Source: Segatella copri
GTDB lineage: Bacteria > Bacillota_I > Bacilli_A > Erysipelotrichales > Erysipelotrichaceae
Direction: 5' to 3'
DNA length: 64,000 nt
Assembly (NCBI GenBank): GCA_963654445.1
Contig: CAVKAP010000039.1
Span: forward strand, 5,208 to 69,207
Shown here: piece after piece, positions 1-64,000 of the stretch
Position numbering within the stretch: the first letter of the stretch is position 1
Layout of the letters: the number at the start of each line of letters is the position of its first letter
The notes under the pieces: generated by a model
What the model saw: only the letters and a program-made list of their open reading frames with translations
The model's database searches: none
What the model was told of the DNA's origin: nothing
Made by a program: the position numbers and the translations under genes

Positions 1-138
1 TGTTTCTAATGCGCCCTCTTTACCATGGCAATAATTCACTAAAACCTTTACGCCATTTTTCGCTAAATCAATGGCAATGGCTTGCCCTATTCCACTTGAA
101 GCCCCAGTTACTAAGGCAATTGAATCTGCTTTAAACAT
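1..138 (-). CDS. fabG: SDR / 3-oxoacyl-ACP reductase, N-terminal part only (runs off the left edge)
   Basis: Manual translation from ATG at 138: [36 protein letters not shown], containing the TGxxxGIG Rossmann motif; AGGAG RBS upstream; follows fabD. Confidence 0.75.
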
Positions 139-1069
139 AAAAAATCTCCTTTTTTAATTGTTCTCTTTGTTTCGGATTAGAAGTTAAAATCACCTTTTGT
201 TTCGGATCAATGCTTCGCATCAAGCCAGTCAATACTTTTCCGACACCAACTTCGGCAAACAACAAATCGTCTTCTGTATCTATGATCTTTTTGATGGAGT
301 CATACCAAAGCACGGTATGGCAGCATTGATTTCGTATTTCCTTTTTGATTTCTTCACAATCGCTGACATAATCGCCTTTGCAATTTAAGACAAGCTTTGT
401 CTTGGGCTCTTTAAACTCAATCGTATTGACATAAGCCATAAAAGGCTCTTCCATTTCCTTCATTAAAGGAGTATGAAAGGCATTGGATACCCGAATCGGA
501 ACGGTTCGTAAAGCCCCATGCTCCTTACAGCTTTTTTCTGCTTGTACGACGATTTCACTATTTCCTCCAATCACAATCTGATTTTGGGTATTATAAAGAG
601 CAACCACCAAGTGTTGTTGACTTTCATCGATTTCTTTACAAATCTGATTCACTTGTTCAAAGGATAAGCCCAATACCGAACACAGCATGCCCTCTTGTTG
701 ACATTGCGCCATATAATCCGCTCTTTTTTGAACCAAGGCAAAGGCTTGTTCCATCGTTAAAACACCCGCTGCTACCAAAGCTGAATATTGGCCAAGACTA
801 TGTCCAATCGCAATATCAGCATGAATCCCTTCTTTTTCAAGCAAGGTTAAATACGCCATATTCATGGCCGTTACAGCTAATTGAGTATTTTCGGTCTTCT
901 TTAATTCTTCGGCATTCGCATGTAAACACAAATCCTTGACATCTTTTCCCGTTATTTCCTGAGCAATTTCAAAAACCACTTCTACTTTTTCTATATCCTT
1001 TCCTAGGCTTCTAAGCATACCTGGCTTTTGTGTACCTTGTCCTGGAAACATAAAACATACTTGACTCAT
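131..1069 (-). CDS. fabD: Malonyl-CoA:ACP transacylase
   Basis: FPGQGTQ, GHSLGQY active site and SNAFH motifs; start reassigned to MSQVCF (ATG 1069) after an AGGAG-containing purine-rich RBS. Confidence 0.9.
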
Positions 1070-1560
1070 TGTTTTTCTTCCTTTCCTTTTTGATCGATAA
1101 ATTCCAAGATGGCTTTTAAGACGTCTAAATCCCAATTTTCAACCTTGTTCATCTTTTCATCGACCAATACCACCTTTACTTTGGCTTCTACTATTTTTTC
1201 ACCTTGTCGATAGGCTGCTTGTTTAAATTCAAACATGGGCTTATGACGAACAAGTAAATTGGTCTTCACTTGAATATTTTCAATACTTTCCTCTTTAAGC
1301 CCATCAAAGATTTCACTTTGTACACGTACAACGACAAAGCTTCCTAAATTTATCTTTTTATTCGTCTTTTTCTTTTCTTGATAGAACGTATAAAATTCTT
1401 CCATGATTTCAAATCGCGCCATTTCAAAGAATTCAAAAATCTTCGAAAAATGAAGCTGATGTCCATAAATACAATCAGAAAAACGAACAGTTATATCTGA
1501 AGAAAAAAGCTTTTTATTTTTCTCATTTGCTTTTAATCGATTTTGTAGTTCATTATCCAT
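1066..1560 (-). CDS. Hotdog-fold acyl-CoA/acyl-ACP thioesterase
   Basis: ITVRFSDC...HLHFSKIFEFFEMAR resembles the 4HBT/YbgC thioesterase signature; start at MDNELQ after GAGG. Confidence 0.65.
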   Translation of the reverse strand: MDNELQNRLKANEKNKKLFSSDITVRFSDCIYGHQLHFSKIFEFFEMARFEIMEEFYTFYQEKKKTNKKINLGSFVVVRVQSEIFDGLKEESIENIQVKTNLLVRHKPMFEFKQAAYRQGEKIVEAKVKVVLVDEKMNKVENWDLDVLKAILEFIDQKGKEEKQ

Positions 1561-2158
1561 AAGCCTCAAGTTCATTTTTCGAAACCTCCTGAATTGAAAA
1601 TTCCTCTAAGGTATTTTTCATACAGACACTCAAGTCATAGCCATCGAGGATGGAAAAATCTTTAAAATAATAAGAATGATCTTCATAGCGAATTTCATCC
1701 TGAAATATATCCTGTTTAATGGCTTTTTTATCCGCCCATCCACAGCCCAAGCATTTTAAGAAGGCTTCTTTTCGACACCAAACAAAGCTTGGATCTGCAT
1801 AGATTTCTCCTAAAAAAACTTGTGCTGCTTTGGGGGAAATGGCTGTTTTTGATTGAATATCTACACCTACTTCTTCTTGACTGATGACAAGGGCAAGATA
1901 GGATTGACTATGAGAGATATTAAAAAAGAAATGATCATCCAAATAAGGCTTGCCCTGTGCATTGATTTGTACAGCTTCTCTATCTTTTCCATAACGATTG
2001 AAGACATATCTCAACAATAGCTCCGATGCATACAAATGCTGGGCCTTTTCTTTTTTTAAGGCCTGTTGAATACGCTCTTTTCTCTCTTTTGAAAATTGCG
2101 AAAGCTTACGTGCATCGATTTCAATTTCACTTGTTTTTAGCAGGTATAATTCAGCCAT
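1553..2158 (-). CDS. Sfp-type 4'-phosphopantetheinyl transferase
   Basis: GKP, FNISHS, VGVDIQ and WCRKEAFLKCLG motifs. Confidence 0.9.
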   Translation of the reverse strand: MAELYLLKTSEIEIDARKLSQFSKERKERIQQALKKEKAQHLYASELLLRYVFNRYGKDREAVQINAQGKPYLDDHFFFNISHSQSYLALVISQEEVGVDIQSKTAISPKAAQVFLGEIYADPSFVWCRKEAFLKCLGCGWADKKAIKQDIFQDEIRYEDHSYYFKDFSILDGYDLSVCMKNTLEEFSIQEVSKNELEAYG

Positions 2159-2161
2159 TTT

Positions 2162-2539
2162 CTACTCCTTTTTTAATGCCAGCATCTCTTGATCCTTTTT
2201 TACGGTTGATCCAAGCGATACCATACAATCACTTACGATTCCATCCATTGGTGAAAGAATCTCATTTTCCATTTTCATCGATTCTAAAATAATTAAGCGT
2301 TGTCCTTTTGAAACCAATTCTCCTTTTTTTACAAGGATTGACGCAATCGTTCCAGGTAAAGGTGATTTCACAAAGGATGTATTCTCATCCTTTTCACTAA
2401 AATCAAAATCAGGGACATCAAGCTCCGTTAAATCATCATCCTCTTGTGATTCGGTATTTTTAACAATGTCAATGGTTGCTTTGGTGCTATCTACATCCAC
2501 AATGTATTTTTTTCCATTTAACGTTATATCGTATTTCAT
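2162..2539 (-). CDS. Biotin carboxyl carrier protein (1.3S/MmdC-like)
   Basis: VKSPLPGTI...ILESMKMENEI biotinylation motif; N-terminal YDITLNGKKYIVDV typical of this family. Confidence 0.9.
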   Translation of the reverse strand: MKYDITLNGKKYIVDVDSTKATIDIVKNTESQEDDDLTELDVPDFDFSEKDENTSFVKSPLPGTIASILVKKGELVSKGQRLIILESMKMENEILSPMDGIVSDCMVSLGSTVKKDQEMLALKKE

Positions 2540-2551
2540 ATTTTCCTCCGA

Positions 2552-4048
2552 TTATCTAGGACACTCATAGATATTTTTAATTTCGAAATCATTAATATTG
2601 ATATGCATTTTTGATGAAATGATTGCTTTTAATAAAACGCGTATGTCATCATCAATGCGATCTAAAGAAATTTTTGGGATATCCTGTGCTTGATTTTCAC
2701 TTTCAAAAATCGTATAGGTATAGGCGCCATCTTCCCTTTTTTCTTTTGCGAAAAATTGCTCGGCTAAACGTGGAAATAAAACATGAATCAAGGTATCTTC
2801 CATATTCAATCCATCTTTTAAGCATTTTTCTTTTACCAATTGATAGCTGTTTTCTTCTTCGATTGATTTTGGACCCTCGTTTACTTTTTCTATTAAAGCG
2901 GTATTGATTTGACCAGGTGCTTTGCCATATTCACCTAAAATATAAGCTTTAACTTCTTTTAGTAAGACCTTATAGCGCTCACCAGCAATCACATTGGCTA
3001 CTGCTTGCGTTCCAACCATTTGACTAATCGGGGTAACAAGTGGTGGATAGCCTAAATCCTTTCGAACCTTCGGTACTTCCTTTGCAACCTCATCAATTCG
3101 ATCTAAGATGCCTTGGGCTTTCAATTGAGATAATAGGTTCGAGTACATACCACCTGGAATTTGACTGATTAAACAATCCGGGTTGGTTTGCATTGCATGT
3201 ATATTGATGGTCTTCTCTTCAACCAAACGATCAAAGACCTTTTTAAAGTGATTATTTATTTTCGAAAGGGAGTCAATATTTAAATTGATTTCTTTTCCCA
3301 TATCCTTTGCGACTAGAGCCATGGTTTCTGTCGGTGCTTGTGATGTTCCACCAGAAAAAGAAGAAATGGCGGTATCAATTACATCTACACCAGCTTCAAT
3401 TGCCTTTAAACAAGTCATTTGGGCCATACCCGAAGAATTATGGGTATGTAAAATAAGGGGAACATGCAAGACTTCCTTTAACGCTTTCACCAGTTCATAG
3501 CTTTTATCTGGCATTAAGCAGCCTGACATATCCTTGATACAAATGGATTGAGCACCTAGTGCTTCCATTTCTAAAGCTAATTGGACATAGTCCTTTATTT
3601 TATGTACCGGACTTACTGTATAACAAAGCGCACAGGAAGGATGGCCACCAAAATCTAAGGTTGCTTGTAGAGCATCCTTAATATTATCGATGTCATTTAA
3701 CGCATCAAAGATTCGAATAATATCAATTCCATTTTTGATGGACGCTTCAATAAAATCACGAACGATTTCAGTTGGATAATGATTGTATCCCAATAAATTT
3801 TGTCCTCGAAGCAGCATTTGAAGCTTGGTGTTTGGCATCTTTTCACGAATCAGGCGCAAGCGTTGCCAAGGGTCTTCATCTAAGTAGCGAATACAAGCAT
3901 CAAAGGTTGCCCCGCCCCAGCATTCAACTGAGTAATAGCCAGCTTGATCCATTTCTTCTAAAACATCGATAAAATCTTCATTTCGCATACGCGTTGCTGC
4001 TAAGGATTGATTGGCATCACGTAATACTGTTTCTGTTATTCCTAGCAT
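2552..4048 (-). CDS. Pyruvate/oxaloacetate carboxyltransferase (OadA / transcarboxylase 5S-like), no biotin domain
   Basis: ETVLRDANQSL, ECWGGATFD, IKDMSG, HTH and PLVTPISQMVG motifs; start at MLGITE after GAGG. Confidence 0.9.
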   Translation of the reverse strand: MLGITETVLRDANQSLAATRMRNEDFIDVLEEMDQAGYYSVECWGGATFDACIRYLDEDPWQRLRLIREKMPNTKLQMLLRGQNLLGYNHYPTEIVRDFIEASIKNGIDIIRIFDALNDIDNIKDALQATLDFGGHPSCALCYTVSPVHKIKDYVQLALEMEALGAQSICIKDMSGCLMPDKSYELVKALKEVLHVPLILHTHNSSGMAQMTCLKAIEAGVDVIDTAISSFSGGTSQAPTETMALVAKDMGKEINLNIDSLSKINNHFKKVFDRLVEEKTINIHAMQTNPDCLISQIPGGMYSNLLSQLKAQGILDRIDEVAKEVPKVRKDLGYPPLVTPISQMVGTQAVANVIAGERYKVLLKEVKAYILGEYGKAPGQINTALIEKVNEGPKSIEEENSYQLVKEKCLKDGLNMEDTLIHVLFPRLAEQFFAKEKREDGAYTYTIFESENQAQDIPKISLDRIDDDIRVLLKAIISSKMHININDFEIKNIYECPR

Positions 4049-4058
4049 AATAACTACC

Positions 4059-5537
4059 TCATAGTGGAATATTTCCATGCTTCTTTTGAAGCTTTGAACT
4101 ATTTTTATTTTCAAAGGCTTTTATATCTTCAAAGACTCTTTGTCGTAAATCATTTAAGGAAATCACTTCATCAACATAGCCTTCCGATGCTGCAATTCTT
4201 GCGTTCATATATTTTTTCTTATATGCATCCACATATCGATCCTTTTGTGTTTCATCTTCAGCTAATTCTTTATGATATAAAATCGATACCGCACCTTCAG
4301 CACCCATAACTGCAAGAGTCGCTTTAGAGCTTGCATAGACATAATCCGCACCTAAATGTTTACTGCCCATTGCGATATAGGCACCTCCATAGGCCTTTCG
4401 TACGACCATTGTGATTTTGATTGTGGTTGCTTCTGAATACGCAAAGAGTAGCTTTGCGCCATGGCGAATGATTCCTTCATGTTCTTCTTCAATTCCTGGT
4501 AAATAGCCGGGTGTATCAACCAAAGTAAGAATCGGAATGGAAAAGGCATCGCAAAAGCGTACAAATCGTGCAGCTTTATCACTGGAGTTTCGATCAATAC
4601 AGCCTGAATTACGCATTGGATTGTTCGCAATAATTCCGACTGTAATATCATTGATTTTGGCAAAAGCCGTAATCATATTTGTCGCATAGTGTTGATGGAC
4701 TTCAATCATAGAATTTTCATCAACAATCGATTGAATCAGCGTATGCATATCATAAGAGGCTTTATCATCACTTGGAACAAGATCATCCACCAAGGTTTCT
4801 TTTTCAATATAAGAAATAAAACGATAAAACTTCTTTTCTTCAAAATACGATGGTAAGGTCTTAATTAATTTTCGAACCTCTACATAGCATTTCTTTTCAT
4901 TCGTAAATAAAAAATGAGAAACACCCGACTTTTCGGAATGAACCCTTGCGCCACCTAATTCTTGTAGTGAACACTTTTCACCCGTTACACTTTCAATCAC
5001 TTTATTGCCTGTAATATATAATTGCCCAATATGATCAACCATAAAGACAAAATCCGTTAACGCAGGTGAATAAGCTGCTGCTCCAGCACAAGGCCCTACA
5101 ATAATAGAAATTTGGGGAATAATACCAGAAGCCAAAGTGTTTTGATGCATGAGTTCACCACATCCAGCCAAGGCATTGATTCCTTCACTAATGCGTGCAC
5201 CACCTGAATCATAAAGTCCAATCACTGGGCATCTTGCCTTAATGGCTTGTTGAATCGTATGTGCAATCTTTCTTCCATGATTCAATCCAATCGAACCACC
5301 AAGAACTGTAAAATCCTGAGAAAAGATAAAAACCGTTTTCCCTCCAATTGTTCCTCGTCCACAAATCACACCATCATAGCTTGAAGATTTGGCATTGGCT
5401 TTTTCGTGGTTGTATTCATAATTATTGATACCGGAGCCAATCTCTCTAAAGGAATTCTTATCGAGTAATAATAGGATTCTTTCAATCGCATGATATTTCT
5501 GTTTATTATGTTGTTTTTCAATATTATAGTGATTCAT
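4059..5537 (-). CDS. Acyl-CoA carboxyltransferase (PccB / MmdA / transcarboxylase 12S-like)
   Basis: QDFTVLGGS, DSGGARI, GPCAGAAAYSPALTD, RKAYGGAY and C-terminal KKHGNIPL; ATG 5537 fits the AAAGGAG RBS spacing. Confidence 0.92.
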   Translation of the reverse strand: MNHYNIEKQHNKQKYHAIERILLLLDKNSFREIGSGINNYEYNHEKANAKSSSYDGVICGRGTIGGKTVFIFSQDFTVLGGSIGLNHGRKIAHTIQQAIKARCPVIGLYDSGGARISEGINALAGCGELMHQNTLASGIIPQISIIVGPCAGAAAYSPALTDFVFMVDHIGQLYITGNKVIESVTGEKCSLQELGGARVHSEKSGVSHFLFTNEKKCYVEVRKLIKTLPSYFEEKKFYRFISYIEKETLVDDLVPSDDKASYDMHTLIQSIVDENSMIEVHQHYATNMITAFAKINDITVGIIANNPMRNSGCIDRNSSDKAARFVRFCDAFSIPILTLVDTPGYLPGIEEEHEGIIRHGAKLLFAYSEATTIKITMVVRKAYGGAYIAMGSKHLGADYVYASSKATLAVMGAEGAVSILYHKELAEDETQKDRYVDAYKKKYMNARIAASEGYVDEVISLNDLRQRVFEDIKAFENKNSSKLQKKHGNIPL

Positions 5538-5570
5538 ACGCATCTCCTTTTGTCTTTTTTCGTTATCTAA

Positions 5571-5623
5571 TTTATATCATGCGATAATATGAACGTCAAT
5601 AACTTTTTATCGTATTACGATAA
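5571..5623 (-). promoter_or_regulatory. Sigma-A promoter (TTGACG-17-TATAAA, extended TG) with a 17-bp palindrome TTATCGTAATACGATAA 7 bp upstream of -35
   Basis: Read directly; the same architecture recurs at 19112-19164 and 30491-30543. Confidence 0.75.
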
Positions 5624-5660
5624 TCTATTATTGTATTTAATAAAGTTTTTGTTTTTAAAA

Positions 5661-5695
5661 AAAGAGATGTAGATTGAAATAACCTACATCTCTTT
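5661..5695 (-). terminator. Intrinsic terminator after deoR
   Basis: Stem AAAGAGATGTAG/CTACATCTCTTT with T tracts on both sides. Confidence 0.75.
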
Positions 5696-5701
5696 CTTTT
5701 C

Positions 5702-6460
5702 TTATTCACATACAATAACATTTGTATCAGTTTCTAACTGTTCTAATTTTGTCGTTGTCACTAAGGTATTAAATTCATTTAAATTCGCCATCGTATAGAA
5801 TCCCGCAACGCCCGTTTTACTTGAATCAATCACCAAATACTTTTCCTTCGAATGTTTCATGGCCGCTTGTTTTATTTTTGCGGTATCAATTTCGGCAGTA
5901 TACACATTCAAATCATCTAGCGTCAATCCAACTGCACTGATGAACGCTTTGTCAAAATGAAAATAATCCATATAATCTAAGGTCATCGGTCCTAAATTCA
6001 TTTGATAGCGCGCACTGCTTTCACCACCTAAGTAATAGAGCTTATATATGGCTTGATCGTCCTTTTTAATCAATTGGTTATGTGTTACAACCACAATATT
6101 TTTGTTTCTAAAATATTCATTCATATACATAAAGGTTGTTCCACCATCAATAAAAACACAATCCCCATCCTCTATCAATTCCGCACATTTTTGACAAAGC
6201 TTCTTTTTTTCTTCAATATTCATTGTCATCCGTTTATTCATATGTAAATCAGTATCGTCAGATAATTGTTTGTCTGTATTTTGAACTTTAATTGCACCAC
6301 CATGGACGCGTTTGCATAAATTTTGCGATTCTAATTTTTCAAAATCTCTACGAATTGTACAAATGGATGCCTTTAGCTCTTCACTTAATTGGCTTAAATA
6401 AACAATCCCTTCGGTATTAATCTTATCTAAAATAATTTTTTGTCTTTCTCTAGCTAGCAT
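5702..6460 (-). CDS. DeoR/GlpR family transcriptional regulator
   Basis: N-terminal HTH TIRRD...RVHGGA; FIDGGTT sensor motif. Confidence 0.92.
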   Translation of the reverse strand: MLARERQKIILDKINTEGIVYLSQLSEELKASICTIRRDFEKLESQNLCKRVHGGAIKVQNTDKQLSDDTDLHMNKRMTMNIEEKKKLCQKCAELIEDGDCVFIDGGTTFMYMNEYFRNKNIVVVTHNQLIKKDDQAIYKLYYLGGESSARYQMNLGPMTLDYMDYFHFDKAFISAVGLTLDDLNVYTAEIDTAKIKQAAMKHSKEKYLVIDSSKTGVAGFYTMANLNEFNTLVTTTKLEQLETDTNVIVCE

Positions 6461-6516
6461 TTGAATACCACCTTCTAGGACTATTCTATCATTTTATGCG
6501 TGGATTATTCGCTTTT

Positions 6517-7545
6517 TTAATCAACAGGTTTTCGAATCACTCCTAAAACAATGGCTCCTACAAAAATCCCAATCATTTGCGCTAAGATATACATTAAAGG
6601 ATTGCCTGCAACCAATACAGGAAAAATGCCTCCATGTGGAACAGGGGACGAAACACCGCTTACGGCCGCAACAACACTTGCTACACCACAGCCAATCATT
6701 GTGCCTGGAAGAATATGTAAAGCATCCTCAACCAAAAAGGGAATCGTTCCTTCGGTAATTCCTACTAGACCCATCAATCCAGCTGATTGTGCATTTACAC
6801 GATCTGCATCTGTCCATTTATTTTTGAACAAGTAAGAGGATAATAAAACAGCCAAGGGTGGAATTGATGTACAAACAAAGAACATCGCATTCACTTCATA
6901 ATTCCCTTCGGCAATCATGGCTAGACAAAAGATTGTAACAGCCTTACAAATCGGTCCTCCCATATCAATTTCACAAATCAATCCAAGTACAAAGGCAAAT
7001 AAAATAATATTACTTTTCTCTATGATTGCTAGCAGCTTTAAAATCCACTCTGAAAACAAAACAATTGGCGTATTGATAAGATAGATATACCCCATACCTA
7101 AGACAAAGACAGATAAGATTGGAATAATTAATACAGGCATAATGGGTTTAATGACACTTGGCACCTTCCAGGTTTTAATCCATCGAACAAAATATCCTGC
7201 CAAAATACCCATGAATAAAGCACCTAAAAAGCCAGCCTTTACCGTGGTATCACCTACAGGATTATTGGCAATATACCCAAGAATAAAACCAGGTGTTAAA
7301 GCCGGCTTGCCTCCAATGGAATAAGCCACATAAGCACCTAAGACAGGCACCATCATCGTCATACCGGCACTGGCTACTAGATTTAAATTTTTAAGAAATG
7401 AATTGGTAATAATATAGCCTGATTTACTTGGGGTACCACCAATAAAGGAAATGGCTAAAAGAACCCCACCTGCGACAACAACCGGAACCATATAAGAAAC
7501 ACCAGTCATCAACGCTCTTTGAATACGTTTTAGTTCTGTTTTCAT
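6517..7545 (-). CDS. PTS fructose-family EIIC
   Basis: LMTGVSYMVPVVVAGG, DMGGP, GITEG and PHGG motifs. Confidence 0.92.
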   Translation of the reverse strand: MKTELKRIQRALMTGVSYMVPVVVAGGVLLAISFIGGTPSKSGYIITNSFLKNLNLVASAGMTMMVPVLGAYVAYSIGGKPALTPGFILGYIANNPVGDTTVKAGFLGALFMGILAGYFVRWIKTWKVPSVIKPIMPVLIIPILSVFVLGMGYIYLINTPIVLFSEWILKLLAIIEKSNIILFAFVLGLICEIDMGGPICKAVTIFCLAMIAEGNYEVNAMFFVCTSIPPLAVLLSSYLFKNKWTDADRVNAQSAGLMGLVGITEGTIPFLVEDALHILPGTMIGCGVASVVAAVSGVSSPVPHGGIFPVLVAGNPLMYILAQMIGIFVGAIVLGVIRKPVD

Positions 7546-7546
7546 A

Positions 7547-7864
7547 TTATTGATTCACCTTATAGAATTCAATAGCTTCATTTAAAACCTCTTCAGGATT
7601 GGAAACACATTTTGATACATCGGCTTCATAGGTACAAATTTCATCAAAACGTTCACGACCTTCAATTTCAACACTGATGGCAAGGATGGCTAAATCGGCA
7701 CTTTCGATATCTTCCATTTCTAATTCATTTTCAATTCCAATGGAACCCTGTGTTTCCACTTTAACTTCATATCCATGCTCTTTACATACTTTTTCTAAAT
7801 TTTCAGCTGCCATATATGTATGAGCAATCCCAATAGGGCAAGCAGCCACACCAACGATTTTCAT
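7547..7864 (-). CDS. PTS fructose-family EIIB
   Basis: ACPIGIAHTYMAAE and KVETQGSIG. Confidence 0.95.
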   Translation of the reverse strand: MKIVGVAACPIGIAHTYMAAENLEKVCKEHGYEVKVETQGSIGIENELEMEDIESADLAILAISVEIEGRERFDEICTYEADVSKCVSNPEEVLNEAIEFYKVNQ

Positions 7865-7886
7865 ATTTTCTCACTTCTCTTTCTAG

Positions 7887-8357
7887 TTAAAATCCAATAT
7901 TATTCAACAAATCAAATACAATTGCTTTATCGCTTTCATGCATCAATTTTTCTCTAAAGTCATCATGCATTAAGCTTCTTGAAATTTTAGATAAAATTCT
8001 TAAATGTGTCTTTTCAGCCCCTTCTTCTGGGATACCTAACATAAAAACCATCTTTACCTTATTATCCTTTGTCTCATCCCATTGAATGGCATCATGAAGT
8101 CGCATAAATAGAATAAATGGATTTTGAATGGTTGAACTTTTACCATGGGGAATCGCAAGCCCATAGCCAATTGCGGTCGATATTTCCTTTTCTCTATTAA
8201 ATACCGCCTTAGCATATTCTTCTTGACTTTCTACCAATCCTTCTTTTTCAGCCTTATTGGCAAGATAGACAATAAGATCATCTCGACAATTAAAGTCTTT
8301 ATCCAAAAAGATGAGCTCTTTATTAATTACTTTCGCATCCATACATTGATCCTTCAT
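7887..8357 (-). CDS. PTS fructose-family EIIA
   Basis: RE...STAIGYGLAIPHGK phospho-His motif. Confidence 0.93.
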   Translation of the reverse strand: MKDQCMDAKVINKELIFLDKDFNCRDDLIVYLANKAEKEGLVESQEEYAKAVFNREKEISTAIGYGLAIPHGKSSTIQNPFILFMRLHDAIQWDETKDNKVKMVFMLGIPEEGAEKTHLRILSKISRSLMHDDFREKLMHESDKAIVFDLLNNIGF

Positions 8358-9073
8358 TATTTCTTTTCATCTAAAGCCAATACTGTTGGCACCGATGCAT
8401 AGCCAACCCCCATACGATCAATCCCCATATCTATTAATTTCAAGAAATGTTCACGCGTACGAATATGACCACTTCCTTTTACTTTGATTTGATCTCCAAC
8501 CTCATCCATCATGATTTGAACGATTCGAGGATCTGCTCCCTTATCATCATGTCCGGTCAAAAATCCCGTACTTGTTTTTACCCAATCTGCTTTTCCGGCA
8601 ACAACGGCATGACAAGCTTTACGAATTTCATCATCAGTCAAGGCCCCTGTTTCTAAAATCACCTTTAATTCAATTCCCTTTTCATGACAAACATCTGCAA
8701 CCGCTCGAATATCCTTTGTGACTTCGTCATATTTTCCACTACGAATCAAGCCAAAATTAGCCACCATGTCAACTTCTCCTACCGTATCGTATTGAAGTGC
8801 TAATTTTGCCTGTGCTACCTTGGATTCTGTTGATGTATTTCCAAAAGGAAAGTCACAGGTTGGTCCTAACTTGGTTTCTGTTCCTTTTACATATGGCTCA
8901 CAAAGAGCCATATAGCCTGGTGAAATACAAACCTGTGCAACGCCTAAGCTAACACCTACTTTTGTCCACTTAATGATCTCCTCCTCAGAAAACTCTGGTT
9001 TCAAAACAGAATAATCAATATACTTTGCTAATTCCGTTTGACTCATTTCTGATGCTTTTTTGATTGATTTCAT
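8357..9073 (-). CDS. deoC: Deoxyribose-phosphate aldolase-like class I aldolase
   Basis: IDYSVLKP, DFPFG, EVDMV, KVILETG and VKTSTGF motifs; divergent KGSGHIR. Confidence 0.7.
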   Translation of the reverse strand: MKSIKKASEMSQTELAKYIDYSVLKPEFSEEEIIKWTKVGVSLGVAQVCISPGYMALCEPYVKGTETKLGPTCDFPFGNTSTESKVAQAKLALQYDTVGEVDMVANFGLIRSGKYDEVTKDIRAVADVCHEKGIELKVILETGALTDDEIRKACHAVVAGKADWVKTSTGFLTGHDDKGADPRIVQIMMDEVGDQIKVKGSGHIRTREHFLKLIDMGIDRMGVGYASVPTVLALDEKK

Positions 9074-9099
9074 GATATCTCCCTCTTCTTTCTGACATC

Positions 9100-9136
9100 T
9101 TTATATCATTACGCGATCGTTTTGTAAAGGGTTTCT
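9100..9136 (-). promoter_or_regulatory. Promoter of the aldolase-PTS operon (TTTACA-17-TATAAA) with an overlapping cre-like site TGTAAAGGGTTTCT
   Basis: -10 at 9100-9105 and -35 at 9123-9128; 9123-9136 matches TGWNANCGNTNWCA with 2 mismatches. Confidence 0.5.
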
Positions 9137-9213
9137 TTCATCTTTTTGACGTTTAACTATCATAGTAATGGAAATCTGGTAAAAATCTATCATAAATGTG
9201 TGAAACATGAAAA

Positions 9214-9261
9214 AGGATGTCATTTCTTATCTATCATCAAAGTAGACAGAAATAACATCCT
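9214..9261 (-). terminator. Long imperfect hairpin terminator after the second GNAT gene
   Basis: AGGATGT...ACATCCT arms with internal pairing and T tracts. Confidence 0.55.
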
Positions 9262-9324
9262 CTTTTCTATGCTTTTTAACTCATTTAAAGTGATTCACCA
9301 CACACATAAAAAGAATGGCCTTCA

Positions 9325-10896
9325 CTATTTTCTAATTTCTTTAATCATTATTGATCCAAAGTCAATTTCCTTTTGATCTTTATAAATCTTTTCATCATAT
9401 ACAATACCTAAATAGTTCATCTGACAAAAACAGGTCACTGCCTTTTCAAAAGAAAGGTGATAGCTGATTTTAGGATTAGATAGAAATTGTAATTCAATGC
9501 TTTTTACTCTTTTTTTAGAATAGTCCTTCTGCATAAAATCCACAAAGATCATTTCATCATTGACCTTGTTTTTTTCCGTTAAATCAAAGATCCGATGGAC
9601 AGAAGATCCATCCTCTAAATTAATTTTCATATCATAGCTTAAATCATACAAGGCAAATTGAAACATTGGTTGAACTTTCTGATTGGATTGTTTGATTGCC
9701 TTCGTTTTGATTTCTATTTTATTCTTTTCAGCAACATATTCTCTATATAGCGTATAGTCTTCCTTTTCTTCTTTTACGAAAAGGGATTGATTCCTCTTTT
9801 CTATCCTTAGCTTTTTATTCCTGTTGGGTCCTATAATACCTTCAATATAGGGAGCACAAATATGTGGCCACATCTCCTTAAAGCTAGAGTAGAAGCCTAA
9901 AAAGCCTGATTCCTTTTCAAATGAAAAGCTGTCCATTTGTATTTTATGTGGTTCTTCTTTTGATTTTGAAAAGGTACGCATCTCATCAATTCGAAAGGTA
10001 TAGGTATCAACATCTCCTTCAATCTTTAAGGTCATCGTATCAATTGAATCGCTTAACTTTAACATCTCATGAGATTGATTCATTCTTTTTATTGTCATTT
10101 TTTGTTCTTTATCCACAAATTCAATGATACATTTTTTTCTGACTTTATTTTCATCTTCAAAACAATAAGATTGAAAGGAAGGATCCGTTGGCCAAATTTT
10201 TATTTTGGCCTCCTTCAATTCCAAGCCTGCAATATTTCCACTGAATGTATCGATACAAAGAAAATAATTTCGAACACTGGATTTACAATCGATATGAATA
10301 AAGCGTCCATCGATGAATTTCTCTGTTTGATATAAATGTTGTTTATTTAATTTTTGCATACCATAGGCTAAGTTATCACGATTGATATAATCCTTTCGAT
10401 TGAAAAGCTTTCCTGCACTGATCAAATAATTATGAAGAACATAAAAGCCAAATAAGGTCCTTTCTTCATCAAGAATCACAAAGCCTAATTTGCGCATCAT
10501 ATAAAAGGAGGCAAGATTCTCCTTCGCAATTTTACAAACCAAGTCATTATAACCACGATTCACTAATTCTTCGATGACTAACCCAAACATATCCTTCACT
10601 GAAAATAGGTTTAAACGATATTTTTTATCAATAATTAAGCGACCAACATATACCTGATTGGCATGCATGACCTTTTGAGCTCCTGTTTGATAGGCCGCAA
10701 CATAGCTAATGACTTCTCCATCCTTTTTACCAACAACCGCAAACAATGTTCCCTTTTTATGCTGGTAATCAATAAATTTATCTTTCGTTAAATCTCGATC
10801 AAATTTAGTCAATCCAAATTGATTTCTTTTCATCAAATCAACCACAGATTGCGTATCCTTTTGTTCATCATAAAATGCATAGGTGATTTTTGACAT
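9325..10896 (-). CDS. Large protein with N-terminal GNAT acyltransferase domain and unknown C-terminal region (paralog B)
   Basis: YVGRLIIDKKYR...KENLASFYMMRKLGF GNAT motifs A/B; colinear similarity to 10933-12501. Confidence 0.65.
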   Translation of the reverse strand: MSKITYAFYDEQKDTQSVVDLMKRNQFGLTKFDRDLTKDKFIDYQHKKGTLFAVVGKKDGEVISYVAAYQTGAQKVMHANQVYVGRLIIDKKYRLNLFSVKDMFGLVIEELVNRGYNDLVCKIAKENLASFYMMRKLGFVILDEERTLFGFYVLHNYLISAGKLFNRKDYINRDNLAYGMQKLNKQHLYQTEKFIDGRFIHIDCKSSVRNYFLCIDTFSGNIAGLELKEAKIKIWPTDPSFQSYCFEDENKVRKKCIIEFVDKEQKMTIKRMNQSHEMLKLSDSIDTMTLKIEGDVDTYTFRIDEMRTFSKSKEEPHKIQMDSFSFEKESGFLGFYSSFKEMWPHICAPYIEGIIGPNRNKKLRIEKRNQSLFVKEEKEDYTLYREYVAEKNKIEIKTKAIKQSNQKVQPMFQFALYDLSYDMKINLEDGSSVHRIFDLTEKNKVNDEMIFVDFMQKDYSKKRVKSIELQFLSNPKISYHLSFEKAVTCFCQMNYLGIVYDEKIYKDQKEIDFGSIMIKEIRK

Positions 10897-10932
10897 GACG
10901 AATTCACCTCTTTCTTTTTAAAAGAAGATTTT

Positions 10933-12501
10933 TTATTTCACCATCTCTTTAATTACAATCTTTCCAAAATCCATACTCTTTCGATCCTTATAAACCTCTT
11001 GATTATAAACAAGCCCTAAATAATTGAGCTGGCAAAAACATTTTACAGGTCGATCAAAGGTGATTTGAGTTTTCTTTAAACTTGAATCAAAGGACAATTC
11101 AATTTTTTTCACATGCTTTGTCGAATAATCATGCTTTAAAAAATCTAAGAAAATCATTTCTTCGGTCACGGTATGTCCATCCTCTGGATCATACTTTCGA
11201 TGTGCAATGGTTCCATCCTCTAAATAAATCGTCATATCATAGCTCAAATCATAGAGTGCAAATTGAAAGATGGGTTGCACCTTCTTTTCTGAGAGCATTT
11301 TAGCTCTCGTAAAAATTTCAATTTGATTTGAGCTTGCGTGATATCTTCTTTCTAGGATAAAATCTTCGTTTTCTTGTTTGGCATATAAATCATCCTTCTG
11401 CATTTCAAGCTGGATATTCTTTTTATAATTTGGAATGAAGATACCTTCAATATATGGTGCACAAATATGCGGCCACATTTCCTTATAGTAGCTTTGATCT
11501 GCTAAAAAGGCTGATTTTTCTTCAAAATCAAAGGATCCTAATTCAATCTTCTTTTCTTCAAATTTCACCTTTCCTAATTCACGCATTTCATCAATAAAGA
11601 AGGTATATTCGTCATCACAACCTTCAACATGTAATGAAATGGTATCAACACCCTCAGGAATATTAAACTCAGTATGAAAATCATCCATTTTTATGATTTC
11701 ATGATGTTTATCTTTAAAAAGCAGATCAATTGAGCTTTCTCTTAAGATCTTCCCTAAATCATCAAAAGAATAGGCTGTAAAGTTTTTATCACATGGCCAA
11801 ATTTTCACCTGTGCCTTTTTCATATGTAGACCTGCAATATTCCCACTGATGGTATCAATAAAAAGGGTATGCTCTTTTTTACGTGACATACAATCAATTT
11901 GAATGAAACGATCATCAATGATTTTTTCAGCATGATAGAGATTGTTCTTATCAATTTTTTGCATATTTCTTGGAACACTATCTCCATCGACATAATCAAA
12001 GCGATTCGAAAGCTTGATGACACCTGGTAAATAATTATGAAGAACATAGTCACCATATAAGGTACGATGTTCATCGATGATCACAAAGCCTAATTTACGC
12101 ATCATATAAAAAGAAGCCGTATTTTCTTTTGCGACTTCACAAATAAAGTCATTATAGCCTCGTGATAGAAGCTCTTTGATAATCATGCTGAACATATCTT
12201 GAATGGTGAACATCGCCTTTTGATATTTATAATCAATAATCAATGCACAGACAAAGACCTGATTTTTATTGGCAACCTTTTGACCACCTGTTTTATAAGC
12301 TCCCACATAGCTTACAATTTGTCCATCGGCTCTTCCAACGACTCCAAAGATCGTTCCTTTTTTTCGTTGATAATCAATGAATTTTTCACCGGTTAAATCC
12401 TCATCATATTTTCCAATCCAAAATTGATTTCTTTTCATTAAAGCTGCAACGGCATCCGCATCCTTTGTTTCATCATAGAACTCAAATTTAATTTTTGACA
12501 T
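10933..12501 (-). CDS. Large protein with N-terminal GNAT acyltransferase domain and unknown C-terminal region (paralog A)
   Basis: FVCALIIDYKYQ...KENTASFYMMRKLGF; start MSKIKF chosen to match the paralog and RBS. Confidence 0.65.
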   Translation of the reverse strand: MSKIKFEFYDETKDADAVAALMKRNQFWIGKYDEDLTGEKFIDYQRKKGTIFGVVGRADGQIVSYVGAYKTGGQKVANKNQVFVCALIIDYKYQKAMFTIQDMFSMIIKELLSRGYNDFICEVAKENTASFYMMRKLGFVIIDEHRTLYGDYVLHNYLPGVIKLSNRFDYVDGDSVPRNMQKIDKNNLYHAEKIIDDRFIQIDCMSRKKEHTLFIDTISGNIAGLHMKKAQVKIWPCDKNFTAYSFDDLGKILRESSIDLLFKDKHHEIIKMDDFHTEFNIPEGVDTISLHVEGCDDEYTFFIDEMRELGKVKFEEKKIELGSFDFEEKSAFLADQSYYKEMWPHICAPYIEGIFIPNYKKNIQLEMQKDDLYAKQENEDFILERRYHASSNQIEIFTRAKMLSEKKVQPIFQFALYDLSYDMTIYLEDGTIAHRKYDPEDGHTVTEEMIFLDFLKHDYSTKHVKKIELSFDSSLKKTQITFDRPVKCFCQLNYLGLVYNQEVYKDRKSMDFGKIVIKEMVK

Positions 12502-12618
12502 CTTAAACACTTCCTTTACTTTTTTCTCCGTTTATTTTTTTATCTTCAAAAACTTTAAAAACAAGAAAATAAACGGAAGCTTGTAAGATGCAAATAAATT
12601 GCATCTTACAAATGATTC

Positions 12619-13482
12619 TTAGTATTTTTTAACCTTTCGTGACATATTTAGAATGGCTAGACAATAGAATACAACACCCGTTGCCAACAAGACCAGAATA
12701 TGAAACCAAGCCTTTGGATGCCAATCGCCATACACAAAGGTAACACCAACATGCTCCTTAAAGCCCTTTAAAACACCAACAGGTAGATTTTCAAAGCCCT
12801 TATGCATGCCATCTGCCATCAATAATTGTCGGAATAAAGCAGCTGCATGGGAGCATGGGAAGCATTTAACGACCCATTGTACACCATTTGGAAGACTTCC
12901 AATACAGATGTAAGCTCCAATTAAGAAACCAATCAAGGTACCAAGAATAATACTAATGGTTGTATAGGTATTACTTGTTTTAACAAAGGAAATAATAAAG
13001 CAGACCATTGCACTGGAAGCAAAAGCTGACAATAAAATGACACCGAGTATTTTACAAGCAATGACAAAGCTGACCAATTCTCCACCTTTGGCAACAATAT
13101 AAGCTTCTCCAAAGATAAAGGTAATAATGGACATCACGATACTGATAATTAAACCTGTACACATATAACCAGCTACAACACTTCTTCGCTTGAGTGGAGA
13201 GGAGTAAAAATCTTTTATGCATTTATGTTCTCGATCACTGACCATCACCGCATAGGCTCCCATACTTGTTGTGATTGCCGAAGAAGCCAGCATGCCTGCA
13301 ACAACCCATGAGTTCATAATATAGTTTTTATATTTAATATGTGAATCTAATCCCTTTGTGATGGAATCTCCAATAAAGAAGATAAACAATCCAAAGATAA
13401 TAATGACCCCTAACAAAGAAAAGAAGACCGCTCCTTTATCCTTAAAGAAGATTTTTAATCCACGTTTTGTCATCTGAATCAT
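12619..13482 (-). CDS. ABC-2 type exporter permease
   Basis: About 6 hydrophobic segments; FYSSPLKR motif; coupled to the ATPase gene. Confidence 0.85.
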   Translation of the reverse strand: MIQMTKRGLKIFFKDKGAVFFSLLGVIIIFGLFIFFIGDSITKGLDSHIKYKNYIMNSWVVAGMLASSAITTSMGAYAVMVSDREHKCIKDFYSSPLKRRSVVAGYMCTGLIISIVMSIITFIFGEAYIVAKGGELVSFVIACKILGVILLSAFASSAMVCFIISFVKTSNTYTTISIILGTLIGFLIGAYICIGSLPNGVQWVVKCFPCSHAAALFRQLLMADGMHKGFENLPVGVLKGFKEHVGVTFVYGDWHPKAWFHILVLLATGVVFYCLAILNMSRKVKKY

Positions 13483-14399
13483 TCTCTTAACTCCTTTCCA
13501 GTGATGTTGAGGAATACATCATCCATTGTTCCATATAAGACTTCAAAGCTTTCAATTTGATCTTTGATGGGTGCTAAGATATCGAGTGCTTCAATGGTTG
13601 ATTTAATTCTTACATCAATAAAATCGGATAAAGCTTTCCATTCCAGCTTTTTCTGATCTAAATAGGCTTGAATTTCTTTTTCATAGTCCTTTTTGATTTT
13701 CATTTTAATATGCTCAAAGCTATACTTTTCTTTTAATTCATAAGGTGTTCCTTGCGCTACAATTAAGCCTCCATCCATCACTACGACATAATCGGCTTTG
13801 GCTGCTTCTTCCATGTAGTGCGTAGTTAAAAAGATTGTCATATTATTTTCTTTTTGAAGACGCTCTACCGTTTCCCAGATATGCTTTCGTGTTTGTGGAT
13901 CTAAACCCGTAGTTGGTTCATCCAAGAAGAGGATTTTCGGTGTATTTAATAGTGCACGAGCGATATCGACTCTTCGTCTTTGACCTCCTGATAAGGTGCC
14001 ATATTCACGATCAATAAAACCTTCAACCTCAGCATATTGTGCTGCATTTTCAACCGCTTTTTTACGTTGGGCCTTGCTTCGATAATAAAAGCCTGAACGA
14101 ATCATGAGATTTTCTTTTACAGTCAGCTTCTTATCCATCAAATTATCCTGAAAGACAACGCCAATGCTTTCGCGTATCTTATCGGATTCGGACTCTAGGT
14201 CGTATCCGGCAATTTGAACCTTTCCTTCATCATATAGACTTAAGGTACAAAGGATATCAATGGTTGTTGATTTCCCTGCCCCGTTTGGTCCTAAAAATGC
14301 AAATAAGGAACCTTCTTTGACTATAAAATCAATTCCTTTTACCGCTTTTACTTTTCCAAATGATTTCTTCAAGGAAGAAACTTTAATTACTTCATTCAT
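13479..14399 (-). CDS. ABC exporter ATP-binding protein (DrrA-like)
   Basis: GPNGAGKST, LSGGQRRR, LDEPTTGLD and TTHYMEEA. Confidence 0.95.
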   Translation of the reverse strand: MNEVIKVSSLKKSFGKVKAVKGIDFIVKEGSLFAFLGPNGAGKSTTIDILCTLSLYDEGKVQIAGYDLESESDKIRESIGVVFQDNLMDKKLTVKENLMIRSGFYYRSKAQRKKAVENAAQYAEVEGFIDREYGTLSGGQRRRVDIARALLNTPKILFLDEPTTGLDPQTRKHIWETVERLQKENNMTIFLTTHYMEEAAKADYVVVMDGGLIVAQGTPYELKEKYSFEHIKMKIKKDYEKEIQAYLDQKKLEWKALSDFIDVRIKSTIEALDILAPIKDQIESFEVLYGTMDDVFLNITGKELRE

Positions 14400-14412
14400 G
14401 GTATTGCTCCTT

Positions 14413-15411
14413 TCACTGAGGTAAAAATTGATCAACAATCGTTCCTGTATTCTTTTGTTTGGCTTGTTGATACACATAATTTGAAAGTGCTAAATCTAAA
14501 ACACCTAATCCAAATGGGCTATAAATACTTGCCTTTTTTTCATCACGTGCTGGAATCGTTCCCTTGACGACTTCCGCAATCGATCCAGCCACAAAATCAC
14601 TGGATTTTAGCGCTTGATAGCTTAAGTGTATCGATGTTCTTTCTCGACATACATGGTCAAAATCATCAACGATATTGTGTGCTTGTTCAATGATTGGTAC
14701 ACCCAAATCTCTAAGTGAAATACCAAGAATGGTATGATCACTGGTCAAGGTGTCAATATGATCTAGATAAGGAATTCCAGCTGTTGTCGCAAAAGAGACT
14801 AGCTTTGTATATTGAAACAATTCTTCAATATCTTTACATGGAATAAATTCATAGCTGGATTCTTTATGCCATGACATAAATTGATTCATTCGATCCATCG
14901 ATAAGTCATACAAATAAACCTTGTGAATACTTGGAAATTCATTCTTTACAAATTGAAGAATTTCTTTATTGATTCGTCCACAACCAATGAAACCGATGTT
15001 GCTTTCTTCTTTGTTTCCATGAAGGTATTTTGCAGCTAAGGCTGCACTGGCTGCTGTTCTTTTGGCACTAATGATAGAACCTTCCAATACGGCTTGTACT
15101 CTTCCTGTTGTCATTTCGTTTAAGAAGATGGCCGCAGAAGCTCTTTCCATATTGTGTTCAATATTCCCTGGAAAGGAAGAAATCCATTTCATTCCGGCCA
15201 CATTCATATCTCCACCTAAATAAGCAGGTAAGCCAATGATTCGATTTCGATCATCATTGGGAAAGCGTAGAAAGATAGATTGAGGCAAAGCACTCTTTCC
15301 TTCATGATGGGCTAAATAAGTTTTCTTTACAATTTCAATGATTTTTGATTCCTGACCTTCCAATTCTTGATTGACTTGATTGGCTGTTATGACAAGTAAT
15401 TGATTTTCCAT
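14413..15411 (-). CDS. sbnB: 2,3-diaminopropionate biosynthesis protein SbnB (ornithine cyclodeaminase family)
   Basis: RIIGLPAYLGG, GMKWISSFPGN, ISAKRTAASA, ISLRDL and SPFGLGVLDL. Confidence 0.88.
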   Translation of the reverse strand: MENQLLVITANQVNQELEGQESKIIEIVKKTYLAHHEGKSALPQSIFLRFPNDDRNRIIGLPAYLGGDMNVAGMKWISSFPGNIEHNMERASAAIFLNEMTTGRVQAVLEGSIISAKRTAASAALAAKYLHGNKEESNIGFIGCGRINKEILQFVKNEFPSIHKVYLYDLSMDRMNQFMSWHKESSYEFIPCKDIEELFQYTKLVSFATTAGIPYLDHIDTLTSDHTILGISLRDLGVPIIEQAHNIVDDFDHVCRERTSIHLSYQALKSSDFVAGSIAEVVKGTIPARDEKKASIYSPFGLGVLDLALSNYVYQQAKQKNTGTIVDQFLPQ

Positions 15412-15425
15412 TTTATGATCCTCTT

Positions 15426-16352
15426 CTATAAATTCATATATTCTAAATGTTTACTGTATAAGTTTCCAAAATATCGATCGCCTCGATCATGGGAAACAAG
15501 AACGATTTTTTTATTTTTTAAATCATGTTTTTTAATATATTGTTCAACTCCGGTCATGACACATCCTGAGCTTCCACCTAGAAACAGCTGTTCTTTTCGC
15601 ATCATTTTAAATAAAGCTTTGGTGGAATCGCTTTCACTCACAATAATCTTATCATCTATGGATGCACGAAGGAAATTATCTGTTCGAATGCTTGAACCAA
15701 TACCGGTAAAATGCTTCACTTTTTTTGTTTCTGGATTAAAGATTTTCGATCCTTCAACATCAACCGCAACCACCTTTATATCTTTATTGTATTCATGCAT
15801 TGCCGCTGAAATACCAGCGACTGTTCCACCACTGGATACCGCAATAAACAAATAATCAATATCTGGTCTTTGGCTTAAAATTTCTTTTCCAACAGTCTCT
15901 TTATAGGCTTCTGCAACCAAAGGGTTTTCATATTGATTGATCCAATAGGCATTTTCATGACTTTGTATGTACTCCTTTACGACCTCTAAACGTTTCTTTA
16001 AATAGCTTCCATTTTCATCCGCTTCACTGACTTTAATGGTATTGGCTCCATAGCCTTTAATTAAAAATTCATTTAAATGAGAAATGGAGGGATCAATCAC
16101 AATGGTCACATCCAAGTGAAGGCGAGCACCAATGGCAGCAAGGGCTACTCCCATATTTCCTGAAGAGCTCTCAATGATTTTTGTGTTCTGATCAATGATT
16201 TTCTTTTCTAACAATTGACTTAAAACATACATTGCACAACGATCCTTGGCACTTCCATAGAGGTTGTTTCCTTCTAATTTGATATAAACATCATTTTCTT
16301 TTTGACTTTCTAATTGCACCAAAGGTGTTTTCACTTTAAACTCTTCTAACAT
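15426..16352 (-). CDS. sbnA: 2,3-diaminopropionate biosynthesis protein SbnA (PLP, cysteine synthase family)
   Basis: GSAKDR PLP-lysine, IESSSGNMG, NQYEN, AVSSGGT and HDRGDRY; adjacent to sbnB. Confidence 0.88.
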   Translation of the reverse strand: MLEEFKVKTPLVQLESQKENDVYIKLEGNNLYGSAKDRCAMYVLSQLLEKKIIDQNTKIIESSSGNMGVALAAIGARLHLDVTIVIDPSISHLNEFLIKGYGANTIKVSEADENGSYLKKRLEVVKEYIQSHENAYWINQYENPLVAEAYKETVGKEILSQRPDIDYLFIAVSSGGTVAGISAAMHEYNKDIKVVAVDVEGSKIFNPETKKVKHFTGIGSSIRTDNFLRASIDDKIIVSESDSTKALFKMMRKEQLFLGGSSGCVMTGVEQYIKKHDLKNKKIVLVSHDRGDRYFGNLYSKHLEYMNL

Positions 16353-16368
16353 GGTATTTCCTTCTTTC

Positions 16369-17433
16369 TTAGCTAAATTTCATTTCTTTTTGTATTCCTT
16401 TTTTTGTATATTTATTGATTAATTGAATAAATGTATTAAAGTCTGCTCCTCTACTTCGCGCTTTTGTTTCGCTGGTTAAGGATGGATTGGATGAAAAGAA
16501 GGAATATTTACTTCTTACCTTTAAAGAATAGGGAAGAAAATCTTCTTTCTTTTCAATCAGTTCACACTTTTCTTTATTCATATGTAGTTGACAAGAGTAA
16601 GGATAATCAACCAATTCAATTTCCATAACTGCTTGATCAACCATCAATTTATTTGAATCATAGGTAAGCGATAAGCCTTTAAAAAAGGTATGGAGCTTAG
16701 ATTTTTCATAGTCTTCCTTGCTTTGGTTCTCTTTGATCTTCGTAACAAAGACTTCACCAAATTCTAAGAACTCATCGATTGAAACAAAGGGCTTTTTAAA
16801 TAGCTCCTGGATTTCTTGGCTTAAGCCTCTTGTTTGTGAAAAAGCTTCTCCTTCTTTTTCTAATGCCTTTAAATAGCTTTGCGTTTGATAATCTAAAAAT
16901 TGGGTTTCTAATAATTGTCCACCCGGACAGAAGATCTTATCACATCGCTTGCCATAGATGAGATCAAGCTGTTGATCTAAGGCATCAAAATTTTGTTCAT
17001 AATTGAAGTAAGCACCGGTACTAAAGACCAGGATTCTTTGTTTCGAAAGATCATATCTTTCTTCATGTTGAGTGGTTTTCCCATCTTTTGTAATGACCTT
17101 TTCATCATATAAAGGAAGCAAGCGATCCATGATTCGTTTTACATTGGCTGGCATTCCAAAAAAATAGAGAGGAAAGCTAAAGATAACAAGATCTGCCTGA
17201 AGATATTTTTGAAAAAGCTCTGTCATATCATCCGTTTGTGCACATCTTCCTTTTTCATCTTGCATACAATGAAAGCAGCCTAGACAATCCTTGATATCCA
17301 ATTGATAAGAGCATACCTCTTCAATTTCATACGCATTTTGTTTATTCAAGCCCTTTAGAAAAGCTCTGGTTAATTTCATTGTGGTACTTTGTTTTCTTTT
17401 CGGGCTTCCATTGATTAATAGTATTTTATTCAT
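16369..17433 (-). CDS. Flavodoxin-like / iron-sulfur flavoprotein with C-terminal extension (possibly SCP2-like)
   Basis: INGSPKR..ST, CLGCFHC...C cluster and PLYFFGMPANVK...DR. Confidence 0.75.
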   Translation of the reverse strand: MNKILLINGSPKRKQSTTMKLTRAFLKGLNKQNAYEIEEVCSYQLDIKDCLGCFHCMQDEKGRCAQTDDMTELFQKYLQADLVIFSFPLYFFGMPANVKRIMDRLLPLYDEKVITKDGKTTQHEERYDLSKQRILVFSTGAYFNYEQNFDALDQQLDLIYGKRCDKIFCPGGQLLETQFLDYQTQSYLKALEKEGEAFSQTRGLSQEIQELFKKPFVSIDEFLEFGEVFVTKIKENQSKEDYEKSKLHTFFKGLSLTYDSNKLMVDQAVMEIELVDYPYSCQLHMNKEKCELIEKKEDFLPYSLKVRSKYSFFSSNPSLTSETKARSRGADFNTFIQLINKYTKKGIQKEMKFS

Positions 17434-18724
17434 CCCAAGCACTTCCTTTATAAGCTATAAAGTCTTCAATATAATTTGCCGCAATTCGTGGGGTCCTTTT
17501 TCCATCTATTAAATGTTTAGAAATCATTTGATTCACTCGTTCCATTTCTTCTTTATAATCCTTTGTTTGAATGAGTGAAGCCATCGCCTTTTCAATCTTT
17601 TGTTCGGTTGCATCATAGAAGGGAATCATTTCTCCACATTTCGAATGCTTCAATAAATTTTCAATATTTTGTCTTTGTTCGAAGGTCGTTGGAATAGAAA
17701 CGATAGGACACTGACCAGCAATCATTGCATAGAGGGTTCCTTGTCCAGCTTGAATGATGGCAACATCACACATAGACGCAATTTCAATCAATGGGAACTT
17801 TTCACAGAAGTGATAATTTTCTGGGTACTCATTCATTTCTTCGGTCGTAAACATATCAAAGATTGAAATAAAGAAATCACAATCAAAGCTTTTACTTGCT
17901 TGTAAAATCTTCTTTAAAAGTTCTTTATTTCCCGCAGTTCCTACAGAAATAAGAACCTTCTTTCGTCCATTTTTTTGATTCATGACATCCTTTACAATTT
18001 GTGGCATTTCGATATATTGATTATTTAAAATCGGACCAATAAATTTGAAATGATCGTTTTCTTTTAAGTCGGGAAAGATTTCCTTCGCATCCGACATTAA
18101 ATTTAAGTCACCTGTATACATATCTAAATCACAGCTTAATGGTTGACATCCCGAGCTTTCTAAAACTTCATTCCATCGCTTTGTCGTTTGACAATCCCTT
18201 AATACACGCTCACAGGCAATTTTATTTTCATAGAGAGAGCGTAATTCTTGATAAGAACGCTTCGTCTTTTTATTGGCTTCTTTGGACTGTTTTAGAACTT
18301 GTTCTAGTTGAAGCTTAGATATGGAAGCCGATAAGGACCAAACGATTGGAACCTGAGCTATTCGAGCTGAAATCGTTAAGCTCATACGATAGCCTGTCAA
18401 AATAACAACGGGCTTATATTTTTTTATGAGTTTTATCTCTTCTTCAACGATTTTCTGGATTTCTTCCTTGCTAGCAAAATCACTTCCATAACGATCCATT
18501 GCCAACATTTTTGAAATTCTCTCTTTTGTATACCATTGCGAATCATACGCAATCGTCTCTCGAATGTAGTCTTTATCCTTTAATAAGGAATCATAGGTTC
18601 CTGTTCCAATAAATACGATGGAATAACCTCGATCCTTTAATTCATCCGCAATTTCAACCATTCTTTGGGTTTCACTCCCATTAAAAAGAGCCGCACCCAC
18701 TAAAATATATTGTTTATTGTTCAT
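17426..18724 (-). CDS. GT-B fold glycosyltransferase (GT1/MGT-like)
   Basis: N-terminal IADELKDRGY; C-terminal LISVGT, IIQAGQGT and IPTTFEQRQN nucleotide-sugar-binding segment. Confidence 0.8.
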   Translation of the reverse strand: MNNKQYILVGAALFNGSETQRMVEIADELKDRGYSIVFIGTGTYDSLLKDKDYIRETIAYDSQWYTKERISKMLAMDRYGSDFASKEEIQKIVEEEIKLIKKYKPVVILTGYRMSLTISARIAQVPIVWSLSASISKLQLEQVLKQSKEANKKTKRSYQELRSLYENKIACERVLRDCQTTKRWNEVLESSGCQPLSCDLDMYTGDLNLMSDAKEIFPDLKENDHFKFIGPILNNQYIEMPQIVKDVMNQKNGRKKVLISVGTAGNKELLKKILQASKSFDCDFFISIFDMFTTEEMNEYPENYHFCEKFPLIEIASMCDVAIIQAGQGTLYAMIAGQCPIVSIPTTFEQRQNIENLLKHSKCGEMIPFYDATEQKIEKAMASLIQTKDYKEEMERVNQMISKHLIDGKRTPRIAANYIEDFIAYKGSAWDE

Positions 18725-19052
18725 TGCTTTCACCTTCAATTCGTACGAAAAAGCTTTCTTCTACCAAGAGCTGATTATTTTTTTGATTCGTTATCTTCCC
18801 TTGAAACAAAATACGATTCTCTTTTCTTTTAGGATGGAGTCGCAAACTTAATTCATCGTATAGCTTTGCGCTTGAAATGAATTTACATTGAAATTGTTCA
18901 ATGGTATAAGAGATGGAATTCATCGAACCATAGGTCTCTAAAATCCATTGAAGAATCGCTTGTTCCATCCAGTTAAAATAGACGGGATGATGTACGATAT
19001 TGTATGGATCCGTATCTGTCGGACCAACAAGAATCTGTTTTTCAATATCCAT
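18714..19052 (-). CDS. Acyl-CoA thioesterase (YbgC/4HBT family)
   Basis: DTDPYNIVHHPVYFNWMEQA signature. Confidence 0.85.
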   Translation of the reverse strand: MDIEKQILVGPTDTDPYNIVHHPVYFNWMEQAILQWILETYGSMNSISYTIEQFQCKFISSAKLYDELSLRLHPKRKENRILFQGKITNQKNNQLLVEESFFVRIEGESNEQ

Positions 19053-19111
19053 TAAACTCCCCTCCATTTTCTTTATCGTTTCCTTTAAATTATTTATCTT
19101 TATACATTAAA

Positions 19112-19164
19112 TTTATATCATGAACCAATTTTATCGTCAATATATTTTTATCTTTTCTCGATAA
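19112..19164 (-). promoter_or_regulatory. Sigma-A promoter (TTGACG-17-TATAAA) with TTATCGAGAAAAGATAA box 7 bp upstream of -35
   Basis: Same geometry as the 5571-5623 promoter. Confidence 0.75.
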
Positions 19165-19212
19165 CTTATTTATATATTTTGATAATCATATATCTTTTAT
19201 TGAAAATAAAAA

Positions 19213-19237
19213 AGAACCTGTCCATTTGACAAGTTCT
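19213..19237 (-). terminator. Intrinsic terminator
   Basis: AGAACCTGTC/GACAAGTTCT stem (G-U pair on the minus strand) with T tract. Confidence 0.6.
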
Positions 19238-19862
19238 ATTCCTCTTTTATTTTTCGTTTATCTACGATCTCATCATGACAACAATTACCATCGGACAAAT
19301 CCGAATGCCGGATGAATTGCACATGCTTAGGCAAATTTTCGTAAGATATAGTATCCGTCATACAGAAAATCTTACATAGACTTCGAATGCCATATCGTTC
19401 AAACATCTCAATGTATACACATTTCGATATGCGATATTCAATCTTTCCTTCCGAAACATGAAAATAATCATATATCAGACTACCATCTTTTTCTCGCTTG
19501 TCATGATCGGATAAGTTCCATTTCCTTACAAGCTGATAGGCATTTGGAAGCCTATCTATGCCATGCAACAATCTCCGAAAAAAATTTCTTCTTGTTTCAA
19601 AGCCATTGTTTATGCTCTCAATAATCTGAGAATCCGAGAAATTCAAATCTTTTAGCCCAAGGCACATCGCAATTACAGCATACACACGTATTGCGTTTGT
19701 TGAAGGATATTGACTATGCATCTTGAAATTGTCCGAAGCATACATTTCTTTGAGCCTTTTCTCATATGCCGAAATTTCAAGATCAATTTCTGATATTTCC
19801 ATCTTCATAAGTACCTTACGATATATTTTTGTATAGTTCTTTATCGTTTTATTAATATCCAT
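19236..19862 (-). CDS. L-2-amino-thiazoline-4-carboxylic acid hydrolase-like family protein
   Basis: C-x-Y...LCKIFCMTD...R...L..G.CCHD pattern of the ATC-hydrolase family. Confidence 0.6.
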   Translation of the reverse strand: MDINKTIKNYTKIYRKVLMKMEISEIDLEISAYEKRLKEMYASDNFKMHSQYPSTNAIRVYAVIAMCLGLKDLNFSDSQIIESINNGFETRRNFFRRLLHGIDRLPNAYQLVRKWNLSDHDKREKDGSLIYDYFHVSEGKIEYRISKCVYIEMFERYGIRSLCKIFCMTDTISYENLPKHVQFIRHSDLSDGNCCHDEIVDKRKIKEE

Positions 19863-19956
19863 ACATCCTATCCTCACTCCTTGAGTAAACCTAGACAAAA
19901 CTAGGAATTTATCCCGTCATCACTTCCTACTAAACTGTTCTCTTTATAAAAACATA

Positions 19957-19976
19957 TCCCTGCCTTGAAGCAGGGA
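19957..19976 (-). terminator. Intrinsic terminator after the Gfo/Idh/MocA gene
   Basis: TCCCTGC/GCAGGGA stem followed by T-rich tract on the minus strand. Confidence 0.55.
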
Positions 19977-20002
19977 CATCGTTCGATTACGCATTTTTGT
20001 AT

Positions 20003-20974
20003 CTATTGTTCTTCTGGATAAACTAAGTTCCATTCTTTTCGACAATCCGTCATGATTTTCATGACATCCTTGGTAAAATCAAGATGCATTTGATTGTCAC
20101 CATCAATGGCTTTTTCCATATCCAATACTTCATAGCTTAAGGCTTTGGATGTATCTCCACATTCAATCACTTCTTCATGTCCATCACTCGTATATGTAAT
20201 GATTGCTTTTTGTCCTCGTGGATATTCATACATCGTAATATAGCCTTGATCAAAAACAATAGTTGCACGCTTTGGTTGTTTGGCATGCATCGATAATAAA
20301 ACCGTTGCCATTTCTTCTTGATCGTTTTTCAATAGAAGACTGGCTTGCTCATCCACACCAGTTGGTGCAAGCTTTACCTGACTTTGTACTTGATTCGGAC
20401 AGCTTGTCATAAACCAACGCACAAAGGATAGAGCATAAACACCAATATCAAGCATGGCTCCTCCGGCTAGCTTTTTATTAAAGAAGCGATTGGACATATC
20501 ATAATCCTTATAGCTTCCAAAATTCATTTGAATTAAACGTAAAGGACCTAATTCTTTTTTCACTTCATTTAATTTACGATAAATAGGCATATGGAAAATC
20601 GTCATAGCTTCAGCAAGCACAACATGATTTTCTTCTGCTAATTGAATAGCTTCTTCTAATTCATCACTATTTAAAGTGATTGATTTTTCACATAAGACAT
20701 GTTTTTTCGCTTTTAATGCTTTTCTTAAATATTGAATATGTGTATTGTGCGGTGTTGAAATATAAATCACATCAACATTCTCATCTTCAAATACATCATC
20801 AATCGAATCATAAACTTTTTTGATTTGGTATTTTTCAGCAAATTTCTCAGCTTTTTCTTTGGTTCGATTGGCTACACCATATAAATTGCCACCTAGCTCT
20901 TGCATGGCTTGTGCCAATTGATTACCAATGACACCAACACCTATTGTTACCCAATTGTATTTAATCTCACTCAT
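20003..20974 (-). CDS. Gfo/Idh/MocA family oxidoreductase
   Basis: GVGVIG, DVIYISTPHNTH, HVLCEKS and GGAMLDIGVY. Confidence 0.9.
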   Translation of the reverse strand: MSEIKYNWVTIGVGVIGNQLAQAMQELGGNLYGVANRTKEKAEKFAEKYQIKKVYDSIDDVFEDENVDVIYISTPHNTHIQYLRKALKAKKHVLCEKSITLNSDELEEAIQLAEENHVVLAEAMTIFHMPIYRKLNEVKKELGPLRLIQMNFGSYKDYDMSNRFFNKKLAGGAMLDIGVYALSFVRWFMTSCPNQVQSQVKLAPTGVDEQASLLLKNDQEEMATVLLSMHAKQPKRATIVFDQGYITMYEYPRGQKAIITYTSDGHEEVIECGDTSKALSYEVLDMEKAIDGDNQMHLDFTKDVMKIMTDCRKEWNLVYPEEQ

Positions 20975-20981
20975 AATAACC

Positions 20982-21926
20982 TCAATCAATCCAATGTTCG
21001 TCTTGTTTCAAATCTTCTTTTTCAATGGTTCCATCACTCATATGTAGCTCTTGGTTTTGAATAGTTACACGGCTGTCTGGATTAATGCTTGAAGTCACAA
21101 AGGCATTGGATCCAATAACCGATCCATGTCCAATCACCGTTTGTCCACCCAATACACTTGCACCCGAATAAATCGTTACATGATCTTCAATGGTCGGATG
21201 TCTTTTTACACCATGTAAGCTTTGTCCAGCACTTGTAGATAAAGCGCCTAAGGTTACCCCTTGGTATAATTTTACATGGTCTCCAATAGTTGTCGTCGAA
21301 CCAACGACAATACCGGTTCCATGATCAATAAAGAAATATTTTCCAATCGTTGCTCCTGGATGAATATCAATCCCTGTTTTTGAATGGGCATATTCAGTCA
21401 TCATACGAGGAATTAAAGGAACATCCAATTCCCATAAAACATGGGCAATTCGGTGAATCGTTGAAGCCAATAAGCCTGGATAGCATAAAACGATTTCATT
21501 CTTACTGTTTGCGGCTGGATCTCCATCAAACATCGCATCCAAATCCGTATCAATATAAGCGCGCATACGAGGCACTTGTTTCATAAAAGCAATTGAAATT
21601 TCTTTAGCTTTCTTTCGCACTTCATTTTCGTTCGCATTCTCATATTTTGCATCATTTCGTAAGGCAATCACCACCTGTTTTTGCAGATTAAACATCACAT
21701 CCTCAACTAAGGCAGCTAGAGTATGACGCATATTAAAAATCTTATATACCTCATCACGATAAAAGCCTGGAAAGAAAATTCTTAATAATTTATTCACAAT
21801 GTCAACAACCTTATCTTGATCGGGTTGATGAAACATGGTCATGACATCAATTTCACGTTTTTTATTATAGTCATCCATGACCAATTCAACGACTTGCTCA
21901 ACTTCATTAAATTCTAGTTCATTCAT
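20982..21926 (-). CDS. cysE: Serine O-acetyltransferase (long EpsC type)
   Basis: GDPAA, TGIDIHPGATIG, FIDHGTG, LYQGVTLGA and KRHPTI; start MNELEF after GAGGTG with its own TG-TAAAAT -10. Confidence 0.88.
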   Translation of the reverse strand: MNELEFNEVEQVVELVMDDYNKKREIDVMTMFHQPDQDKVVDIVNKLLRIFFPGFYRDEVYKIFNMRHTLAALVEDVMFNLQKQVVIALRNDAKYENANENEVRKKAKEISIAFMKQVPRMRAYIDTDLDAMFDGDPAANSKNEIVLCYPGLLASTIHRIAHVLWELDVPLIPRMMTEYAHSKTGIDIHPGATIGKYFFIDHGTGIVVGSTTTIGDHVKLYQGVTLGALSTSAGQSLHGVKRHPTIEDHVTIYSGASVLGGQTVIGHGSVIGSNAFVTSSINPDSRVTIQNQELHMSDGTIEKEDLKQDEHWID

Positions 21927-21991
21927 AAACTTACACCTCGAATCTATTTTAACAAATATAAGCCTAAATGTCTTTTTAGACGATTTGTACT

Positions 21992-23293
21992 TCATAGATC
22001 ATCAAGATATCGCTTTAAGATATTCTCTTGATAAGCAATGCGATTGTTGCTGTCTTGCATCTGTTCAATCACTTTGCACAAAGCTTCCTGTTTAATTTGT
22101 TTTAACATCTGCATTCTTTTTTCTGATGCTCTTTGATTTGAAAGAGCTGTCTTATAGTCATCAATGTCATAATGCCATAGATGTAAAGACGGATATCGAT
22201 TGACTAAACGTTGGGCAATCAATAAACCTTCCGGATCCATATCTCCACTATAGTACATAGGTATTTTTGCCTTCTGAATAAAATCCAATAGAAGATAAGC
22301 ACTATAATTCAATTGCCCATTGGTACAAATCAAAGAAATCGTTGTTTTCTTTTTTTCTTTCATTGCTTTTAATAAGGCCTGAAAAATGGATGGATTTTCT
22401 ACAATATAGACCTTTTGACAAGAAACAATGCCTTGAATGGATAATAAATTATCCATGTTGACATTCAAAGCTTCCCATGAATCATAAAAGCCTGCCCATC
22501 CCTTATGTACTTGTCCATTTTGATCAATGGCCTTTAAACGAGCAATACTACAATAATTACTAATTCCATCCTGATATAAGCCAGCCTGGTATAAAATCTC
22601 ATTTTCTTCTAAACTGGTATTCTCACTTTTCTTTATTCCTAATAAGAAAAGAATTCCTTGAATAAGACTATAACGATAAAAGCTTCCCTTATCAAAGGCA
22701 TGTGGATTTTTCGTATAGGTACTGGCAAAAACAGATAAGTTCATTTTTTTCTTTTCCCATACGGGTAAGGCATTTAAGGCTTGCATCACTTCCGATAATT
22801 GTTTTAAGCATCTATTTTTGTCCGTCTGCATCTCTTGAATAAAGCGAATATATGGCCCTTCTCGATGGTAGTAAACACTTTGAATCCAATCAGCGGACTT
22901 CCCTTCCAGTTTCATTAAAGTATCAAAAAAGGTGTGAATTTCTTTTTCTTTTTTATCCTTTATATCCTTTTTTGTCGCAATAGAAGAGCCAAAATAGAGC
23001 ATCAATACGTCATTAAAGTCACATTCTGCATAACGGGTTTCTCTAAGTGCTTTTTTTAGCTTTGTATAGGTGATTTTAACTTCCTTTTTACCAAAATAAT
23101 CTTCTCCCATCAAATTCTCTATATCACTTTGATTTTGCGTATTTATCGGTAAAAGGATTGAGCCCTTACAGGTTCCATATTTAATATATTGTTGCTTCCA
23201 TAAGTCCATAAACTGATGAAAGTGACGCTCCTTTAAGTACCTACAAAGCTCTTGATTAGCCCAACAATCGTTTTGTTTTTCCATTCCATTCAT
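21992..23293 (-). CDS. jetD: Wadjet JetD, Toprim nuclease (TIGR02679-like)
   Basis: PHAFD, IVENPS, LICTNGQ, YYSGDMDPEGLLIA and YQE motifs; last gene of a 4-gene SMC operon; exact start uncertain. Confidence 0.85.
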   Translation of the reverse strand: MNGMEKQNDCWANQELCRYLKERHFHQFMDLWKQQYIKYGTCKGSILLPINTQNQSDIENLMGEDYFGKKEVKITYTKLKKALRETRYAECDFNDVLMLYFGSSIATKKDIKDKKEKEIHTFFDTLMKLEGKSADWIQSVYYHREGPYIRFIQEMQTDKNRCLKQLSEVMQALNALPVWEKKKMNLSVFASTYTKNPHAFDKGSFYRYSLIQGILFLLGIKKSENTSLEENEILYQAGLYQDGISNYCSIARLKAIDQNGQVHKGWAGFYDSWEALNVNMDNLLSIQGIVSCQKVYIVENPSIFQALLKAMKEKKKTTISLICTNGQLNYSAYLLLDFIQKAKIPMYYSGDMDPEGLLIAQRLVNRYPSLHLWHYDIDDYKTALSNQRASEKRMQMLKQIKQEALCKVIEQMQDSNNRIAYQENILKRYLDDL

Positions 23294-26200
23294 AACGAAT
23301 CACCGTAATATAATGTGCATTGTTTGGACGATACAATTCATAAATAGCCAATGATGGAACATTTGGATAATCACCCCATAGAACCTGCGAATTCATAATA
23401 TAATCAAAGCCAAAGTTCTTAATCAATCCAAACATCATATCAATATTGTTTTCATCCACACCGGCAAAGGCTTCATCTAAGGCAATCAATAAAGGTGCAT
23501 CTTCATTGGCATAAGAGAATTTAGCCGCTACAGCCGAGAACAAAGGAATATACATTGACATAGCCTTTTCCCCACCACTAAAGACAAAGAAACGACGATC
23601 GGTTAATTCTTTTTTCTTTTCGTTGGTCTTTTCAAATAAAATCGTAAAATCAAACCATGTTCGATAGTCTAATAAATCTCTCATAATTTGATGAAAGCTT
23701 TGGGTATGATTGGGGTCCTCTGCCATTGTACGTGCAGAATGAATCTTGGATCGAAAATGCTTCGACAACAAGTCAAAATCGCTTTCTTTTAATAGCTTTA
23801 AATCCTTTTCAAGCAATTTGACGAGGTTTTCAGAGCTCAATTCATCGTCATTTTCTGCTTTTTTCGATTTCCATTGTAGACTTAATTTTAAGCTACTGCT
23901 CGTATTCATCGATTTCATATATCGATTCATCGTTTCAATCCAACGCTTACTTGAACGAATGTGCGCACGAATCTTTCTTGAAATCGTATTAACTAAGATG
24001 TCTTCGATTAAGATTCGATCCTGATTATCTAAAAGAAGATTTTGTTGGGCAATATCCTCTTCAAGATGATCAATCAATTCCATATAAGGAATTTGTTTTC
24101 CCTTATATCTTGCTTTTAAATCCAATCGTGAAATTCCTTCTTGTTCGCTATCAAAAAGTGTCACAAAATGAATGCCATATTCCTGCAAATACCCACGATT
24201 GGTATAAAAGGAGGTTTGAAAATCATTGCCTAAGCTCTCCTTTGATTTTAAATTTGGATAGCTTCGATGAATGAGCGTTTCTAGTTCCTTCAAATCCATT
24301 GCTTCTTTTGTGACATAGCCTAATCGAAGCTCCTGATCAAAGATTTCCTTTTGTCTTTGAACAAAGACAGCTTGATTTTCGGCTTGAGCTTCTCTTTCTT
24401 CGATTTCTTTACGACACCGTGCTTGAATGCTTTCTTGTTGTCCTTGTCGCTTTGATAAATCAAATAAAAGATCAGGAATCTCATTTAAACGCTTCGATAA
24501 GGTATTTAATCGTTCTTTGATATCGGCATAGCCCTTTTCATTTAATAAGGCTTCTTTTTGCGCAATCATTTTTTGGTATTGCTCAACCTGAAGTTCACAT
24601 TTTTTCAATTCATAACGAATGGAATCTAAATCATCAATTAAATCCTCATATTTTGATTGAAAGGTCTGTAGAAGCTCTAAGTTGGTTCGATATTTCATAT
24701 GCTTCTTATCTAACTCCAATAAAATCAAACGATATTGAGTAAAGGTCTCTTTTCTTAGGTAGAAATATTCCTTTGTATTTTGAATCTCTAAACGATCAGA
24801 AATAGCGGTAATCTCTTTTTTCAAAACAAATAGCTTTTCTTGGTAGGTCTTCATTCGCTTTTTATGTTGAGCCAATGCATCCATATGCTGCTTCTGTTTT
24901 AATTCCGCTTTTTCTAGATCCTGCTTTGCCACCTCTAAATCACGTTGTCCTGGATAAGAAGTCGCTTCTTTTTCTAATTGACTTAGCTTTGCCTTTAAAT
25001 CAGAAATTTCTTGTTGAATAGCTTGTTTTTCCGCTTGGAGTTCATTTAATTGTTTTTCAAAATCCTCAATTTTCTTTTTACGATAGGCTTGTCGTGCTTT
25101 TTCACCAATAAAGGTTGCCTTTGCCAACTGATTGACCTTAGCTGTTATCCATCCATTTTGATATCCCTTTTCAAAAAGTTCAATGGTCGTCTTTTCAAAT
25201 CCAAAGGCTTGGCTCATCTCATTTAGATTGAAGGAATCGTCAATGAAATAAACCTTTAAATCAGAAAGCTTTTTCTCAGTGAATAAGAACTTTTCTTCCA
25301 TATCCTCAGACAAGCTCTTTAAAGTCTCTTGATCCTTCTTTTCAACGAGAAGTGCATTTAATAAGCCCAATTGTTTAAATTGTTCTTCAATCACATTTCT
25401 TTTTTCAAAAGAAAGTGCGGTATCAAAATCTAAGAATTGATAAAGGGGTTGCGCATGAATGCCCTTGTCCTTTAAGAATTTTCTTGTCTTGGCCTGTCCC
25501 TCACTTAATTCAAAGATTGGTTCCTTTAAATCTTTCCAATAGGCCAATTGACTTTCTACATCCTGAATCTTTTCACTTACTTCTTTATATTTTGTCTTGT
25601 GATGGGACATCTGTTCAATGATTTGACTCTCATGCCAAACATATTGTTTATGGATAATTTGTTCGATGATGGAATAGGCACTATCCTCTAAATAATTGGA
25701 TAGAACCCCTTGAATTTCTTTCATCATCACTGCATTGAGCTTTAATTGATGATTTCCCTTTTCCCATAAATAGAACTTTTCTTGGTATTCTTCTTGCAAG
25801 GCAGCAAATTGTTGCTCATATTGTTCAATTTCTTTTTCAATCTCTTCTAACAAGGCTTCTTCCTTTGAAGCATCATTTTGAATATGAGCCAATAAGTCCT
25901 TTTGCTGGTCCATTTCTCTAAAAAGAGAAATGCCCTTTTCAAGCTCTTTTAATTCAGTAGAAATCTTATTTAGCGTATAGCTAAAATCATAGTCTTGATC
26001 CATCTTTGTTAAGAATTCATTTTTTAATAAAATGTGCTCATCAAATTGTAGATTTTCATTCAATTCATCCAATTCTTTAAACAATTGATGAATTTCATCC
26101 TGACATGCATCTCTTTTTTCCTCTTGTTCTTTGACCTTGATTTTTGTATCTATACAAAGATTATCTTTATTCTTCTCTTGTTGCACTTTATTTTGAAGGT

Positions 26201-27239
26201 GTTTTTTTTCTTGTTCTAAATCTGCCTTATAGCGTTGAACATCCTTGGCCACCTGCAATAAATCACTTTGTGTCAAATCACTCAATTCATCTTCTACAAG
26301 CTTTTTTTCACTTTTTAGAGCTTCAGTTTCATTTAAGATCTTTTCAATTTGTCTAGAGGCTTGCTCTTTTGATTTTTTTAATTGTTTGATCTTTTCTTCA
26401 ATTTCTTGGTATTGATTTTCCTCTTTTCGATAGGCCTGTAATTTTTTCGATAAGGACGCAAAATTATATTGTTGGTAAATGCCTTTGATGCTGATTGCTG
26501 CCTGTAGGCTTTTCTTCATAATTTCCAATTGATTTTGAATTTCATCCATATTGGATAAGGCTTCGGTCAACGGACGCAAATCCTCTTCACTTAATGGCTG
26601 TAAGGAATTGGATAACAAGCGATTGATCATAGAAGGCTTTAAAGAATTGGATAGCTTTGGTGTCCTGACCTGTACTAAAAGATTGATGGCTTCCTTATAA
26701 TCATCCATGGAAGGAAATTGGAAGAGGGCTTTATTGACCCGTTGCATATATTCTCTTTGTGTTTCAATCAATTGATCGCCAATTTGGTTTTTCAACATTT
26801 GTTTGGTGATGGCAAGATGATTATGATCCATCAATTGAATATCTTGATTGATTCTTCGATTGTCTTCAATCACAAAATACCAGGTCTGCATGGCCTTGTT
26901 TTTACGAGCACGCATACCAATTCCAACAGTTTTATAGATATCAGAATCTTCTCTTTTAAATTCTAAATAAAGATAGGCAATGCGATCATTTCGATCCGAT
27001 TCTTCATCAATCAGATAGGATTCCATCTTACGAGCCTTGGTTCCAAAAGCATCCAATCGTTCACTATTCTTATTTCCATCTAGCAATAAAGGAATAAAAC
27101 TTTGCATGGTCACAGATTTTCCACTTCCATTGCTTCCTCTTAATAAAAGATGGCCATCCTTAAAGGAAAACACTTCATTTGTGTAATACCAAAAATCAAC
27201 TAGGCCCATGCGATTCATATGCCATTTACTTGTCAACAA
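23256..27239 (-). CDS. jetC: Wadjet JetC, SMC/MukB-like ATPase (TIGR02680-like)
   Basis: Walker A GSNGSGKS, long coiled coils, signature FSGGEKA, Walker B IALDEAFAGVD. Confidence 0.9.
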   Translation of the reverse strand: MLTSKWHMNRMGLVDFWYYTNEVFSFKDGHLLLRGSNGSGKSVTMQSFIPLLLDGNKNSERLDAFGTKARKMESYLIDEESDRNDRIAYLYLEFKREDSDIYKTVGIGMRARKNKAMQTWYFVIEDNRRINQDIQLMDHNHLAITKQMLKNQIGDQLIETQREYMQRVNKALFQFPSMDDYKEAINLLVQVRTPKLSNSLKPSMINRLLSNSLQPLSEEDLRPLTEALSNMDEIQNQLEIMKKSLQAAISIKGIYQQYNFASLSKKLQAYRKEENQYQEIEEKIKQLKKSKEQASRQIEKILNETEALKSEKKLVEDELSDLTQSDLLQVAKDVQRYKADLEQEKKHLQNKVQQEKNKDNLCIDTKIKVKEQEEKRDACQDEIHQLFKELDELNENLQFDEHILLKNEFLTKMDQDYDFSYTLNKISTELKELEKGISLFREMDQQKDLLAHIQNDASKEEALLEEIEKEIEQYEQQFAALQEEYQEKFYLWEKGNHQLKLNAVMMKEIQGVLSNYLEDSAYSIIEQIIHKQYVWHESQIIEQMSHHKTKYKEVSEKIQDVESQLAYWKDLKEPIFELSEGQAKTRKFLKDKGIHAQPLYQFLDFDTALSFEKRNVIEEQFKQLGLLNALLVEKKDQETLKSLSEDMEEKFLFTEKKLSDLKVYFIDDSFNLNEMSQAFGFEKTTIELFEKGYQNGWITAKVNQLAKATFIGEKARQAYRKKKIEDFEKQLNELQAEKQAIQQEISDLKAKLSQLEKEATSYPGQRDLEVAKQDLEKAELKQKQHMDALAQHKKRMKTYQEKLFVLKKEITAISDRLEIQNTKEYFYLRKETFTQYRLILLELDKKHMKYRTNLELLQTFQSKYEDLIDDLDSIRYELKKCELQVEQYQKMIAQKEALLNEKGYADIKERLNTLSKRLNEIPDLLFDLSKRQGQQESIQARCRKEIEEREAQAENQAVFVQRQKEIFDQELRLGYVTKEAMDLKELETLIHRSYPNLKSKESLGNDFQTSFYTNRGYLQEYGIHFVTLFDSEQEGISRLDLKARYKGKQIPYMELIDHLEEDIAQQNLLLDNQDRILIEDILVNTISRKIRAHIRSSKRWIETMNRYMKSMNTSSSLKLSLQWKSKKAENDDELSSENLVKLLEKDLKLLKESDFDLLSKHFRSKIHSARTMAEDPNHTQSFHQIMRDLLDYRTWFDFTILFEKTNEKKKELTDRRFFVFSGGEKAMSMYIPLFSAVAAKFSYANEDAPLLIALDEAFAGVDENNIDMMFGLIKNFGFDYIMNSQVLWGDYPNVPSLAIYELYRPNNAHYITVIRYEWNGKTKRLLG

Positions 27240-28358
27240 TTACTTCACCTCCAAATCATAAAATCCACCAATTTTTCCACAGATTGGGAAAATTTGAATT
27301 TGGTTTTCTTCTTGTGCAATAAAGCCATTTCTTAACATGGTTGCCTTCACTTCATCACAAAGAACATCAAGATCAAGCTCTTGATATTTCTTAGGTAAAA
27401 AGGGCAAACATTCCTTAAACCAACGTTTCATCCATCGATTACATTGTTGATCATCAATTTGAGCAACCTCTTGTAAAGAAATAGAGCACTGCTTATTTTT
27501 TATCTTTTTTGTTATCTGATACATAAAGACTAAAATCAAATCCGAAAGAGCATTATTCGAAGGAAAAATATGCTTCAAAGAACAATCTTCAAACAAATTA
27601 ATATAAGCACTCGACTTATAGACCTGCAATTCACAAGAGCAATAGCTTTGAAAATCCTTTTCGATTTGATTTCGATAATGCCGAATGTAGACAAAATCCT
27701 CGTCATTTTCATCCTTTCGATAGACTCCACAGGAAAGTAGAAGTCTTCGATAAACACGCTGTCTTCTTACAATACCACGGTCTTCTTCCATGGCATACCA
27801 TTCCCCTTTTTCAATGCTTTCCTGTGAATCATACTCCATGATATCTCGAGAAAAGCTTCGTAAAATATAACGGGAATAGCCCGTATTTTCATAAAGAACT
27901 TCGGTATTTTCATCTTTGGCAAATTGATCTTCATTTCCATCTGTACATTCTATAATATGAATAGACATACAATATTGAAGAACACGAACCAAACGCCTTC
28001 TGGTTAAGTGCTTGGTCCAATCAATTTCTTCATTGCCAAATTGCATTTGAATGAATTCCGTTAAGGAAGAAAGAACAAATTGCTCCTCTCTTTCTTTATC
28101 CTCTAAAAACATCAATATATAACAATACATTTGATACTCTTCAATTGATTGAAATTCTTGAATTCCCATCCATTCTTCGACAAAACCAGGTATTTTTTCC
28201 AATTTGATTAAATAGGGCGTTAAAATCAACATGTAGCCAAATTTCTCTTGAAAGATCTTTCGGACCTCTTTAATGGAATCCTTAACTTTCAAATAGAGCT
28301 CTGGATCTTCACTACGTAAAATCCATTTGCGATTTAATAACTCTTCAAAAGCACTCAT
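27240..28358 (-). CDS. jetB: Wadjet JetB (TIGR02678-like)
   Basis: Position between jetA and jetC; LEKIP, FVLSSLTE and RVYRRLL motifs. Confidence 0.8.
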   Translation of the reverse strand: MSAFEELLNRKWILRSEDPELYLKVKDSIKEVRKIFQEKFGYMLILTPYLIKLEKIPGFVEEWMGIQEFQSIEEYQMYCYILMFLEDKEREEQFVLSSLTEFIQMQFGNEEIDWTKHLTRRRLVRVLQYCMSIHIIECTDGNEDQFAKDENTEVLYENTGYSRYILRSFSRDIMEYDSQESIEKGEWYAMEEDRGIVRRQRVYRRLLLSCGVYRKDENDEDFVYIRHYRNQIEKDFQSYCSCELQVYKSSAYINLFEDCSLKHIFPSNNALSDLILVFMYQITKKIKNKQCSISLQEVAQIDDQQCNRWMKRWFKECLPFLPKKYQELDLDVLCDEVKATMLRNGFIAQEENQIQIFPICGKIGGFYDLEVK

Positions 28359-28360
28359 AG

Positions 28361-29836
28361 CTACTCTCCTTTAAAACGAATACGAAAGCTTGGCATCGTA
28401 ATCACACCATCTTCACAGGGAACCTGAATGGTTTCTAAATTCGTTGTTTCAATTTCAAAGACTTGCCCTGCATCGGTTTTTGAACATCTTTTTTCATTTG
28501 ATAAGCCTTTTGATAACCAAGAAAATAAAATCTTTCGAGATTGTGCATCCAACATTTCTATTTTCGAAAAATCGACTACACCATCTTTAATATAGGACTG
28601 CAGCTTTTCTGTTTGAAGACGCTGCTTTTCTAGAATTTCAAGACGTTGTTGTTCAATTTCAAAATTATAATCCATGGCTGCTTTTCTTTTGGTTTTCTTT
28701 GTCGCAATGCGTGTTCGCGCTTCTAAAGAAAGTGTTGTTGGCTCTTCTTCATATACGCCACCATCAATCCAATCACTTTCTCTAGGCTTACATTCCTTCA
28801 AATGAATCGGATGATCAACCCCAAAAAGAACAGCACTTAATTTGTGGGCATCGCTTAAGGCCTGGCATTGTTTAAATAAAGAAGCTATGTGACGATACTC
28901 TTCAATTTTATTGGCTCCTTGATTTTGCATTTCACCAATTTGTTGGGCATATCTTGTGATTTTTCGAATCATTTCATTGGTGATATCAGACATTCGATTT
29001 ACTTCACTTTGCCCATCACTTCCAACAAACCAATCATAAATGCTCTTCCAACGTCCAAGCCATAAATCATAGATTTCATCTTCTTTAATTTGTACATCCA
29101 AACGAGGAATGGTCATTTCATATGCCACGGCCTTTTTTAGAATCCCTTCAATCTTCTCTAAAGGAATATCCTTGATGTAATCTTCAAGGATCATTGCTTG
29201 TTCTTGTAATCCCTTCACAAAGTTTCTTAAATACATGATGATCTTCTCTTTATAGATTAAAAAGGATTGCGTTTTCATCATTTCTTCGGCTTTTGAACTA
29301 TTCAAGGTCCGTAGATAATCTTGGTAGTTTCGATTCAATCGAATAAAATTCTCATTTAAATCTGTCCACCAAAGATTGACCTTTTCATCACTTTCTTCAT
29401 ACAAGCTTGGAATTTGAAGAATCAATGCATGAATACGTTCTAATAGAGTTGGCTCGAGTGAAGCTCCCTCCACTTCAATATTTTCTAGACGAAGCGTCAT
29501 TCGTTCAATTTCAATTGTATATTCACTTAATTGATAACGAAATTTACGATTACGAAATTCTTCAATGGTGCTTACCTTTGAACTATCTTGCATCGCAATT
29601 AAATTCTTCCATTCCATTAAGGCCTGTAAATCCGATTGACACATTTCAATCGTATAATCTGGAAATTGATGGGTTTGTTGGAGAGCCTCATAGACATCTT
29701 CTTTATATAACCAATAATTTATTTTTTCATATTGCTCAAAAAAGTAACGAATAATAACTCGATATCGTTCTACATTTTCAGCTCGAAGATAATTGACTTC
29801 GCTAATTGGCTTCATTAATTTTTCTGTTATTTTCAT
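28361..29836 (-). CDS. jetA: Wadjet JetA, kleisin-like (TIGR02677-like)
   Basis: YRVIIRYF, DLQALMEWKNL...TIEEF...YQLS; first gene of the operon. Confidence 0.82.
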   Translation of the reverse strand: MKITEKLMKPISEVNYLRAENVERYRVIIRYFFEQYEKINYWLYKEDVYEALQQTHQFPDYTIEMCQSDLQALMEWKNLIAMQDSSKVSTIEEFRNRKFRYQLSEYTIEIERMTLRLENIEVEGASLEPTLLERIHALILQIPSLYEESDEKVNLWWTDLNENFIRLNRNYQDYLRTLNSSKAEEMMKTQSFLIYKEKIIMYLRNFVKGLQEQAMILEDYIKDIPLEKIEGILKKAVAYEMTIPRLDVQIKEDEIYDLWLGRWKSIYDWFVGSDGQSEVNRMSDITNEMIRKITRYAQQIGEMQNQGANKIEEYRHIASLFKQCQALSDAHKLSAVLFGVDHPIHLKECKPRESDWIDGGVYEEEPTTLSLEARTRIATKKTKRKAAMDYNFEIEQQRLEILEKQRLQTEKLQSYIKDGVVDFSKIEMLDAQSRKILFSWLSKGLSNEKRCSKTDAGQVFEIETTNLETIQVPCEDGVITMPSFRIRFKGE

Positions 29837-29878
29837 ACCTTTTATTATACCTATCTTTTAAGAGAATAAACAACAAAA

Positions 29879-29896
29879 AGGACTCCTAAGAGTCCT
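29879..29896 (-). terminator. Intrinsic terminator between the coiled-coil gene and jetA
   Basis: AGGACTC-CTAA-GAGTCCT followed by T tract on the minus strand. Confidence 0.7.
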
Positions 29897-30431
29897 ATGC
29901 GTTGTTTAACATTCCTGTATTGAGAAAATTTACATTCTGTAGCTTTTCTACTCGTTTTTGAATTTTATCTTTTCTTCGATGCTTTAAACCTTCTTCAATT
30001 TTATTCAGTGCAAGCTTTTTTTCATTTTTCATCGCTTCTGCCATATTTAATTCAGCACGTTTAAATCCAATCAAGTTTTGTTTCAAGAAAGCTTCATATT
30101 CTAATTGATCAATTTCATGATGTAAACGACGAATTTGGCAAACCACTTGTGCAATATCTTCACGTGAGCCTCTTCCTTTCGCTTCTAGATTTTCTAATTC
30201 TTGTCGCTTAATGATAATTCTTTGTTCAGCTTCATGATAAATATCTTCCACATCCTTTAAATTTATTAAAGCTTCTTGATAATTTTCTTCTGCTTCTACT
30301 AATTCTTCATACGCAATGGAATATGCGCTCTTTTCTTCTAAATATTTTAAATGTCTTTCTTTTGCCAATCTTCTTAATTTTTGATGCTTTTCTCTAACTT
30401 CTTCAAAATAGTCATGTACGTTTTCAATCAT
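29895..30431 (-). CDS. Hypothetical charged coiled-coil protein
   Basis: E/K/R-rich heptad-like sequence; GAGAGG RBS, own promoter and terminator. Confidence 0.7.
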   Translation of the reverse strand: MIENVHDYFEEVREKHQKLRRLAKERHLKYLEEKSAYSIAYEELVEAEENYQEALINLKDVEDIYHEAEQRIIIKRQELENLEAKGRGSREDIAQVVCQIRRLHHEIDQLEYEAFLKQNLIGFKRAELNMAEAMKNEKKLALNKIEEGLKHRRKDKIQKRVEKLQNVNFLNTGMLNNA

Positions 30432-30490
30432 AAGATTGTCCTCTCTTTCTATCCCTATAAAAGGATTTTTTAGATGTTCTTGTTAATATT

Positions 30491-30543
30491 TTTATATCAT
30501 AGGGATAGATGAAAGTCAATTTAAAATTATCGTTTTATGATAA
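30491..30543 (-). promoter_or_regulatory. Sigma-A promoter (TTGACT-17-TATAAA) with TTATCATAAAACGATAA box 7 bp upstream of -35
   Basis: Third copy of the shared architecture. Confidence 0.7.
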
Positions 30544-30685
30544 TTGTTTATTTTATTTAATTAATCTATTTACGTATACCGTTATTCAATTCATTTTAGA
30601 ATTATAATCACTAGACAAAAAAGAGTCTTCGATACACTTGATGAATTTCTTTAGCTATATATTTTCTTCAAGATTCAGACTTCGA

Positions 30686-30714
30686 TTGACAAATAGCTAA
30701 ATTTCACTTAAAAT
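30686..30714 (+). promoter_or_regulatory. Near-consensus sigma-A promoter facing the 3' end of the Abi gene
   Basis: TTGACA (30686-30691), 17 bp, TAAAAT (30709-30714). Confidence 0.7.
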
Positions 30715-30720
30715 TCAAAT

Positions 30721-30778
30721 ATAAATTGACCTAGGGTCGGAAGAAAGGCTATACCAAATTGGTATAGCCTTTTTCTTT
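30721..30778 (+). ncRNA. Candidate small RNA of about 55-60 nt (putative antitoxin of the Abi protein)
   Basis: Bounded by the promoter above and a 13-bp perfect hairpin (30744-30772) with a T tract; contains mini-hairpin GACC-TAG-GGTC; no ORF. Confidence 0.55.
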
Positions 30779-31570
30779 ACTAAGATAATTAATCATTGAA
30801 ACAAACCTTTTCTTGTTCGTACTATCTCGTAACGCTTTTGTTTTTGGATTATAGAAACGAATTAATATTTCTAGACTATTACAATGCATTACACAATTAC
30901 GAACTGCAATCAAAGTGAACATTTTCACAATAAAATCAGGTGTTTTATCAACTCCAAAATCTATACCTTCTTTTTTACAATCTTTGAAGATTAAATCTTG
31001 CTCCTTATAATCTAAACCACAGAAAATAGTTAATATTTGACCTAACGACATTCTATCAAAGAAACAATATATATCATGATATTTAGAAACATTCATCTCC
31101 ATTTTCTTGATTTGATTATTCATATGTTCAATACGTTTCAAACTATACTTCTGATTTTTAGGAATCCTTAATCTAATCAAAGCTAAAAATTGATAAATAT
31201 CATTTTCTTCTTCAAATGTATAGGTAGTTAAAACTCGATATGAAAAAATCGATTTAAATATGGTTTCAAACGAAATAATGTTTTTCGATATAATAGGATA
31301 TTTTTTTCGTTCACTATTATACAATTCATAGTATTCACTAAATTCAACTTCTCTTTCGTATACATGATTTCCATTTTCTTTAATCACTTCTTTTTTCTTA
31401 TCTAATTTTGCAAATCGATGCTTATATGGGGAAATGATATTTATATAGTTATATCTAAATAATATTTCTTTTGCATCCTTTTCATTAATAATATTAAAGC
31501 GGATTCTTTTATTTTCTTTTAAATATTCAATTTGCTCCTCTATCGTTTTTGCGGGTTTATATACAATCAT
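30749..31570 (-). CDS. Abi_2 (AbiD/AbiF-like) HEPN RNase abortive-infection protein
   Basis: N-terminal KTIEEQIEYL...YNYINI, MSLGQ and HEPN R-x4-H motif RNCVMH; visibly more AT-rich than its neighbours. Confidence 0.8.
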   Translation of the reverse strand: MIVYKPAKTIEEQIEYLKENKRIRFNIINEKDAKEILFRYNYINIISPYKHRFAKLDKKKEVIKENGNHVYEREVEFSEYYELYNSERKKYPIISKNIISFETIFKSIFSYRVLTTYTFEEENDIYQFLALIRLRIPKNQKYSLKRIEHMNNQIKKMEMNVSKYHDIYCFFDRMSLGQILTIFCGLDYKEQDLIFKDCKKEGIDFGVDKTPDFIVKMFTLIAVRNCVMHCNSLEILIRFYNPKTKALRDSTNKKRFVSMINYLSKEKGYTNLV

Positions 31571-31816
31571 ATTGTCCTCCCAACTATTCCATCAAATCCA
31601 TATTTTGTCTTTCTACTTTAATTATATGAATGAACTCAAAATATTCATAAAATCATTAGAAACTTTACACCATATAAATAAGAAAATCACATACACACTT
31701 TTTGAAGAAAAATATTGCTTTGTAACAAGAGAAAAAGTTCACCTAATAAATATCAATGAGCTTGAAAGAGTCTTTATCGAACTTCACTATAGAGAAATAA
31801 CACAATAGAATGAGCA

Positions 31817-31843
31817 AATAGGAAGTGAAAATCACTTCCTATT
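31817..31843. terminator. Hairpin after the malic enzyme gene
   Basis: AATAGGAAGTGA-AAA-TCACTTCCTATT perfect 12-bp stem. Confidence 0.7.
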
Positions 31844-31860
31844 CTATTAACAAACAATCT

Positions 31861-33024
31861 TTATTTTCTTGTGACACCGGTTTTTACTGCTGCTTTGGCA
31901 ACCGCTTCGGCAACCACATCGGCAACATTTGGATCTAAGGCCGACACAATAATATGTTCCGCATCTAAAATATCATCAGTAATCATCGAGCTGATTGCAT
32001 AAACGGCTGCTTCCTTCATTGCATCATTAATGCAAGTAGCGCCTGCTTTTAAAGCCCCCTTAAAGATACCAGGGAAGGCCAATACATTGTTGATCTGATT
32101 TGGATGATCACTTCGTCCAGTTCCGACAATATAAGCCCCTGCTTCTTTGGCTTGATCGGGTTCAATTTCGGGAATTGGATTGGCCATTGGGAAAACAATC
32201 GCTTTTTCATTCATGGAAGCAATCATTTCTTTAGAAACAATGTGTCCAGCACTAACACCAATGAATACATCGGCTCCAACTAATGCATCCGCTAAGCTTC
32301 CTTGTACGTTTTCTTTATTTAATTGATCAATTAAGCTTCTTTGTCCACTGGTTAAATCCATATCGGCTTGTAGGATGCCTTGTCTATCCACTAAAATAAC
32401 ATTTCCTAATCCGATTTTTAAAATCAAGGTTGCAATCGCAACTCCAGCACTTCCTGCACCATTGATTACAATCGTTGGATTTTCTTTTCCGACTAATTTT
32501 AGGGCATTCACTAAAGCGGCACTGACGACAATAGCTGTTCCATGTTGATCATCATGAAAAACAGGTATGTTCATTTTTTCTTGTAGTCTTTTTTCTACCT
32601 CAAAACAACGTGGAGCGGCAATATCTTCTAGATTAATTCCCCCAAAGCTAGGCTCTAAACTAGAAATAATCTGAACGAGCTCATCGGTATCTTGGGTATT
32701 TAAACACAATGGAATGGCATCCACATCACCTAAGGCTTTAAATAAAACACATTTTCCTTCCATAACAGGCATTCCTGCTTCTGGACCAATATTTCCTAAG
32801 CCTAGAATGGCACTTCCATCACTGATGACGGCAACCGTATGTCCTCTTCCGGTATACACATAGCTATCTTCCGGATTTTCTTTGATTTCAAGACAAGGCG
32901 CCGCAACGCCTGGTGTATAAGCTAAAGATAAATCATCTCTTGTTTCAATTTTCATTTTAGGAACGGTTTCTAATTTTCCATTCCATTCTTTATGTAATCT
33001 CAATGCTTCTTTTGCGTAATCCAT
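31861..33024 (-). CDS. NAD(P)-dependent malic enzyme
   Basis: AYTPGVA, PVMEGK, INLEDI, FHDDQHGTAI, GAGSAG and NQINNVLAFPG. Confidence 0.95.
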   Translation of the reverse strand: MDYAKEALRLHKEWNGKLETVPKMKIETRDDLSLAYTPGVAAPCLEIKENPEDSYVYTGRGHTVAVISDGSAILGLGNIGPEAGMPVMEGKCVLFKALGDVDAIPLCLNTQDTDELVQIISSLEPSFGGINLEDIAAPRCFEVEKRLQEKMNIPVFHDDQHGTAIVVSAALVNALKLVGKENPTIVINGAGSAGVAIATLILKIGLGNVILVDRQGILQADMDLTSGQRSLIDQLNKENVQGSLADALVGADVFIGVSAGHIVSKEMIASMNEKAIVFPMANPIPEIEPDQAKEAGAYIVGTGRSDHPNQINNVLAFPGIFKGALKAGATCINDAMKEAAVYAISSMITDDILDAEHIIVSALDPNVADVVAEAVAKAAVKTGVTRK

Positions 33025-33033
33025 AAACCCTCC

Positions 33034-34401
33034 CTATACCATCTTTTCCGGTTGAATCGCTTGATCAAATTCTTCTTCGGTCATATAGCCTAATTGTACA
33101 ACCGCTTCTTTTAATGATTTGTTTTCTTTAAAGGCTAAATTTGAAGTCTGTGCTGCCTTTTCATAGCCTATAATTGGATTTAAAGCCGTTACCAACATCA
33201 AGGAATGATTCACGTTGTAATCCATTTTTTCCTTATTAGCCTTTAGACCTTGTAAACAATGATCCGTAAAGGATTCAATGGCATCGGTCAACAACTGACA
33301 GGATTGTAAAAAGTTATAGGCAATCACTGGCATAAAGACATTTAGTTCAAAATTTCCTTGGCTCGCTGAAATACCAATCGTTGTATCATTTCCCATGACC
33401 TGAACCGCAACCATCGTCAAAGCTTCACATTGGGTTGGATTGACCTTTCCTGGCATAATCGAGCTTCCTGGCTCATTGGCAGGAATGGAGATTTCACCCA
33501 ATCCTACACGAGGGCCACTGGCCATCCAACGCACATCATTGGCAATCTTCATTAAATCAGCTGCCAAAGCCTTTAAACCACCATGCACAAAGGTAATGGC
33601 ATCCTTTGCGGCAAGGGCATGAAATTTATTTTCTTCGGTAATAAATTGCTTATTGGTTAAATCGGAAATCACCTTTGCGACTTCCACATCAAAGCCTTTT
33701 GGTGCATTTAATCCAGTTCCAACAGCCGTACCACCTAAGGCTAATTCATGAATGCTTGGTAAAGATCTTTCTAAATACTCTTTACTTTTTATAACCATGG
33801 CTTTCCATCCACTGATTTCTTGCCAAAAGCCAATCGGAACCGCATCCTGAAGATGGGTACGTCCACTCTTAATAATGCCTTGATTTTCTTTTTCTAATTG
33901 ATTAAATACTTCGATCATATGATCCATAGCTGGAAACAATTGATCTTCAATCGCATAGACAGCCGCAATATGCAAAGCCGTTGGAAAGGTATCGTTACTG
34001 GATTGTGACATATTGATTGTGTCATTCGGATGTAAACAAACCTTGCCAGCCATCTCATTTCCACGATTTGCGATGACTTCATTCACATTCATATTGGATT
34101 GCGTTCCACTTCCTGTTTGCCAAACGGCTAAAGGAAAATGCTCATAAAGCTTTCCATCTAAAATTTCATCGCAGACCTGTTCAATATATGCACATCTTTC
34201 TTGATCTAATTTACCCAAATGTGCATTGGCAATCGCTGCCCCTTTTTTTAAAATCGCAAACGCATCCACAATTCCTTTGGGCATTTTTTCTTGTCCAATT
34301 TTAAAATTTTGATAACTCCGTTGTGTTTGAGCACCCCAATACTTATCGGCAGGTACCTTCATTTCACCCATAGAGTCATGTTCAATTCGATATTCACTCA
34401 T
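33034..34401 (-). CDS. fumC: Class II fumarate hydratase
   Basis: GSSIMPGKVNPTQCE, QTGSGT and SSNDTFPT. Confidence 0.96.
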   Translation of the reverse strand: MSEYRIEHDSMGEMKVPADKYWGAQTQRSYQNFKIGQEKMPKGIVDAFAILKKGAAIANAHLGKLDQERCAYIEQVCDEILDGKLYEHFPLAVWQTGSGTQSNMNVNEVIANRGNEMAGKVCLHPNDTINMSQSSNDTFPTALHIAAVYAIEDQLFPAMDHMIEVFNQLEKENQGIIKSGRTHLQDAVPIGFWQEISGWKAMVIKSKEYLERSLPSIHELALGGTAVGTGLNAPKGFDVEVAKVISDLTNKQFITEENKFHALAAKDAITFVHGGLKALAADLMKIANDVRWMASGPRVGLGEISIPANEPGSSIMPGKVNPTQCEALTMVAVQVMGNDTTIGISASQGNFELNVFMPVIAYNFLQSCQLLTDAIESFTDHCLQGLKANKEKMDYNVNHSLMLVTALNPIIGYEKAAQTSNLAFKENKSLKEAVVQLGYMTEEEFDQAIQPEKMV

Positions 34402-34447
34402 AGTTTTTCCTCATTTCTTAGAAATTATATCATAAAAAAACGAGTGT

Positions 34448-34717
34448 TTACTGCACACTCGCCTTCATCTTTTTCGTAATAAGCCAAATTCCAACGCCTA
34501 AAAGAATTGCACAAATTCCAAGTAAGCTATCATCCTTCCAATTGGAAAGCGTTGCTTGGAAATAAGCCGTCCCTTCTTCACCAAATCCAAAGAGAACATC
34601 CGCTGACCACATGATGGTTGCTCCCCATAAAATCAATGCCAAGGTTTTCGCACTTGAATTCGATTTAGCATAAAAGGATACCAATATAGCCGCTATTCCT
34701 ACTAAAAGAATGGTCAT
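34448..34717 (-). CDS. Small hypothetical membrane protein
   Basis: Three hydrophobic segments; ATGA-coupled to the upstream gene. Confidence 0.65.
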   Translation of the reverse strand: MTILLVGIAAILVSFYAKSNSSAKTLALILWGATIMWSADVLFGFGEEGTAYFQATLSNWKDDSLLGICAILLGVGIWLITKKMKASVQ

Positions 34718-35058
34718 GCTTCTTGTACCTTTCGACGATGATAAAGACTAGAAGCCCCAAGATAGACAAGCCATACTCCAGTTACGAAAAGAGCCATTGA
34801 TACACCTACCGTTTTCATTTCATTAAACATAGCGGCTGCATCCTTTGAATTATTCATCGCACTTAAGAATGGATACCATGGAACGATTTCACCATGCCAA
34901 ACATGTTCAAGAGCTAATAATGCACTTCCACCCCATAACATCGTATTTAAAGTATGTAATTTTTTTACGATGGGTTTAAATTCTTCTTTTTTATTTAATT
35001 TTTTTTCAATTGTAGTTGTTACCAATGCTTCCGTAACAGGTACTAAAAAACAAGCCAT
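34714..35058 (-). CDS. Small hypothetical membrane protein (MACFLVP...HVWHGE)
   Basis: GGAGG RBS; hydrophobic segments; EHVWHGE motif. Confidence 0.7.
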   Translation of the reverse strand: MACFLVPVTEALVTTTIEKKLNKKEEFKPIVKKLHTLNTMLWGGSALLALEHVWHGEIVPWYPFLSAMNNSKDAAAMFNEMKTVGVSMALFVTGVWLVYLGASSLYHRRKVQEA

Positions 35059-35146
35059 ATTAACCTCCAAATTTCACCTATGTTTATTTTACTCAAGATT
35101 TAAAATTCTTAAAATAGCTATCTTTTATCATTTGTATAAATAATCC

Positions 35147-36487
35147 TTATACCAGCTCTTTCCATACCGTCATAAACATCGTCAAAATACATAAAGTACC
35201 ACCTACAATATTTGAAATGGGTTCAGCCATAAAGACGCCATTACTTCCAAAATGAAAAAGTGAAGGCAACAAATAGGTTAAAGGGATGACAATGATTGCT
35301 TTTCTTAATAAAGAGAAAAAGATAGCATAGCCTCTTTTATTCAATGCTTTAAACATTGTTTGTCCACAATATTGAAAGACCATAAAGATAAAGGCAAAGA
35401 AATACAAATGTAAAGCAGAGATACCTTTGGATAAAATTTGGGCATCATTGGAAAAAATGGAAATAAAGAATGCTGGTACGCTTTCAATCGCAAGACAAAC
35501 CAAGCCAGCATAAACCAAGGTCATGATAAACATCACCTGAAAGGCTTTCTTTACACGTTTATTTTGCGCTGCGCCATAATTATAGGAGATAATTGAGCTT
35601 GCCCCATCTGTTAAAGCCCAAATTGGAATTTCAAGCATTTGACGCACACTAGAAACAATGGTCATGATGGAAATATAGAGATCTCCTCCATATTGCGATA
35701 AGACACTATTACAGCTCACTTGGACTAGACCATTGGTTAATTGCATGATAAAGCCAGATAAGCCTAAGGATAGAATATCTTTCACACGATAAAGATCTTT
35801 TATTGTACAAAGCTCCAACCGAATCTCAATGCTTTTCTTTCGTAAAAAGAAGAAGACAAATAAAGCCGATAAAAATTGAGAAATAATAGTAGCTAGAGCA
35901 GCTCCATTTACACCCATACCAAAGGCAAAAATAAACAATGGATCTAAAATCAAATTTGCTAAAGCACCAATTAATACCGTAATCATTCCCGCTCTAGGAT
36001 AGCCTTGGGCATTGATAAAAGGATTCATTCCAATGGTCATCATGGAAAAAATCGTTCCCAATAAATAGATACGTAAATAAGGCAAACAATACGGAAGCGT
36101 ATTTTTTGAAGCCCCAAATAGAATTAACATAGGACGTGCAAACACCTGTCCTAAAACGGTTAAAGCTATTGCGGTTACAATCAACAAATAAAAACAAGTA
36201 TTCATAATCCTTGAGGCATGAGTAAGCTCTTTTCTTCCTCTTTCAATCGCAAAAATAGGTCCACCACCACTCGCATATAAATTAGCGAATGCGGATAAAA
36301 TCGTAATCACTGGAAAACAAAGACCAACCGCACCTAAAGCTAGGGATCCCACGGTTGGTATTCGTCCAATATAAATACGATCCACAATGTTATAAAGAAG
36401 ATTTAATACCTGTGCTACTAACATTGGAATCGCGGTTTGAAAAATATTTTTAGTGATGCTTCCTTGACTAAAATCAATCTGTTTCAT
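35147..36487 (-). CDS. MATE family efflux transporter
   Basis: LYNIVDRIYIG and NLILDPLFIF; about 12 TM segments. Confidence 0.93.
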   Translation of the reverse strand: MKQIDFSQGSITKNIFQTAIPMLVAQVLNLLYNIVDRIYIGRIPTVGSLALGAVGLCFPVITILSAFANLYASGGGPIFAIERGRKELTHASRIMNTCFYLLIVTAIALTVLGQVFARPMLILFGASKNTLPYCLPYLRIYLLGTIFSMMTIGMNPFINAQGYPRAGMITVLIGALANLILDPLFIFAFGMGVNGAALATIISQFLSALFVFFFLRKKSIEIRLELCTIKDLYRVKDILSLGLSGFIMQLTNGLVQVSCNSVLSQYGGDLYISIMTIVSSVRQMLEIPIWALTDGASSIISYNYGAAQNKRVKKAFQVMFIMTLVYAGLVCLAIESVPAFFISIFSNDAQILSKGISALHLYFFAFIFMVFQYCGQTMFKALNKRGYAIFFSLLRKAIIVIPLTYLLPSLFHFGSNGVFMAEPISNIVGGTLCILTMFMTVWKELV

Positions 36488-36501
36488 GCCTAGATTATAG
36501 C

Positions 36502-37425
36502 TCAAATAATCATTTTTATCACGGAGGTATTTGCGTAAGTCAATGGATCATTATGTAAAAAGAACACAGTCGAATTAATCGGAGCATATAAGGTTTCAAG
36601 AATTTCTGCTTCATACGGATGTAAGATATTGGCCATCGGTTGTCCAATAAATACACGTTGTCCAGGTTTAACTAAAGGCTCAAAGATTCCAGATTTTTCC
36701 GTACGAACTGAAACCAAATCCGTATCCTTGACAATTTGTGATTTCATCACAAAAGGACGTGTATATTTAATCACATCAAGACTAGATAAAAAGTTCATTA
36801 CCGATAAGACCGCTTGTCCAGCTGAATTTTGATCGATTTGACTCGTTGTTGAGGTATACAAAGAAAAGGCCTTGGTATTCCAGCATTGCCAATTGTAATT
36901 CAGTGTCGTGGTATCATATGGACGCACCTGTCTTAAGACCACATAAGGAAAACCAAATTGTTTGGCAAGCTCAACATCTTCATTTCCTAAATCCATCATA
37001 CGAATATGTGGCACAAAATCCCCTGGTGTATAAAAAGAAGTCAATTGAATTCCATACTCATATTCAGAAACCACATCAAAGACACCCTGGGCAATCCGTT
37101 GGGTCGTTTCTCCTAGATCATAGCCTGGAAACATACGATTGATATCAGTATTATCCGTCGACCAGAATCTTTTTTTAATATTGATGGAATAGGGATTTAA
37201 GCTTGGAATAATTAAGATTGAATGATCCTTTTGAATTCTTCCTTCTTCTTCTAATTGTTTAAACTTTTTAATTAATAAGGATGCGGTAAACAAGGGCTGT
37301 ATTTCATTTCCACGACAGGCCCCAACAATACAAAGCGTTTTCTTTCCTTGTCCAAATTCATAAGCCGTAACACGGAAATCATCTCGGTACATCCCTTTTA
37401 GTTCAAAAATTACTTTTTTATTCAT
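36502..37425 (-). CDS. M14 / succinylglutamate desuccinylase-like protein with degenerate Zn ligands
   Basis: DINRMFPG present, but GACRGNE replaces HGxE; C-terminal biotinyl-like domain. Confidence 0.75.
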   Translation of the reverse strand: MNKKVIFELKGMYRDDFRVTAYEFGQGKKTLCIVGACRGNEIQPLFTASLLIKKFKQLEEEGRIQKDHSILIIPSLNPYSINIKKRFWSTDNTDINRMFPGYDLGETTQRIAQGVFDVVSEYEYGIQLTSFYTPGDFVPHIRMMDLGNEDVELAKQFGFPYVVLRQVRPYDTTTLNYNWQCWNTKAFSLYTSTTSQIDQNSAGQAVLSVMNFLSSLDVIKYTRPFVMKSQIVKDTDLVSVRTEKSGIFEPLVKPGQRVFIGQPMANILHPYEAEILETLYAPINSTVFFLHNDPLTYANTSVIKMII

Positions 37426-38368
37426 ATTGACACGCCTCTTCTTTTAACACCCGTCCAATGAGGGATCCTTCATCTACAATCGGATACTCTCGAATGGTAA
37501 ATAATAAACCATCGACTGGTGCACAAATTTCATCTAAACAATCCGAGGTCAATGGATCAACAACATGTCCAATGACTTCTCCTTTTTTAAGCATTCTTCC
37601 ATGTTCCGCTTTTGGAATAAATAAACCACTGACTTTGGCATTCAAATAATAGACATCATCGGAATGATTTGAAATCATAGGCTGACGTACCTTCACATTT
37701 GAACTAGAAAGAATGCCTAATTCATCCATCAATTGAAAAATACCTTCAACCAATTGATCGCCATAGGCTTTGGTTATACGCATACCAACCCCCATTTCAA
37801 CCACCAAGGTTGGTGTACCAATCGCATTCAAGCTATACGCAAAGGTCGATTCTAAGACCGTACTGGATTCATGAACCCAAATCAAATCCACATTAGCTTG
37901 TTTCGCTAAAGGTAAGAGCTGTTTTTCATGTTGTTCATTGATTCGAATTTGCGGAATTTCCGTTAAATAAATGTTACTAGCATGAATATCCAATACACAG
38001 TCAGAGCCAGCTACATCATTCAATATTTCCGCTGCTAAATATTCCGTCATATTCCCATCAATATTTCCTGGAAATAGACGATTCATGTCTAAATCAAAGG
38101 CTGGGATTCCTCGCGTAATGGAATCAATGCCTAAAGGGTTCATTGCCGGATAAATATCTACAATTCCTTTTAGCTCATCTTCTCTTTCCTTTAATCGTCT
38201 TTGTAGCTCATAACAAACATATTGTCCTTCCAATTCATCACCATGAATGCCGGTCACAATACTGATTCTTTTCATCTTTCCTTGATTTTCCTTGGGAAGA
38301 TATCGATTTTTCTTTATACGTAAAACCTCATCAACTGGAAGTCCTACGGAAACTACTTTTTCAATCAT
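37418..38368 (-). CDS. M14 / succinylglutamate desuccinylase-aspartoacylase family peptidase
   Basis: GIHGDE, DMNRLFPG, LDIHAS and VVEMG. Confidence 0.88.
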   Translation of the reverse strand: MIEKVVSVGLPVDEVLRIKKNRYLPKENQGKMKRISIVTGIHGDELEGQYVCYELQRRLKEREDELKGIVDIYPAMNPLGIDSITRGIPAFDLDMNRLFPGNIDGNMTEYLAAEILNDVAGSDCVLDIHASNIYLTEIPQIRINEQHEKQLLPLAKQANVDLIWVHESSTVLESTFAYSLNAIGTPTLVVEMGVGMRITKAYGDQLVEGIFQLMDELGILSSSNVKVRQPMISNHSDDVYYLNAKVSGLFIPKAEHGRMLKKGEVIGHVVDPLTSDCLDEICAPVDGLLFTIREYPIVDEGSLIGRVLKEEACQYE

Positions 38369-39150
38369 ACTTTACCTCTCGCATATACAAATACGGATAC
38401 ATCTTGTTTTTGTTGGCCCCCTCCATACATAATGCCTCGATTGATTTCGCAATCACTGGCATCTCGGCCATGACCAAGCTTAATATGCTCTTGTTGAACC
38501 AAACAATTATTCGTAGGATCAAAGCCAATCCAATAGCCATCAATACAAACCTCAACCCAGGCATGACTTGCCCCTTCTCCAATTAAAAAACCACAAACAT
38601 AGCGTGCTGGAATGCCAAAGAAGCGCAATAAGGTAATATAAATGTGCGCATAATCCTGACAAACCCCCATTCCCTGTTGCCAGGCTTCTTCGGCATTGGT
38701 TTCAATTTGCGTTGTCGATGGACAATATTGAAAAATAGCATAGAGCTTATGCATTAAAAATAACGCTTTTTCATAATCAGTCGAAAAATCACTGAGATTC
38801 AAACAATTCGCATAGTGTCTTAAGGTCGACCCCATTTGACACTTACCATATGGAACCTTATAAAGTCCAAGCTCTTTTGCCTTTTCTTCATACGCAATAG
38901 ACTGAATTTCTACATCCCCTTCAATATGATAGAGAAAGCTTTGATGCTCTTCTTGAATGCTTCCATAAATCTTTTGATTTCCAAATGAATCATAACCTTC
39001 CATATATGAAACATCTGGATCCATTTCAATTTTATATCTTAGAAGATTTTGCCTACAATCCTCTCTTGGTATCCCCTTAATAGTAAAAAAACATTTTGTG
39101 ACGGGTAAGGAATAGTGAATATTCATTTTATAGTCAAAATGAAGTTGCAC
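38365..39150 (-). CDS. Transglutaminase-like protein
   Basis: GVCQDYAH, ARYVCG, SHAWVEV, GFDPTN and GRD (Cys-His-Asp triad). Confidence 0.92.
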   Translation of the reverse strand: MQLHFDYKMNIHYSLPVTKCFFTIKGIPREDCRQNLLRYKIEMDPDVSYMEGYDSFGNQKIYGSIQEEHQSFLYHIEGDVEIQSIAYEEKAKELGLYKVPYGKCQMGSTLRHYANCLNLSDFSTDYEKALFLMHKLYAIFQYCPSTTQIETNAEEAWQQGMGVCQDYAHIYITLLRFFGIPARYVCGFLIGEGASHAWVEVCIDGYWIGFDPTNNCLVQQEHIKLGHGRDASDCEINRGIMYGGGQQKQDVSVFVYARGKV

Positions 39151-39812
39151 TATAAGATGTCCTCTACATCTCTTACCATTTGATAGTAATCCAGACTTTC
39201 TTTTTCTACATCGTCTTGAATCCTTTGTAAATTCTCTTGATTATAAGGAATTCCACTCTTTTCCACTCTTGGAATTAAACGATGTACTTCACGTAACAAT
39301 TCCTTCTTCCCTACCCCAAGTCGTGCATATAAATCAATCCGTTCAATTCGCTTGCCCGCTTTAATAATATTTCGGATTTGTTCTGAATCAATTTGATCAT
39401 CAACAATTCCCCAAAAAGCCAATAAGTCATCTAGGACATACTGCATTTCAAATAAAGGAGCCGCACTTTCTTTAGCCTTATTCATGGAATAAATGGCCAA
39501 TTGAATATAAGATAAAGTCTCACTTCCAATTAATTCTCGCAATACGATTGCATTGTCATAGGCTCTTGTTAAATTACTTAAAATGGAATCTGGATTGCTT
39601 TCATCAAAGGGATATCTTTCTAAGAAATCCTCTTTTGATTGATAGATATTTGGAATATCGACCGATTGACAAAAAATTTCATAGCTTTGTTCATTGACAT
39701 CAATCATGGCATCAAAGCTTTTAAAAAAACATTGAATGGTTGTATAAACCCTTTCTGTATATCGTCCTAACCAATACAATTGATTGGATTGTGCTATCGA
39801 GATAATACCCAT
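39150..39812 (-). CDS. Alpha-E domain protein
   Basis: LYWLGRYTERV, RAYDNA...RE and GKRIERID (ER motifs). Confidence 0.88.
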   Translation of the reverse strand: MGIISIAQSNQLYWLGRYTERVYTTIQCFFKSFDAMIDVNEQSYEIFCQSVDIPNIYQSKEDFLERYPFDESNPDSILSNLTRAYDNAIVLRELIGSETLSYIQLAIYSMNKAKESAAPLFEMQYVLDDLLAFWGIVDDQIDSEQIRNIIKAGKRIERIDLYARLGVGKKELLREVHRLIPRVEKSGIPYNQENLQRIQDDVEKESLDYYQMVRDVEDIL

Positions 39813-41107
39813 GTGTCTTTAAACCCTCCTCCTTGACTTGAATTCACAATAAATGAATCTGCATTTCTAGAAAAACGAGTTAATCCGCTTCTCCATACAA
39901 TTGGCTCGTCTTGCATCAAGACAAAGGCTCTTAAATCCGCCTTTCTTGGAACAATTTCTTGTCCATCGACAATATCTAAATCTTGAAAATCGATGACCTC
40001 TTGTGCAATAAATCGTCGTGGCTCCTTCTTTAATAAGGCAATAAAATCTTCTTTTTCTTCCTTATTCATCGAGCTTCCAAAACGGACACCATAGCCACCT
40101 GCTTCGGCAACATCTTTTAAAACCAAGGTATCAAAATGCTCTAAGACATAATCCATATCCTCTTGATAAAAAGGTAAATAGGTTGGGGCATTTTGTAGAA
40201 TTGGCTCTTCCTGTAGATAATACGAAATCATTTTTGGTACAAAGTAATAAATGCCTTTATCATCGGCAACACCATTGCCAGGTGCATTTAAAAGAGCAAC
40301 ATTGCCTTTTTTATACACATCATATAAATGTGGAATCCCAATCAATGATTCAGGATTAAAATTCATTGGATCTAAGTATTCATCCGATATTCTTCGATAA
40401 ACGGCACCCACCTTTTCTTTTTTATGATTGGCCGCAATATAATATAAAGTATCCCCTTCAACAATCAGCTCATCACCTGTAGCTAAATGAGCGCCTGTCT
40501 TTTCTGCTAAATAAGAATGTTCAAAATATGCGGCATTAAATCGACCTGGCGTTAATATGATATTATGACCACCTGTATTGACATAATCCATGGTCTTCTT
40601 CAACAGCTCGGCATAATTTCGATTGTCTTCTAAGTGCACATCATGAAAGGTCTTTGGTGAACATCGTCGACATATGTCTCGAGCAATCATTGGATAACTA
40701 GCCCCAGATGGAACACGTAAATTGTCTTCAAGAATATACCATTCTCCATTTTTTCCTTTGACTAAGTCAATTCCAGATATATGAGAATAAATATCTTTTA
40801 CTGGGCTTACCCCTTCGCATTCGGCCATATACCCACTGGATGCAAAAATAAAGTCCTCTGGAATGACGCCATCCTTCACAATCTTCTTTTCACTATAAAT
40901 ATCCTTCAGAAAAAGATTTAAAGCTTTCACTCGTTGCTTCAAGCCTTTTTCAAGCTGTTCAAATTCCGATGAAGCAATGATTCGAGGAATCGAATCAAAG
41001 GGAAAAAGCTGCTCTTTAAACTGTTGATTTTTATAGATTCCAAATTTAACACCATAGCGTGCTAATAATTCATTTACATGATCTTTATGCTCTAATAATT
41101 CCTTCAT
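39794..41107 (-). CDS. Circularly permuted type 2 ATP-grasp ligase
   Basis: FPFDSIPR, LEDNLRVPSG.SY, AYFEH, NGVADDK, GGYG, DLRAF and VNSSQGGGFKDTWV. Confidence 0.92.
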   Translation of the reverse strand: MKELLEHKDHVNELLARYGVKFGIYKNQQFKEQLFPFDSIPRIIASSEFEQLEKGLKQRVKALNLFLKDIYSEKKIVKDGVIPEDFIFASSGYMAECEGVSPVKDIYSHISGIDLVKGKNGEWYILEDNLRVPSGASYPMIARDICRRCSPKTFHDVHLEDNRNYAELLKKTMDYVNTGGHNIILTPGRFNAAYFEHSYLAEKTGAHLATGDELIVEGDTLYYIAANHKKEKVGAVYRRISDEYLDPMNFNPESLIGIPHLYDVYKKGNVALLNAPGNGVADDKGIYYFVPKMISYYLQEEPILQNAPTYLPFYQEDMDYVLEHFDTLVLKDVAEAGGYGVRFGSSMNKEEKEDFIALLKKEPRRFIAQEVIDFQDLDIVDGQEIVPRKADLRAFVLMQDEPIVWRSGLTRFSRNADSFIVNSSQGGGFKDTWVLSR

Positions 41108-41136
41108 ATTCAAGTCCTCTTCTTTCTCTACACAAA

Positions 41137-41214
41137 AAAGGTGCTTGGCACAAGCCAAACACCTTTGTTTGAAATCTATATATGTTTTTTATCATGCACA
41201 TTTTCTTCTGTCAA
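41137..41214 (-). promoter_or_regulatory. Leader with putative promoter (TTGACA-17-TAAAAA), terminator and competing AAAGGU-loop hairpin (ANTAR-like attenuator)
   Basis: Terminator 41137-41166; overlapping hairpin CAAAC-AAAGGT-GTTTG at 41156-41171; -35 at 41209-41214. Confidence 0.5.
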
Positions 41215-41850
41215 GAAATTTTGTAAGGCATGAACACTTTCTGCAATATAATCAGGATTCTCTTTGATCAATTCTTCTTTACTTCCATAGCCATAGCTTA
41301 CGGCAATACTAAAAATTTGATTTTTCTTTGCACCTTGAATATCAAATTTACGATCACCAATCATACAAGCAGTGGCAGTCGGATATTTTTTTAAGACAGA
41401 AGCAATCATCTCAGCTTTTGTATCCGTCTCTTTATGCGATAAAGAAGGCCCTACAATTTCTGTAAAATAGTTCAAAACACCTAAATGCTCTAGAACTTTA
41501 TTTAAATAAACCTGTGGCTTACTCGAAACGATTCCAAAGGTCATTCCTTTTTCTTTTCCCTCTTTTAGTAAATCGTCCATTCCTTCATATAAGCTGGTTT
41601 CATATAAACCGATTGGCATGTAGCGTTCACGATATTTTTGAAGCAATTGAACACTTGTTGCTTCATCCAATCCATAAACCTTTTGAAATTGTTCGGTTAA
41701 AGGTGGCCCAATGAAAGTTTTTAAGGTATCCATATTCTCTTCATGAATACCAATTGATTCCAATGCATATTGTACACAATTGATAATTCCCTTGGCTGAT
41801 TTAGAAATGGTGCCGTCTAAATCAAATAAAACAAGATCAAATTTCATCAT
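41176..41850 (-). CDS. HAD-IA phosphatase (Gph/5'-nucleotidase-like)
   Basis: FDLDGTI, FIGPPL, SSKP and MIGDRKFD. Confidence 0.9.
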   Translation of the reverse strand: MMKFDLVLFDLDGTISKSAKGIINCVQYALESIGIHEENMDTLKTFIGPPLTEQFQKVYGLDEATSVQLLQKYRERYMPIGLYETSLYEGMDDLLKEGKEKGMTFGIVSSKPQVYLNKVLEHLGVLNYFTEIVGPSLSHKETDTKAEMIASVLKKYPTATACMIGDRKFDIQGAKKNQIFSIAVSYGYGSKEELIKENPDYIAESVHALQNFLTEENVHDKKHI

Positions 41851-42467
41851 TCAAAGCTCAACAATAAAGCCATTTTAAATGGTGTCACTGCTTTTATCGC
41901 ATGCATGCCATTTTTATCAAATTTAAAATTTTCTCTGGCTTTTATTGGGTATTCCTTCCCTTCATAGCTAATAATGCCTTCACCATCAAGTGCAAAAATC
42001 AAAGCTTCAGCAGGTGCTGCATGCTCACTTAAACTACAACCAGCATCAAAGGCCATCACCACAAATTTCATCTTTTCATTGCTGACAAGGTCTTTATTAA
42101 TAATGGAACCTTCTTGATAAGGTAAAACATCCTTTAAAGAAAATACCTGTTTACTTTCTAGATTCATAAGCGTCTCCTTTAATTTTATTTCTAAATATGT
42201 GCAATCCTCCAAAGCCTTGATACCAAATGCTTCATTGGCCTTCATTTGAATTGCTTGTCCTTCTCTTAATGAAAAAGAAGCAATTTGACCACTATTCTTT
42301 AAAATCAAATAAAAGCTTGGATGAGGATAGCTTTCAGCACTAATGTCTGTCCCTTTTGCCAAGGAAAAAAGGGTAATATTTGCTGCAATTTCTTTTGAAA
42401 GGGTACAATCCTTAATACATGGACTTTCCTTCGCTAATTGAAAGATCCCTTTTGATTGAATTTTCAT
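41847..42467 (-). CDS. Double cupin domain protein
   Basis: TLFSLAKGTDISAE and LSEHAAP...ALDGEG...H.IKA...KMALL. Confidence 0.8.
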   Translation of the reverse strand: MKIQSKGIFQLAKESPCIKDCTLSKEIAANITLFSLAKGTDISAESYPHPSFYLILKNSGQIASFSLREGQAIQMKANEAFGIKALEDCTYLEIKLKETLMNLESKQVFSLKDVLPYQEGSIINKDLVSNEKMKFVVMAFDAGCSLSEHAAPAEALIFALDGEGIISYEGKEYPIKARENFKFDKNGMHAIKAVTPFKMALLLSFE

Positions 42468-42811
42468 ACGTCCTCCACAAAATAGTTTTCCGCATGACAT
42501 TTGAAAGAAAGCCAAGTTTCTTTCATCGCTTCATAAATATCAAAATCATTTCTTTGATAAATATAAATCCAGTCCTTTTCCACTCGTAATACTTGAACTG
42601 AAACATCCTCTAAGGCTAGATTGGATAGATCCTTATTATGATCATAGAGATCTAAAATGCGTTCTTCTAATAGATTGGAATGCTCTTTATAGATTTGTAA
42701 GATAAAGCGCAACAATTCTCGAATGGACTTAAAATAGACAAAGCCAAAGTCTTGATGATCATATTGTTTACATAAATAAGAAAATTGTTGCTTCGATAAA
42801 TGTATAGCCAT
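42464..42811 (-). CDS. Hypothetical protein
   Basis: Strong GAGGAGG RBS before MAIHLS; coupled to the cupin gene. Confidence 0.65.
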   Translation of the reverse strand: MAIHLSKQQFSYLCKQYDHQDFGFVYFKSIRELLRFILQIYKEHSNLLEERILDLYDHNKDLSNLALEDVSVQVLRVEKDWIYIYQRNDFDIYEAMKETWLSFKCHAENYFVEDV

Positions 42812-42869
42812 GAATTTCCTCCTCATGACTTTAGCTTATCTTAGAATGTGACATTCACTCTGTCATTTT

Positions 42870-43968
42870 CTAAACTTGACTTTTCAAATACGCAAAAATG
42901 AATTCATCCAATTTGCCATCCAATACATCTTGAACTTGACTGGTTTCATAGCCAGTTCGTACATCCTTAACTAAAGAATATGGATGCATGACATAGTTTC
43001 GAATCTGACTTCCCCATTCATTGGCAACTTGTTCCCCTTTGATTTCAGCTAGCTTCTTTTCTTGTTTTTCAATCTCTAATTGATATAAACGAGCCTTTAA
43101 AACACGTAAGGCTTCCTCACGGTTTTCATGCTGACTTCGTCCATTTTGACAGGTAGCCACAATACCAGTTGGCTTATGAACTAAACGAACAGCAGAATCG
43201 GTTTTATTGATATGCTGTCCTCCAGCACCCGAAGCTCTTTTGGTTTCAAATTCTAAGTCTTCATCCTTTAAATCAATTTCAATTTCATCATTAAATTGCG
43301 GCATAACATCAAGTGACGCAAAGGAGGTATGTCTTCTTGCCCCTGAATCAAATGGACTGATTCGCACTAGACGATGTACACCCTTTTCAGATTTTAAATA
43401 GCCATAGGCCTTATCCCCTTCCACTAAGAAGGTGACACTTTTAATTCCTGCTTCATCCCCAGGCAAATAGTCTAAAACCTTCACCTTAAAGCCATGTCGC
43501 TCGGCATAACGTGTATACATTCGATAAAGCATTGAACACCAATCACAGGATTCGGTTCCACCAGCACCTGGATGCAATTCTAAAATCGCATTGTTTTGAT
43601 CATATTCATGACTTAAAAGTACTTGAATTTCAAAGGAATCAAATTTTGGAAGACATTCTTGATACTCTTCCTCGGCCATCATCATTAGTTCTTCATCCAT
43701 CTCTTCCTTTAAAACATTGACAGTTTCTTCTAATGAATGCATTTGTTCATCCAATTGTTCATATTGTTCAACAATCGACTGCAAAGAATTTTTTTGACGA
43801 ATGGTATGTTGGGCCTTTTTTTGATCACTCCAAAAATCAGGTGACATTGTTTCTTCTTCAAGCGCTTTAATTTCTTCTTTTTTTTGAGCTAAGTCAAAGA
43901 GACTCACCTAGAGCTTCCAATTTCTCTAGGTGAGTAGCTAAGCCTTGTTTTAATTCATAAAGTTCCAT
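42870..43968 (-). CDS. prfB: Peptide chain release factor 2 with programmed +1 frameshift
   Basis: ATG 43968 gives MELYELKQGLATHLEKLEALGESL, then CTT TGA C (43899-43893) preceded by SD-like AGGTG; the +1 frame carries SPF and GGQ motifs. Confidence 0.95.
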
Positions 43969-46352
43969 TAAGCAGCCTCCTGTTTAATGCGTACCTTCAA
44001 CAGGAAGAAAGCAATTTCACGATTGATACGATGATTCATTTCATCAAACATTTGGAAGCCTTCCTCTACATATTGTTGAAGTGGATTGTTTTGGGCATAG
44101 CTACGTAAATGAATACCACCACGTAGCTTATCCATTTGGTCAATATGTTGGATCCAATTTCGATCGATATTTCTTAAAACAACTGTTTTTTCAAAAGGTA
44201 AGAATTGATCCTTCACTAAACGGATTTCATCTTCATAACCCTTCCATGCCTTTTCAACAATGTATTTCTTTACATCCTCTACTTTTTTAATGTTTTCAAT
44301 TTCACTGACATGAATGGCTTTTTCATCTTGAAGTCCAATCATTTCTAAAGATTTCACTAACGATGGACAATCAACACCTTTTTTATCACCTAAATTGGAA
44401 TCAACGGTTTCACTAAGAGCATTTTCTAAAATATTATGTACCCATTCATGGACATCATCACTTTCCAATACTTTATTTCTTTCTTCATAAATGATTTCAC
44501 GTTGACGTCTTAAGACATCATCATAATCCAATAATTGTTTACGACCATCAAAGTTATAGCCTTCTACTCGTTTTTGCGCCATTGTGATTGATTTCGTAAC
44601 TGCTTTGGATTCGATTTTTTCATCGCCAACCTTTTCAAATAATTTTTGAAGCTTATTTCCACCAAAACGAATCATCAAATCATCTTCTAAAGAAACATAG
44701 AAGCGTGAGAAGCCTGGATCGCCTTGACGACCACTACGTCCACGTAGCTGGTTATCAATACGTCTTGATTCATGACGTTCACTACCTAATACCGCTAAAC
44801 CACCAAGTTCTCTTGATTCAGCCGTTAATTTAATATCGGTACCACGACCAGCCATATTGGTTGCGATGGTTACGGATTTTGGTCGACCAGCTAAGGCAAC
44901 GATTTCTGCTTCTTTGGCATGGTTTTTCGCATTTAATAAGTGATGTGGAATGCCTTCCTTTTTCAATAATTCACTAATTAATTCGGATGTTTCGACCGCA
45001 ATCGTTCCGACTAGAACTGGTTGTCCTTTATGATATAAAACCTTTACTTCACGAACTAAGGCATCAAATTTATCGGATTTATGCGCATAGATTTCATCTG
45101 GTAAATCCTTACGAGCAATCACACGGTTGGTTGGAATACATACAACACGCATATTATATGTTGATAAGAATTCTTCTTCTTCGGTTTTAGCCGTACCTGT
45201 CATACCGGACAATTTTTCATATAAACGGAAGAAATTTTGATAGGTAATGGTTGCCAAGGTTGAGGTTTCATCTTTAATTGGAACGCCTTCTTTGGCTTCA
45301 ATGGCTTGATGTAAACCATCACTATAGGCACGTCCTGGCATTAAACGTCCCGTAAATTGATCGACAATGACAATTTCTTGTTCATCGTTTACAACATATT
45401 CAACCTCACGCATCATAATATAATTGGCACGTAGGGCTTGGTTAATATGGTGAACCAATTGTGTATGTTCGGCATCATACAAGTTAGAAATTTTAAAATA
45501 ACGTTCTGCCTTTGTGACACCAACTTCACTTAACATGACTTGACGGGTCTTTTCATCAATATCATAGTCACCACTAATCAATTTCTTTTCATGCGTAAAA
45601 TTGTCCATTTCATATTCTGGTTCGGTTAAGGTCTTTACAAACTTATCGGCTTGAATATATAAATTGGCCGTGTTTTTCTTACCACCAGAAATAATCAATG
45701 GAGTTCTAGCCTCATCAATCAATACGGAGTCGACCTCATCAATAATGGCCATATGAAGACCACGCATTACACGATCATCTACCTTTGTGACCATGTTGTC
45801 ACGTAAATAATCAAAACCTAGCTCTGAGTTGGTTGTATAAGTGATATCACATGCATAGGCTTCTTGTTTCTGACGTGGTGTTAATTCTCGCTTATTGACA
45901 CCAACACTTAAGCCTAAGAATCGATAAATTTCACCCATCCAAGCCGCATCACGACCAGCTAAGTATTCATTGACAGTAATTACATGCACACCTTGTCCTG
46001 CTAAGGCATTGGCATAGACAGCCATGGTTGCCGTCAAGGTTTTACCTTCACCGGTTTTCATTTCAGCAATATCACCTTTATGCATTGCTAGGGCACCCAT
46101 AATTTGGACCTTATATGGCTTTTCGTTAATGACACGACTTGCCGCTTCACGCGCTGTCGCAAAGGCTTCATATAATAAGTCATCAACGGTTTCACCATTC
46201 TTTAGACGTTCTCTATATTTTTCTGTACATTCCTTTAATTCATCATCCGATAAAGCTTCCATTTGAGGTGCTAGCTTTAATACTTTATCGGCTTCTTTTG
46301 CCAAGGAATTGATTTCTCGTTTTTCTTCAGAAAATAAACTCATTAATCCCAT
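43968..46352 (-). CDS. secA: Preprotein translocase ATPase SecA
   Basis: EMKTGEGKT, DEVDSVLIDEARTPL, ATNMAGRGTDI and RRIDNQLRGRSGRQGDPG. Confidence 0.98.
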   Translation of the reverse strand: MGLMSLFSEEKREINSLAKEADKVLKLAPQMEALSDDELKECTEKYRERLKNGETVDDLLYEAFATAREAASRVINEKPYKVQIMGALAMHKGDIAEMKTGEGKTLTATMAVYANALAGQGVHVITVNEYLAGRDAAWMGEIYRFLGLSVGVNKRELTPRQKQEAYACDITYTTNSELGFDYLRDNMVTKVDDRVMRGLHMAIIDEVDSVLIDEARTPLIISGGKKNTANLYIQADKFVKTLTEPEYEMDNFTHEKKLISGDYDIDEKTRQVMLSEVGVTKAERYFKISNLYDAEHTQLVHHINQALRANYIMMREVEYVVNDEQEIVIVDQFTGRLMPGRAYSDGLHQAIEAKEGVPIKDETSTLATITYQNFFRLYEKLSGMTGTAKTEEEEFLSTYNMRVVCIPTNRVIARKDLPDEIYAHKSDKFDALVREVKVLYHKGQPVLVGTIAVETSELISELLKKEGIPHHLLNAKNHAKEAEIVALAGRPKSVTIATNMAGRGTDIKLTAESRELGGLAVLGSERHESRRIDNQLRGRSGRQGDPGFSRFYVSLEDDLMIRFGGNKLQKLFEKVGDEKIESKAVTKSITMAQKRVEGYNFDGRKQLLDYDDVLRRQREIIYEERNKVLESDDVHEWVHNILENALSETVDSNLGDKKGVDCPSLVKSLEMIGLQDEKAIHVSEIENIKKVEDVKKYIVEKAWKGYEDEIRLVKDQFLPFEKTVVLRNIDRNWIQHIDQMDKLRGGIHLRSYAQNNPLQQYVEEGFQMFDEMNHRINREIAFFLLKVRIKQEAA

Positions 46353-46553
46353 ACAATTTCCTCCTATTTAAAGACAGTATGATACTTATACATTCTAGCA
46401 CAAAAAACACGCTTTTAAAAAAACTACACGATTTTAGCTACTTTTTCTGATTCCAATCCAAAGATTTATGAAAAAATTATTTTCTTAAGAATAAGCCAAA
46501 GACAAGAATTGAAATATGTTATCATTTATATAAGACATCGTTCGGAGGACTTT

Positions 46554-47426
46554 ATGACACTGCTACAATTTAAATATTTTATTGCCGTTGCAGAAATGAA
46601 AAACATCACCCATGCAGCTGAATACTTATATACTTCCCAACCTACTGTCAGTCGACAAATTCAAATGTTAGAAGTAGAACTTGGCTACTCTTTATTTAAT
46701 CGAAGAAGTAAGCCACTCGAATTAACCGAAGCAGGCCGTATTTTATATGATGGAATCAAAGAAGCATTTTCTCAAATCAATTTAACGCTTGATACCGCAA
46801 AAATTGCTTCCCAAGGAAAATCTGGACGATTATCGATTGCTTTTCAAATTGGCTATTATTGCGAATTTATGTTTTTCCCCATTATTGAAGATTTACAAAA
46901 TTCATGGCCATCCTTAAATATTACGTATACAAAATTAACAACAACCGAACAGCATGAAGCTTTAAAAACCGGCCGTGCTGATATCGTCATCGGTATTGAT
47001 TTCCCACATTGGCAAGAAGCCGGCTATGTTGTTCGAAAGCTTCAAAAAGAAGAAACATTGATTGTTATGTCAAAAAAGCATCGTCTTGCAAGCAAAGATC
47101 ATCTAGACTTTAATGATATTGAAGGAGAAACCTTCTTTTTGACCGAACCAAATGGATACCAAGTAGATAAGATATTTAAAAATATACTTTCTCTAAAAGG
47201 TGTAAAACAAATTGGCGTACCCTTATCTGAAGTAGCTTACTTTCGTACGATTGCAGATAACGGTCTAACAATTTCCAATCCTCACGATCCTTATTTAAAT
47301 AACAACCCTTATTTCCATACGATTCCTTTTAAATCGGATTATTCGGATACCTATGCTTGTGTTTATAATCCAGACAACAGCAATCCTGTTATTAAATTGT
47401 TTTTAGAAAAATTAAATGAAATCTAA
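46554..47426 (+). CDS. LysR family transcriptional regulator
   Basis: NITHAAEYLYTSQPTVSRQIQMLE.ELG..LF.R HTH; GGAGG RBS before MTLLQ. Confidence 0.93.
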   Translation: MTLLQFKYFIAVAEMKNITHAAEYLYTSQPTVSRQIQMLEVELGYSLFNRRSKPLELTEAGRILYDGIKEAFSQINLTLDTAKIASQGKSGRLSIAFQIGYYCEFMFFPIIEDLQNSWPSLNITYTKLTTTEQHEALKTGRADIVIGIDFPHWQEAGYVVRKLQKEETLIVMSKKHRLASKDHLDFNDIEGETFFLTEPNGYQVDKIFKNILSLKGVKQIGVPLSEVAYFRTIADNGLTISNPHDPYLNNNPYFHTIPFKSDYSDTYACVYNPDNSNPVIKLFLEKLNEI

Positions 47427-47428
47427 AA

Positions 47429-47450
47429 AGGAAGGACCTAAGTCCTTCCT
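47429..47450. terminator. Bidirectional terminator between lysR and the proC-like gene
   Basis: AGGAAGGAC-CTAA-GTCCTTCCT. Confidence 0.75.
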
Positions 47451-48257
47451 CTATTTTTGATTACCTAATTCTCTACAATGCTCTACCGATACCTTTACAA
47501 ACTCATGATACATTTTATCAAATCCCATAGATTCAATTTTTTCTAAAGCAGTAACCGTTGCTCCACCTGGAAGACGTAAGGCTTTTTCTAAATCTTCTAA
47601 GCTTATATCACTTGAAAGAATCATTTCAGCACTACCCTTCATTGTTTCAGCAAACAAACGAACGGCATTTTCTGGATCTAATCCTAAATCTGCTGCTTCC
47701 TTTTTCATTAAGTTTGCAATGTGATAGAAGAAGCCTGGAGATGATCCATTAAATGGAAGAATTTCAGCCATTTTTCCATCTGGAATTTCTTCAACTAATC
47801 CACAAGAGCTTAAAATAGCGGTTACATTCTTCACATCTTCATCTGTACAAGCTTCTGAGCGAGATACCGCAAATGCTCCTTCACCGACTTGACTTGACAT
47901 ATTCGGCATACAAATGACAATTTTATAGCCTTCTCCAATTTTTTCAGCATACCAAGATTGTTCAACACCAGTAACCACGGTCAACATCACTTGATCTTTA
48001 CGAATATTCGCTGCAAGTTCATCAATGATAAAGCCGACTACTTTTGGTGTTACACCCAATACCAACATTTCTGAATTATCAATTAATTCCTTCATGTTAT
48101 CAAAGGTTGTATAGCCTCTTGAAGCATAATCCTTTCTTACCTCTTCATTGATATCATAGATACCAATTTCTGCTGGATTGTAATCCGCATTCATTTCTGC
48201 TCCTCTGTGCATAGCGCGGATAATATTTCCAGCCGCAATAAATCCATAACGTAACAT
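47451..48257 (-). CDS. Divergent pyrroline-5-carboxylate reductase-like protein
   Basis: GFIAAGNI, CMPN, GSSPGF and PGGAT align with ProC motifs but are altered. Confidence 0.75.
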   Translation of the reverse strand: MLRYGFIAAGNIIRAMHRGAEMNADYNPAEIGIYDINEEVRKDYASRGYTTFDNMKELIDNSEMLVLGVTPKVVGFIIDELAANIRKDQVMLTVVTGVEQSWYAEKIGEGYKIVICMPNMSSQVGEGAFAVSRSEACTDEDVKNVTAILSSCGLVEEIPDGKMAEILPFNGSSPGFFYHIANLMKKEAADLGLDPENAVRLFAETMKGSAEMILSSDISLEDLEKALRLPGGATVTALEKIESMGFDKMYHEFVKVSVEHCRELGNQK

Positions 48258-48270
48258 ATCAATTCTCCTT

Positions 48271-49059
48271 TTAAACAATCGTTTTTATATATTGACCTGT
48301 AATTTTTTGACACCATTTCATATGTTCATCATCAGGTACTTCTGTTTCTGATAATGGATACTCTAAGCCTAGCTTTCGATACGTATCTGTTCCCAACCTG
48401 TGATAAGGCAACAATTGAAGATGATCCACTCCAGGTAATTCAGCTAAAAATTGTCCGAGTGCTTCTAATTCTTCCTTTGAATCATTGACACCTGGAATTA
48501 ATGGTCGACGAATAATTAATTTCAATTGTGGAATCCCTTGCCCAGCTTTTCTAATATTTTCAAGAATCAAATCATTCGATACCCCTGTATAAAGCTTATG
48601 CTTTTCTGAATCCATAATTTTTAAATCGACAAAAGCAGTATTTGTACAAGCTAAAATTCTTTCAATTTTTGACCAATCTCCATAGAATGATGTTTCAATA
48701 CAAGTGTTAATTCCTTCCGAACAAGATCGACGTAGAATGTTGTAAGCAAAATCAGCCTGTGTCAAAATCTCTCCACCGGATAAAGTAACACCTCCACCAG
48801 AATGAAAATAAAACGGAATGTCTTTACGAACTTCAATCATGACTTCTTCCACCGTTAAATTCATTCCATATTTGATTTCACCATCCAATGTGCTTTGGAT
48901 TTCCCTTTTATGACTTTCTGGTGTAGAACACCATCTACAACGTAATGGACATCCCTTTAAGAAAACAACCGTTCGAAGACCATCGCCATCATAAATGGAA
49001 CTTTTCTCAAAACGAAGAACTGTCCCTTGCATATCCATTCCTTCATATTTATCAAACAT
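48271..49059 (-). CDS. Glycyl-radical enzyme activating enzyme (radical SAM, no ferredoxin insert)
   Basis: DGDGLRTVVFLKGCPLRCRWCSTPES, GGVTLSGGE and LLPYH. Confidence 0.95.
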   Translation of the reverse strand: MFDKYEGMDMQGTVLRFEKSSIYDGDGLRTVVFLKGCPLRCRWCSTPESHKREIQSTLDGEIKYGMNLTVEEVMIEVRKDIPFYFHSGGGVTLSGGEILTQADFAYNILRRSCSEGINTCIETSFYGDWSKIERILACTNTAFVDLKIMDSEKHKLYTGVSNDLILENIRKAGQGIPQLKLIIRRPLIPGVNDSKEELEALGQFLAELPGVDHLQLLPYHRLGTDTYRKLGLEYPLSETEVPDDEHMKWCQKITGQYIKTIV

Positions 49060-49111
49060 ATCTAATCAACCTATTTTTTACATCTTAGGTATAACACGAG
49101 AAAGAAAACAA

Positions 49112-49154
49112 GTGAAATATCTGTAATGTATATTATTATTCATTATTTAAATAA
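49112..49154 (-). promoter_or_regulatory. Putative LysR-type operator/promoter element, copy 1 (before activase-proC)
   Basis: 33/43 identical, ungapped, to 54042-54084; adjoins TTCACT -35 and TGnTATACC -10. Confidence 0.6.
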
Positions 49155-49169
49155 GATTTATTTTCGAAT

Positions 49170-49201
49170 AAGCGGCCTTCATCATCCGATAAAAACCGCT
49201 T
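49170..49201 (-). terminator. Hairpin after the TIM-barrel gene
   Basis: AAGCGG...CCGCTT stem with G-U pairs on the minus strand. Confidence 0.5.
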
Positions 49202-49211
49202 TATAATTTAC

Positions 49212-50183
49212 TTATTTTTCGATAAAGTAATCACTTTCCCCATAAATCTTCTTAGCATTAAATCCAATACCAAGCTCTTTATACATGTATTCAACTGATT
49301 CCTTTAATCCTTGAAGCTCCATTTGACGTCCTTCTTCTAAGGTATGTCCAGATAAAGGAAGTTCGATTTCTAAGTCAATTGTATCTAATCCTTCTGGTGC
49401 TTCTTCTCTTAAGATATCCATGATTGCTTTACAATCTACATTTCCTTGACCAATAGCTGTACCTAATGAATGTGTTCCATCTGGATCCGCAAATACACGG
49501 TTGTCACAGAAATGAACGCAATAGCAATATGGTGCCATCTTCTTCACGCAATCTGCAATCCCTTCCATAACCATTAAAGAGTTAATCGTATCGCAGCATG
49601 CACCTACTAATGGATGATTTAATTGTTCAACTAACCAAATCACTTCATCCGCAAACAAATCACAGTGGTTTTCAATTGCGATTGGTAAGTTGTATTCTTC
49701 CATTAATGGAATGTTTTCGGCAAATTGATTGTAAATATCAATTAATTGCGTCATAACACTTGGTGCTAAACAAGAGTGAGAAGATTTTTCTGGATGCTCA
49801 ACGTCTGTTGAATATTTCACCAATTTACATCCTAATTTATGAGCAATTTCTAAAGATTCTTTTACTGTACAGTTCACACGAGGATCACTTGGCGCATTGA
49901 ATGAAATATTTAATTCCAATTCAATTCCTGCTTCTTCTGCAATTTTTCTGCATTCAGCTAAATGTTGATCAGATGTATCGTTTTGAATATCAACCAAAGT
50001 AATGTGTAAAACATCCAATCCAACTTCAACCGCAATATCAACTAAATCTTTAAAAGTAGCCACTTGTTCAAAGGAATGGTGTTCACCATATTCTTGGAAG
50101 CCCCAGCTTTCTCCAAATCCTGAAAGATGTAGTGTATAACTATGCATCCCCAATTTAAATTTTCTGTCGTGATTTTTAATCAT
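49212..50183 (-). CDS. Xylose-isomerase-like TIM barrel (sugar phosphate isomerase/epimerase family)
   Basis: AIENH...DTIN...VHFCD...IGQG..D...LEIE metal-binding pattern. Confidence 0.8.
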   Translation of the reverse strand: MIKNHDRKFKLGMHSYTLHLSGFGESWGFQEYGEHHSFEQVATFKDLVDIAVEVGLDVLHITLVDIQNDTSDQHLAECRKIAEEAGIELELNISFNAPSDPRVNCTVKESLEIAHKLGCKLVKYSTDVEHPEKSSHSCLAPSVMTQLIDIYNQFAENIPLMEEYNLPIAIENHCDLFADEVIWLVEQLNHPLVGACCDTINSLMVMEGIADCVKKMAPYCYCVHFCDNRVFADPDGTHSLGTAIGQGNVDCKAIMDILREEAPEGLDTIDLEIELPLSGHTLEEGRQMELQGLKESVEYMYKELGIGFNAKKIYGESDYFIEK

Positions 50184-50218
50184 GTTTTTTCCTCCTCTAT
50201 CTATGATTAATTTATCTA

Positions 50219-52600
50219 TTAAGCCCATGACTTAATTTGTGTACGTGAAATAATATCGTCTTGAATATCTTTTCCAAGCTCTACAAAGAATGCCGTATAT
50301 CCTGCTACACGAATCAATAAATCCTTGTGATTTTCAGGATGTGCCTGTGCATCCAATAAAACCTCTGGTTTAATAATATTGTATTGTGTATGGTAAATAT
50401 CCAAGGTACATTGTGTCTTTAATAAGACCATCATATGATTTAAACCAGCATCTCCTTCTAATAAATCTGGATCAATTTTTAAATTCATTTGTGTTCCTTG
50501 CGTAAAACGAGCATGTGGTAAATGACTGATTGATTTTAATAGAGCCGTTGCACCGTTGACATCCGTACCACCGGTTGCACCAATACCATCTGCTAATGGT
50601 TGCCAAGCTTTACGACCAAATGGTAAAGCTCCAACACTTTGTCCAATTGGAACATTTCCAGATACTGGAAGCATACCTGCTGTTAGTTTTCCAAAGGCTG
50701 AATCATAGCTTTCAATGACATCAACTAAATAGTTATAGATTTCTCCAGCACAGAAATCGGCTCTTGGATCATCATTTCCATATTTAGGTGCTTCTTTACA
50801 CATTTTTAGAATGTCGTCATAGCCTTCGAAATTTGCATCCAATGCCTTGCACAATTCATCCATAGTTACTTTCTTTTCATCAAATACCAAGTATTTTACA
50901 TCCGCTACAGAGTTAATAATATCGGCTTGTCCAATAATATTGATTCCATTTCCTACATTAAATTCAGCACCACCATTGGCATAATCCTTTCCTGTTTTCA
51001 TACAATTTGGATAGGTCAAGGATAAAGCCGGAACAGGTCGATAGTTTTCACTTAAATAATCTAAGTAAGAATTCATTGTCGCCATAGTATGTACGAAGTA
51101 ATCGATTTGTTTCTTAATGGCTGCCATAAAATCATCAAAGGTTTTAAAATCTCTTGGATTACCCGTTTGAATCGATACCTGTTGACCTGTCTTACGTGAT
51201 TTACCATTGTTCATGACCATATCAACAACACCACCCATACTGATTTCACCAATATCGGTATAAGATTTCAAACGTCCTTCAAGATTGGTTTCAACACATC
51301 CACAAGGTGTCCAATCCCAAGCCTGTGATAATGGAACCCCCTTATTCAATAACATCTTAATTCCTGCATCATCATGATAAACCGCTGGCATGGTTCTTCC
51401 CATACGAATACATTCAGCCGCTTTTCTTAAGAAGGAATCTGGATTCTTTGAAATACTGTAGCGTACAGTCATATTTGGCTCTTTTAAGGCCGTATCTTCT
51501 GTCGCTTGGATCGTCATGTAAGACAATGGATTGACCGCATCATTTCCATATTGATCAATACCACCTGCACAAACCTGAACGGTCATATTATAACCAGCTG
51601 AGAAAGCTGCACTTTCTCCATCTTGGAAAAGACCCATTTCAGCAATTTTAATCCAAAAGCAATCCAATAATTCTTGTGCTTCTTCTTGTGTCAAGATACC
51701 TTCCTCAATATCCTTTTCGTAATATTCAATTAAATATTGATCCATACGACCTAGGTTATAAGAGGAAGCATTTTGTTCCATGAAGATACAGAATTCGTAC
51801 GTTAACATACTTTGTAGAGCTTCATAGAAGTTACGTGGAGGGTTTTCTGGTACATGACGATTGACTTCAGCAATCTTCAATAATTCAGCCTTACGTACTT
51901 CATCTGTTTCTTCACTGGCCATTTTTTCAGCTAAATCGGCATGTCGATTGGCTAACGAAATAATTCCTTCTGCTGTAATAATTAATGATTTATAAAAAAC
52001 CATTTGTTTTAAAGTATCTTCACCCGTCGCATCATCTAAGGATGCTAGCTTTTCTTCCGCTTCTTTTTTAATTCCGGCAATTCCCTTTGATAACAAGGTT
52101 CTCCATCCTGGCGTATTTTCACCATAACCGCGAACAAACTTCTTATCGACATATAACATGCCACCATCACGCATTGTTCTTACATCATCCGGCATCATGG
52201 CATTCCAACGATCCAAAACGCACTTTCCTCTCCAATAAGGAGCAACTTCTTCCATAAACAATTTCTTATTCTCATCTGATAAGTAGAATGGATCATATTT
52301 ACGAGTAGCAATCGTATCTAATTCCTTTTCAATAACCGAACAAGCCGAATCTGGATTTAAGATGCCTGCACGTGGTTTAAAGGCTACTCCTCCTACTAAC
52401 AATTCATGATCTTGAATGAAGATTGGTTTATTTTCATATACCTTTTTCATACCCGTTGCTTTTTGAATCGCCCAAGGTTGCCCCTCGGATTCTTTAAAAC
52501 CTTGCGTTACATAATATGCATCTAAGATATCCATCTCAACTCGATGAGACATGTAATTTTCTCTTAAAGCATTGATTCTATGCATGTATTTTCTTGTCAT
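50219..52600 (-). CDS. Glycyl-radical enzyme, dehydratase/eliminase-like, substrate unknown
   Basis: Cys loop PCGCVE, Gly loop LLIRVAGYTAFF, GRMDQYL and PKYGND; single catalytic Cys, unlike the Cys-Cys of PFL. Confidence 0.93.
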   Translation of the reverse strand: MTRKYMHRINALRENYMSHRVEMDILDAYYVTQGFKESEGQPWAIQKATGMKKVYENKPIFIQDHELLVGGVAFKPRAGILNPDSACSVIEKELDTIATRKYDPFYLSDENKKLFMEEVAPYWRGKCVLDRWNAMMPDDVRTMRDGGMLYVDKKFVRGYGENTPGWRTLLSKGIAGIKKEAEEKLASLDDATGEDTLKQMVFYKSLIITAEGIISLANRHADLAEKMASEETDEVRKAELLKIAEVNRHVPENPPRNFYEALQSMLTYEFCIFMEQNASSYNLGRMDQYLIEYYEKDIEEGILTQEEAQELLDCFWIKIAEMGLFQDGESAAFSAGYNMTVQVCAGGIDQYGNDAVNPLSYMTIQATEDTALKEPNMTVRYSISKNPDSFLRKAAECIRMGRTMPAVYHDDAGIKMLLNKGVPLSQAWDWTPCGCVETNLEGRLKSYTDIGEISMGGVVDMVMNNGKSRKTGQQVSIQTGNPRDFKTFDDFMAAIKKQIDYFVHTMATMNSYLDYLSENYRPVPALSLTYPNCMKTGKDYANGGAEFNVGNGINIIGQADIINSVADVKYLVFDEKKVTMDELCKALDANFEGYDDILKMCKEAPKYGNDDPRADFCAGEIYNYLVDVIESYDSAFGKLTAGMLPVSGNVPIGQSVGALPFGRKAWQPLADGIGATGGTDVNGATALLKSISHLPHARFTQGTQMNLKIDPDLLEGDAGLNHMMVLLKTQCTLDIYHTQYNIIKPEVLLDAQAHPENHKDLLIRVAGYTAFFVELGKDIQDDIISRTQIKSWA

Positions 52601-53909
52601 AATAGCCTCCTTCTACATGTTTATTCATAAATTTTGGAGATGTTTCTGGTGCCAGAATCTGACAAACAACGCCTCCAAAAATTAATACCGCCGCACAAAC
52701 GATTAAGCTTCCTGTTGCTCCTAATTTTTCCACTAAGATTGGAAGTAAGAAGGTTCCTAAGAAGGCTCCAATACGACTAAATGCGATTACGATTCCAACG
52801 CCTGTTCCACGAACACGATCATCAAATAATTCTGGTGGATAAGGCCATTCCATTACAACCGCAATCGACATAATCAAAGCATAGGCTGCAAAGGCAATGA
52901 TGGTAATCACAATAGATATATATTGACCAATAATCATCACAAGCAATGCAAGAGCTGCTCCAAAGAATGTTGAGGTTAAGAATTTTCTTCTTGAAATGCG
53001 ACTGACGATCCAGGTTCCTACAAAAGCACCTGCCATACAGAATACGTCATAAATAACATCACCTGTATATCCACCACCCATATTCATTTGTTTCACTAAG
53101 ATTGGAAGGAAGATTCCTACACCGAAGTATGGAAAGACTTGACAGGCATAGAAGATGCCACCTACTAAGGTATTGTTGCGATAGGAATCACTAAACAATT
53201 CGCTCACAGACACTTTTTCTTCCGCTTCCTTCTTTTCTACAACAACACAATATGCATTTCCAACCTTTTCATCGATAATAGAATTTGCTTCCGCAACTCG
53301 TCCTACACTAGCAAGCCAGCTTGGTGATTCTGGAATTCCATTCACAAAGCGTAAGACAGCACTGATTCCACCTAAGATTGCACTGGATGCAAAAATAAAA
53401 TGATAATCAGTTCCAACATTTCCCATAATCAAACCAACAACAAAGCTTAATACATAACCAAAGGTCCAATAAATCACAAATTTACTTAAATAAGCCGGTG
53501 CTTCTGTTGCACGAACCCATTCTGAAATAATGGTACTTCCAACGGAATACTCAATCGCAATACATAAGCCAATTCCAATACGAATCACTAAGATCAAGCC
53601 AACGCTTGATGCAAATAAGTGAAGAATGGAAAAGACGGTAAAAAGTACCATGTCAATCAGCAATAATTTACTACGACCAATTTGATCAGCTAAATTCCCT
53701 AAAAATAAGCTTCCACTCAAACCAATTAATGTTCCTGCCCCTAATAGACCAACCCAAAAGGTATTAAAGCCTAATTCAGCTTGGGCTTGTGTTACCGCAT
53801 TTCCAGCAATTCCTAATGCATATCCACAAGCAATCTGCCCAAGAACGGCACATAAGAAGAGCATTTTATGGAACTTCATAATCGGTGCTTCTTTATAATT
53901 TACCTTCAT
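52578..53909 (-). CDS. MFS transporter (sugar/metabolite porter-like)
   Basis: GNLADQIGR, PESPSWL and ELF..RVRGTG; about 12 TM segments. Confidence 0.92.
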   Translation of the reverse strand: MKVNYKEAPIMKFHKMLFLCAVLGQIACGYALGIAGNAVTQAQAELGFNTFWVGLLGAGTLIGLSGSLFLGNLADQIGRSKLLLIDMVLFTVFSILHLFASSVGLILVIRIGIGLCIAIEYSVGSTIISEWVRATEAPAYLSKFVIYWTFGYVLSFVVGLIMGNVGTDYHFIFASSAILGGISAVLRFVNGIPESPSWLASVGRVAEANSIIDEKVGNAYCVVVEKKEAEEKVSVSELFSDSYRNNTLVGGIFYACQVFPYFGVGIFLPILVKQMNMGGGYTGDVIYDVFCMAGAFVGTWIVSRISRRKFLTSTFFGAALALLVMIIGQYISIVITIIAFAAYALIMSIAVVMEWPYPPELFDDRVRGTGVGIVIAFSRIGAFLGTFLLPILVEKLGATGSLIVCAAVLIFGGVVCQILAPETSPKFMNKHVEGGYYDKKIHA

Positions 53910-53985
53910 TTATTTCTCCTCATATTGTTGAACTTTTTTCTTTTAAACCAAAGATGATCCCTAGGTACTTCACCTTAAATTTAAC

Positions 53986-54003
53986 TTGTTAAAAAGTTAA
54001 CAT
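53986..54003. promoter_or_regulatory. Rex-like operator
   Basis: TTGTTAA-AAAG-TTAACAT, one mismatch to TTGTTAA-N4-TTAACAA. Confidence 0.6.
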
Positions 54004-54041
54004 GTTTCCTGCTATGAATTTAACATGTTCAATCGAGCTTC

Positions 54042-54084
54042 GTGAAATGCTTGAAATGCATGTCACTATTCAATAATTAAATAA
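54042..54084 (-). promoter_or_regulatory. Putative LysR-type operator/promoter element, copy 2 (before MFS-GRE)
   Basis: 33/43 identical to 49112-49154; adjoins TTCACG -35 and TGnTAAATT -10. Confidence 0.6.
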
Positions 54085-54106
54085 TTCACAAATCTTTTCA
54101 TTTAGT

Positions 54107-54124
54107 TTGTGAAAATATTTACAA
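54107..54124. promoter_or_regulatory. Rex-like operator
   Basis: TTGTGAA-AATA-TTTACAA, one mismatch to TTGTGAA-N4-TTCACAA. Confidence 0.55.
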
Positions 54125-54235
54125 TTGTGAATTAATAGAAACTTATCACTAATTTTAAGAGATTTATGGAGGTGTTCCGATAAATCAATACTTTTTTTGT
54201 ATTAATTTTGTGAAAAACAAAAAAAGCTATACAAA

Positions 54236-55243
54236 TCAGTACAGCTTATACTCTTCAATAATTTTTTCAACTTGTTTTAAAAAAGGTTGAAAGGCGGAAG
54301 GAATAGGAATGTCTTTTTTAATTTCGTCAATCGTATAAAAGGAAGAATCGGTCCAATCCACAAAAACAAGCCAAGCCTTCATATGCCATTCCACATGAGA
54401 AAAGATATGGGTATAGGGCTCAAGCTCTTTTTTTCCTATATATACTTCTGGCTCTTTTTCATCAAAACCATACAAACCATGAAGGAGTCCCTTTTCTTCT
54501 CTTTTATGTAGGCGAATTGTATCTTTATTAACGTAGACATAAATTTCTTTTTCAACAATCCTACGTTTTTTCGCTTTGGATAAAATAGGCAGCTTCGATG
54601 GATCATCATATAAGTATGCTTGGCAAGCTTTAGAAATAGGACATTCCTTGCATTTGGGATTTTTTGGAAGACAAATCAATGCCCCTAACTCCATCAGTGC
54701 TTGATTATATGCACTGATTTTATTCGACTCTGGCAAGGATTGGTCCACTAACTTTTCTATTTCTTTTTTCCCTTTGGCTTTTTTTAGATCCTCTTTAATA
54801 AGATATAAACGACTAAATACACGATTTACATTCCCATCAATAGCACTCACTCTTTCGCTATAGGCAATACTTGCGATGGCTCCAGCCGTATATGAACCAA
54901 TGCCAGGACAGTTCATTAGTTCTTTTTTTGTTCTTGGTAAATTCCCATTGTATTCCTTCATACAATAGATGGCACATTTCTTTAAATTTCTAGCTCGTGA
55001 ATAATAGCCTAGCCCTTGCCATAATTTATTTAACCTTTGATCATCGACTTCAGATAAAGCTTTCATATTTGGTAGAGCTTGAATAAAGCGTTCAAAATAA
55101 GGGAGCATAGCTTCAATACGCGTTTGTTGGGCCATGATTTCACTAATCCATATTTGATAGGCATCTTTATTTTTTCGAAAAGGTAATTCACGTTTATTGT
55201 CTTCATACCATACAATAAGTGCATCTTGAAAAGAATCATTCAT
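54236..55243 (-). CDS. mutY: A/G-specific adenine glycosylase
   Basis: WISEIMAQQT, WQGLGYYSRARNL, PGIGSYTA, DGNV.RV and C-x6-C-x2-C-x5-C. Confidence 0.95.
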   Translation of the reverse strand: MNDSFQDALIVWYEDNKRELPFRKNKDAYQIWISEIMAQQTRIEAMLPYFERFIQALPNMKALSEVDDQRLNKLWQGLGYYSRARNLKKCAIYCMKEYNGNLPRTKKELMNCPGIGSYTAGAIASIAYSERVSAIDGNVNRVFSRLYLIKEDLKKAKGKKEIEKLVDQSLPESNKISAYNQALMELGALICLPKNPKCKECPISKACQAYLYDDPSKLPILSKAKKRRIVEKEIYVYVNKDTIRLHKREEKGLLHGLYGFDEKEPEVYIGKKELEPYTHIFSHVEWHMKAWLVFVDWTDSSFYTIDEIKKDIPIPSAFQPFLKQVEKIIEEYKLY

Positions 55244-55271
55244 ATACTGTTTATTATGATAAAATATTCTC

Positions 55272-56054
55272 ATGAAATCAATTCAAACACTTTTTATAGA
55301 TATCGATAACACCCTTTATGATCATATCAACCAAGTTATTCCTGAAAAACATATCATTGCACTAAAAGAATTAAAGAAAAGAGGCTATAAGCTTTGTATT
55401 TGTACAGGACGACCTCCTATATTGGTCGAAGAGCTTCATTTAGATACTTTCATTGATTGGGATGGCTATGTTTGTGGAAATGGTTGTTATGTCTTGAATC
55501 ATAATCATGAAAGCTTGTATGAAAATGTGATTGATATAGAAAGTACCAATCAAATCTTTAACTATGCCAAAGAAAAAGGTTTAGGTGTCCTTGCCTTTGG
55601 GAATGTAAAGATGGCAACTCGAAATGATCAACGTGTAAAAGAAATGATTGAAACCTTTCATTTCAAAGATGTTGAAATCCGAAAGAAAAAAGATACGGAT
55701 CGTTTTTCAAATATTTTAATCAAACCAGATCATCCCCTTGAAAGAAATCCCTTCTTCGATTCTTTAGAGTGCATTGATCCGGTCTATATGTCCCAATGGG
55801 TTGAATTCAAACGAAAAGGGGCGAATAAATTCAAGGGCATTCAAATCTTAATGAACTACTTTCATGAAGACGAGCATGCCTATCTTGCCTTTGGTGACTC
55901 TGCCATTGATTATGAAATGCTCTCTAATGCCCAAGTCGCTGTAATGGTTGCCAATGGAGATGATCGATTAAAATCAATCCCTCATATTCAAATTGCACCA
56001 AGCTGTCATGAGGGTGGTTTATACGATTGGCTAAAAGAAAAAGAGATGATTTAA
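55272..56054 (+). CDS. Cof-type HAD-IIB hydrolase
   Basis: DIDNTL, CTGR, NK..GI and AFGDS..D. Confidence 0.9.
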   Translation: MKSIQTLFIDIDNTLYDHINQVIPEKHIIALKELKKRGYKLCICTGRPPILVEELHLDTFIDWDGYVCGNGCYVLNHNHESLYENVIDIESTNQIFNYAKEKGLGVLAFGNVKMATRNDQRVKEMIETFHFKDVEIRKKKDTDRFSNILIKPDHPLERNPFFDSLECIDPVYMSQWVEFKRKGANKFKGIQILMNYFHEDEHAYLAFGDSAIDYEMLSNAQVAVMVANGDDRLKSIPHIQIAPSCHEGGLYDWLKEKEMI

Positions 56055-56055
56055 T

Positions 56056-56862
56056 ATGAAGATTGCGATGTTGCAGGTTCCTGTCGTTGAAAATGTTTTA
56101 TCGAATTTAAATTGGGTAAAAGAGAATAGCTCAAATCATTCCGATGTTCTCGTTTTACCCGAAATGTGGAACTGCCCCTATCAAAACAAAAATATGAAGG
56201 AAGCCACTGCCTATCAAAAAGAAAGTATTCAATTGTTGAAGGATCTATCCCTTCGAAACAAACAAATTGTGATTGGAGGAAGCATTCCCTATCAAGAAAA
56301 CGGAAAAATTTATAATGCATGTTTTATTTTTGATCAAGGAAAACAGATTGCCAAATATTATAAAATGCATTTAATGACCTTCCATGGAAAACAAAGCTAT
56401 TCCGAAGCAGAAGTCTTTTCACCAGGAAATTCCTTTGTCACCTTTGAAATACAAGGTGTAAAGGTTGGTATCTTGCTCTGTTATGATATTCGTTTTCCTC
56501 AGCCTAGTACTTTATTGGCAAATAAAGGGGTTCAAATTTTGTTCTTACCAGCAGCCTTTAATCAACAGGTTCGCAAAAAACATTGGGAAATTCTATTACG
56601 GACACGAGCTTTGGATAATCAATTCTATGTATGCGGAGTGAATCCAAGCTATACCTATCAGAGCTATCATAGCGATGGGCATTCGATGATTGTCAATCCC
56701 GATGGTCAAATCATTCAAGAAATGAATGATCAAATTGCTTTATGTGAAACGGATATTGATTTAGCTTGCATAAAAAAAATTCGCAATCGTATGCCTTATG
56801 CATCGATTCAAAGAAATGACTTATATAAAGGAGAAGAATATGAAAAGAATTTCCATCAATGA
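56056..56862 (+). CDS. Carbon-nitrogen hydrolase (nitrilase/omega-amidase family)
   Basis: VLPEMW, YYKMHL and LCYDIRFP (Glu-Lys-Cys triad). Confidence 0.9.
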   Translation: MKIAMLQVPVVENVLSNLNWVKENSSNHSDVLVLPEMWNCPYQNKNMKEATAYQKESIQLLKDLSLRNKQIVIGGSIPYQENGKIYNACFIFDQGKQIAKYYKMHLMTFHGKQSYSEAEVFSPGNSFVTFEIQGVKVGILLCYDIRFPQPSTLLANKGVQILFLPAAFNQQVRKKHWEILLRTRALDNQFYVCGVNPSYTYQSYHSDGHSMIVNPDGQIIQEMNDQIALCETDIDLACIKKIRNRMPYASIQRNDLYKGEEYEKNFHQ

Positions 56863-57799
56863 TTTAAAAGATTTTAAGATTGGTCATGCCCAGGATGAAG
56901 AAAAAGGAACAGGATGTACGGTTATTATTGCTGAAAAAGGCGCAGTTGCGGGCGTTGATGTTCGTGGTGGTGGTCCAGCTACGCGTGAAACCGACTTATT
57001 AAATCCGAAAAATACCGTACAAGAAATTCATGCAGTTACCTTAAGCGGGGGCTCTGCCTTTGGTCTAGAAGCGAGTAGTGGGGTTATGCAATATCTCAGT
57101 GAAAAAGGGATTGGCTTTGATTTAAAGGATATCTATATTCCAATTGTATGCCAAGCTTCTTTGTTTGATTGTAGCGTAGGTGATGTGAAAGCTTATCCAA
57201 ATAAAGAAATGGGGTATCAAGCTTGTGTCAATAGTGAAAAAGCACAGGATCTTCAAGGAAATATCGGTGCTGGCTGTGGTGCAAGTGTCGGAAAATATTT
57301 TGGCTTTGACAAGGCAATGAAAACCGGTCTTGGAACTTGTGCTTTGCAGGTAGGAGAATTACAGGTTGGTGCAATCGTAGCTGTAAATGCATGTGGAGAT
57401 ATTTATGAAGCCAATTCTGACAAGCGTCTTGCCGGTGCTTACGATTATGAAAAGAAAAAGGAAATCAATACCATTCAAGCTTTATTAGATGGACTTGAAA
57501 GTCAAACAAATCCACATCAAAATACAACAATTGGCTGCATCATCACCAATGCCAAGCTCAATAAAGCGCAAATGAATAAAATTGCCAGTGTTTCTCATAA
57601 TGCCTATGCGCATTGTATTCATCCAGTTGCGATGGCAAACGATGGTGATACGATTTTTACCATGGCAAGTCAAAAAGTAGAAGCAGATCAAGATATTGTA
57701 TCGATTTTAAGTGTTCTCGCTATGGAAAAGGCAATTGAACATGCCGCTAAAAAAGCCCAATCCGCTTTTGGACTGAGCTCTTATTCTGACTTATTGTAA
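56840..57799 (+). CDS. P1/S58 (DmpA-like) peptidase
   Basis: VDVRGGGPATRETD, LSGGSAFGL, NTTIG and DGDTIF. Confidence 0.88.
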   Translation: MKRISINDLKDFKIGHAQDEEKGTGCTVIIAEKGAVAGVDVRGGGPATRETDLLNPKNTVQEIHAVTLSGGSAFGLEASSGVMQYLSEKGIGFDLKDIYIPIVCQASLFDCSVGDVKAYPNKEMGYQACVNSEKAQDLQGNIGAGCGASVGKYFGFDKAMKTGLGTCALQVGELQVGAIVAVNACGDIYEANSDKRLAGAYDYEKKKEINTIQALLDGLESQTNPHQNTTIGCIITNAKLNKAQMNKIASVSHNAYAHCIHPVAMANDGDTIFTMASQKVEADQDIVSILSVLAMEKAIEHAAKKAQSAFGLSSYSDLL

Positions 57800-58564
57800 A
57801 GCTGCAACCATTTCTTTTACATAGTCTTCGACATGTTTTGGTGCATCTTTTCCATATTTTTCTACAATTTTAACAATAGCACTTCCTACAATGGCGCCGT
57901 CTGATTGACTCGCCATTTTTTGTGCTTGTTCTGGGGTAGAAATTCCAAAACCAACGGCAACAGGCACATCGGTCACTTCTCTTACCAATTGAACCATTGC
58001 TGAAATATCGGTTGTAATCGAAGAGCGAACACCAGTTACACCTAAAGAAGAAACACAATAGATAAAGCCACTGGCTTCTTTGGCAATCATTTGAATTCTT
58101 TGATGACTCGTTGGTGCAATCATACTGATTAAATCTAAGCCATACTTTTTACAAACAGAATCAAATTCTTCTTTTTCCTCAAAAGGAACATCTGGAAGAA
58201 TCATTCCACTCATTTGGGCTTCCACCATGTTTTGACAGAATTTTTCAATTCCATAACTATATACAACATTGGCATAGGTCATAAAAACCATTGGAATGTC
58301 TGTTTTTTGACGCATTTTCTTTACGCGTTCAAAGATTTTATCGGTTGTACAGCCATTGGATAAAGCACGAATATTTGCATTTTGAATGACTGGTCCTTCG
58401 GCTGTTGGATCAGAGAAAGGAATACCTAATTCAATTAAACTACAGCCTGCACGATCTAGTGCATAAACGATTTCTTCGGTTGTATCTAAATCTGGATCCC
58501 CACTGGTCACAAATGCCACAAAGGCTTTTCCATTTGAAAATGCTTTTTCGATTCCTTTATTCAT
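57791..58564 (-). CDS. trpA: Tryptophan synthase alpha
   Basis: [23 protein letters not shown] and GFGIS. Confidence 0.97.
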
Positions 58565-59741
58565 AGATTTCCTCCCCACGATAGCGCGCAATGGCTGCTA
58601 CGTCTTTATCTCCACGTCCTGACAATGTAATCACAACAATTTGATTGGAATTCATTGTAGGAATAATTTTTTTCGCATAGGCAAGTGCATGCGCACTTTC
58701 AATCGCTGGAATAATCCCTTCCATACGAGATAAGTATTCAAATGCATCAACCGCTTCATCATCGGTTACTGGAACATATTGTGCACGTCCTGTATCATGT
58801 AACATCGCATGCTCAGGCCCAATACCTGGATAATCCAATCCAGCACTGATTGAATACACAGGAGCAATTTGTCCGTATTCATCCTGACAGAAATAAGACT
58901 TCATTCCATGGAAGATTCCTAATTTTCCGGTTGCGATCGTTGCAGCCGTCTCAAAGGTATCCACACCTCGTCCAGCCGCTTCACAGCCTATGAGTTGAAC
59001 CTCTTTATCTTCGATAAAATGATAGAAGGTTCCCATCGCATTGGATCCACCACCAACACAGGCCATCACAACATCTGGTAATCGTCCTTCCTTTTCTAAG
59101 ATTTGTTCTTTGATTTCCTTTGAAATAACTGCTTGAAAATCACGAACAATAGTTGGGAATGGGTGAGGTCCCATAACTGATCCTAAAACATAATGCGTAT
59201 CATCAATACGCGTTGTCCAATTTCGAAAGGCTTCACTAACGGCATCCTTTAGAGTTCCTGTACCCGTATCGACAGCATGGACCTTTGCCCCTAATAGCTT
59301 CATTCGGTAGACGTTTAAAGCTTGACGAATCGTATCTTCCTTCCCCATATAGACTTCGCATTCAAGTCCCATTAAAGCGGCAATCGTTGCGGTTGCGACG
59401 CCATGCTGACCAGCCCCTGTTTCAGCAATTACACGTGTCTTTCCCATTTTTTTAGCTAATAAGCATTGCCCAATAACATTATTGATTTTATGGGCTCCAG
59501 TATGATTTAAATCTTCACGCTTCAAATAAACCTTTGCCCCACCTAAATCTTCTGTCATATGTTTAGCATAATATAAACGACTTGGTCTTCCTGCATAATC
59601 ATTGAATAATTCCGTTAATTCAGCATTAAATTCTGGATCATCTTTATACTTATTATAAGCTTCTTCTAATTCAATCACGGCATTCATTAATGTTTCAGGA
59701 ATATATTGTCCTCCATGAACGCCAAATCTTCCTTTACTCAT
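58557..59741 (-). CDS. trpB: Tryptophan synthase beta
   Basis: [25 protein letters not shown] and SGRGDKD. Confidence 0.98.
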
Positions 59742-60331
59742 ATTGTTCTTCCTTTCTGAATCATTTCTTTTATTTTATTTTCATCTTTTACTTGATTTGT
59801 TTCCACTGAACTACTGACATCAATCGCATAAGGATGAAGTTTTTTACTATCTTCGATATTTTCAATTGTAATTCCACCGGCTAAAAAGAAGTCTCTTTCA
59901 ATCTGAGGAATCAAGGTCCAATCAAAAGTCTTTCCAGAGCCTTTTCCTTGATCAAGTAAGATATAATCTGCACTACTCTCTAATGCTTTTTGTATATCTT
60001 TCTTCGTTTGGATTTGAAACGCTTTTATTGTAGGACCAAAACCTTTGACCCTTTGAATATACGCTTCATCTTCTTTTCCATGCAATTGCGCTATATCGAT
60101 AATACCTTCCTTTAATAAAGAACAGACAAGATCGACATCTTCATCTACAAAAACTCCAACCGATTGAATCTTTTGATCTAATTGCTTCGTAAGATTTTTT
60201 AATTCTTCAATGTTTAAGGATCGAAAGCTTTTGGGAAAGTTAATAATAAAGCCAGCATAATCGGGTAGATAACGATTTACTATTTCAATATCCTTTAAGC
60301 TTCGTAGTCCACAAATCTTAATCTTGGCCAT
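59738..60331 (-). CDS. trpF: Phosphoribosylanthranilate isomerase
   Basis: KIKICGL, QLHG, FLAGG and DVSSSVE. Confidence 0.95.
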
Positions 60332-61106
60332 ATTTTAACTCTTTCAATTTACTTGTTTTATCTTCTGCTAACATCATTGTTTCACCTATCAAGACAGCGT
60401 CAACCTCAGCTTGTTCTAAGGCTAAAATATCTTGATGATCTTTAATTCCACTTTCAGCGACAAATAAACAATCACTTCCAACTTGTTGGCGCAAGCGTAA
60501 ACAATTGGTCGAATCAACCGAAAAGTTTTTTAGGTTACGGTTATTCACACCGATAATTTTGGCTTTTGCATTTTTAGCAACGACAACTTCTTCTTGATCA
60601 TGACATTCAACTAAGGCACTCATACCTAAGGATTCTGTAATCTCAATATAGCCTTTTAATTGCTCTTCTTCCAATAAGGAAACAATCAATAAGACGGCAC
60701 TGGCTCCATAGACCCTAGCCTCATAAATCATATACTCATCAATGGTGAAATCCTTTCGTAAACAAGGAATGGATACCTCTTGTGATATTTCTTTTAGGTA
60801 TTCTAGGCTTCCCTTAAACCAATTTGGTTCAGTTAGAACCGAAATCGCATTGGCTCCCGCTTTTTCATAATCCTTGGCAATCTCTAAATAAGGAAAATCT
60901 TCTACAATTTGTCCTTTTGAAGGAGAGGCTTGTTTGCATTCACAAATGAAGGAAATCTCATTTTCTCTTAAGGCCTTTTCAAAGGGTGCATCAAGCTTAG
61001 GTAAGGATAAAGCTTTTTCTTTGATTTCTGTTAGTGAAACAATTTGTTTGGACTTTTCAACGCGTTGAACCGTCGATTCAGCAATTGTTTCTAAAATATT
61101 AGGCAT
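60318..61106 (-). CDS. trpC: Indole-3-glycerol phosphate synthase
   Basis: [22 protein letters not shown] and AESG. Confidence 0.96.
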
Positions 61107-62121
61107 TCGATACCTCGATAAATTTTTGAAGTGTATCTAAACCTTTTTGGGATTCAATAATTTCATTGGCTAAGTCAATACCTGCTTGCATGGTTGATGC
61201 TTTTCCATAAATATAGAAAGCTAAACCTGCATTCATTAAAATAATATCTCGTTTTGCCCCTGTAATTTTTCCTGCTAAAATATCTTTCGTTAATTGGGCA
61301 TTCTCTTCTGGACTTCCTCCGACAATTTCTTCTTTTGTTGCGGTCTTTAAGCCAAATTGTTCAGGTGTAATGACACTCGTTGTATATTTTCCATTACGAA
61401 TTTCACAAATTGTTGTTGGAGCAGAAATGCTAATTTCATCTAGCTTATCTTGTCCATAAACGACACAGCCTCTTTCAACACCTAGCTTTGTTAAAACTTC
61501 GGCAATTGGTTCAACCAAATGTTGATCATAAACGCCTAATAAGAAATAATTTGGTTTTGCTGGATTGGTAAGTGGTCCTAAAATATTGAATACAGTTCTA
61601 AATCCTAATTCTTTTCGAATGGCTCCAACATATTTCATGGATGTATGATATTTTTGCGCAAAGAAGAAACAGATCCCGGCTTTTTCCAAACATTCCTTTG
61701 CTTTTTCTGGATCCTGTTGAATATTAACACCTAAGGCTTCTAAACAATCGGCTGTTCCACTTAAGCTAGATGCAGCACGATTTCCATGCTTGGCAACCTT
61801 AACGCCACCCGCTGCTAAAACTAAAGCACTGGTTGTTGAAATATTAAAGCTGTGCGCTCCATCGCCTCCAGTACCTACAATTTCTAAAATATCCATATCC
61901 CCTCGATCAAATGGAATGGCTTTTTCACGCATTGCGGTTGCACAACCACTGATTTCATCAATGGTTTCCATATGGGCACTTTTTGTCGATAAAGCGGCTA
62001 AAAATGCGGCATTTTGAACCTGTGATGTTTCACCTGACATAATTTCATTCATCACAGTATAGGATTCATCATAGCTTAGATCCTCTTTGTTTACGATTTT
62101 TTCAATTGCTTCTTTAATCAT
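61099..62121 (-). CDS. trpD: Anthranilate phosphoribosyltransferase
   Basis: VGTGGDG..SFNIST, KHGNR and [10 protein letters not shown]. Confidence 0.97.
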
Positions 62122-62701
62122 TTTCTTTATCTCCTTCTATGATTTTTTTGAAATTTTGAATTAGTTTTTTTCCTTCTGGACACATTACACTTTCTGGGTG
62201 GAATTGGAAGCCATAGACTGGATAATCCTTATGCTTAACCGCCATAATTTCTCCATCTGAACTATGTGCCAGCTTGATCAAAGTCTTTGGTAAGGTTGAT
62301 TCTAGACAAGATAGACTGTGATAGCGAGCTGCATAGAAATCGGTTAGGCCATCAAAGATTGGATCCTGATGGTCAATAAGAATCAAATCTTGTTTTCCAT
62401 GAACCAACTGTTTGGCATAAGTAACAGTTGCTCCAAACACTTCACAAATGCTTTGGTGTCCTAAACAGATTCCTAAGATGGGGATTTCTTTATAAAATCT
62501 TTCAATAATATCCATACAAATTCCTGCTTCTTTCGGTGTTTTTGGTCCTGGTGATAAGATGATGGCTTGCGGATGCATCTTTTCGATTTCTTCAATCGTA
62601 CATTCATCATTTCGTACAACCTGAATGTCACTTTCAACAGAACCAATCAATTGATAGACATTATAAGAGAAACTATCATAATTATCGATGAGTAAGATCA
62701 T
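62114..62701 (-). CDS. trpG: Anthranilate synthase component II (GATase)
   Basis: IDNYDSF, LSPGP, GICLGHQ and QFHPES. Confidence 0.95.
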
Positions 62702-64000
62702 TCTAATCCCTCCTGTGCAATTTCAATCGCTTTCACAACGGCTCTAGCCTTATGCTGACATTCCATAAATTCTTTTTTCCCTTGACTATCCGCCACAATA
62801 CCCGCACCTGAACGAATACAAATCTGATCATTTTTCTTATAGACCAATCGAATAGCGATGCATGTATCTAGATTACCGCTAAAGTCAAGATATCCAATAG
62901 CTCCACCATAAATACCTCGTTGACTTTTTTCCAATTCTTCAATAATCTCACACGCTCTAAACTTGGGCGCTCCAGATAAGGTTCCTGCCGGTAATATGGA
63001 ATCCACCGCATCCATCGCATCCAAATCATCGCGAATCGTACCAGTTACCGTTGAACCAATGTGCATTACTTGAGAAAAGCGTTCAATTTCCATATATTTA
63101 TCAACCGATACCGTTCCAATTTTAGAAATCTTTCCAATGTCGTTTCGCCCTAAATCCACTAACATATTATGTTCAGCACGTTCTTTTTCATCAGCTAATA
63201 ATTCTTTTTCAAATCGTTGATCTTCCTCTTTTGTCTTACCACGAGGACTAGTACCTGCTAGTGGGAAGGTGAATAGCTTTGAATGATCCAATTTCGCTAA
63301 TGTTTCAGGACTTGCTCCAGTCATTTCAATATCATCACTAGAGAAATAAAACATATAAGGACTTGGATTGGAAGCTCTTAAAACTCGAAAGGTATCAAAA
63401 AGTGATCCACTTGCCTTTGCTCGAAGTGGATTTGATAAAACCACTTGGAAGATATCTCCTTCATGTATATAATGTTTTGCCTTTTCAACCATTTGAATAA
63501 AATCTTCTTCTTTTACTTCAGGTTCAATTTTACTTTTTAAGAGAAGGGGCTCAAAATGTTTTTTCTTGCCCTTTTTTAATAAATTTTTAATGGTCAATAG
63601 TTTATGTTTAGCATCTTCATAGGATTTTTCAATATTATTCGTAAAACAACCAGTAATCAATATAATCTTTTGTTTATAATGATCAAAGCAGATGACTGTA
63701 TCAAACAACATTAAATCCATATCATTAAATTCAACATCATGCTTTAAAGAAAGCTTTGGTTCACTATATTTTATATAATCATAAGAGAAATAGCCTACCA
63801 AACCACCTGTAAAAGGAGGTAGCCCTTCAATTTGAGGACTCTTATAAGAATCAAGAATCGAACGAATTTCTTGGTTTGGATGGTCAACAGTTAAGCTCTT
63901 CGTTTCATCTTTAATTAAATCCTTAATGTTTAATTCATGATTTAAACAAGTGATTTCCATAGAAGGTTGAAAGCCTAAAAAGGAATAACGTCCCCATTGC
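62698..64000 (-). CDS. trpE: Anthranilate synthase component I, 5' end outside the window
   Basis: NPSPY, GASPE, AEHNMLVDLGRND and PAGTLSGAPK; frame stays open (QWGRYSFLG) to the window edge. Confidence 0.96.
   Translation of the reverse strand, partial: QWGRYSFLGFQPSMEITCLNHELNIKDLIKDETKSLTVDHPNQEIRSILDSYKSPQIEGLPPFTGGLVGYFSYDYIKYSEPKLSLKHDVEFNDMDLMLFDTVICFDHYKQKIILITGCFTNNIEKSYEDAKHKLLTIKNLLKKGKKKHFEPLLLKSKIEPEVKEEDFIQMVEKAKHYIHEGDIFQVVLSNPLRAKASGSLFDTFRVLRASNPSPYMFYFSSDDIEMTGASPETLAKLDHSKLFTFPLAGTSPRGKTKEEDQRFEKELLADEKERAEHNMLVDLGRNDIGKISKIGTVSVDKYMEIERFSQVMHIGSTVTGTIRDDLDAMDAVDSILPAGTLSGAPKFRACEIIEELEKSQRGIYGGAIGYLDFSGNLDTCIAIRLVYKKNDQICIRSGAGIVADSQGKKEFMECQHKARAVVKAIEIAQEGLE

Follow-up and report, generated by a model that had tools for sequence, protein, structure and literature searches.

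By gene content and homology, the two operons in the window (the whole 64,000-nucleotide stretch that was analysed) belong to one type II polyketide synthase (PKS) cluster of the highly reducing kind and of the cyl, or granadaene, type. At the sequence level, the source locus is a split relative of the cluster that gives group B Streptococcus (GBS) its red pigment, a polyene lipid, with genes for 2,3-diaminopropionate (Dap) added. Granadaene is an ornithine-rhamnosyl-dodecaene that is pigmented and haemolytic; the source cluster probably makes a lipid akin to it but bearing another head group, so far isolated by nobody. The new features are SbnA/SbnB within a Firmicute cyl operon and a duplicated CylE, whose second copy is altered at conserved acceptor-site residues. 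A literature search found no paper linking granadaene and Dap; the supplement of PMC6985545, which holds the full operon figures and lay outside the search, may show this arrangement. The original prediction, made from the window sequence, had proposed a probable undescribed biosynthetic system. The class is in fact a described one: the locus is a cyl operon, and the genes that define the type are found immediately left of the window. The earlier interpretation as a whole was partly supported.

All genes listed in that prediction were present, intact and on the minus strand, both in the tailoring half (TE1 to GNAT2) and in the chain-building half (carboxyltransferase to FabG). As anticipated, the second operon runs off the window, and its ACP, FabZ, GcvT-like protein and double ketosynthase were found left of position 1 (Table 1); the contig ends 127 nt beyond the CylI gene. 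Homologues were present for all seven core cyl genes, namely cylA, G, acpC, Z, E, F and H/I as given in the available part of PMC6985545, together with equivalents of CylD, CylK, CylJ and CylB. Cyl-like operons on three plasmids were used as a stand-in for the GBS operon, and the matches to them were 31-39% for the ketosynthase (KS), 24-30% for CylF, 46-53% for ACP, 37-52% for FabZ, 46-52% for FabG, 29.6% for the glycosyltransferase (GT) and 28-29% for the permease.

Table 1. Features of the source locus. Positions are those of the window; positions marked L001 refer to the left flank (L001 = G000:C39:1-5400, where G000 is the source genome).
Feature	Position	Strand	Evidence or remark
CylI KS-CLF fusion, 809-aa double ketosynthase	L001 128-2557		left of window
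CylF, GcvT-like	L001 2572-3666		left of window
FabZ	L001 3679-4161		left of window
AcpC	L001 4176-4511		left of window
FabG (CylG) 5' end	1-138	-	gene runs on left of window
FabD, malonyl-CoA:ACP transacylase, CylD equivalent	131-1135	-	PF00698, TIGR00128
Second hot-dog thioesterase TE2	1066-1575	-	weak TIGR02799/TIGR00051 match
Sfp-type PPTase, CylK equivalent	1553-2158	-	25.6% to cylK-position protein of Lactococcus
Biotin carrier	2162-2539	-	PF00364
5S-type / pyruvate-carboxylase-B-type carboxyltransferase	2552-4114	-	PF02436/PF00682
12S-type carboxyltransferase	4059-5543	-	PF01039
Promoter + palindromic box, chain-building half	5569-5638	-	match to 19110-19179
DeoR-EIIC-EIIB-EIIA-DeoC sugar operon	5702-9073	-	Pfam; between halves
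GNAT2	9325-10896	-	54% identical to GNAT1
GNAT1, CylE homologue	10933-12510	-	hhalign 99.2% and 99.9%
CylA/CylB-like ABC exporter, ATPase + permease	12619-14477	-	homology to cyl-position proteins
SbnB	14413-15411	-	TIGR03944 386.4; best PDB match 4M54, E 1.2e-40
SbnA-like PLP enzyme	15426-16352	-	TIGR03945 295.7 bits; best PDB match SbnA, E 1.7e-53
FeS-flavoprotein-like, flavodoxin-fold	16369-17442	-	PF02525/PF03358; four-Cys motif
CylJ-like glycosyltransferase, GT1/GT28-like	17426-18739	-	homology to annotated cylJ
Hot-dog thioesterase TE1	18714-19067	-	PF03061, TIGR00051
Sigma-A-type promoter + upstream palindromic box, tailoring half	19110-19179	-	74% match to 5569-5638

That the two operons form one system, as originally proposed, was confirmed in genomes of other lineages: both halves were a single operon in 4/4 with contigs spanning the junction (G434-G437), although the loci compared are related and counts across them are not independent. 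In a congener (G002), the cluster was in three split pieces. The operons are probably best explained as a whole as halves of one cyl-family cluster, separated and swapped in order. Two neighbours were rejected as parts of the system, namely the PTS/DeoC sugar operon, whose place is taken by a different sugar operon in G002 and by nothing in G434-G437, and an ATC-hydrolase-like gene (19236-19898), which was not found there in related loci.

The promoter box shared by the two operons, which had been taken to tie them together, is real (74% over 70 nt), and it stands before all three cluster pieces in G002. However, a genome scan gave 11 sites with this pattern, compared with 0 in 10 shuffles, so it does not single out the two operons. 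Three sites outside the cluster score as high as the two cluster boxes do against each other, and a search upstream of the four operons that are contiguous did not find the box. Accordingly, the box is part of a genome-wide regulon and was rejected as a private tie.

In the chain-building half, CylI N-terminal residues C162/H294/H331 are kept, and the C-terminal half has none of the three; the Cys-His-His set was confined to the N-half in 6/6 family members and 4/4 comparison CylI proteins. The N-halves cluster together (100/99), apart from three housekeeping FabF, and the KS matches the ishigamide KS-CLF (PDB 6KXD-F) with E 5e-67. As in known cyl operons, cylF lies directly before cylI. A conjugated polyene is the likeliest chain, as the search brought up no known enoyl reductase; the family looked for was FabK, which was not found in G000, G002 and G437. 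The original prediction had considered that the fab operon might be the housekeeping FAS II. This was rejected, as FabH, FabK, stand-alone FabF and separate AccA/AccD were not found in the source genome, which is 85% complete and in which absences are weak evidence, and the KS groups apart from FabF. The genes at 2162-5543 resemble a transcarboxylase and would supply malonyl-CoA in place of CylX. Modules of this type are in the clusters of G002, G436 and G437 and absent from those of G434 and G435. TE2 was present in 5/5 other full clusters; TE1 matches a Bacillus cyl-operon thioesterase at 23%, and in the contiguous operons its gene comes immediately after that of the ketosynthase.

The protein upstream of SbnB is filed as SbnA-like on profile scores: it falls below the TIGR03945 cut-off (349.95) but scores far above CysK/M (179.6), and 5/5 SbnA copies scanned reached 281-296 bits, with 281-293 for the four homologues among them, all below the cut-off. 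SbnB passes the TIGR03944 cut-off (326.9), as do three homologues. The positions of SbnA K100 and R224, residues with a role in glutamate binding, are Ser and Lys in the source protein. Its R121, Y141 and S173, invariant in 7/7, align with R132, Y152 and S185 of SbnA, and Arg132, Tyr152 and Ser185 are given as the residues selecting O-phosphoserine (OPS) in the available part of PMC12414870. The SbnA-like enzyme would convert OPS and glutamate to ACEGA, from which SbnB would release L-Dap and 2-oxoglutarate; SerC was present in 5/5 carriers tested. SbnB was found in 8/9 informative loci and SbnA in 7. Five further genomes and a single metagenome contig have the pair in-operon, and a cut-off seventh locus shows SbnB alone. 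Four of the SbnAB-bearing clusters cover 39-52% GC, and in G002 sbnB is 8 nt ahead of GNAT1. G437 has a full cluster with a GNAT 59% identical, yet SbnA/SbnB are missing from the cluster and SbnB was not found in the genome; therefore, GNATs of this family are not tied to Dap from the cluster. PIG-L was rejected as a substitute for SbnAB, as L042 has both and G438 is cut off upstream. The original prediction had seen no NRPS or NIS synthetase, and no such consumer of Dap was found in a search that covered the C domain and IucA/IucC, with 0 matches in the 85%-complete source genome. Dap would be the acylated amine.

GNAT1, which has an N-terminal GNAT domain followed by beta-rich C-terminal domains, is the probable amide-forming enzyme. 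In hhalign, the GNATs matched CylE at 99.2% (364 columns) and 99.9% (425 columns), and profile matches had E 1.6e-21 to 6.8e-18 against a small plasmid-protein set. The GNATs have ~525 aa versus 652-1038 aa for CylE, with identities of 13-15% in the profile alignments. The top Atlas matches for GNAT1 were named CylE (0.87 and 0.86) and serve as leads only. A GNAT1 structure model (pLDDT 83) retrieved generic GNATs and beta-galactosidase domains in Foldseek with poor overall fit, and a PDB profile search gave weak GNATs only. The GNAT2 copies form their own clade (6 rows, SH-aLRT 100), which points to a lineage-specific duplicate of GNAT1, and carry E125K, A89R and D154F (GNAT1 numbering) in 6/6 clade rows. 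E125 occurs in 37/46 rows of a wide alignment, and GNAT1 retains the Glu found at the same position in CylE proteins. By analogy with RimI, this Glu is presumably the general base. GNAT2 probably has another, more acidic acceptor or is a non-catalytic partner. The clusters of G434 and G436 contain no amide-forming enzyme besides the GNAT.

Among the other tailoring genes, the GT matches a protein annotated cylJ (29.6% over 412 aa, E 5e-47); rmlC was present in 1/5 carrier genomes and not found in G000. The four Cys of the flavoprotein are invariant in 6/6, and its Atlas matches are flavodoxin-SCP2 clusters (0.93-0.96). Its C-terminal part is probably SCP2-like and lipid-binding, and the protein may serve in redox tailoring or protection. 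G436 lacks the flavoprotein and the GT, both missing together. The exporter permease is 28-29% to CylB-position proteins and the ATPase 34% to CylA-position proteins. A C-domain-like gene adjoins sbnB in G435, G439, G440 and L042, with HHxxxD kept in 4/4 aligned copies, and is missing from both loci with GNAT2. No Rfam matches were found.

From these genes, the following pathway is proposed. The transcarboxylase module and FabD would load malonyl onto AcpC, and the CylI fusion, FabG and FabZ would extend, reduce and dehydrate the chain, omitting enoyl reduction, to a conjugated polyenoyl-ACP. SbnA/SbnB would provide L-Dap from O-phosphoserine and glutamate, and GNAT1 would move the chain onto an amine of Dap, where granadaene has ornithine. 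The CylJ homologue would then attach a sugar, and the ABC transporter would move the product out. The logic first proposed, with a GNAT joining a dedicated chain to an amine, a GT adding the sugar and an ABC transporter handling export, is the granadaene logic. The product is best read as an exported glycosyl-polyenoyl-Dap, and the whole explanation, from split cyl cluster to this product, is considered reasonably probable. What the sequences demonstrate is which genes are present, their homologies and active-site residues, how the operons are built and which genes occur together; all of the chemistry is inferred, as are the length of the chain, the identity of the sugar and of the acylated amine, expression, and what GNAT2, the flavoprotein and the thioesterases do. 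With the chain and sugar of granadaene, such a product would have [M+H]+ near 649.348, calculated as the 677.380 of PMC6985545 less C2H4, and another chain length or sugar would shift this value.

The chain could instead be reduced, giving a non-pigment membrane amino-glycolipid, with the FeS-flavoprotein-SCP2 protein as enoyl reductase and the product as a private lipid for hosts without FAS II. The SCP2-like part would suit this, as would the lack of a further ketosynthase in G000, G002 and G437, but G434, G435 and G436 have a separate housekeeping FabF besides the cluster, and G436 has no flavoprotein. Moreover, congeners G003 and G004 (98% complete) have neither cluster nor FabF, so the genus does not need the cluster. 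KS-CLF fusions of the same clade lead to polyenes in the known case (PMC6985545, available part), and a reduced lipid is considered unlikely. It is likewise improbable that the product is granadaene or a near ornithine/lysine analogue, with SbnAB as passengers or Dap used at another position or in another pathway. The recurrence of the in-operon pair in the six loci named above, and of SbnB alone in the seventh, argues against this, as do the 39-52% GC covered by four of the clusters, the failure to find another Dap-using enzyme in G000 by the C domain and IucA/IucC search, and rmlC not being found in 4/5 carriers. On its side are the SbnAB-free G437 and the CylE Glu kept by GNAT1.

Dap might also be acylated at both amines or decorated further, by GNAT2 here and by the stand-alone HHxxxD condensation-type acyltransferase in relatives. 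The position of the latter gene beside sbnB in four loci, its conserved motif (4/4), its absence from the two loci with GNAT2 and the coordinated changes in GNAT2 are consistent with a di-acyl Dap in place of a simple granadaene analogue. Nevertheless, both genes are lacking in G434 and G436, the C-domain-like gene occurs in G437 although SbnAB do not, and GNAT2 lacks the Glu that, by analogy with RimI, is the likely general base; this outcome is regarded as very unlikely. Returning to the glycosyl-polyenoyl-Dap, a wider reading can be offered tentatively, with doubt as to all its parts holding jointly: a polyene-Dap lipid family in gut Firmicutes, with scattered, largely uncultured carriers, a duplicated CylE with a new acceptor in the source lineage, CylF in chain building, and mix-and-match tailoring by second acylation, deacetylation and one or two sugars. 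In it, the 'ornithine cyclodeaminases' reported from certain cyl operons might in truth be SbnB. Loci in which SbnAB would supply the amine retain CylF, as do Priestia plasmids with no annotated full-length CylE; therefore, CylF would act in chain building and not in supplying ammonia for ornithine. The latter function is proposed in PMC6985545, in whose available part the roles of CylE and CylF are proposals without biochemical proof, and an SbnAB-bearing cyl cluster challenges it.

The family was found in 1/400 other genomes of the host family and 0/400 sampled around G436. A phylum sample gave 13 weak generic GNAT matches besides G000 (399 genomes scored; 2 unscored), and no family member was found on viral contigs, nor a distant one on plasmids. 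One member, P0007, is on a contig of 3.35 Mb, and there are more distant relatives at the 20-30% level. This rarity limits the general weight of the finding. Nevertheless, the granadaene pathway is still largely inferred from homology, and a cyl cluster with its own amine pathway allows the acceptor of CylE to be tested directly. Provided that it exists, the product would be a new exported polyene lipid, probably of gut-dwelling bacteria and kin to a pigment that acts on membranes; its use might lie in competition, in protection from oxidation or in effects on the host.

The closest known systems are the cyl operon of Streptococcus agalactiae and the cyl-like operons of Lactococcus, Lactiplantibacillus and the Bacillus cereus group (available parts of PMC6985545 and PMC4315905). 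CylG, AcpC, CylZ, CylF, CylI, CylE, CylA/B and CylJ homologues, PPTase, malonyl transacylase, a carboxylase module and cylF directly before cylI are common to both, and the lack of an enoyl reductase, none being recognised, is probably shared as well. Unlike these, the source locus has in-operon SbnA/SbnB, an FeS-flavoprotein-SCP2 gene, two thioesterases, a shorter (~525 aa) and duplicated CylE, a transcarboxylase-type module replacing CylX, no rhamnose genes in the cluster and two operons, and its relatives carry optional C-domain-like, PIG-L and GT4 genes. Staphylococcus aureus SbnA/SbnB (PDB 5D84, 4M54) are the best PDB and NCBIfam matches of the Dap pair, with the OPS-selecting residues kept; SulH/SulG and CmnB/CmnK are grouped with this L-Dap pathway as a near system (PMC10906522, available part). 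In contrast to S. aureus, the source pair is linked with type II PKS and GNAT genes, its SbnA is below the family cut-off, and neither NIS synthetase nor NRPS C domain was found in the source genome. The fun cluster of Lactobacillus reuteri R2lc, a granadaene-like type II cluster from a gut Firmicute, likewise has a carboxylase of its own, and its predicted product is a polyene coupled with an amino acid; it is likened to the source cluster by description, and the available part of PMC6498181 does not mention Dap genes. Finally, the ishigamide highly reducing type II PKS has the KS-CLF polyene chemistry in common (PDB 6KXD-F), but its KS and CLF are separate proteins in Streptomyces (PMC7949117, available part), whereas the source has a fusion.

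The window covers positions 5208–69207 of contig C39, and its minus strand carries every gene listed in the original prediction in intact form. The sequence left of position 1, in which a ketosynthase (KS) and an ACP were to be looked for, contained both, together with FabG, FabZ, and a GcvT-like protein. The contig ended 127 nt past the final stop of this second operon, where a hairpin was visible by eye and was not called by the terminator scan. When the GcvT-like protein was compared with plasmids, 55 records were matched, the best being Bacillus cereus-group genes, one of them annotated cylF. The gene-by-gene comparison covered four plasmid regions among these matches. Identities to the plasmid cyl-like operons were 31–39% for the KS, 24–30% for CylF, 46–53% for ACP, 37–52% for FabZ, and 46–52% for FabG; the ABC permease matched its lactic-acid-bacterial counterparts at 28–29% identity, and a 412-aa alignment of the glycosyltransferase with a protein bearing the annotation cylJ gave 29.6%. 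The N-terminal half of the KS carried Cys162, His294, and His331 and the C-terminal half none of the three, a distribution shared with the four CylI proteins used for comparison. In a tree with few outgroups and some long branches, the N-terminal half formed a clade with these CylI proteins (support 100/99), apart from three housekeeping FabF. Moreover, all seven genes of the core defined for cyl operons in the accessible sections of PMC6985545 had a homologue in this system. Because of the left-flank genes (FabG, ACP, FabZ, CylF, and CylI), the system is, judged from sequence, a cyl operon, of the family responsible for granadaene in group B Streptococcus. Together with the gene-by-gene matches, they replace the "undescribed biosynthetic system" proposed earlier with a member of a known family.

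Features of the window, its left flank, and related loci
Feature	Location	Remark
GNAT1	10933-12510	
GNAT2	9325-10896	
TE1, hot-dog thioesterase	18714-19067	
Remainder of second operon	left flank, 5.2 kb	FabG, ACP (111 aa), FabZ, GcvT-like protein (364 aa), double KS (809 aa)
14-bp terminator-like hairpin	12580-12612	between ABC permease and GNAT1; may set the expression of the GNAT pair apart
ATC-hydrolase-family gene	19236-19898 (-)	upstream of tailoring operon; none seen at this site in related loci
TIGR02677, TIGR02678, TIGR02680 (above cut-off), TIGR02679-like gene (below)	21992-29836 (-)	presumably a Wadjet-type anti-plasmid cluster
Further palindrome-plus-promoter sites	about 30480-30545 (-); contigs C13, C17, C18, C43, C47, C77, C78 of the same genome	
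Short ORF, signal-peptide-like start, own promoter-like site	L015:9360-9915 (congener G002; L012 is the same contig)	between relocated ABC genes and TE1
Optional condensation-type acyltransferase (HHxxxD) and PIG-L deacetylase	L013:6306-9983; L042:1076-5888; L006:1743-2507	inside related clusters
Priestia megaterium plasmid operon	L018:9825-19684	fabD-fabG-acp-fabZ-cylF-cylI, thioesterase, MFS gene

The survey gave 11 loci (eight from a GTDB scan, two from a metagenome scan, and the present one), which are related by descent and are not independent trials. In all four other-lineage genomes with contigs spanning the junction (G434–G437), TE1 and the tailoring genes came directly after the KS gene within a single operon, which bears out the view of the two operons as one system. 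Congener G002 was split as here; its gap contained another sugar operon, and its ABC genes had been relocated. SbnB was found in 8/9 informative loci (G438 and L043, on cut-off contigs, excluded) and SbnA in seven (G440 being cut off). The cluster of G436 had neither glycosyltransferase nor flavoprotein, and those of G434 and G435 missed the carboxylase module, with AccA/AccD-like matches elsewhere in both genomes. A stand-alone condensation-type gene with HHxxxD occurred in five loci, a PIG-L deacetylase in three, and a GT4 in two. The GNAT-family cluster is rare: carriers numbered 1/400 among other genomes of the host family and 0/400 around G436, and the 399 scored genomes of a phylum sample gave no full-length match besides the present one. 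The GC content of four clusters spanned 39–52%, a spread that would fit sporadic transfer.

The shared box, consisting of a palindrome upstream of a sigma-A-type promoter, had been taken to tie the two operons together. The box itself is real: the pattern occurred at 11 sites in the genome versus none in 10 block shuffles, and in G002 it stood upstream of each of the three cluster pieces. However, it is not private to the cluster, and some sites precede secreted-looking proteins. The pattern suggests co-regulation inside a wider regulon.

For the product, we infer all chemical steps and lean towards a polyenoyl chain that GNAT1 joins to SbnAB-made L-2,3-diaminopropionate (Dap), with subsequent glycosylation and export. 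CylI, FabG, and FabZ would elongate malonyl-ACP into a polyenoyl-ACP with no enoyl-reduction step, as proposed for granadaene and for the L. reuteri fun cluster in the accessible parts of PMC6985545 and PMC6498181, respectively. SbnA and SbnB would make L-Dap by the pathway summarised in the available part of PMC10906522. SbnB scored 386 against an NCBIfam curated cut-off of 327, and the best match of SbnA was its own family (296), with cysteine synthase far lower (180). R121, Y141, and S173 of the window's SbnA align with R132, Y152, and S185, which select O-phosphoserine according to the accessible text of PMC12414870. SerC, a source of O-phosphoserine, was present in 5/5 carriers tested. 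GNAT1 would release the chain onto Dap, since a GNAT was the sole amide-forming enzyme in the SbnAB-bearing clusters of G434 and G436 and sbnB abuts GNAT1 in G002. The CylJ homologue would then glycosylate the product and the ABC transporter export it; as rmlC was found in only 1/5 carriers, rhamnose is not assured.

Against this proposal stand G437, with a cluster lacking SbnA and SbnB and no SbnB found elsewhere in its genome; SbnA, which falls below its cut-off of 350 and has Ser in place of K100 and Lys in place of R224; the low identity between the GNATs and CylE; and the incompleteness of the assembly (85%, 107 contigs). In that assembly neither a condensation domain nor IucA/IucC was detected, in agreement with the original note, which had none in view. 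In the same 85%-complete genome no other KS was found, and neither was FabH, FabK, or a separate AccA/AccD, which could suggest that the cluster is its only fatty acid synthase. However, two 98%-complete congeners (G003 and G004) had neither FabF nor the cluster, and a separate FabF accompanied the cluster in G434, G435, and G436; a housekeeping FAS II was accordingly rejected. As FabH matches were also absent from G003 and G004, both are probably fatty-acid auxotrophs. Genome G001 carried a full fab operon.

In the accessible sections of PMC6985545, CylF was proposed to make ammonia for ornithine synthesis by ornithine cyclodeaminase. By family score, the cyclodeaminase-like gene of the window system is SbnB. 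CylF lay directly before cylI in 6/6 full clusters. A role of CylF in chain building is favoured because CylF is kept in SbnB-bearing clusters and also occurs on the Priestia plasmid, where no full-length CylE is annotated within 29 kb (its annotation has gaps, and there is a 132-aa GNAT upstream).

GNAT1 and GNAT2 were 54% identical, with weak Pfam scores for both. Their family comprised 31 clusters at 52–93% identity, and a profile search gave 79 proteins. With hhalign, the family matched the CylE-position proteins of a Lactococcus/Lactiplantibacillus pair at 99.2% and a Bacillus-type set at 99.9%; the top two Atlas clusters were named CylE (0.87 and 0.86) and serve as leads only. In the AlphaFold model of GNAT1 (pLDDT 83), a GNAT domain forms the N-terminal part and beta-rich domains the C-terminal part, and no entry in a PDB search fitted the whole protein well. 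Six rows, two of them near-duplicates of other rows, made up a separate GNAT2 clade (SH-aLRT 100), with this lineage's GNAT1 copies as its sister group. In all six, Glu125 was replaced by Lys, Ala89 by Arg, and Asp154 by Phe, while Glu125 was kept in all 28 GNAT1-type rows and in 37/46 rows of a wide alignment. Since Glu125 occupies what we take to be the position of the RimI general base, GNAT2 probably uses a different acceptor or is a non-catalytic partner.

The literature search, with most subscription papers outside its reach, returned no paper joining granadaene with diaminopropion*. The terms diaminopropion*, cysteine synthase, Lachnospir*, and Erysipelo* were all absent from the main text of PMC6985545, the supplement of which may show this arrangement. 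Its accessible text places the cyclodeaminase and PLP genes of cyl operons among actinobacteria and, in part, among Chloroflexi. The granadaene-type class is already known, and the present cluster is a variant of it.

Follow-up and report, generated by a model that had tools for sequence, protein, structure and literature searches.

The locus analyzed here lies in a window of 64,000 nucleotides, by which we mean the whole stretch of DNA under study, and combines a minus-strand gene for a candidate toxin with a short promoter-RNA-terminator unit that faces it from the plus strand. Its features are as follows.

30586..31860, no strand assigned: variable cassette that contains the genes for toxin and RNA, flanked by the malic-enzyme gene and by orf178 / the Wadjet II block
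30749..31570, minus strand: candidate AbiF/Abi_2-family HEPN RNase toxin, 273 aa (PADLOC, PHROG, family Pfam and fold match)
31576-31580: RBS GGAGG of the toxin gene
30884..30901, minus strand: HEPN catalytic motif R224-N225-x-x-x-H229 (RNCVMH)
30686..30714, plus strand: sigma-70/SigA-type promoter of the RNA, TTGACA-17-TAAAAT, 11/12 consensus positions, conserved spacing (-35 box TTGACA at 30686-30691, -10 box TAAAAT at 30709-30714)
30721..30778, plus strand: small non-coding RNA of about 58 nt, candidate antitoxin (conservation, covariation)
30721..30727, plus strand: single-stranded purine-rich leader of 7 nt, family consensus GYARAUD
30728..30738, plus strand: hairpin P1, 4 bp with a variable loop, opened by an invariant G
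30740..30775, plus strand: hairpin P2 / intrinsic terminator, with a 13-bp stem (30744-30756/30760-30772) and basal pairs G30740-C30775 and A30741-U30774 beneath a small internal loop, whose register is a reading of the alignment

A genome of the same genus (G346) aligns with the window on both sides of positions 30586-31860 and carries an unrelated block of 7.7 kb in their place, so we regard the segment as a variable defence cassette. Just downstream of it lies a complete Wadjet type II operon, jetABCD (21992-29836, minus strand; PADLOC JetA2, JetB2, JetC2 and JetD2), preceded ahead of jetA by an ORF for a coiled-coil protein of 178 aa (29895-30431, minus strand) that matches no family and is also found in G346. 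The promoter-RBS region of this ORF is bracketed by a perfect 11-bp inverted repeat (30448-30458 / 30499-30509), which may be an operator.

The 273-aa protein belongs to the AbiF/Abi_2 family and its model has the AbiF fold, bearing out the first-pass annotation of this DNA, which had called it Abi_2/AbiF-like. PADLOC identifies it as AbiD (E 5.8e-12), PHROG 2158, an abortive-infection family, matches it (E 2.2e-12), and PF07751 is precomputed for it in the protein collection. Its close relatives in Catenibacterium and Coprobacillus are named 'Abi family protein' by one source, and 37 of 65 members of the toxin family match Pfam Abi_2. Direct Pfam and NCBIfam scans of the protein itself gave no match, and the Abi_2 label therefore rests on PADLOC, PHROG, the precomputed PF07751, the relatives and the fold. 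With an AlphaFold model of the toxin (pLDDT 93.5), Foldseek returned 8vz6_A as its top match (E 1.6e-3, TM 0.52), and VIA-align likewise ranked 8VZ6, the structure of PbAbiF bound to its ncRNA, first (Z 12.8, rmsd 4.4, 226 aligned residues; next Z 4.5). Sequence identity to PbAbiF is only 12-15%, and a search of the PDB with the toxin sequence found no match.

The HEPN motif RNCVMH was also read correctly at the outset, and its residues R224, N225 and H229 are unchanged across 52 homologs. Residues 227-231 fall inside the interface of a predicted homodimer that scored 0.88 against 0.47 for the best control, with runs agreeing to at least 96% and pLDDT of at least 90; of the solved pairs 20 of 30 attain this mark, as does 1 of 23 single chains, and the result may stem from likeness to the solved complex 8VZ6. 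Taken together, the predicted fold and the predicted dimer point to a dimeric HEPN protein, for which RNase activity would be expected by analogy with its AbiF relatives. The toxin family numbers 91 representatives at E 1e-30 in a 50%-identity library, and its named members belong to Erysipelotrichaceae, Coprobacillaceae and similar Bacillota, many of them from gut metagenomes. No protein relative was found in the INPHARED phage or PLSDB plasmid collections, and comparison of the homologous loci revealed no conserved element or promoter position upstream of the toxin gene.

The facing unit has the anatomy that the first-pass annotation had described. TTGACA-17-TAAAAT is the top promoter-like site in 29500-32600, and such sites are frequent in the AT-rich DNA of the locus (21 found, against 15.4 +/- 3.7 in shuffles). 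The predicted RNA begins 6 nt past the -10 box and ends in the U tract; as a 58-nt molecule it folds at -24.8 kcal/mol (z -5.6), with none of 200 shuffles equally stable, and the minus strand of the same stretch likewise folds (z -6.0). The mini-hairpin GACC-UAG-GGUC noted earlier is P1, and the 13-bp terminator noted over the last codons and stop of the toxin gene is the stem of P2, a perfect inverted repeat, within an RNA that shares 30 nt with the toxin gene, namely its final 9 codons and its TAG stop. A terminator scan of the region did not list the P2 hairpin. No repeat array is present in 29840-30790 or 31540-31900, and the RNA is a single unit.

We gathered 123 homologous loci, many of them near-duplicates. 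At the 3′ end of the gene, nearly all carry the same unit on the opposite strand: a promoter is followed by a purine-rich leader of 7 nt, a hairpin of 4 bp, a short linker of purines, and a long stem that runs into a U tract. A covariance model of the RNA matched 107 of the 122 loci other than the window's own, 66 of 80 loci outside the training set, and 79 of 83 loci (many redundant) in which the ORF is near-full and the sequence continues for at least 100 nt beyond it. Every match lay downstream of the toxin gene on the opposite strand and none upstream, and the RNA is kept down to about 31% identity of the toxin protein. The proposal of an RNA gene had been made to depend on conservation 3′ of homologous genes, which these counts display, and covariance analysis of the same regions had been suggested as a check.

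That analysis drew on an alignment of 43 distinct RNAs, a family of about 50-65 nt. Both hairpins covary: 94.5% of cells are paired and 168 double changes were recorded, these being counts over related sequences and not independent events; none of 500 shuffles equals the observation, and slid controls reach 41-55% paired. The second and third pairs of P1 show 16 and 18 double changes with no broken pair in the 43 RNAs, and its first pair is GC in 32 and GU in 11. Double changes occur at 11 of the 13 pairs of P2, whose basal G-C is retained in 41 of 43. The G, A, A and U positions of the leader are at least 90% conserved, and the loops and upper stem vary freely. G-U pairs exceed A-C pairs by 52:4, in favour of the RNA strand, and the better fold lies on that strand in 39 of 43 cases. 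A promoter matching at least 9/12 positions at the same distance from the RNA was found in 33 of 48 non-redundant loci, against 9 of 923 control positions. What decisively takes the unit beyond chance is that it is conserved and covaries among homologs, and on this comparative evidence the promoter, RNA and terminator facing the toxin make up a genuine, conserved gene for an RNA. The RNA had been called unannotated, and an Rfam search agreed, giving no match at gathering score in the window and none at E up to 10 in 30450-31870, the abiF motif (RF03085) included. The RF03085 model is narrow, since it also missed 20 other Abi_2 loci of the same order.

Four of the 83 loci were missed by the model. 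In one the C-terminus of the protein is replaced (L018) and in another a variant RNA is visible by eye (L072); the remaining two, L117 and L119, encode an intact RNCICH motif and have no RNA adjacent to the gene and no significant copy elsewhere in their own genomes. These two loci, whose proteins differ at the otherwise conserved residues H69, D172 and N231, count against a strict dependence of the toxin on the RNA. Both sit on a long, compositionally odd branch, and L117 adjoins a tRNA-like gene. Distant members in three other families (L183-L185) display by eye a convergent promoter and a variant RNA, with only L183 scored by the model.

The extent to which the RNA reaches into the coding sequence ranges from -7 to +30 nt and is at most 4 nt in 18 of 48 loci, a comparison by which the overlap is dispensable. 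A sister clade of Abi_2 proteins (clade B; 335-370 aa, RNxxNHYE), related to the clade of the toxin (clade A; hhalign 99.3%), has the same convergent downstream layout with a different RNA sequence, composed of a GACGAAG leader, a 6-bp P1 and a terminator. Eleven of 16 loci examined (L215-L222 and L228-L230; for example L218:2511-2567, minus strand) carry a GACGAAG-type RNA, three have intermediate or related-looking variants by eye and two have none; the end of the RNA lies between -10 and about +100 nt from the stop. P1 of this second family also covaries (98.3% paired, 20 double changes, 10 sequences). The RNAs of L225 and L226 look intermediate between the clade A and clade B families, and no clade B relative was found in viral contigs. 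In a midpoint-rooted tree of 81 proteins, from a sample biased to relatives of the query, the groups with convergent RNAs (51 rows) split from the rest with support 98/95, a result consistent with one origin of the convergent layout.

Copies of the RNA also occur away from the end of a toxin gene. At L081, L110 and L114 a diverged second copy stands farther from the gene, and by eye each of these copies has a -10-like box in front of it. When 151 genomes of the order were searched with the RNA model, 27 places turned up in 22 genomes, 7 of these places being known linked loci; on inspection, the other 20 comprised 3 linked copies, 1 tandem copy, 5 plain terminators and 11 orphans. The 5 terminators (L161, L162, L164, L165 and L170) were low-scoring matches and were left out of the orphan count. 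A promoter of at least 8/12 accompanies 7 of the 11 orphans, and remnants of a deleted toxin gene lie beside 4. None of five orphan genomes tested, one of them single-contig and 98% complete, encodes a clade A protein; three have no Abi_2 match and two have distant ones only. For a toxin-antitoxin pair one would expect just this sequence of events, with the toxin lost and the RNA retained. Within one genus, three genomes (L144, L145 and L166) hold an orphan RNA with an intact promoter at what seems to be the same locus, beside a surface-protein gene, and in one of the three a second, toxin-linked copy lies at a distance of 7.6 kb.

Pattern scans of viral contigs returned seven stretches, namely three Abi-linked copies, one orphan and three that were rejected as chance matches inside phage genes. 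The orphan, a single case (L172:1467-1528, minus strand; 50.7 bits), adjoins an endolysin gene and has a weak promoter, and the viral record that carries it (36 kb, 79% complete) has no Abi match. This copy is possibly a decoy or a relic.

Other Abi_2 clades in the genomes studied have upstream co-directional RNAs, labeled as such by eye. Promoter-motif-terminator RNAs, some in tandem pairs, precede the gene in three sets of loci (L125, L136, L137, L140 and L143; L126, L134, L186 and L192; L130, L138 and L139), and no such RNA in loci L124-L143 was matched in Rfam at gathering score. At L190, L195 and L198, from table 4 genomes, a related motif with its own promoter lies by eye downstream on the same strand, present as two tandem motifs at L190 and L198. 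Since upstream, same-strand downstream and convergent layouts all occur, Abi_2 RNAs are labile in position, which is what one would expect if they act in trans. A further clade with the motif RNLCAHED was present in 16 of 16 genomes sampled from one family, and in the five of its loci that were viewed (L200, L202, L204, L205 and L207) no flanking RNA was obvious; the clade is possibly domesticated.

Comparison with known systems places the locus close to AbiF. According to the sources covered, known AbiF RNAs neutralise the toxin in trans by direct binding (bioRxiv 10.1101/2025.04.15.648962; PMC12737573, PMC13064643), the ncRNA is located upstream of abiF (PMC13064643), and AbiF is a proposed ancestor of Cas13 (PMC12737573, PMC13064643, bioRxiv 10.1101/2025.04.15.648962). 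PbAbiF-AbiFr from Prevotellaceae (Zilberzwige-Tal et al., Cell 2025; PDB 8VZ6) shares with our pair the fold, the HEPN RxxxxH motif, the homodimer predicted here and a cognate short structured RNA; despite these likenesses, the proteins have the low identity given above, and the described position of AbiFr, upstream, sets it apart from our RNA, downstream on the opposite strand. The RNA RCd22 of the Clostridioides difficile phi027 prophage is described as a 5′ leader of 98-132 nt with two abiF motifs, co-transcribed with its toxin, that attenuates AbiF-Cd in cis and also binds AbiF (Saunier et al., bioRxiv 10.1101/2025.04.15.648962 = PMC12373285); the words 'antisense' and 'opposite' are absent from the text covered. 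From what is described there, both systems have an Abi_2-family HEPN toxin and an RNA with its own SigA promoter, intrinsic terminator and hairpin motifs, whereas the facing RNA is about 58 nt long, single-unit and convergent, with no match to the abiF motif RF03085. The lactococcal AbiD / AbiD1 / AbiF group, as far as the source portrays it (PMC13064643), resembles our pair in the AbiD match by PADLOC and in its two-component protein-plus-RNA logic, and differs in having a conserved element upstream, of which none was seen at our toxin.

The remaining comparisons are more distant, even where layouts or logic coincide. In ToxIN / AbiQ (type III), the toxin is preceded by ToxI, an array of pseudoknots in tandem repeat. 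An RNA antitoxin for an RNase toxin is common to ToxIN and our system; the toxin fold differs and an upstream ToxI-type array is absent at our locus. CRISPR-Cas13 and Cas13e differ in that our locus has a single RNA, with variable parts that are paired, and neither a repeat-spacer array nor a free variable guide. The txpA/RatA pair of B. subtilis is a type I system with a convergent, 3′-overlapping antitoxin, and such systems pair small membrane-peptide toxins with RNA-pairing antitoxins; type I toxins are typically small hydrophobic peptides. Head-to-head genes that overlap at the 3′ end of the toxin are common to txpA/RatA and our locus, where the toxin is instead a 273-aa protein, soluble and HEPN-fold according to its model, and where the complementarity of 30 nt with the coding sequence shrinks to at most 4 nt in the 18 of 48 loci already mentioned, the overlap being dispensable.

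Among the features of AbiF type III systems, a conserved cognate structured ncRNA adjoins the toxin gene in 79 of 83 intact loci, and an upstream co-directional ncRNA with an attenuating terminator is absent. The system is filed as an AbiF variant because the upstream leader and the RF03085 match are both lacking, and it probably works like an AbiF type III pair. Within the literature covered, no downstream or convergent AbiF RNA is described; relative to the descriptions found, the new elements are the RNA family and the convergent downstream layout for AbiF toxin-RNA pairs.

We consider it likely that the locus encodes a two-part, type III-like toxin-antitoxin or abortive-infection module, a member of the AbiF family whose layout has been rearranged. 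Its minus-strand gene would supply a dimeric HEPN RNase and the facing plus-strand gene, whose anatomy is known by comparison, a short two-hairpin RNA from its own strong promoter. This RNA would use its conserved leader, P1 and the lowest part of P2 to bind the toxin, with one RNA per toxin monomer as in PbAbiF, and keep the RNase off. It is probably present in abundance, occupying the dimer and so blocking RNase action; by analogy with type III systems, if host transcription failed, for example upon phage infection or loss of the cassette, the RNA would run down and the freed RNase would bring about growth arrest. Lying outside the 5′ leader of the toxin, the facing RNA is not placed to attenuate its transcription in the manner of RCd22. 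The hairpin common to both genes may instead terminate the two transcripts and have an antisense or collision effect in second place, a weaker part of the scheme that is compatible with it because the convergent orientation is so stable.

The sequence evidence favours a trans-acting, protein-binding antitoxin over a purely antisense one, because the overlap is dispensable, extra copies occur in tandem and orphans persist after deletion of the toxin. The orientation nevertheless calls for comment: it is convergent throughout clades A and B, and a purely trans-acting RNA would not need it, which suggests a cis role or simple inheritance. A further reading is that the antitoxin has a dual mode, binding the HEPN RNase while controlling the toxin mRNA from the other strand. 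Its free-standing copies, which are the chromosomal orphans whose promoters are intact, the diverged tandem copies and the one beside a phage endolysin gene, would then act as decoys against incoming AbiF cassettes or as phage RNA anti-defence; we hold this to be a minority possibility. A phage pseudo-ToxI that mimics ToxI, reportedly described by Blower in 2012, is a precedent for a phage-borne decoy RNA.

A type I-like cis-antisense element, in which the RNA or read-through from its strong promoter pairs with the 3′ end of the toxin mRNA or disturbs its transcription, while the hairpin serves mostly to terminate in both directions and the protein need not be bound, appears unlikely. The strict convergence of clades A and B is what such an element would display, the 3′-overlap layout is typical of Bacillus type I systems, and the RNA would be complementary to the mRNA 3′ end if the mRNA ran through the hairpin, the minus strand of which folds as well. 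Set against this are the small or absent overlap in many loci, the tandem and orphan copies, the selection of structure on the RNA strand (52:4), and a toxin (RNase) family known for protein-binding RNA antitoxins. The conserved unpaired leader and the invariant G and C, moreover, go beyond the needs of pairing. The conserved single-stranded positions lie outside the coding overlap, and protein recognition fits them better than antisense pairing, which tolerates co-mutation (PMC5737381).

Still less probable is an RNA that serves as a bound cofactor, sensor or primitive guide licensing or directing the RNase, a step on the path from AbiF to Cas13. The proposed ancestry of Cas13 and a P2 stem with a small internal loop, freely variable loops and a freely variable upper stem would suit such a role; the variable parts, however, are paired or only 3-8 nt long, leaving no free guide segment, and AbiF is without RNA-targeting specificity according to a review (PMC12948488). 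The order of loss fits an inhibitor instead, since the RNA persists after loss of the toxin and the reverse is rarely seen, the clear cases of intact toxin without RNA being L117, L119 and the contig-end locus L010. That the element is a gene-end terminator or DNA-level feature with a coincidental promoter is highly improbable: promoter-like sites are common in the DNA of the locus and the covariance model picks up plain terminators at low scores (5 of the 20 places examined), but the promoter spacing is fixed (33/48 loci, against 9/923 controls), P1 covaries outside the terminator, the pairs are biased to the RNA strand and orphans persist with promoters.

The orphan and tandem copies are the most intriguing extra of the system, and they make ideas of anti-addiction and phage decoys testable for an RNA antitoxin in gut Bacillota. 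Were the dual-mode or decoy reading true, Abi_2 antitoxin RNAs would be mobile, collectable modules, and as such a precedent in nature for how a single antitoxin RNA could become an array on the way to Cas13. AbiF-RNA pairs are proposed ancestors of Cas13, and in the literature covered only two of them are named as characterised, each having its leader RNA upstream. The locus analyzed here establishes a new RNA family, whose partner is a compact toxin of 273 aa, together with a related family in a sister clade. Uncoupling of the RNA from the toxin leader makes protein binding separable from transcription attenuation in tests, and the natural RNA variants permit tests of cognate versus non-cognate specificity.
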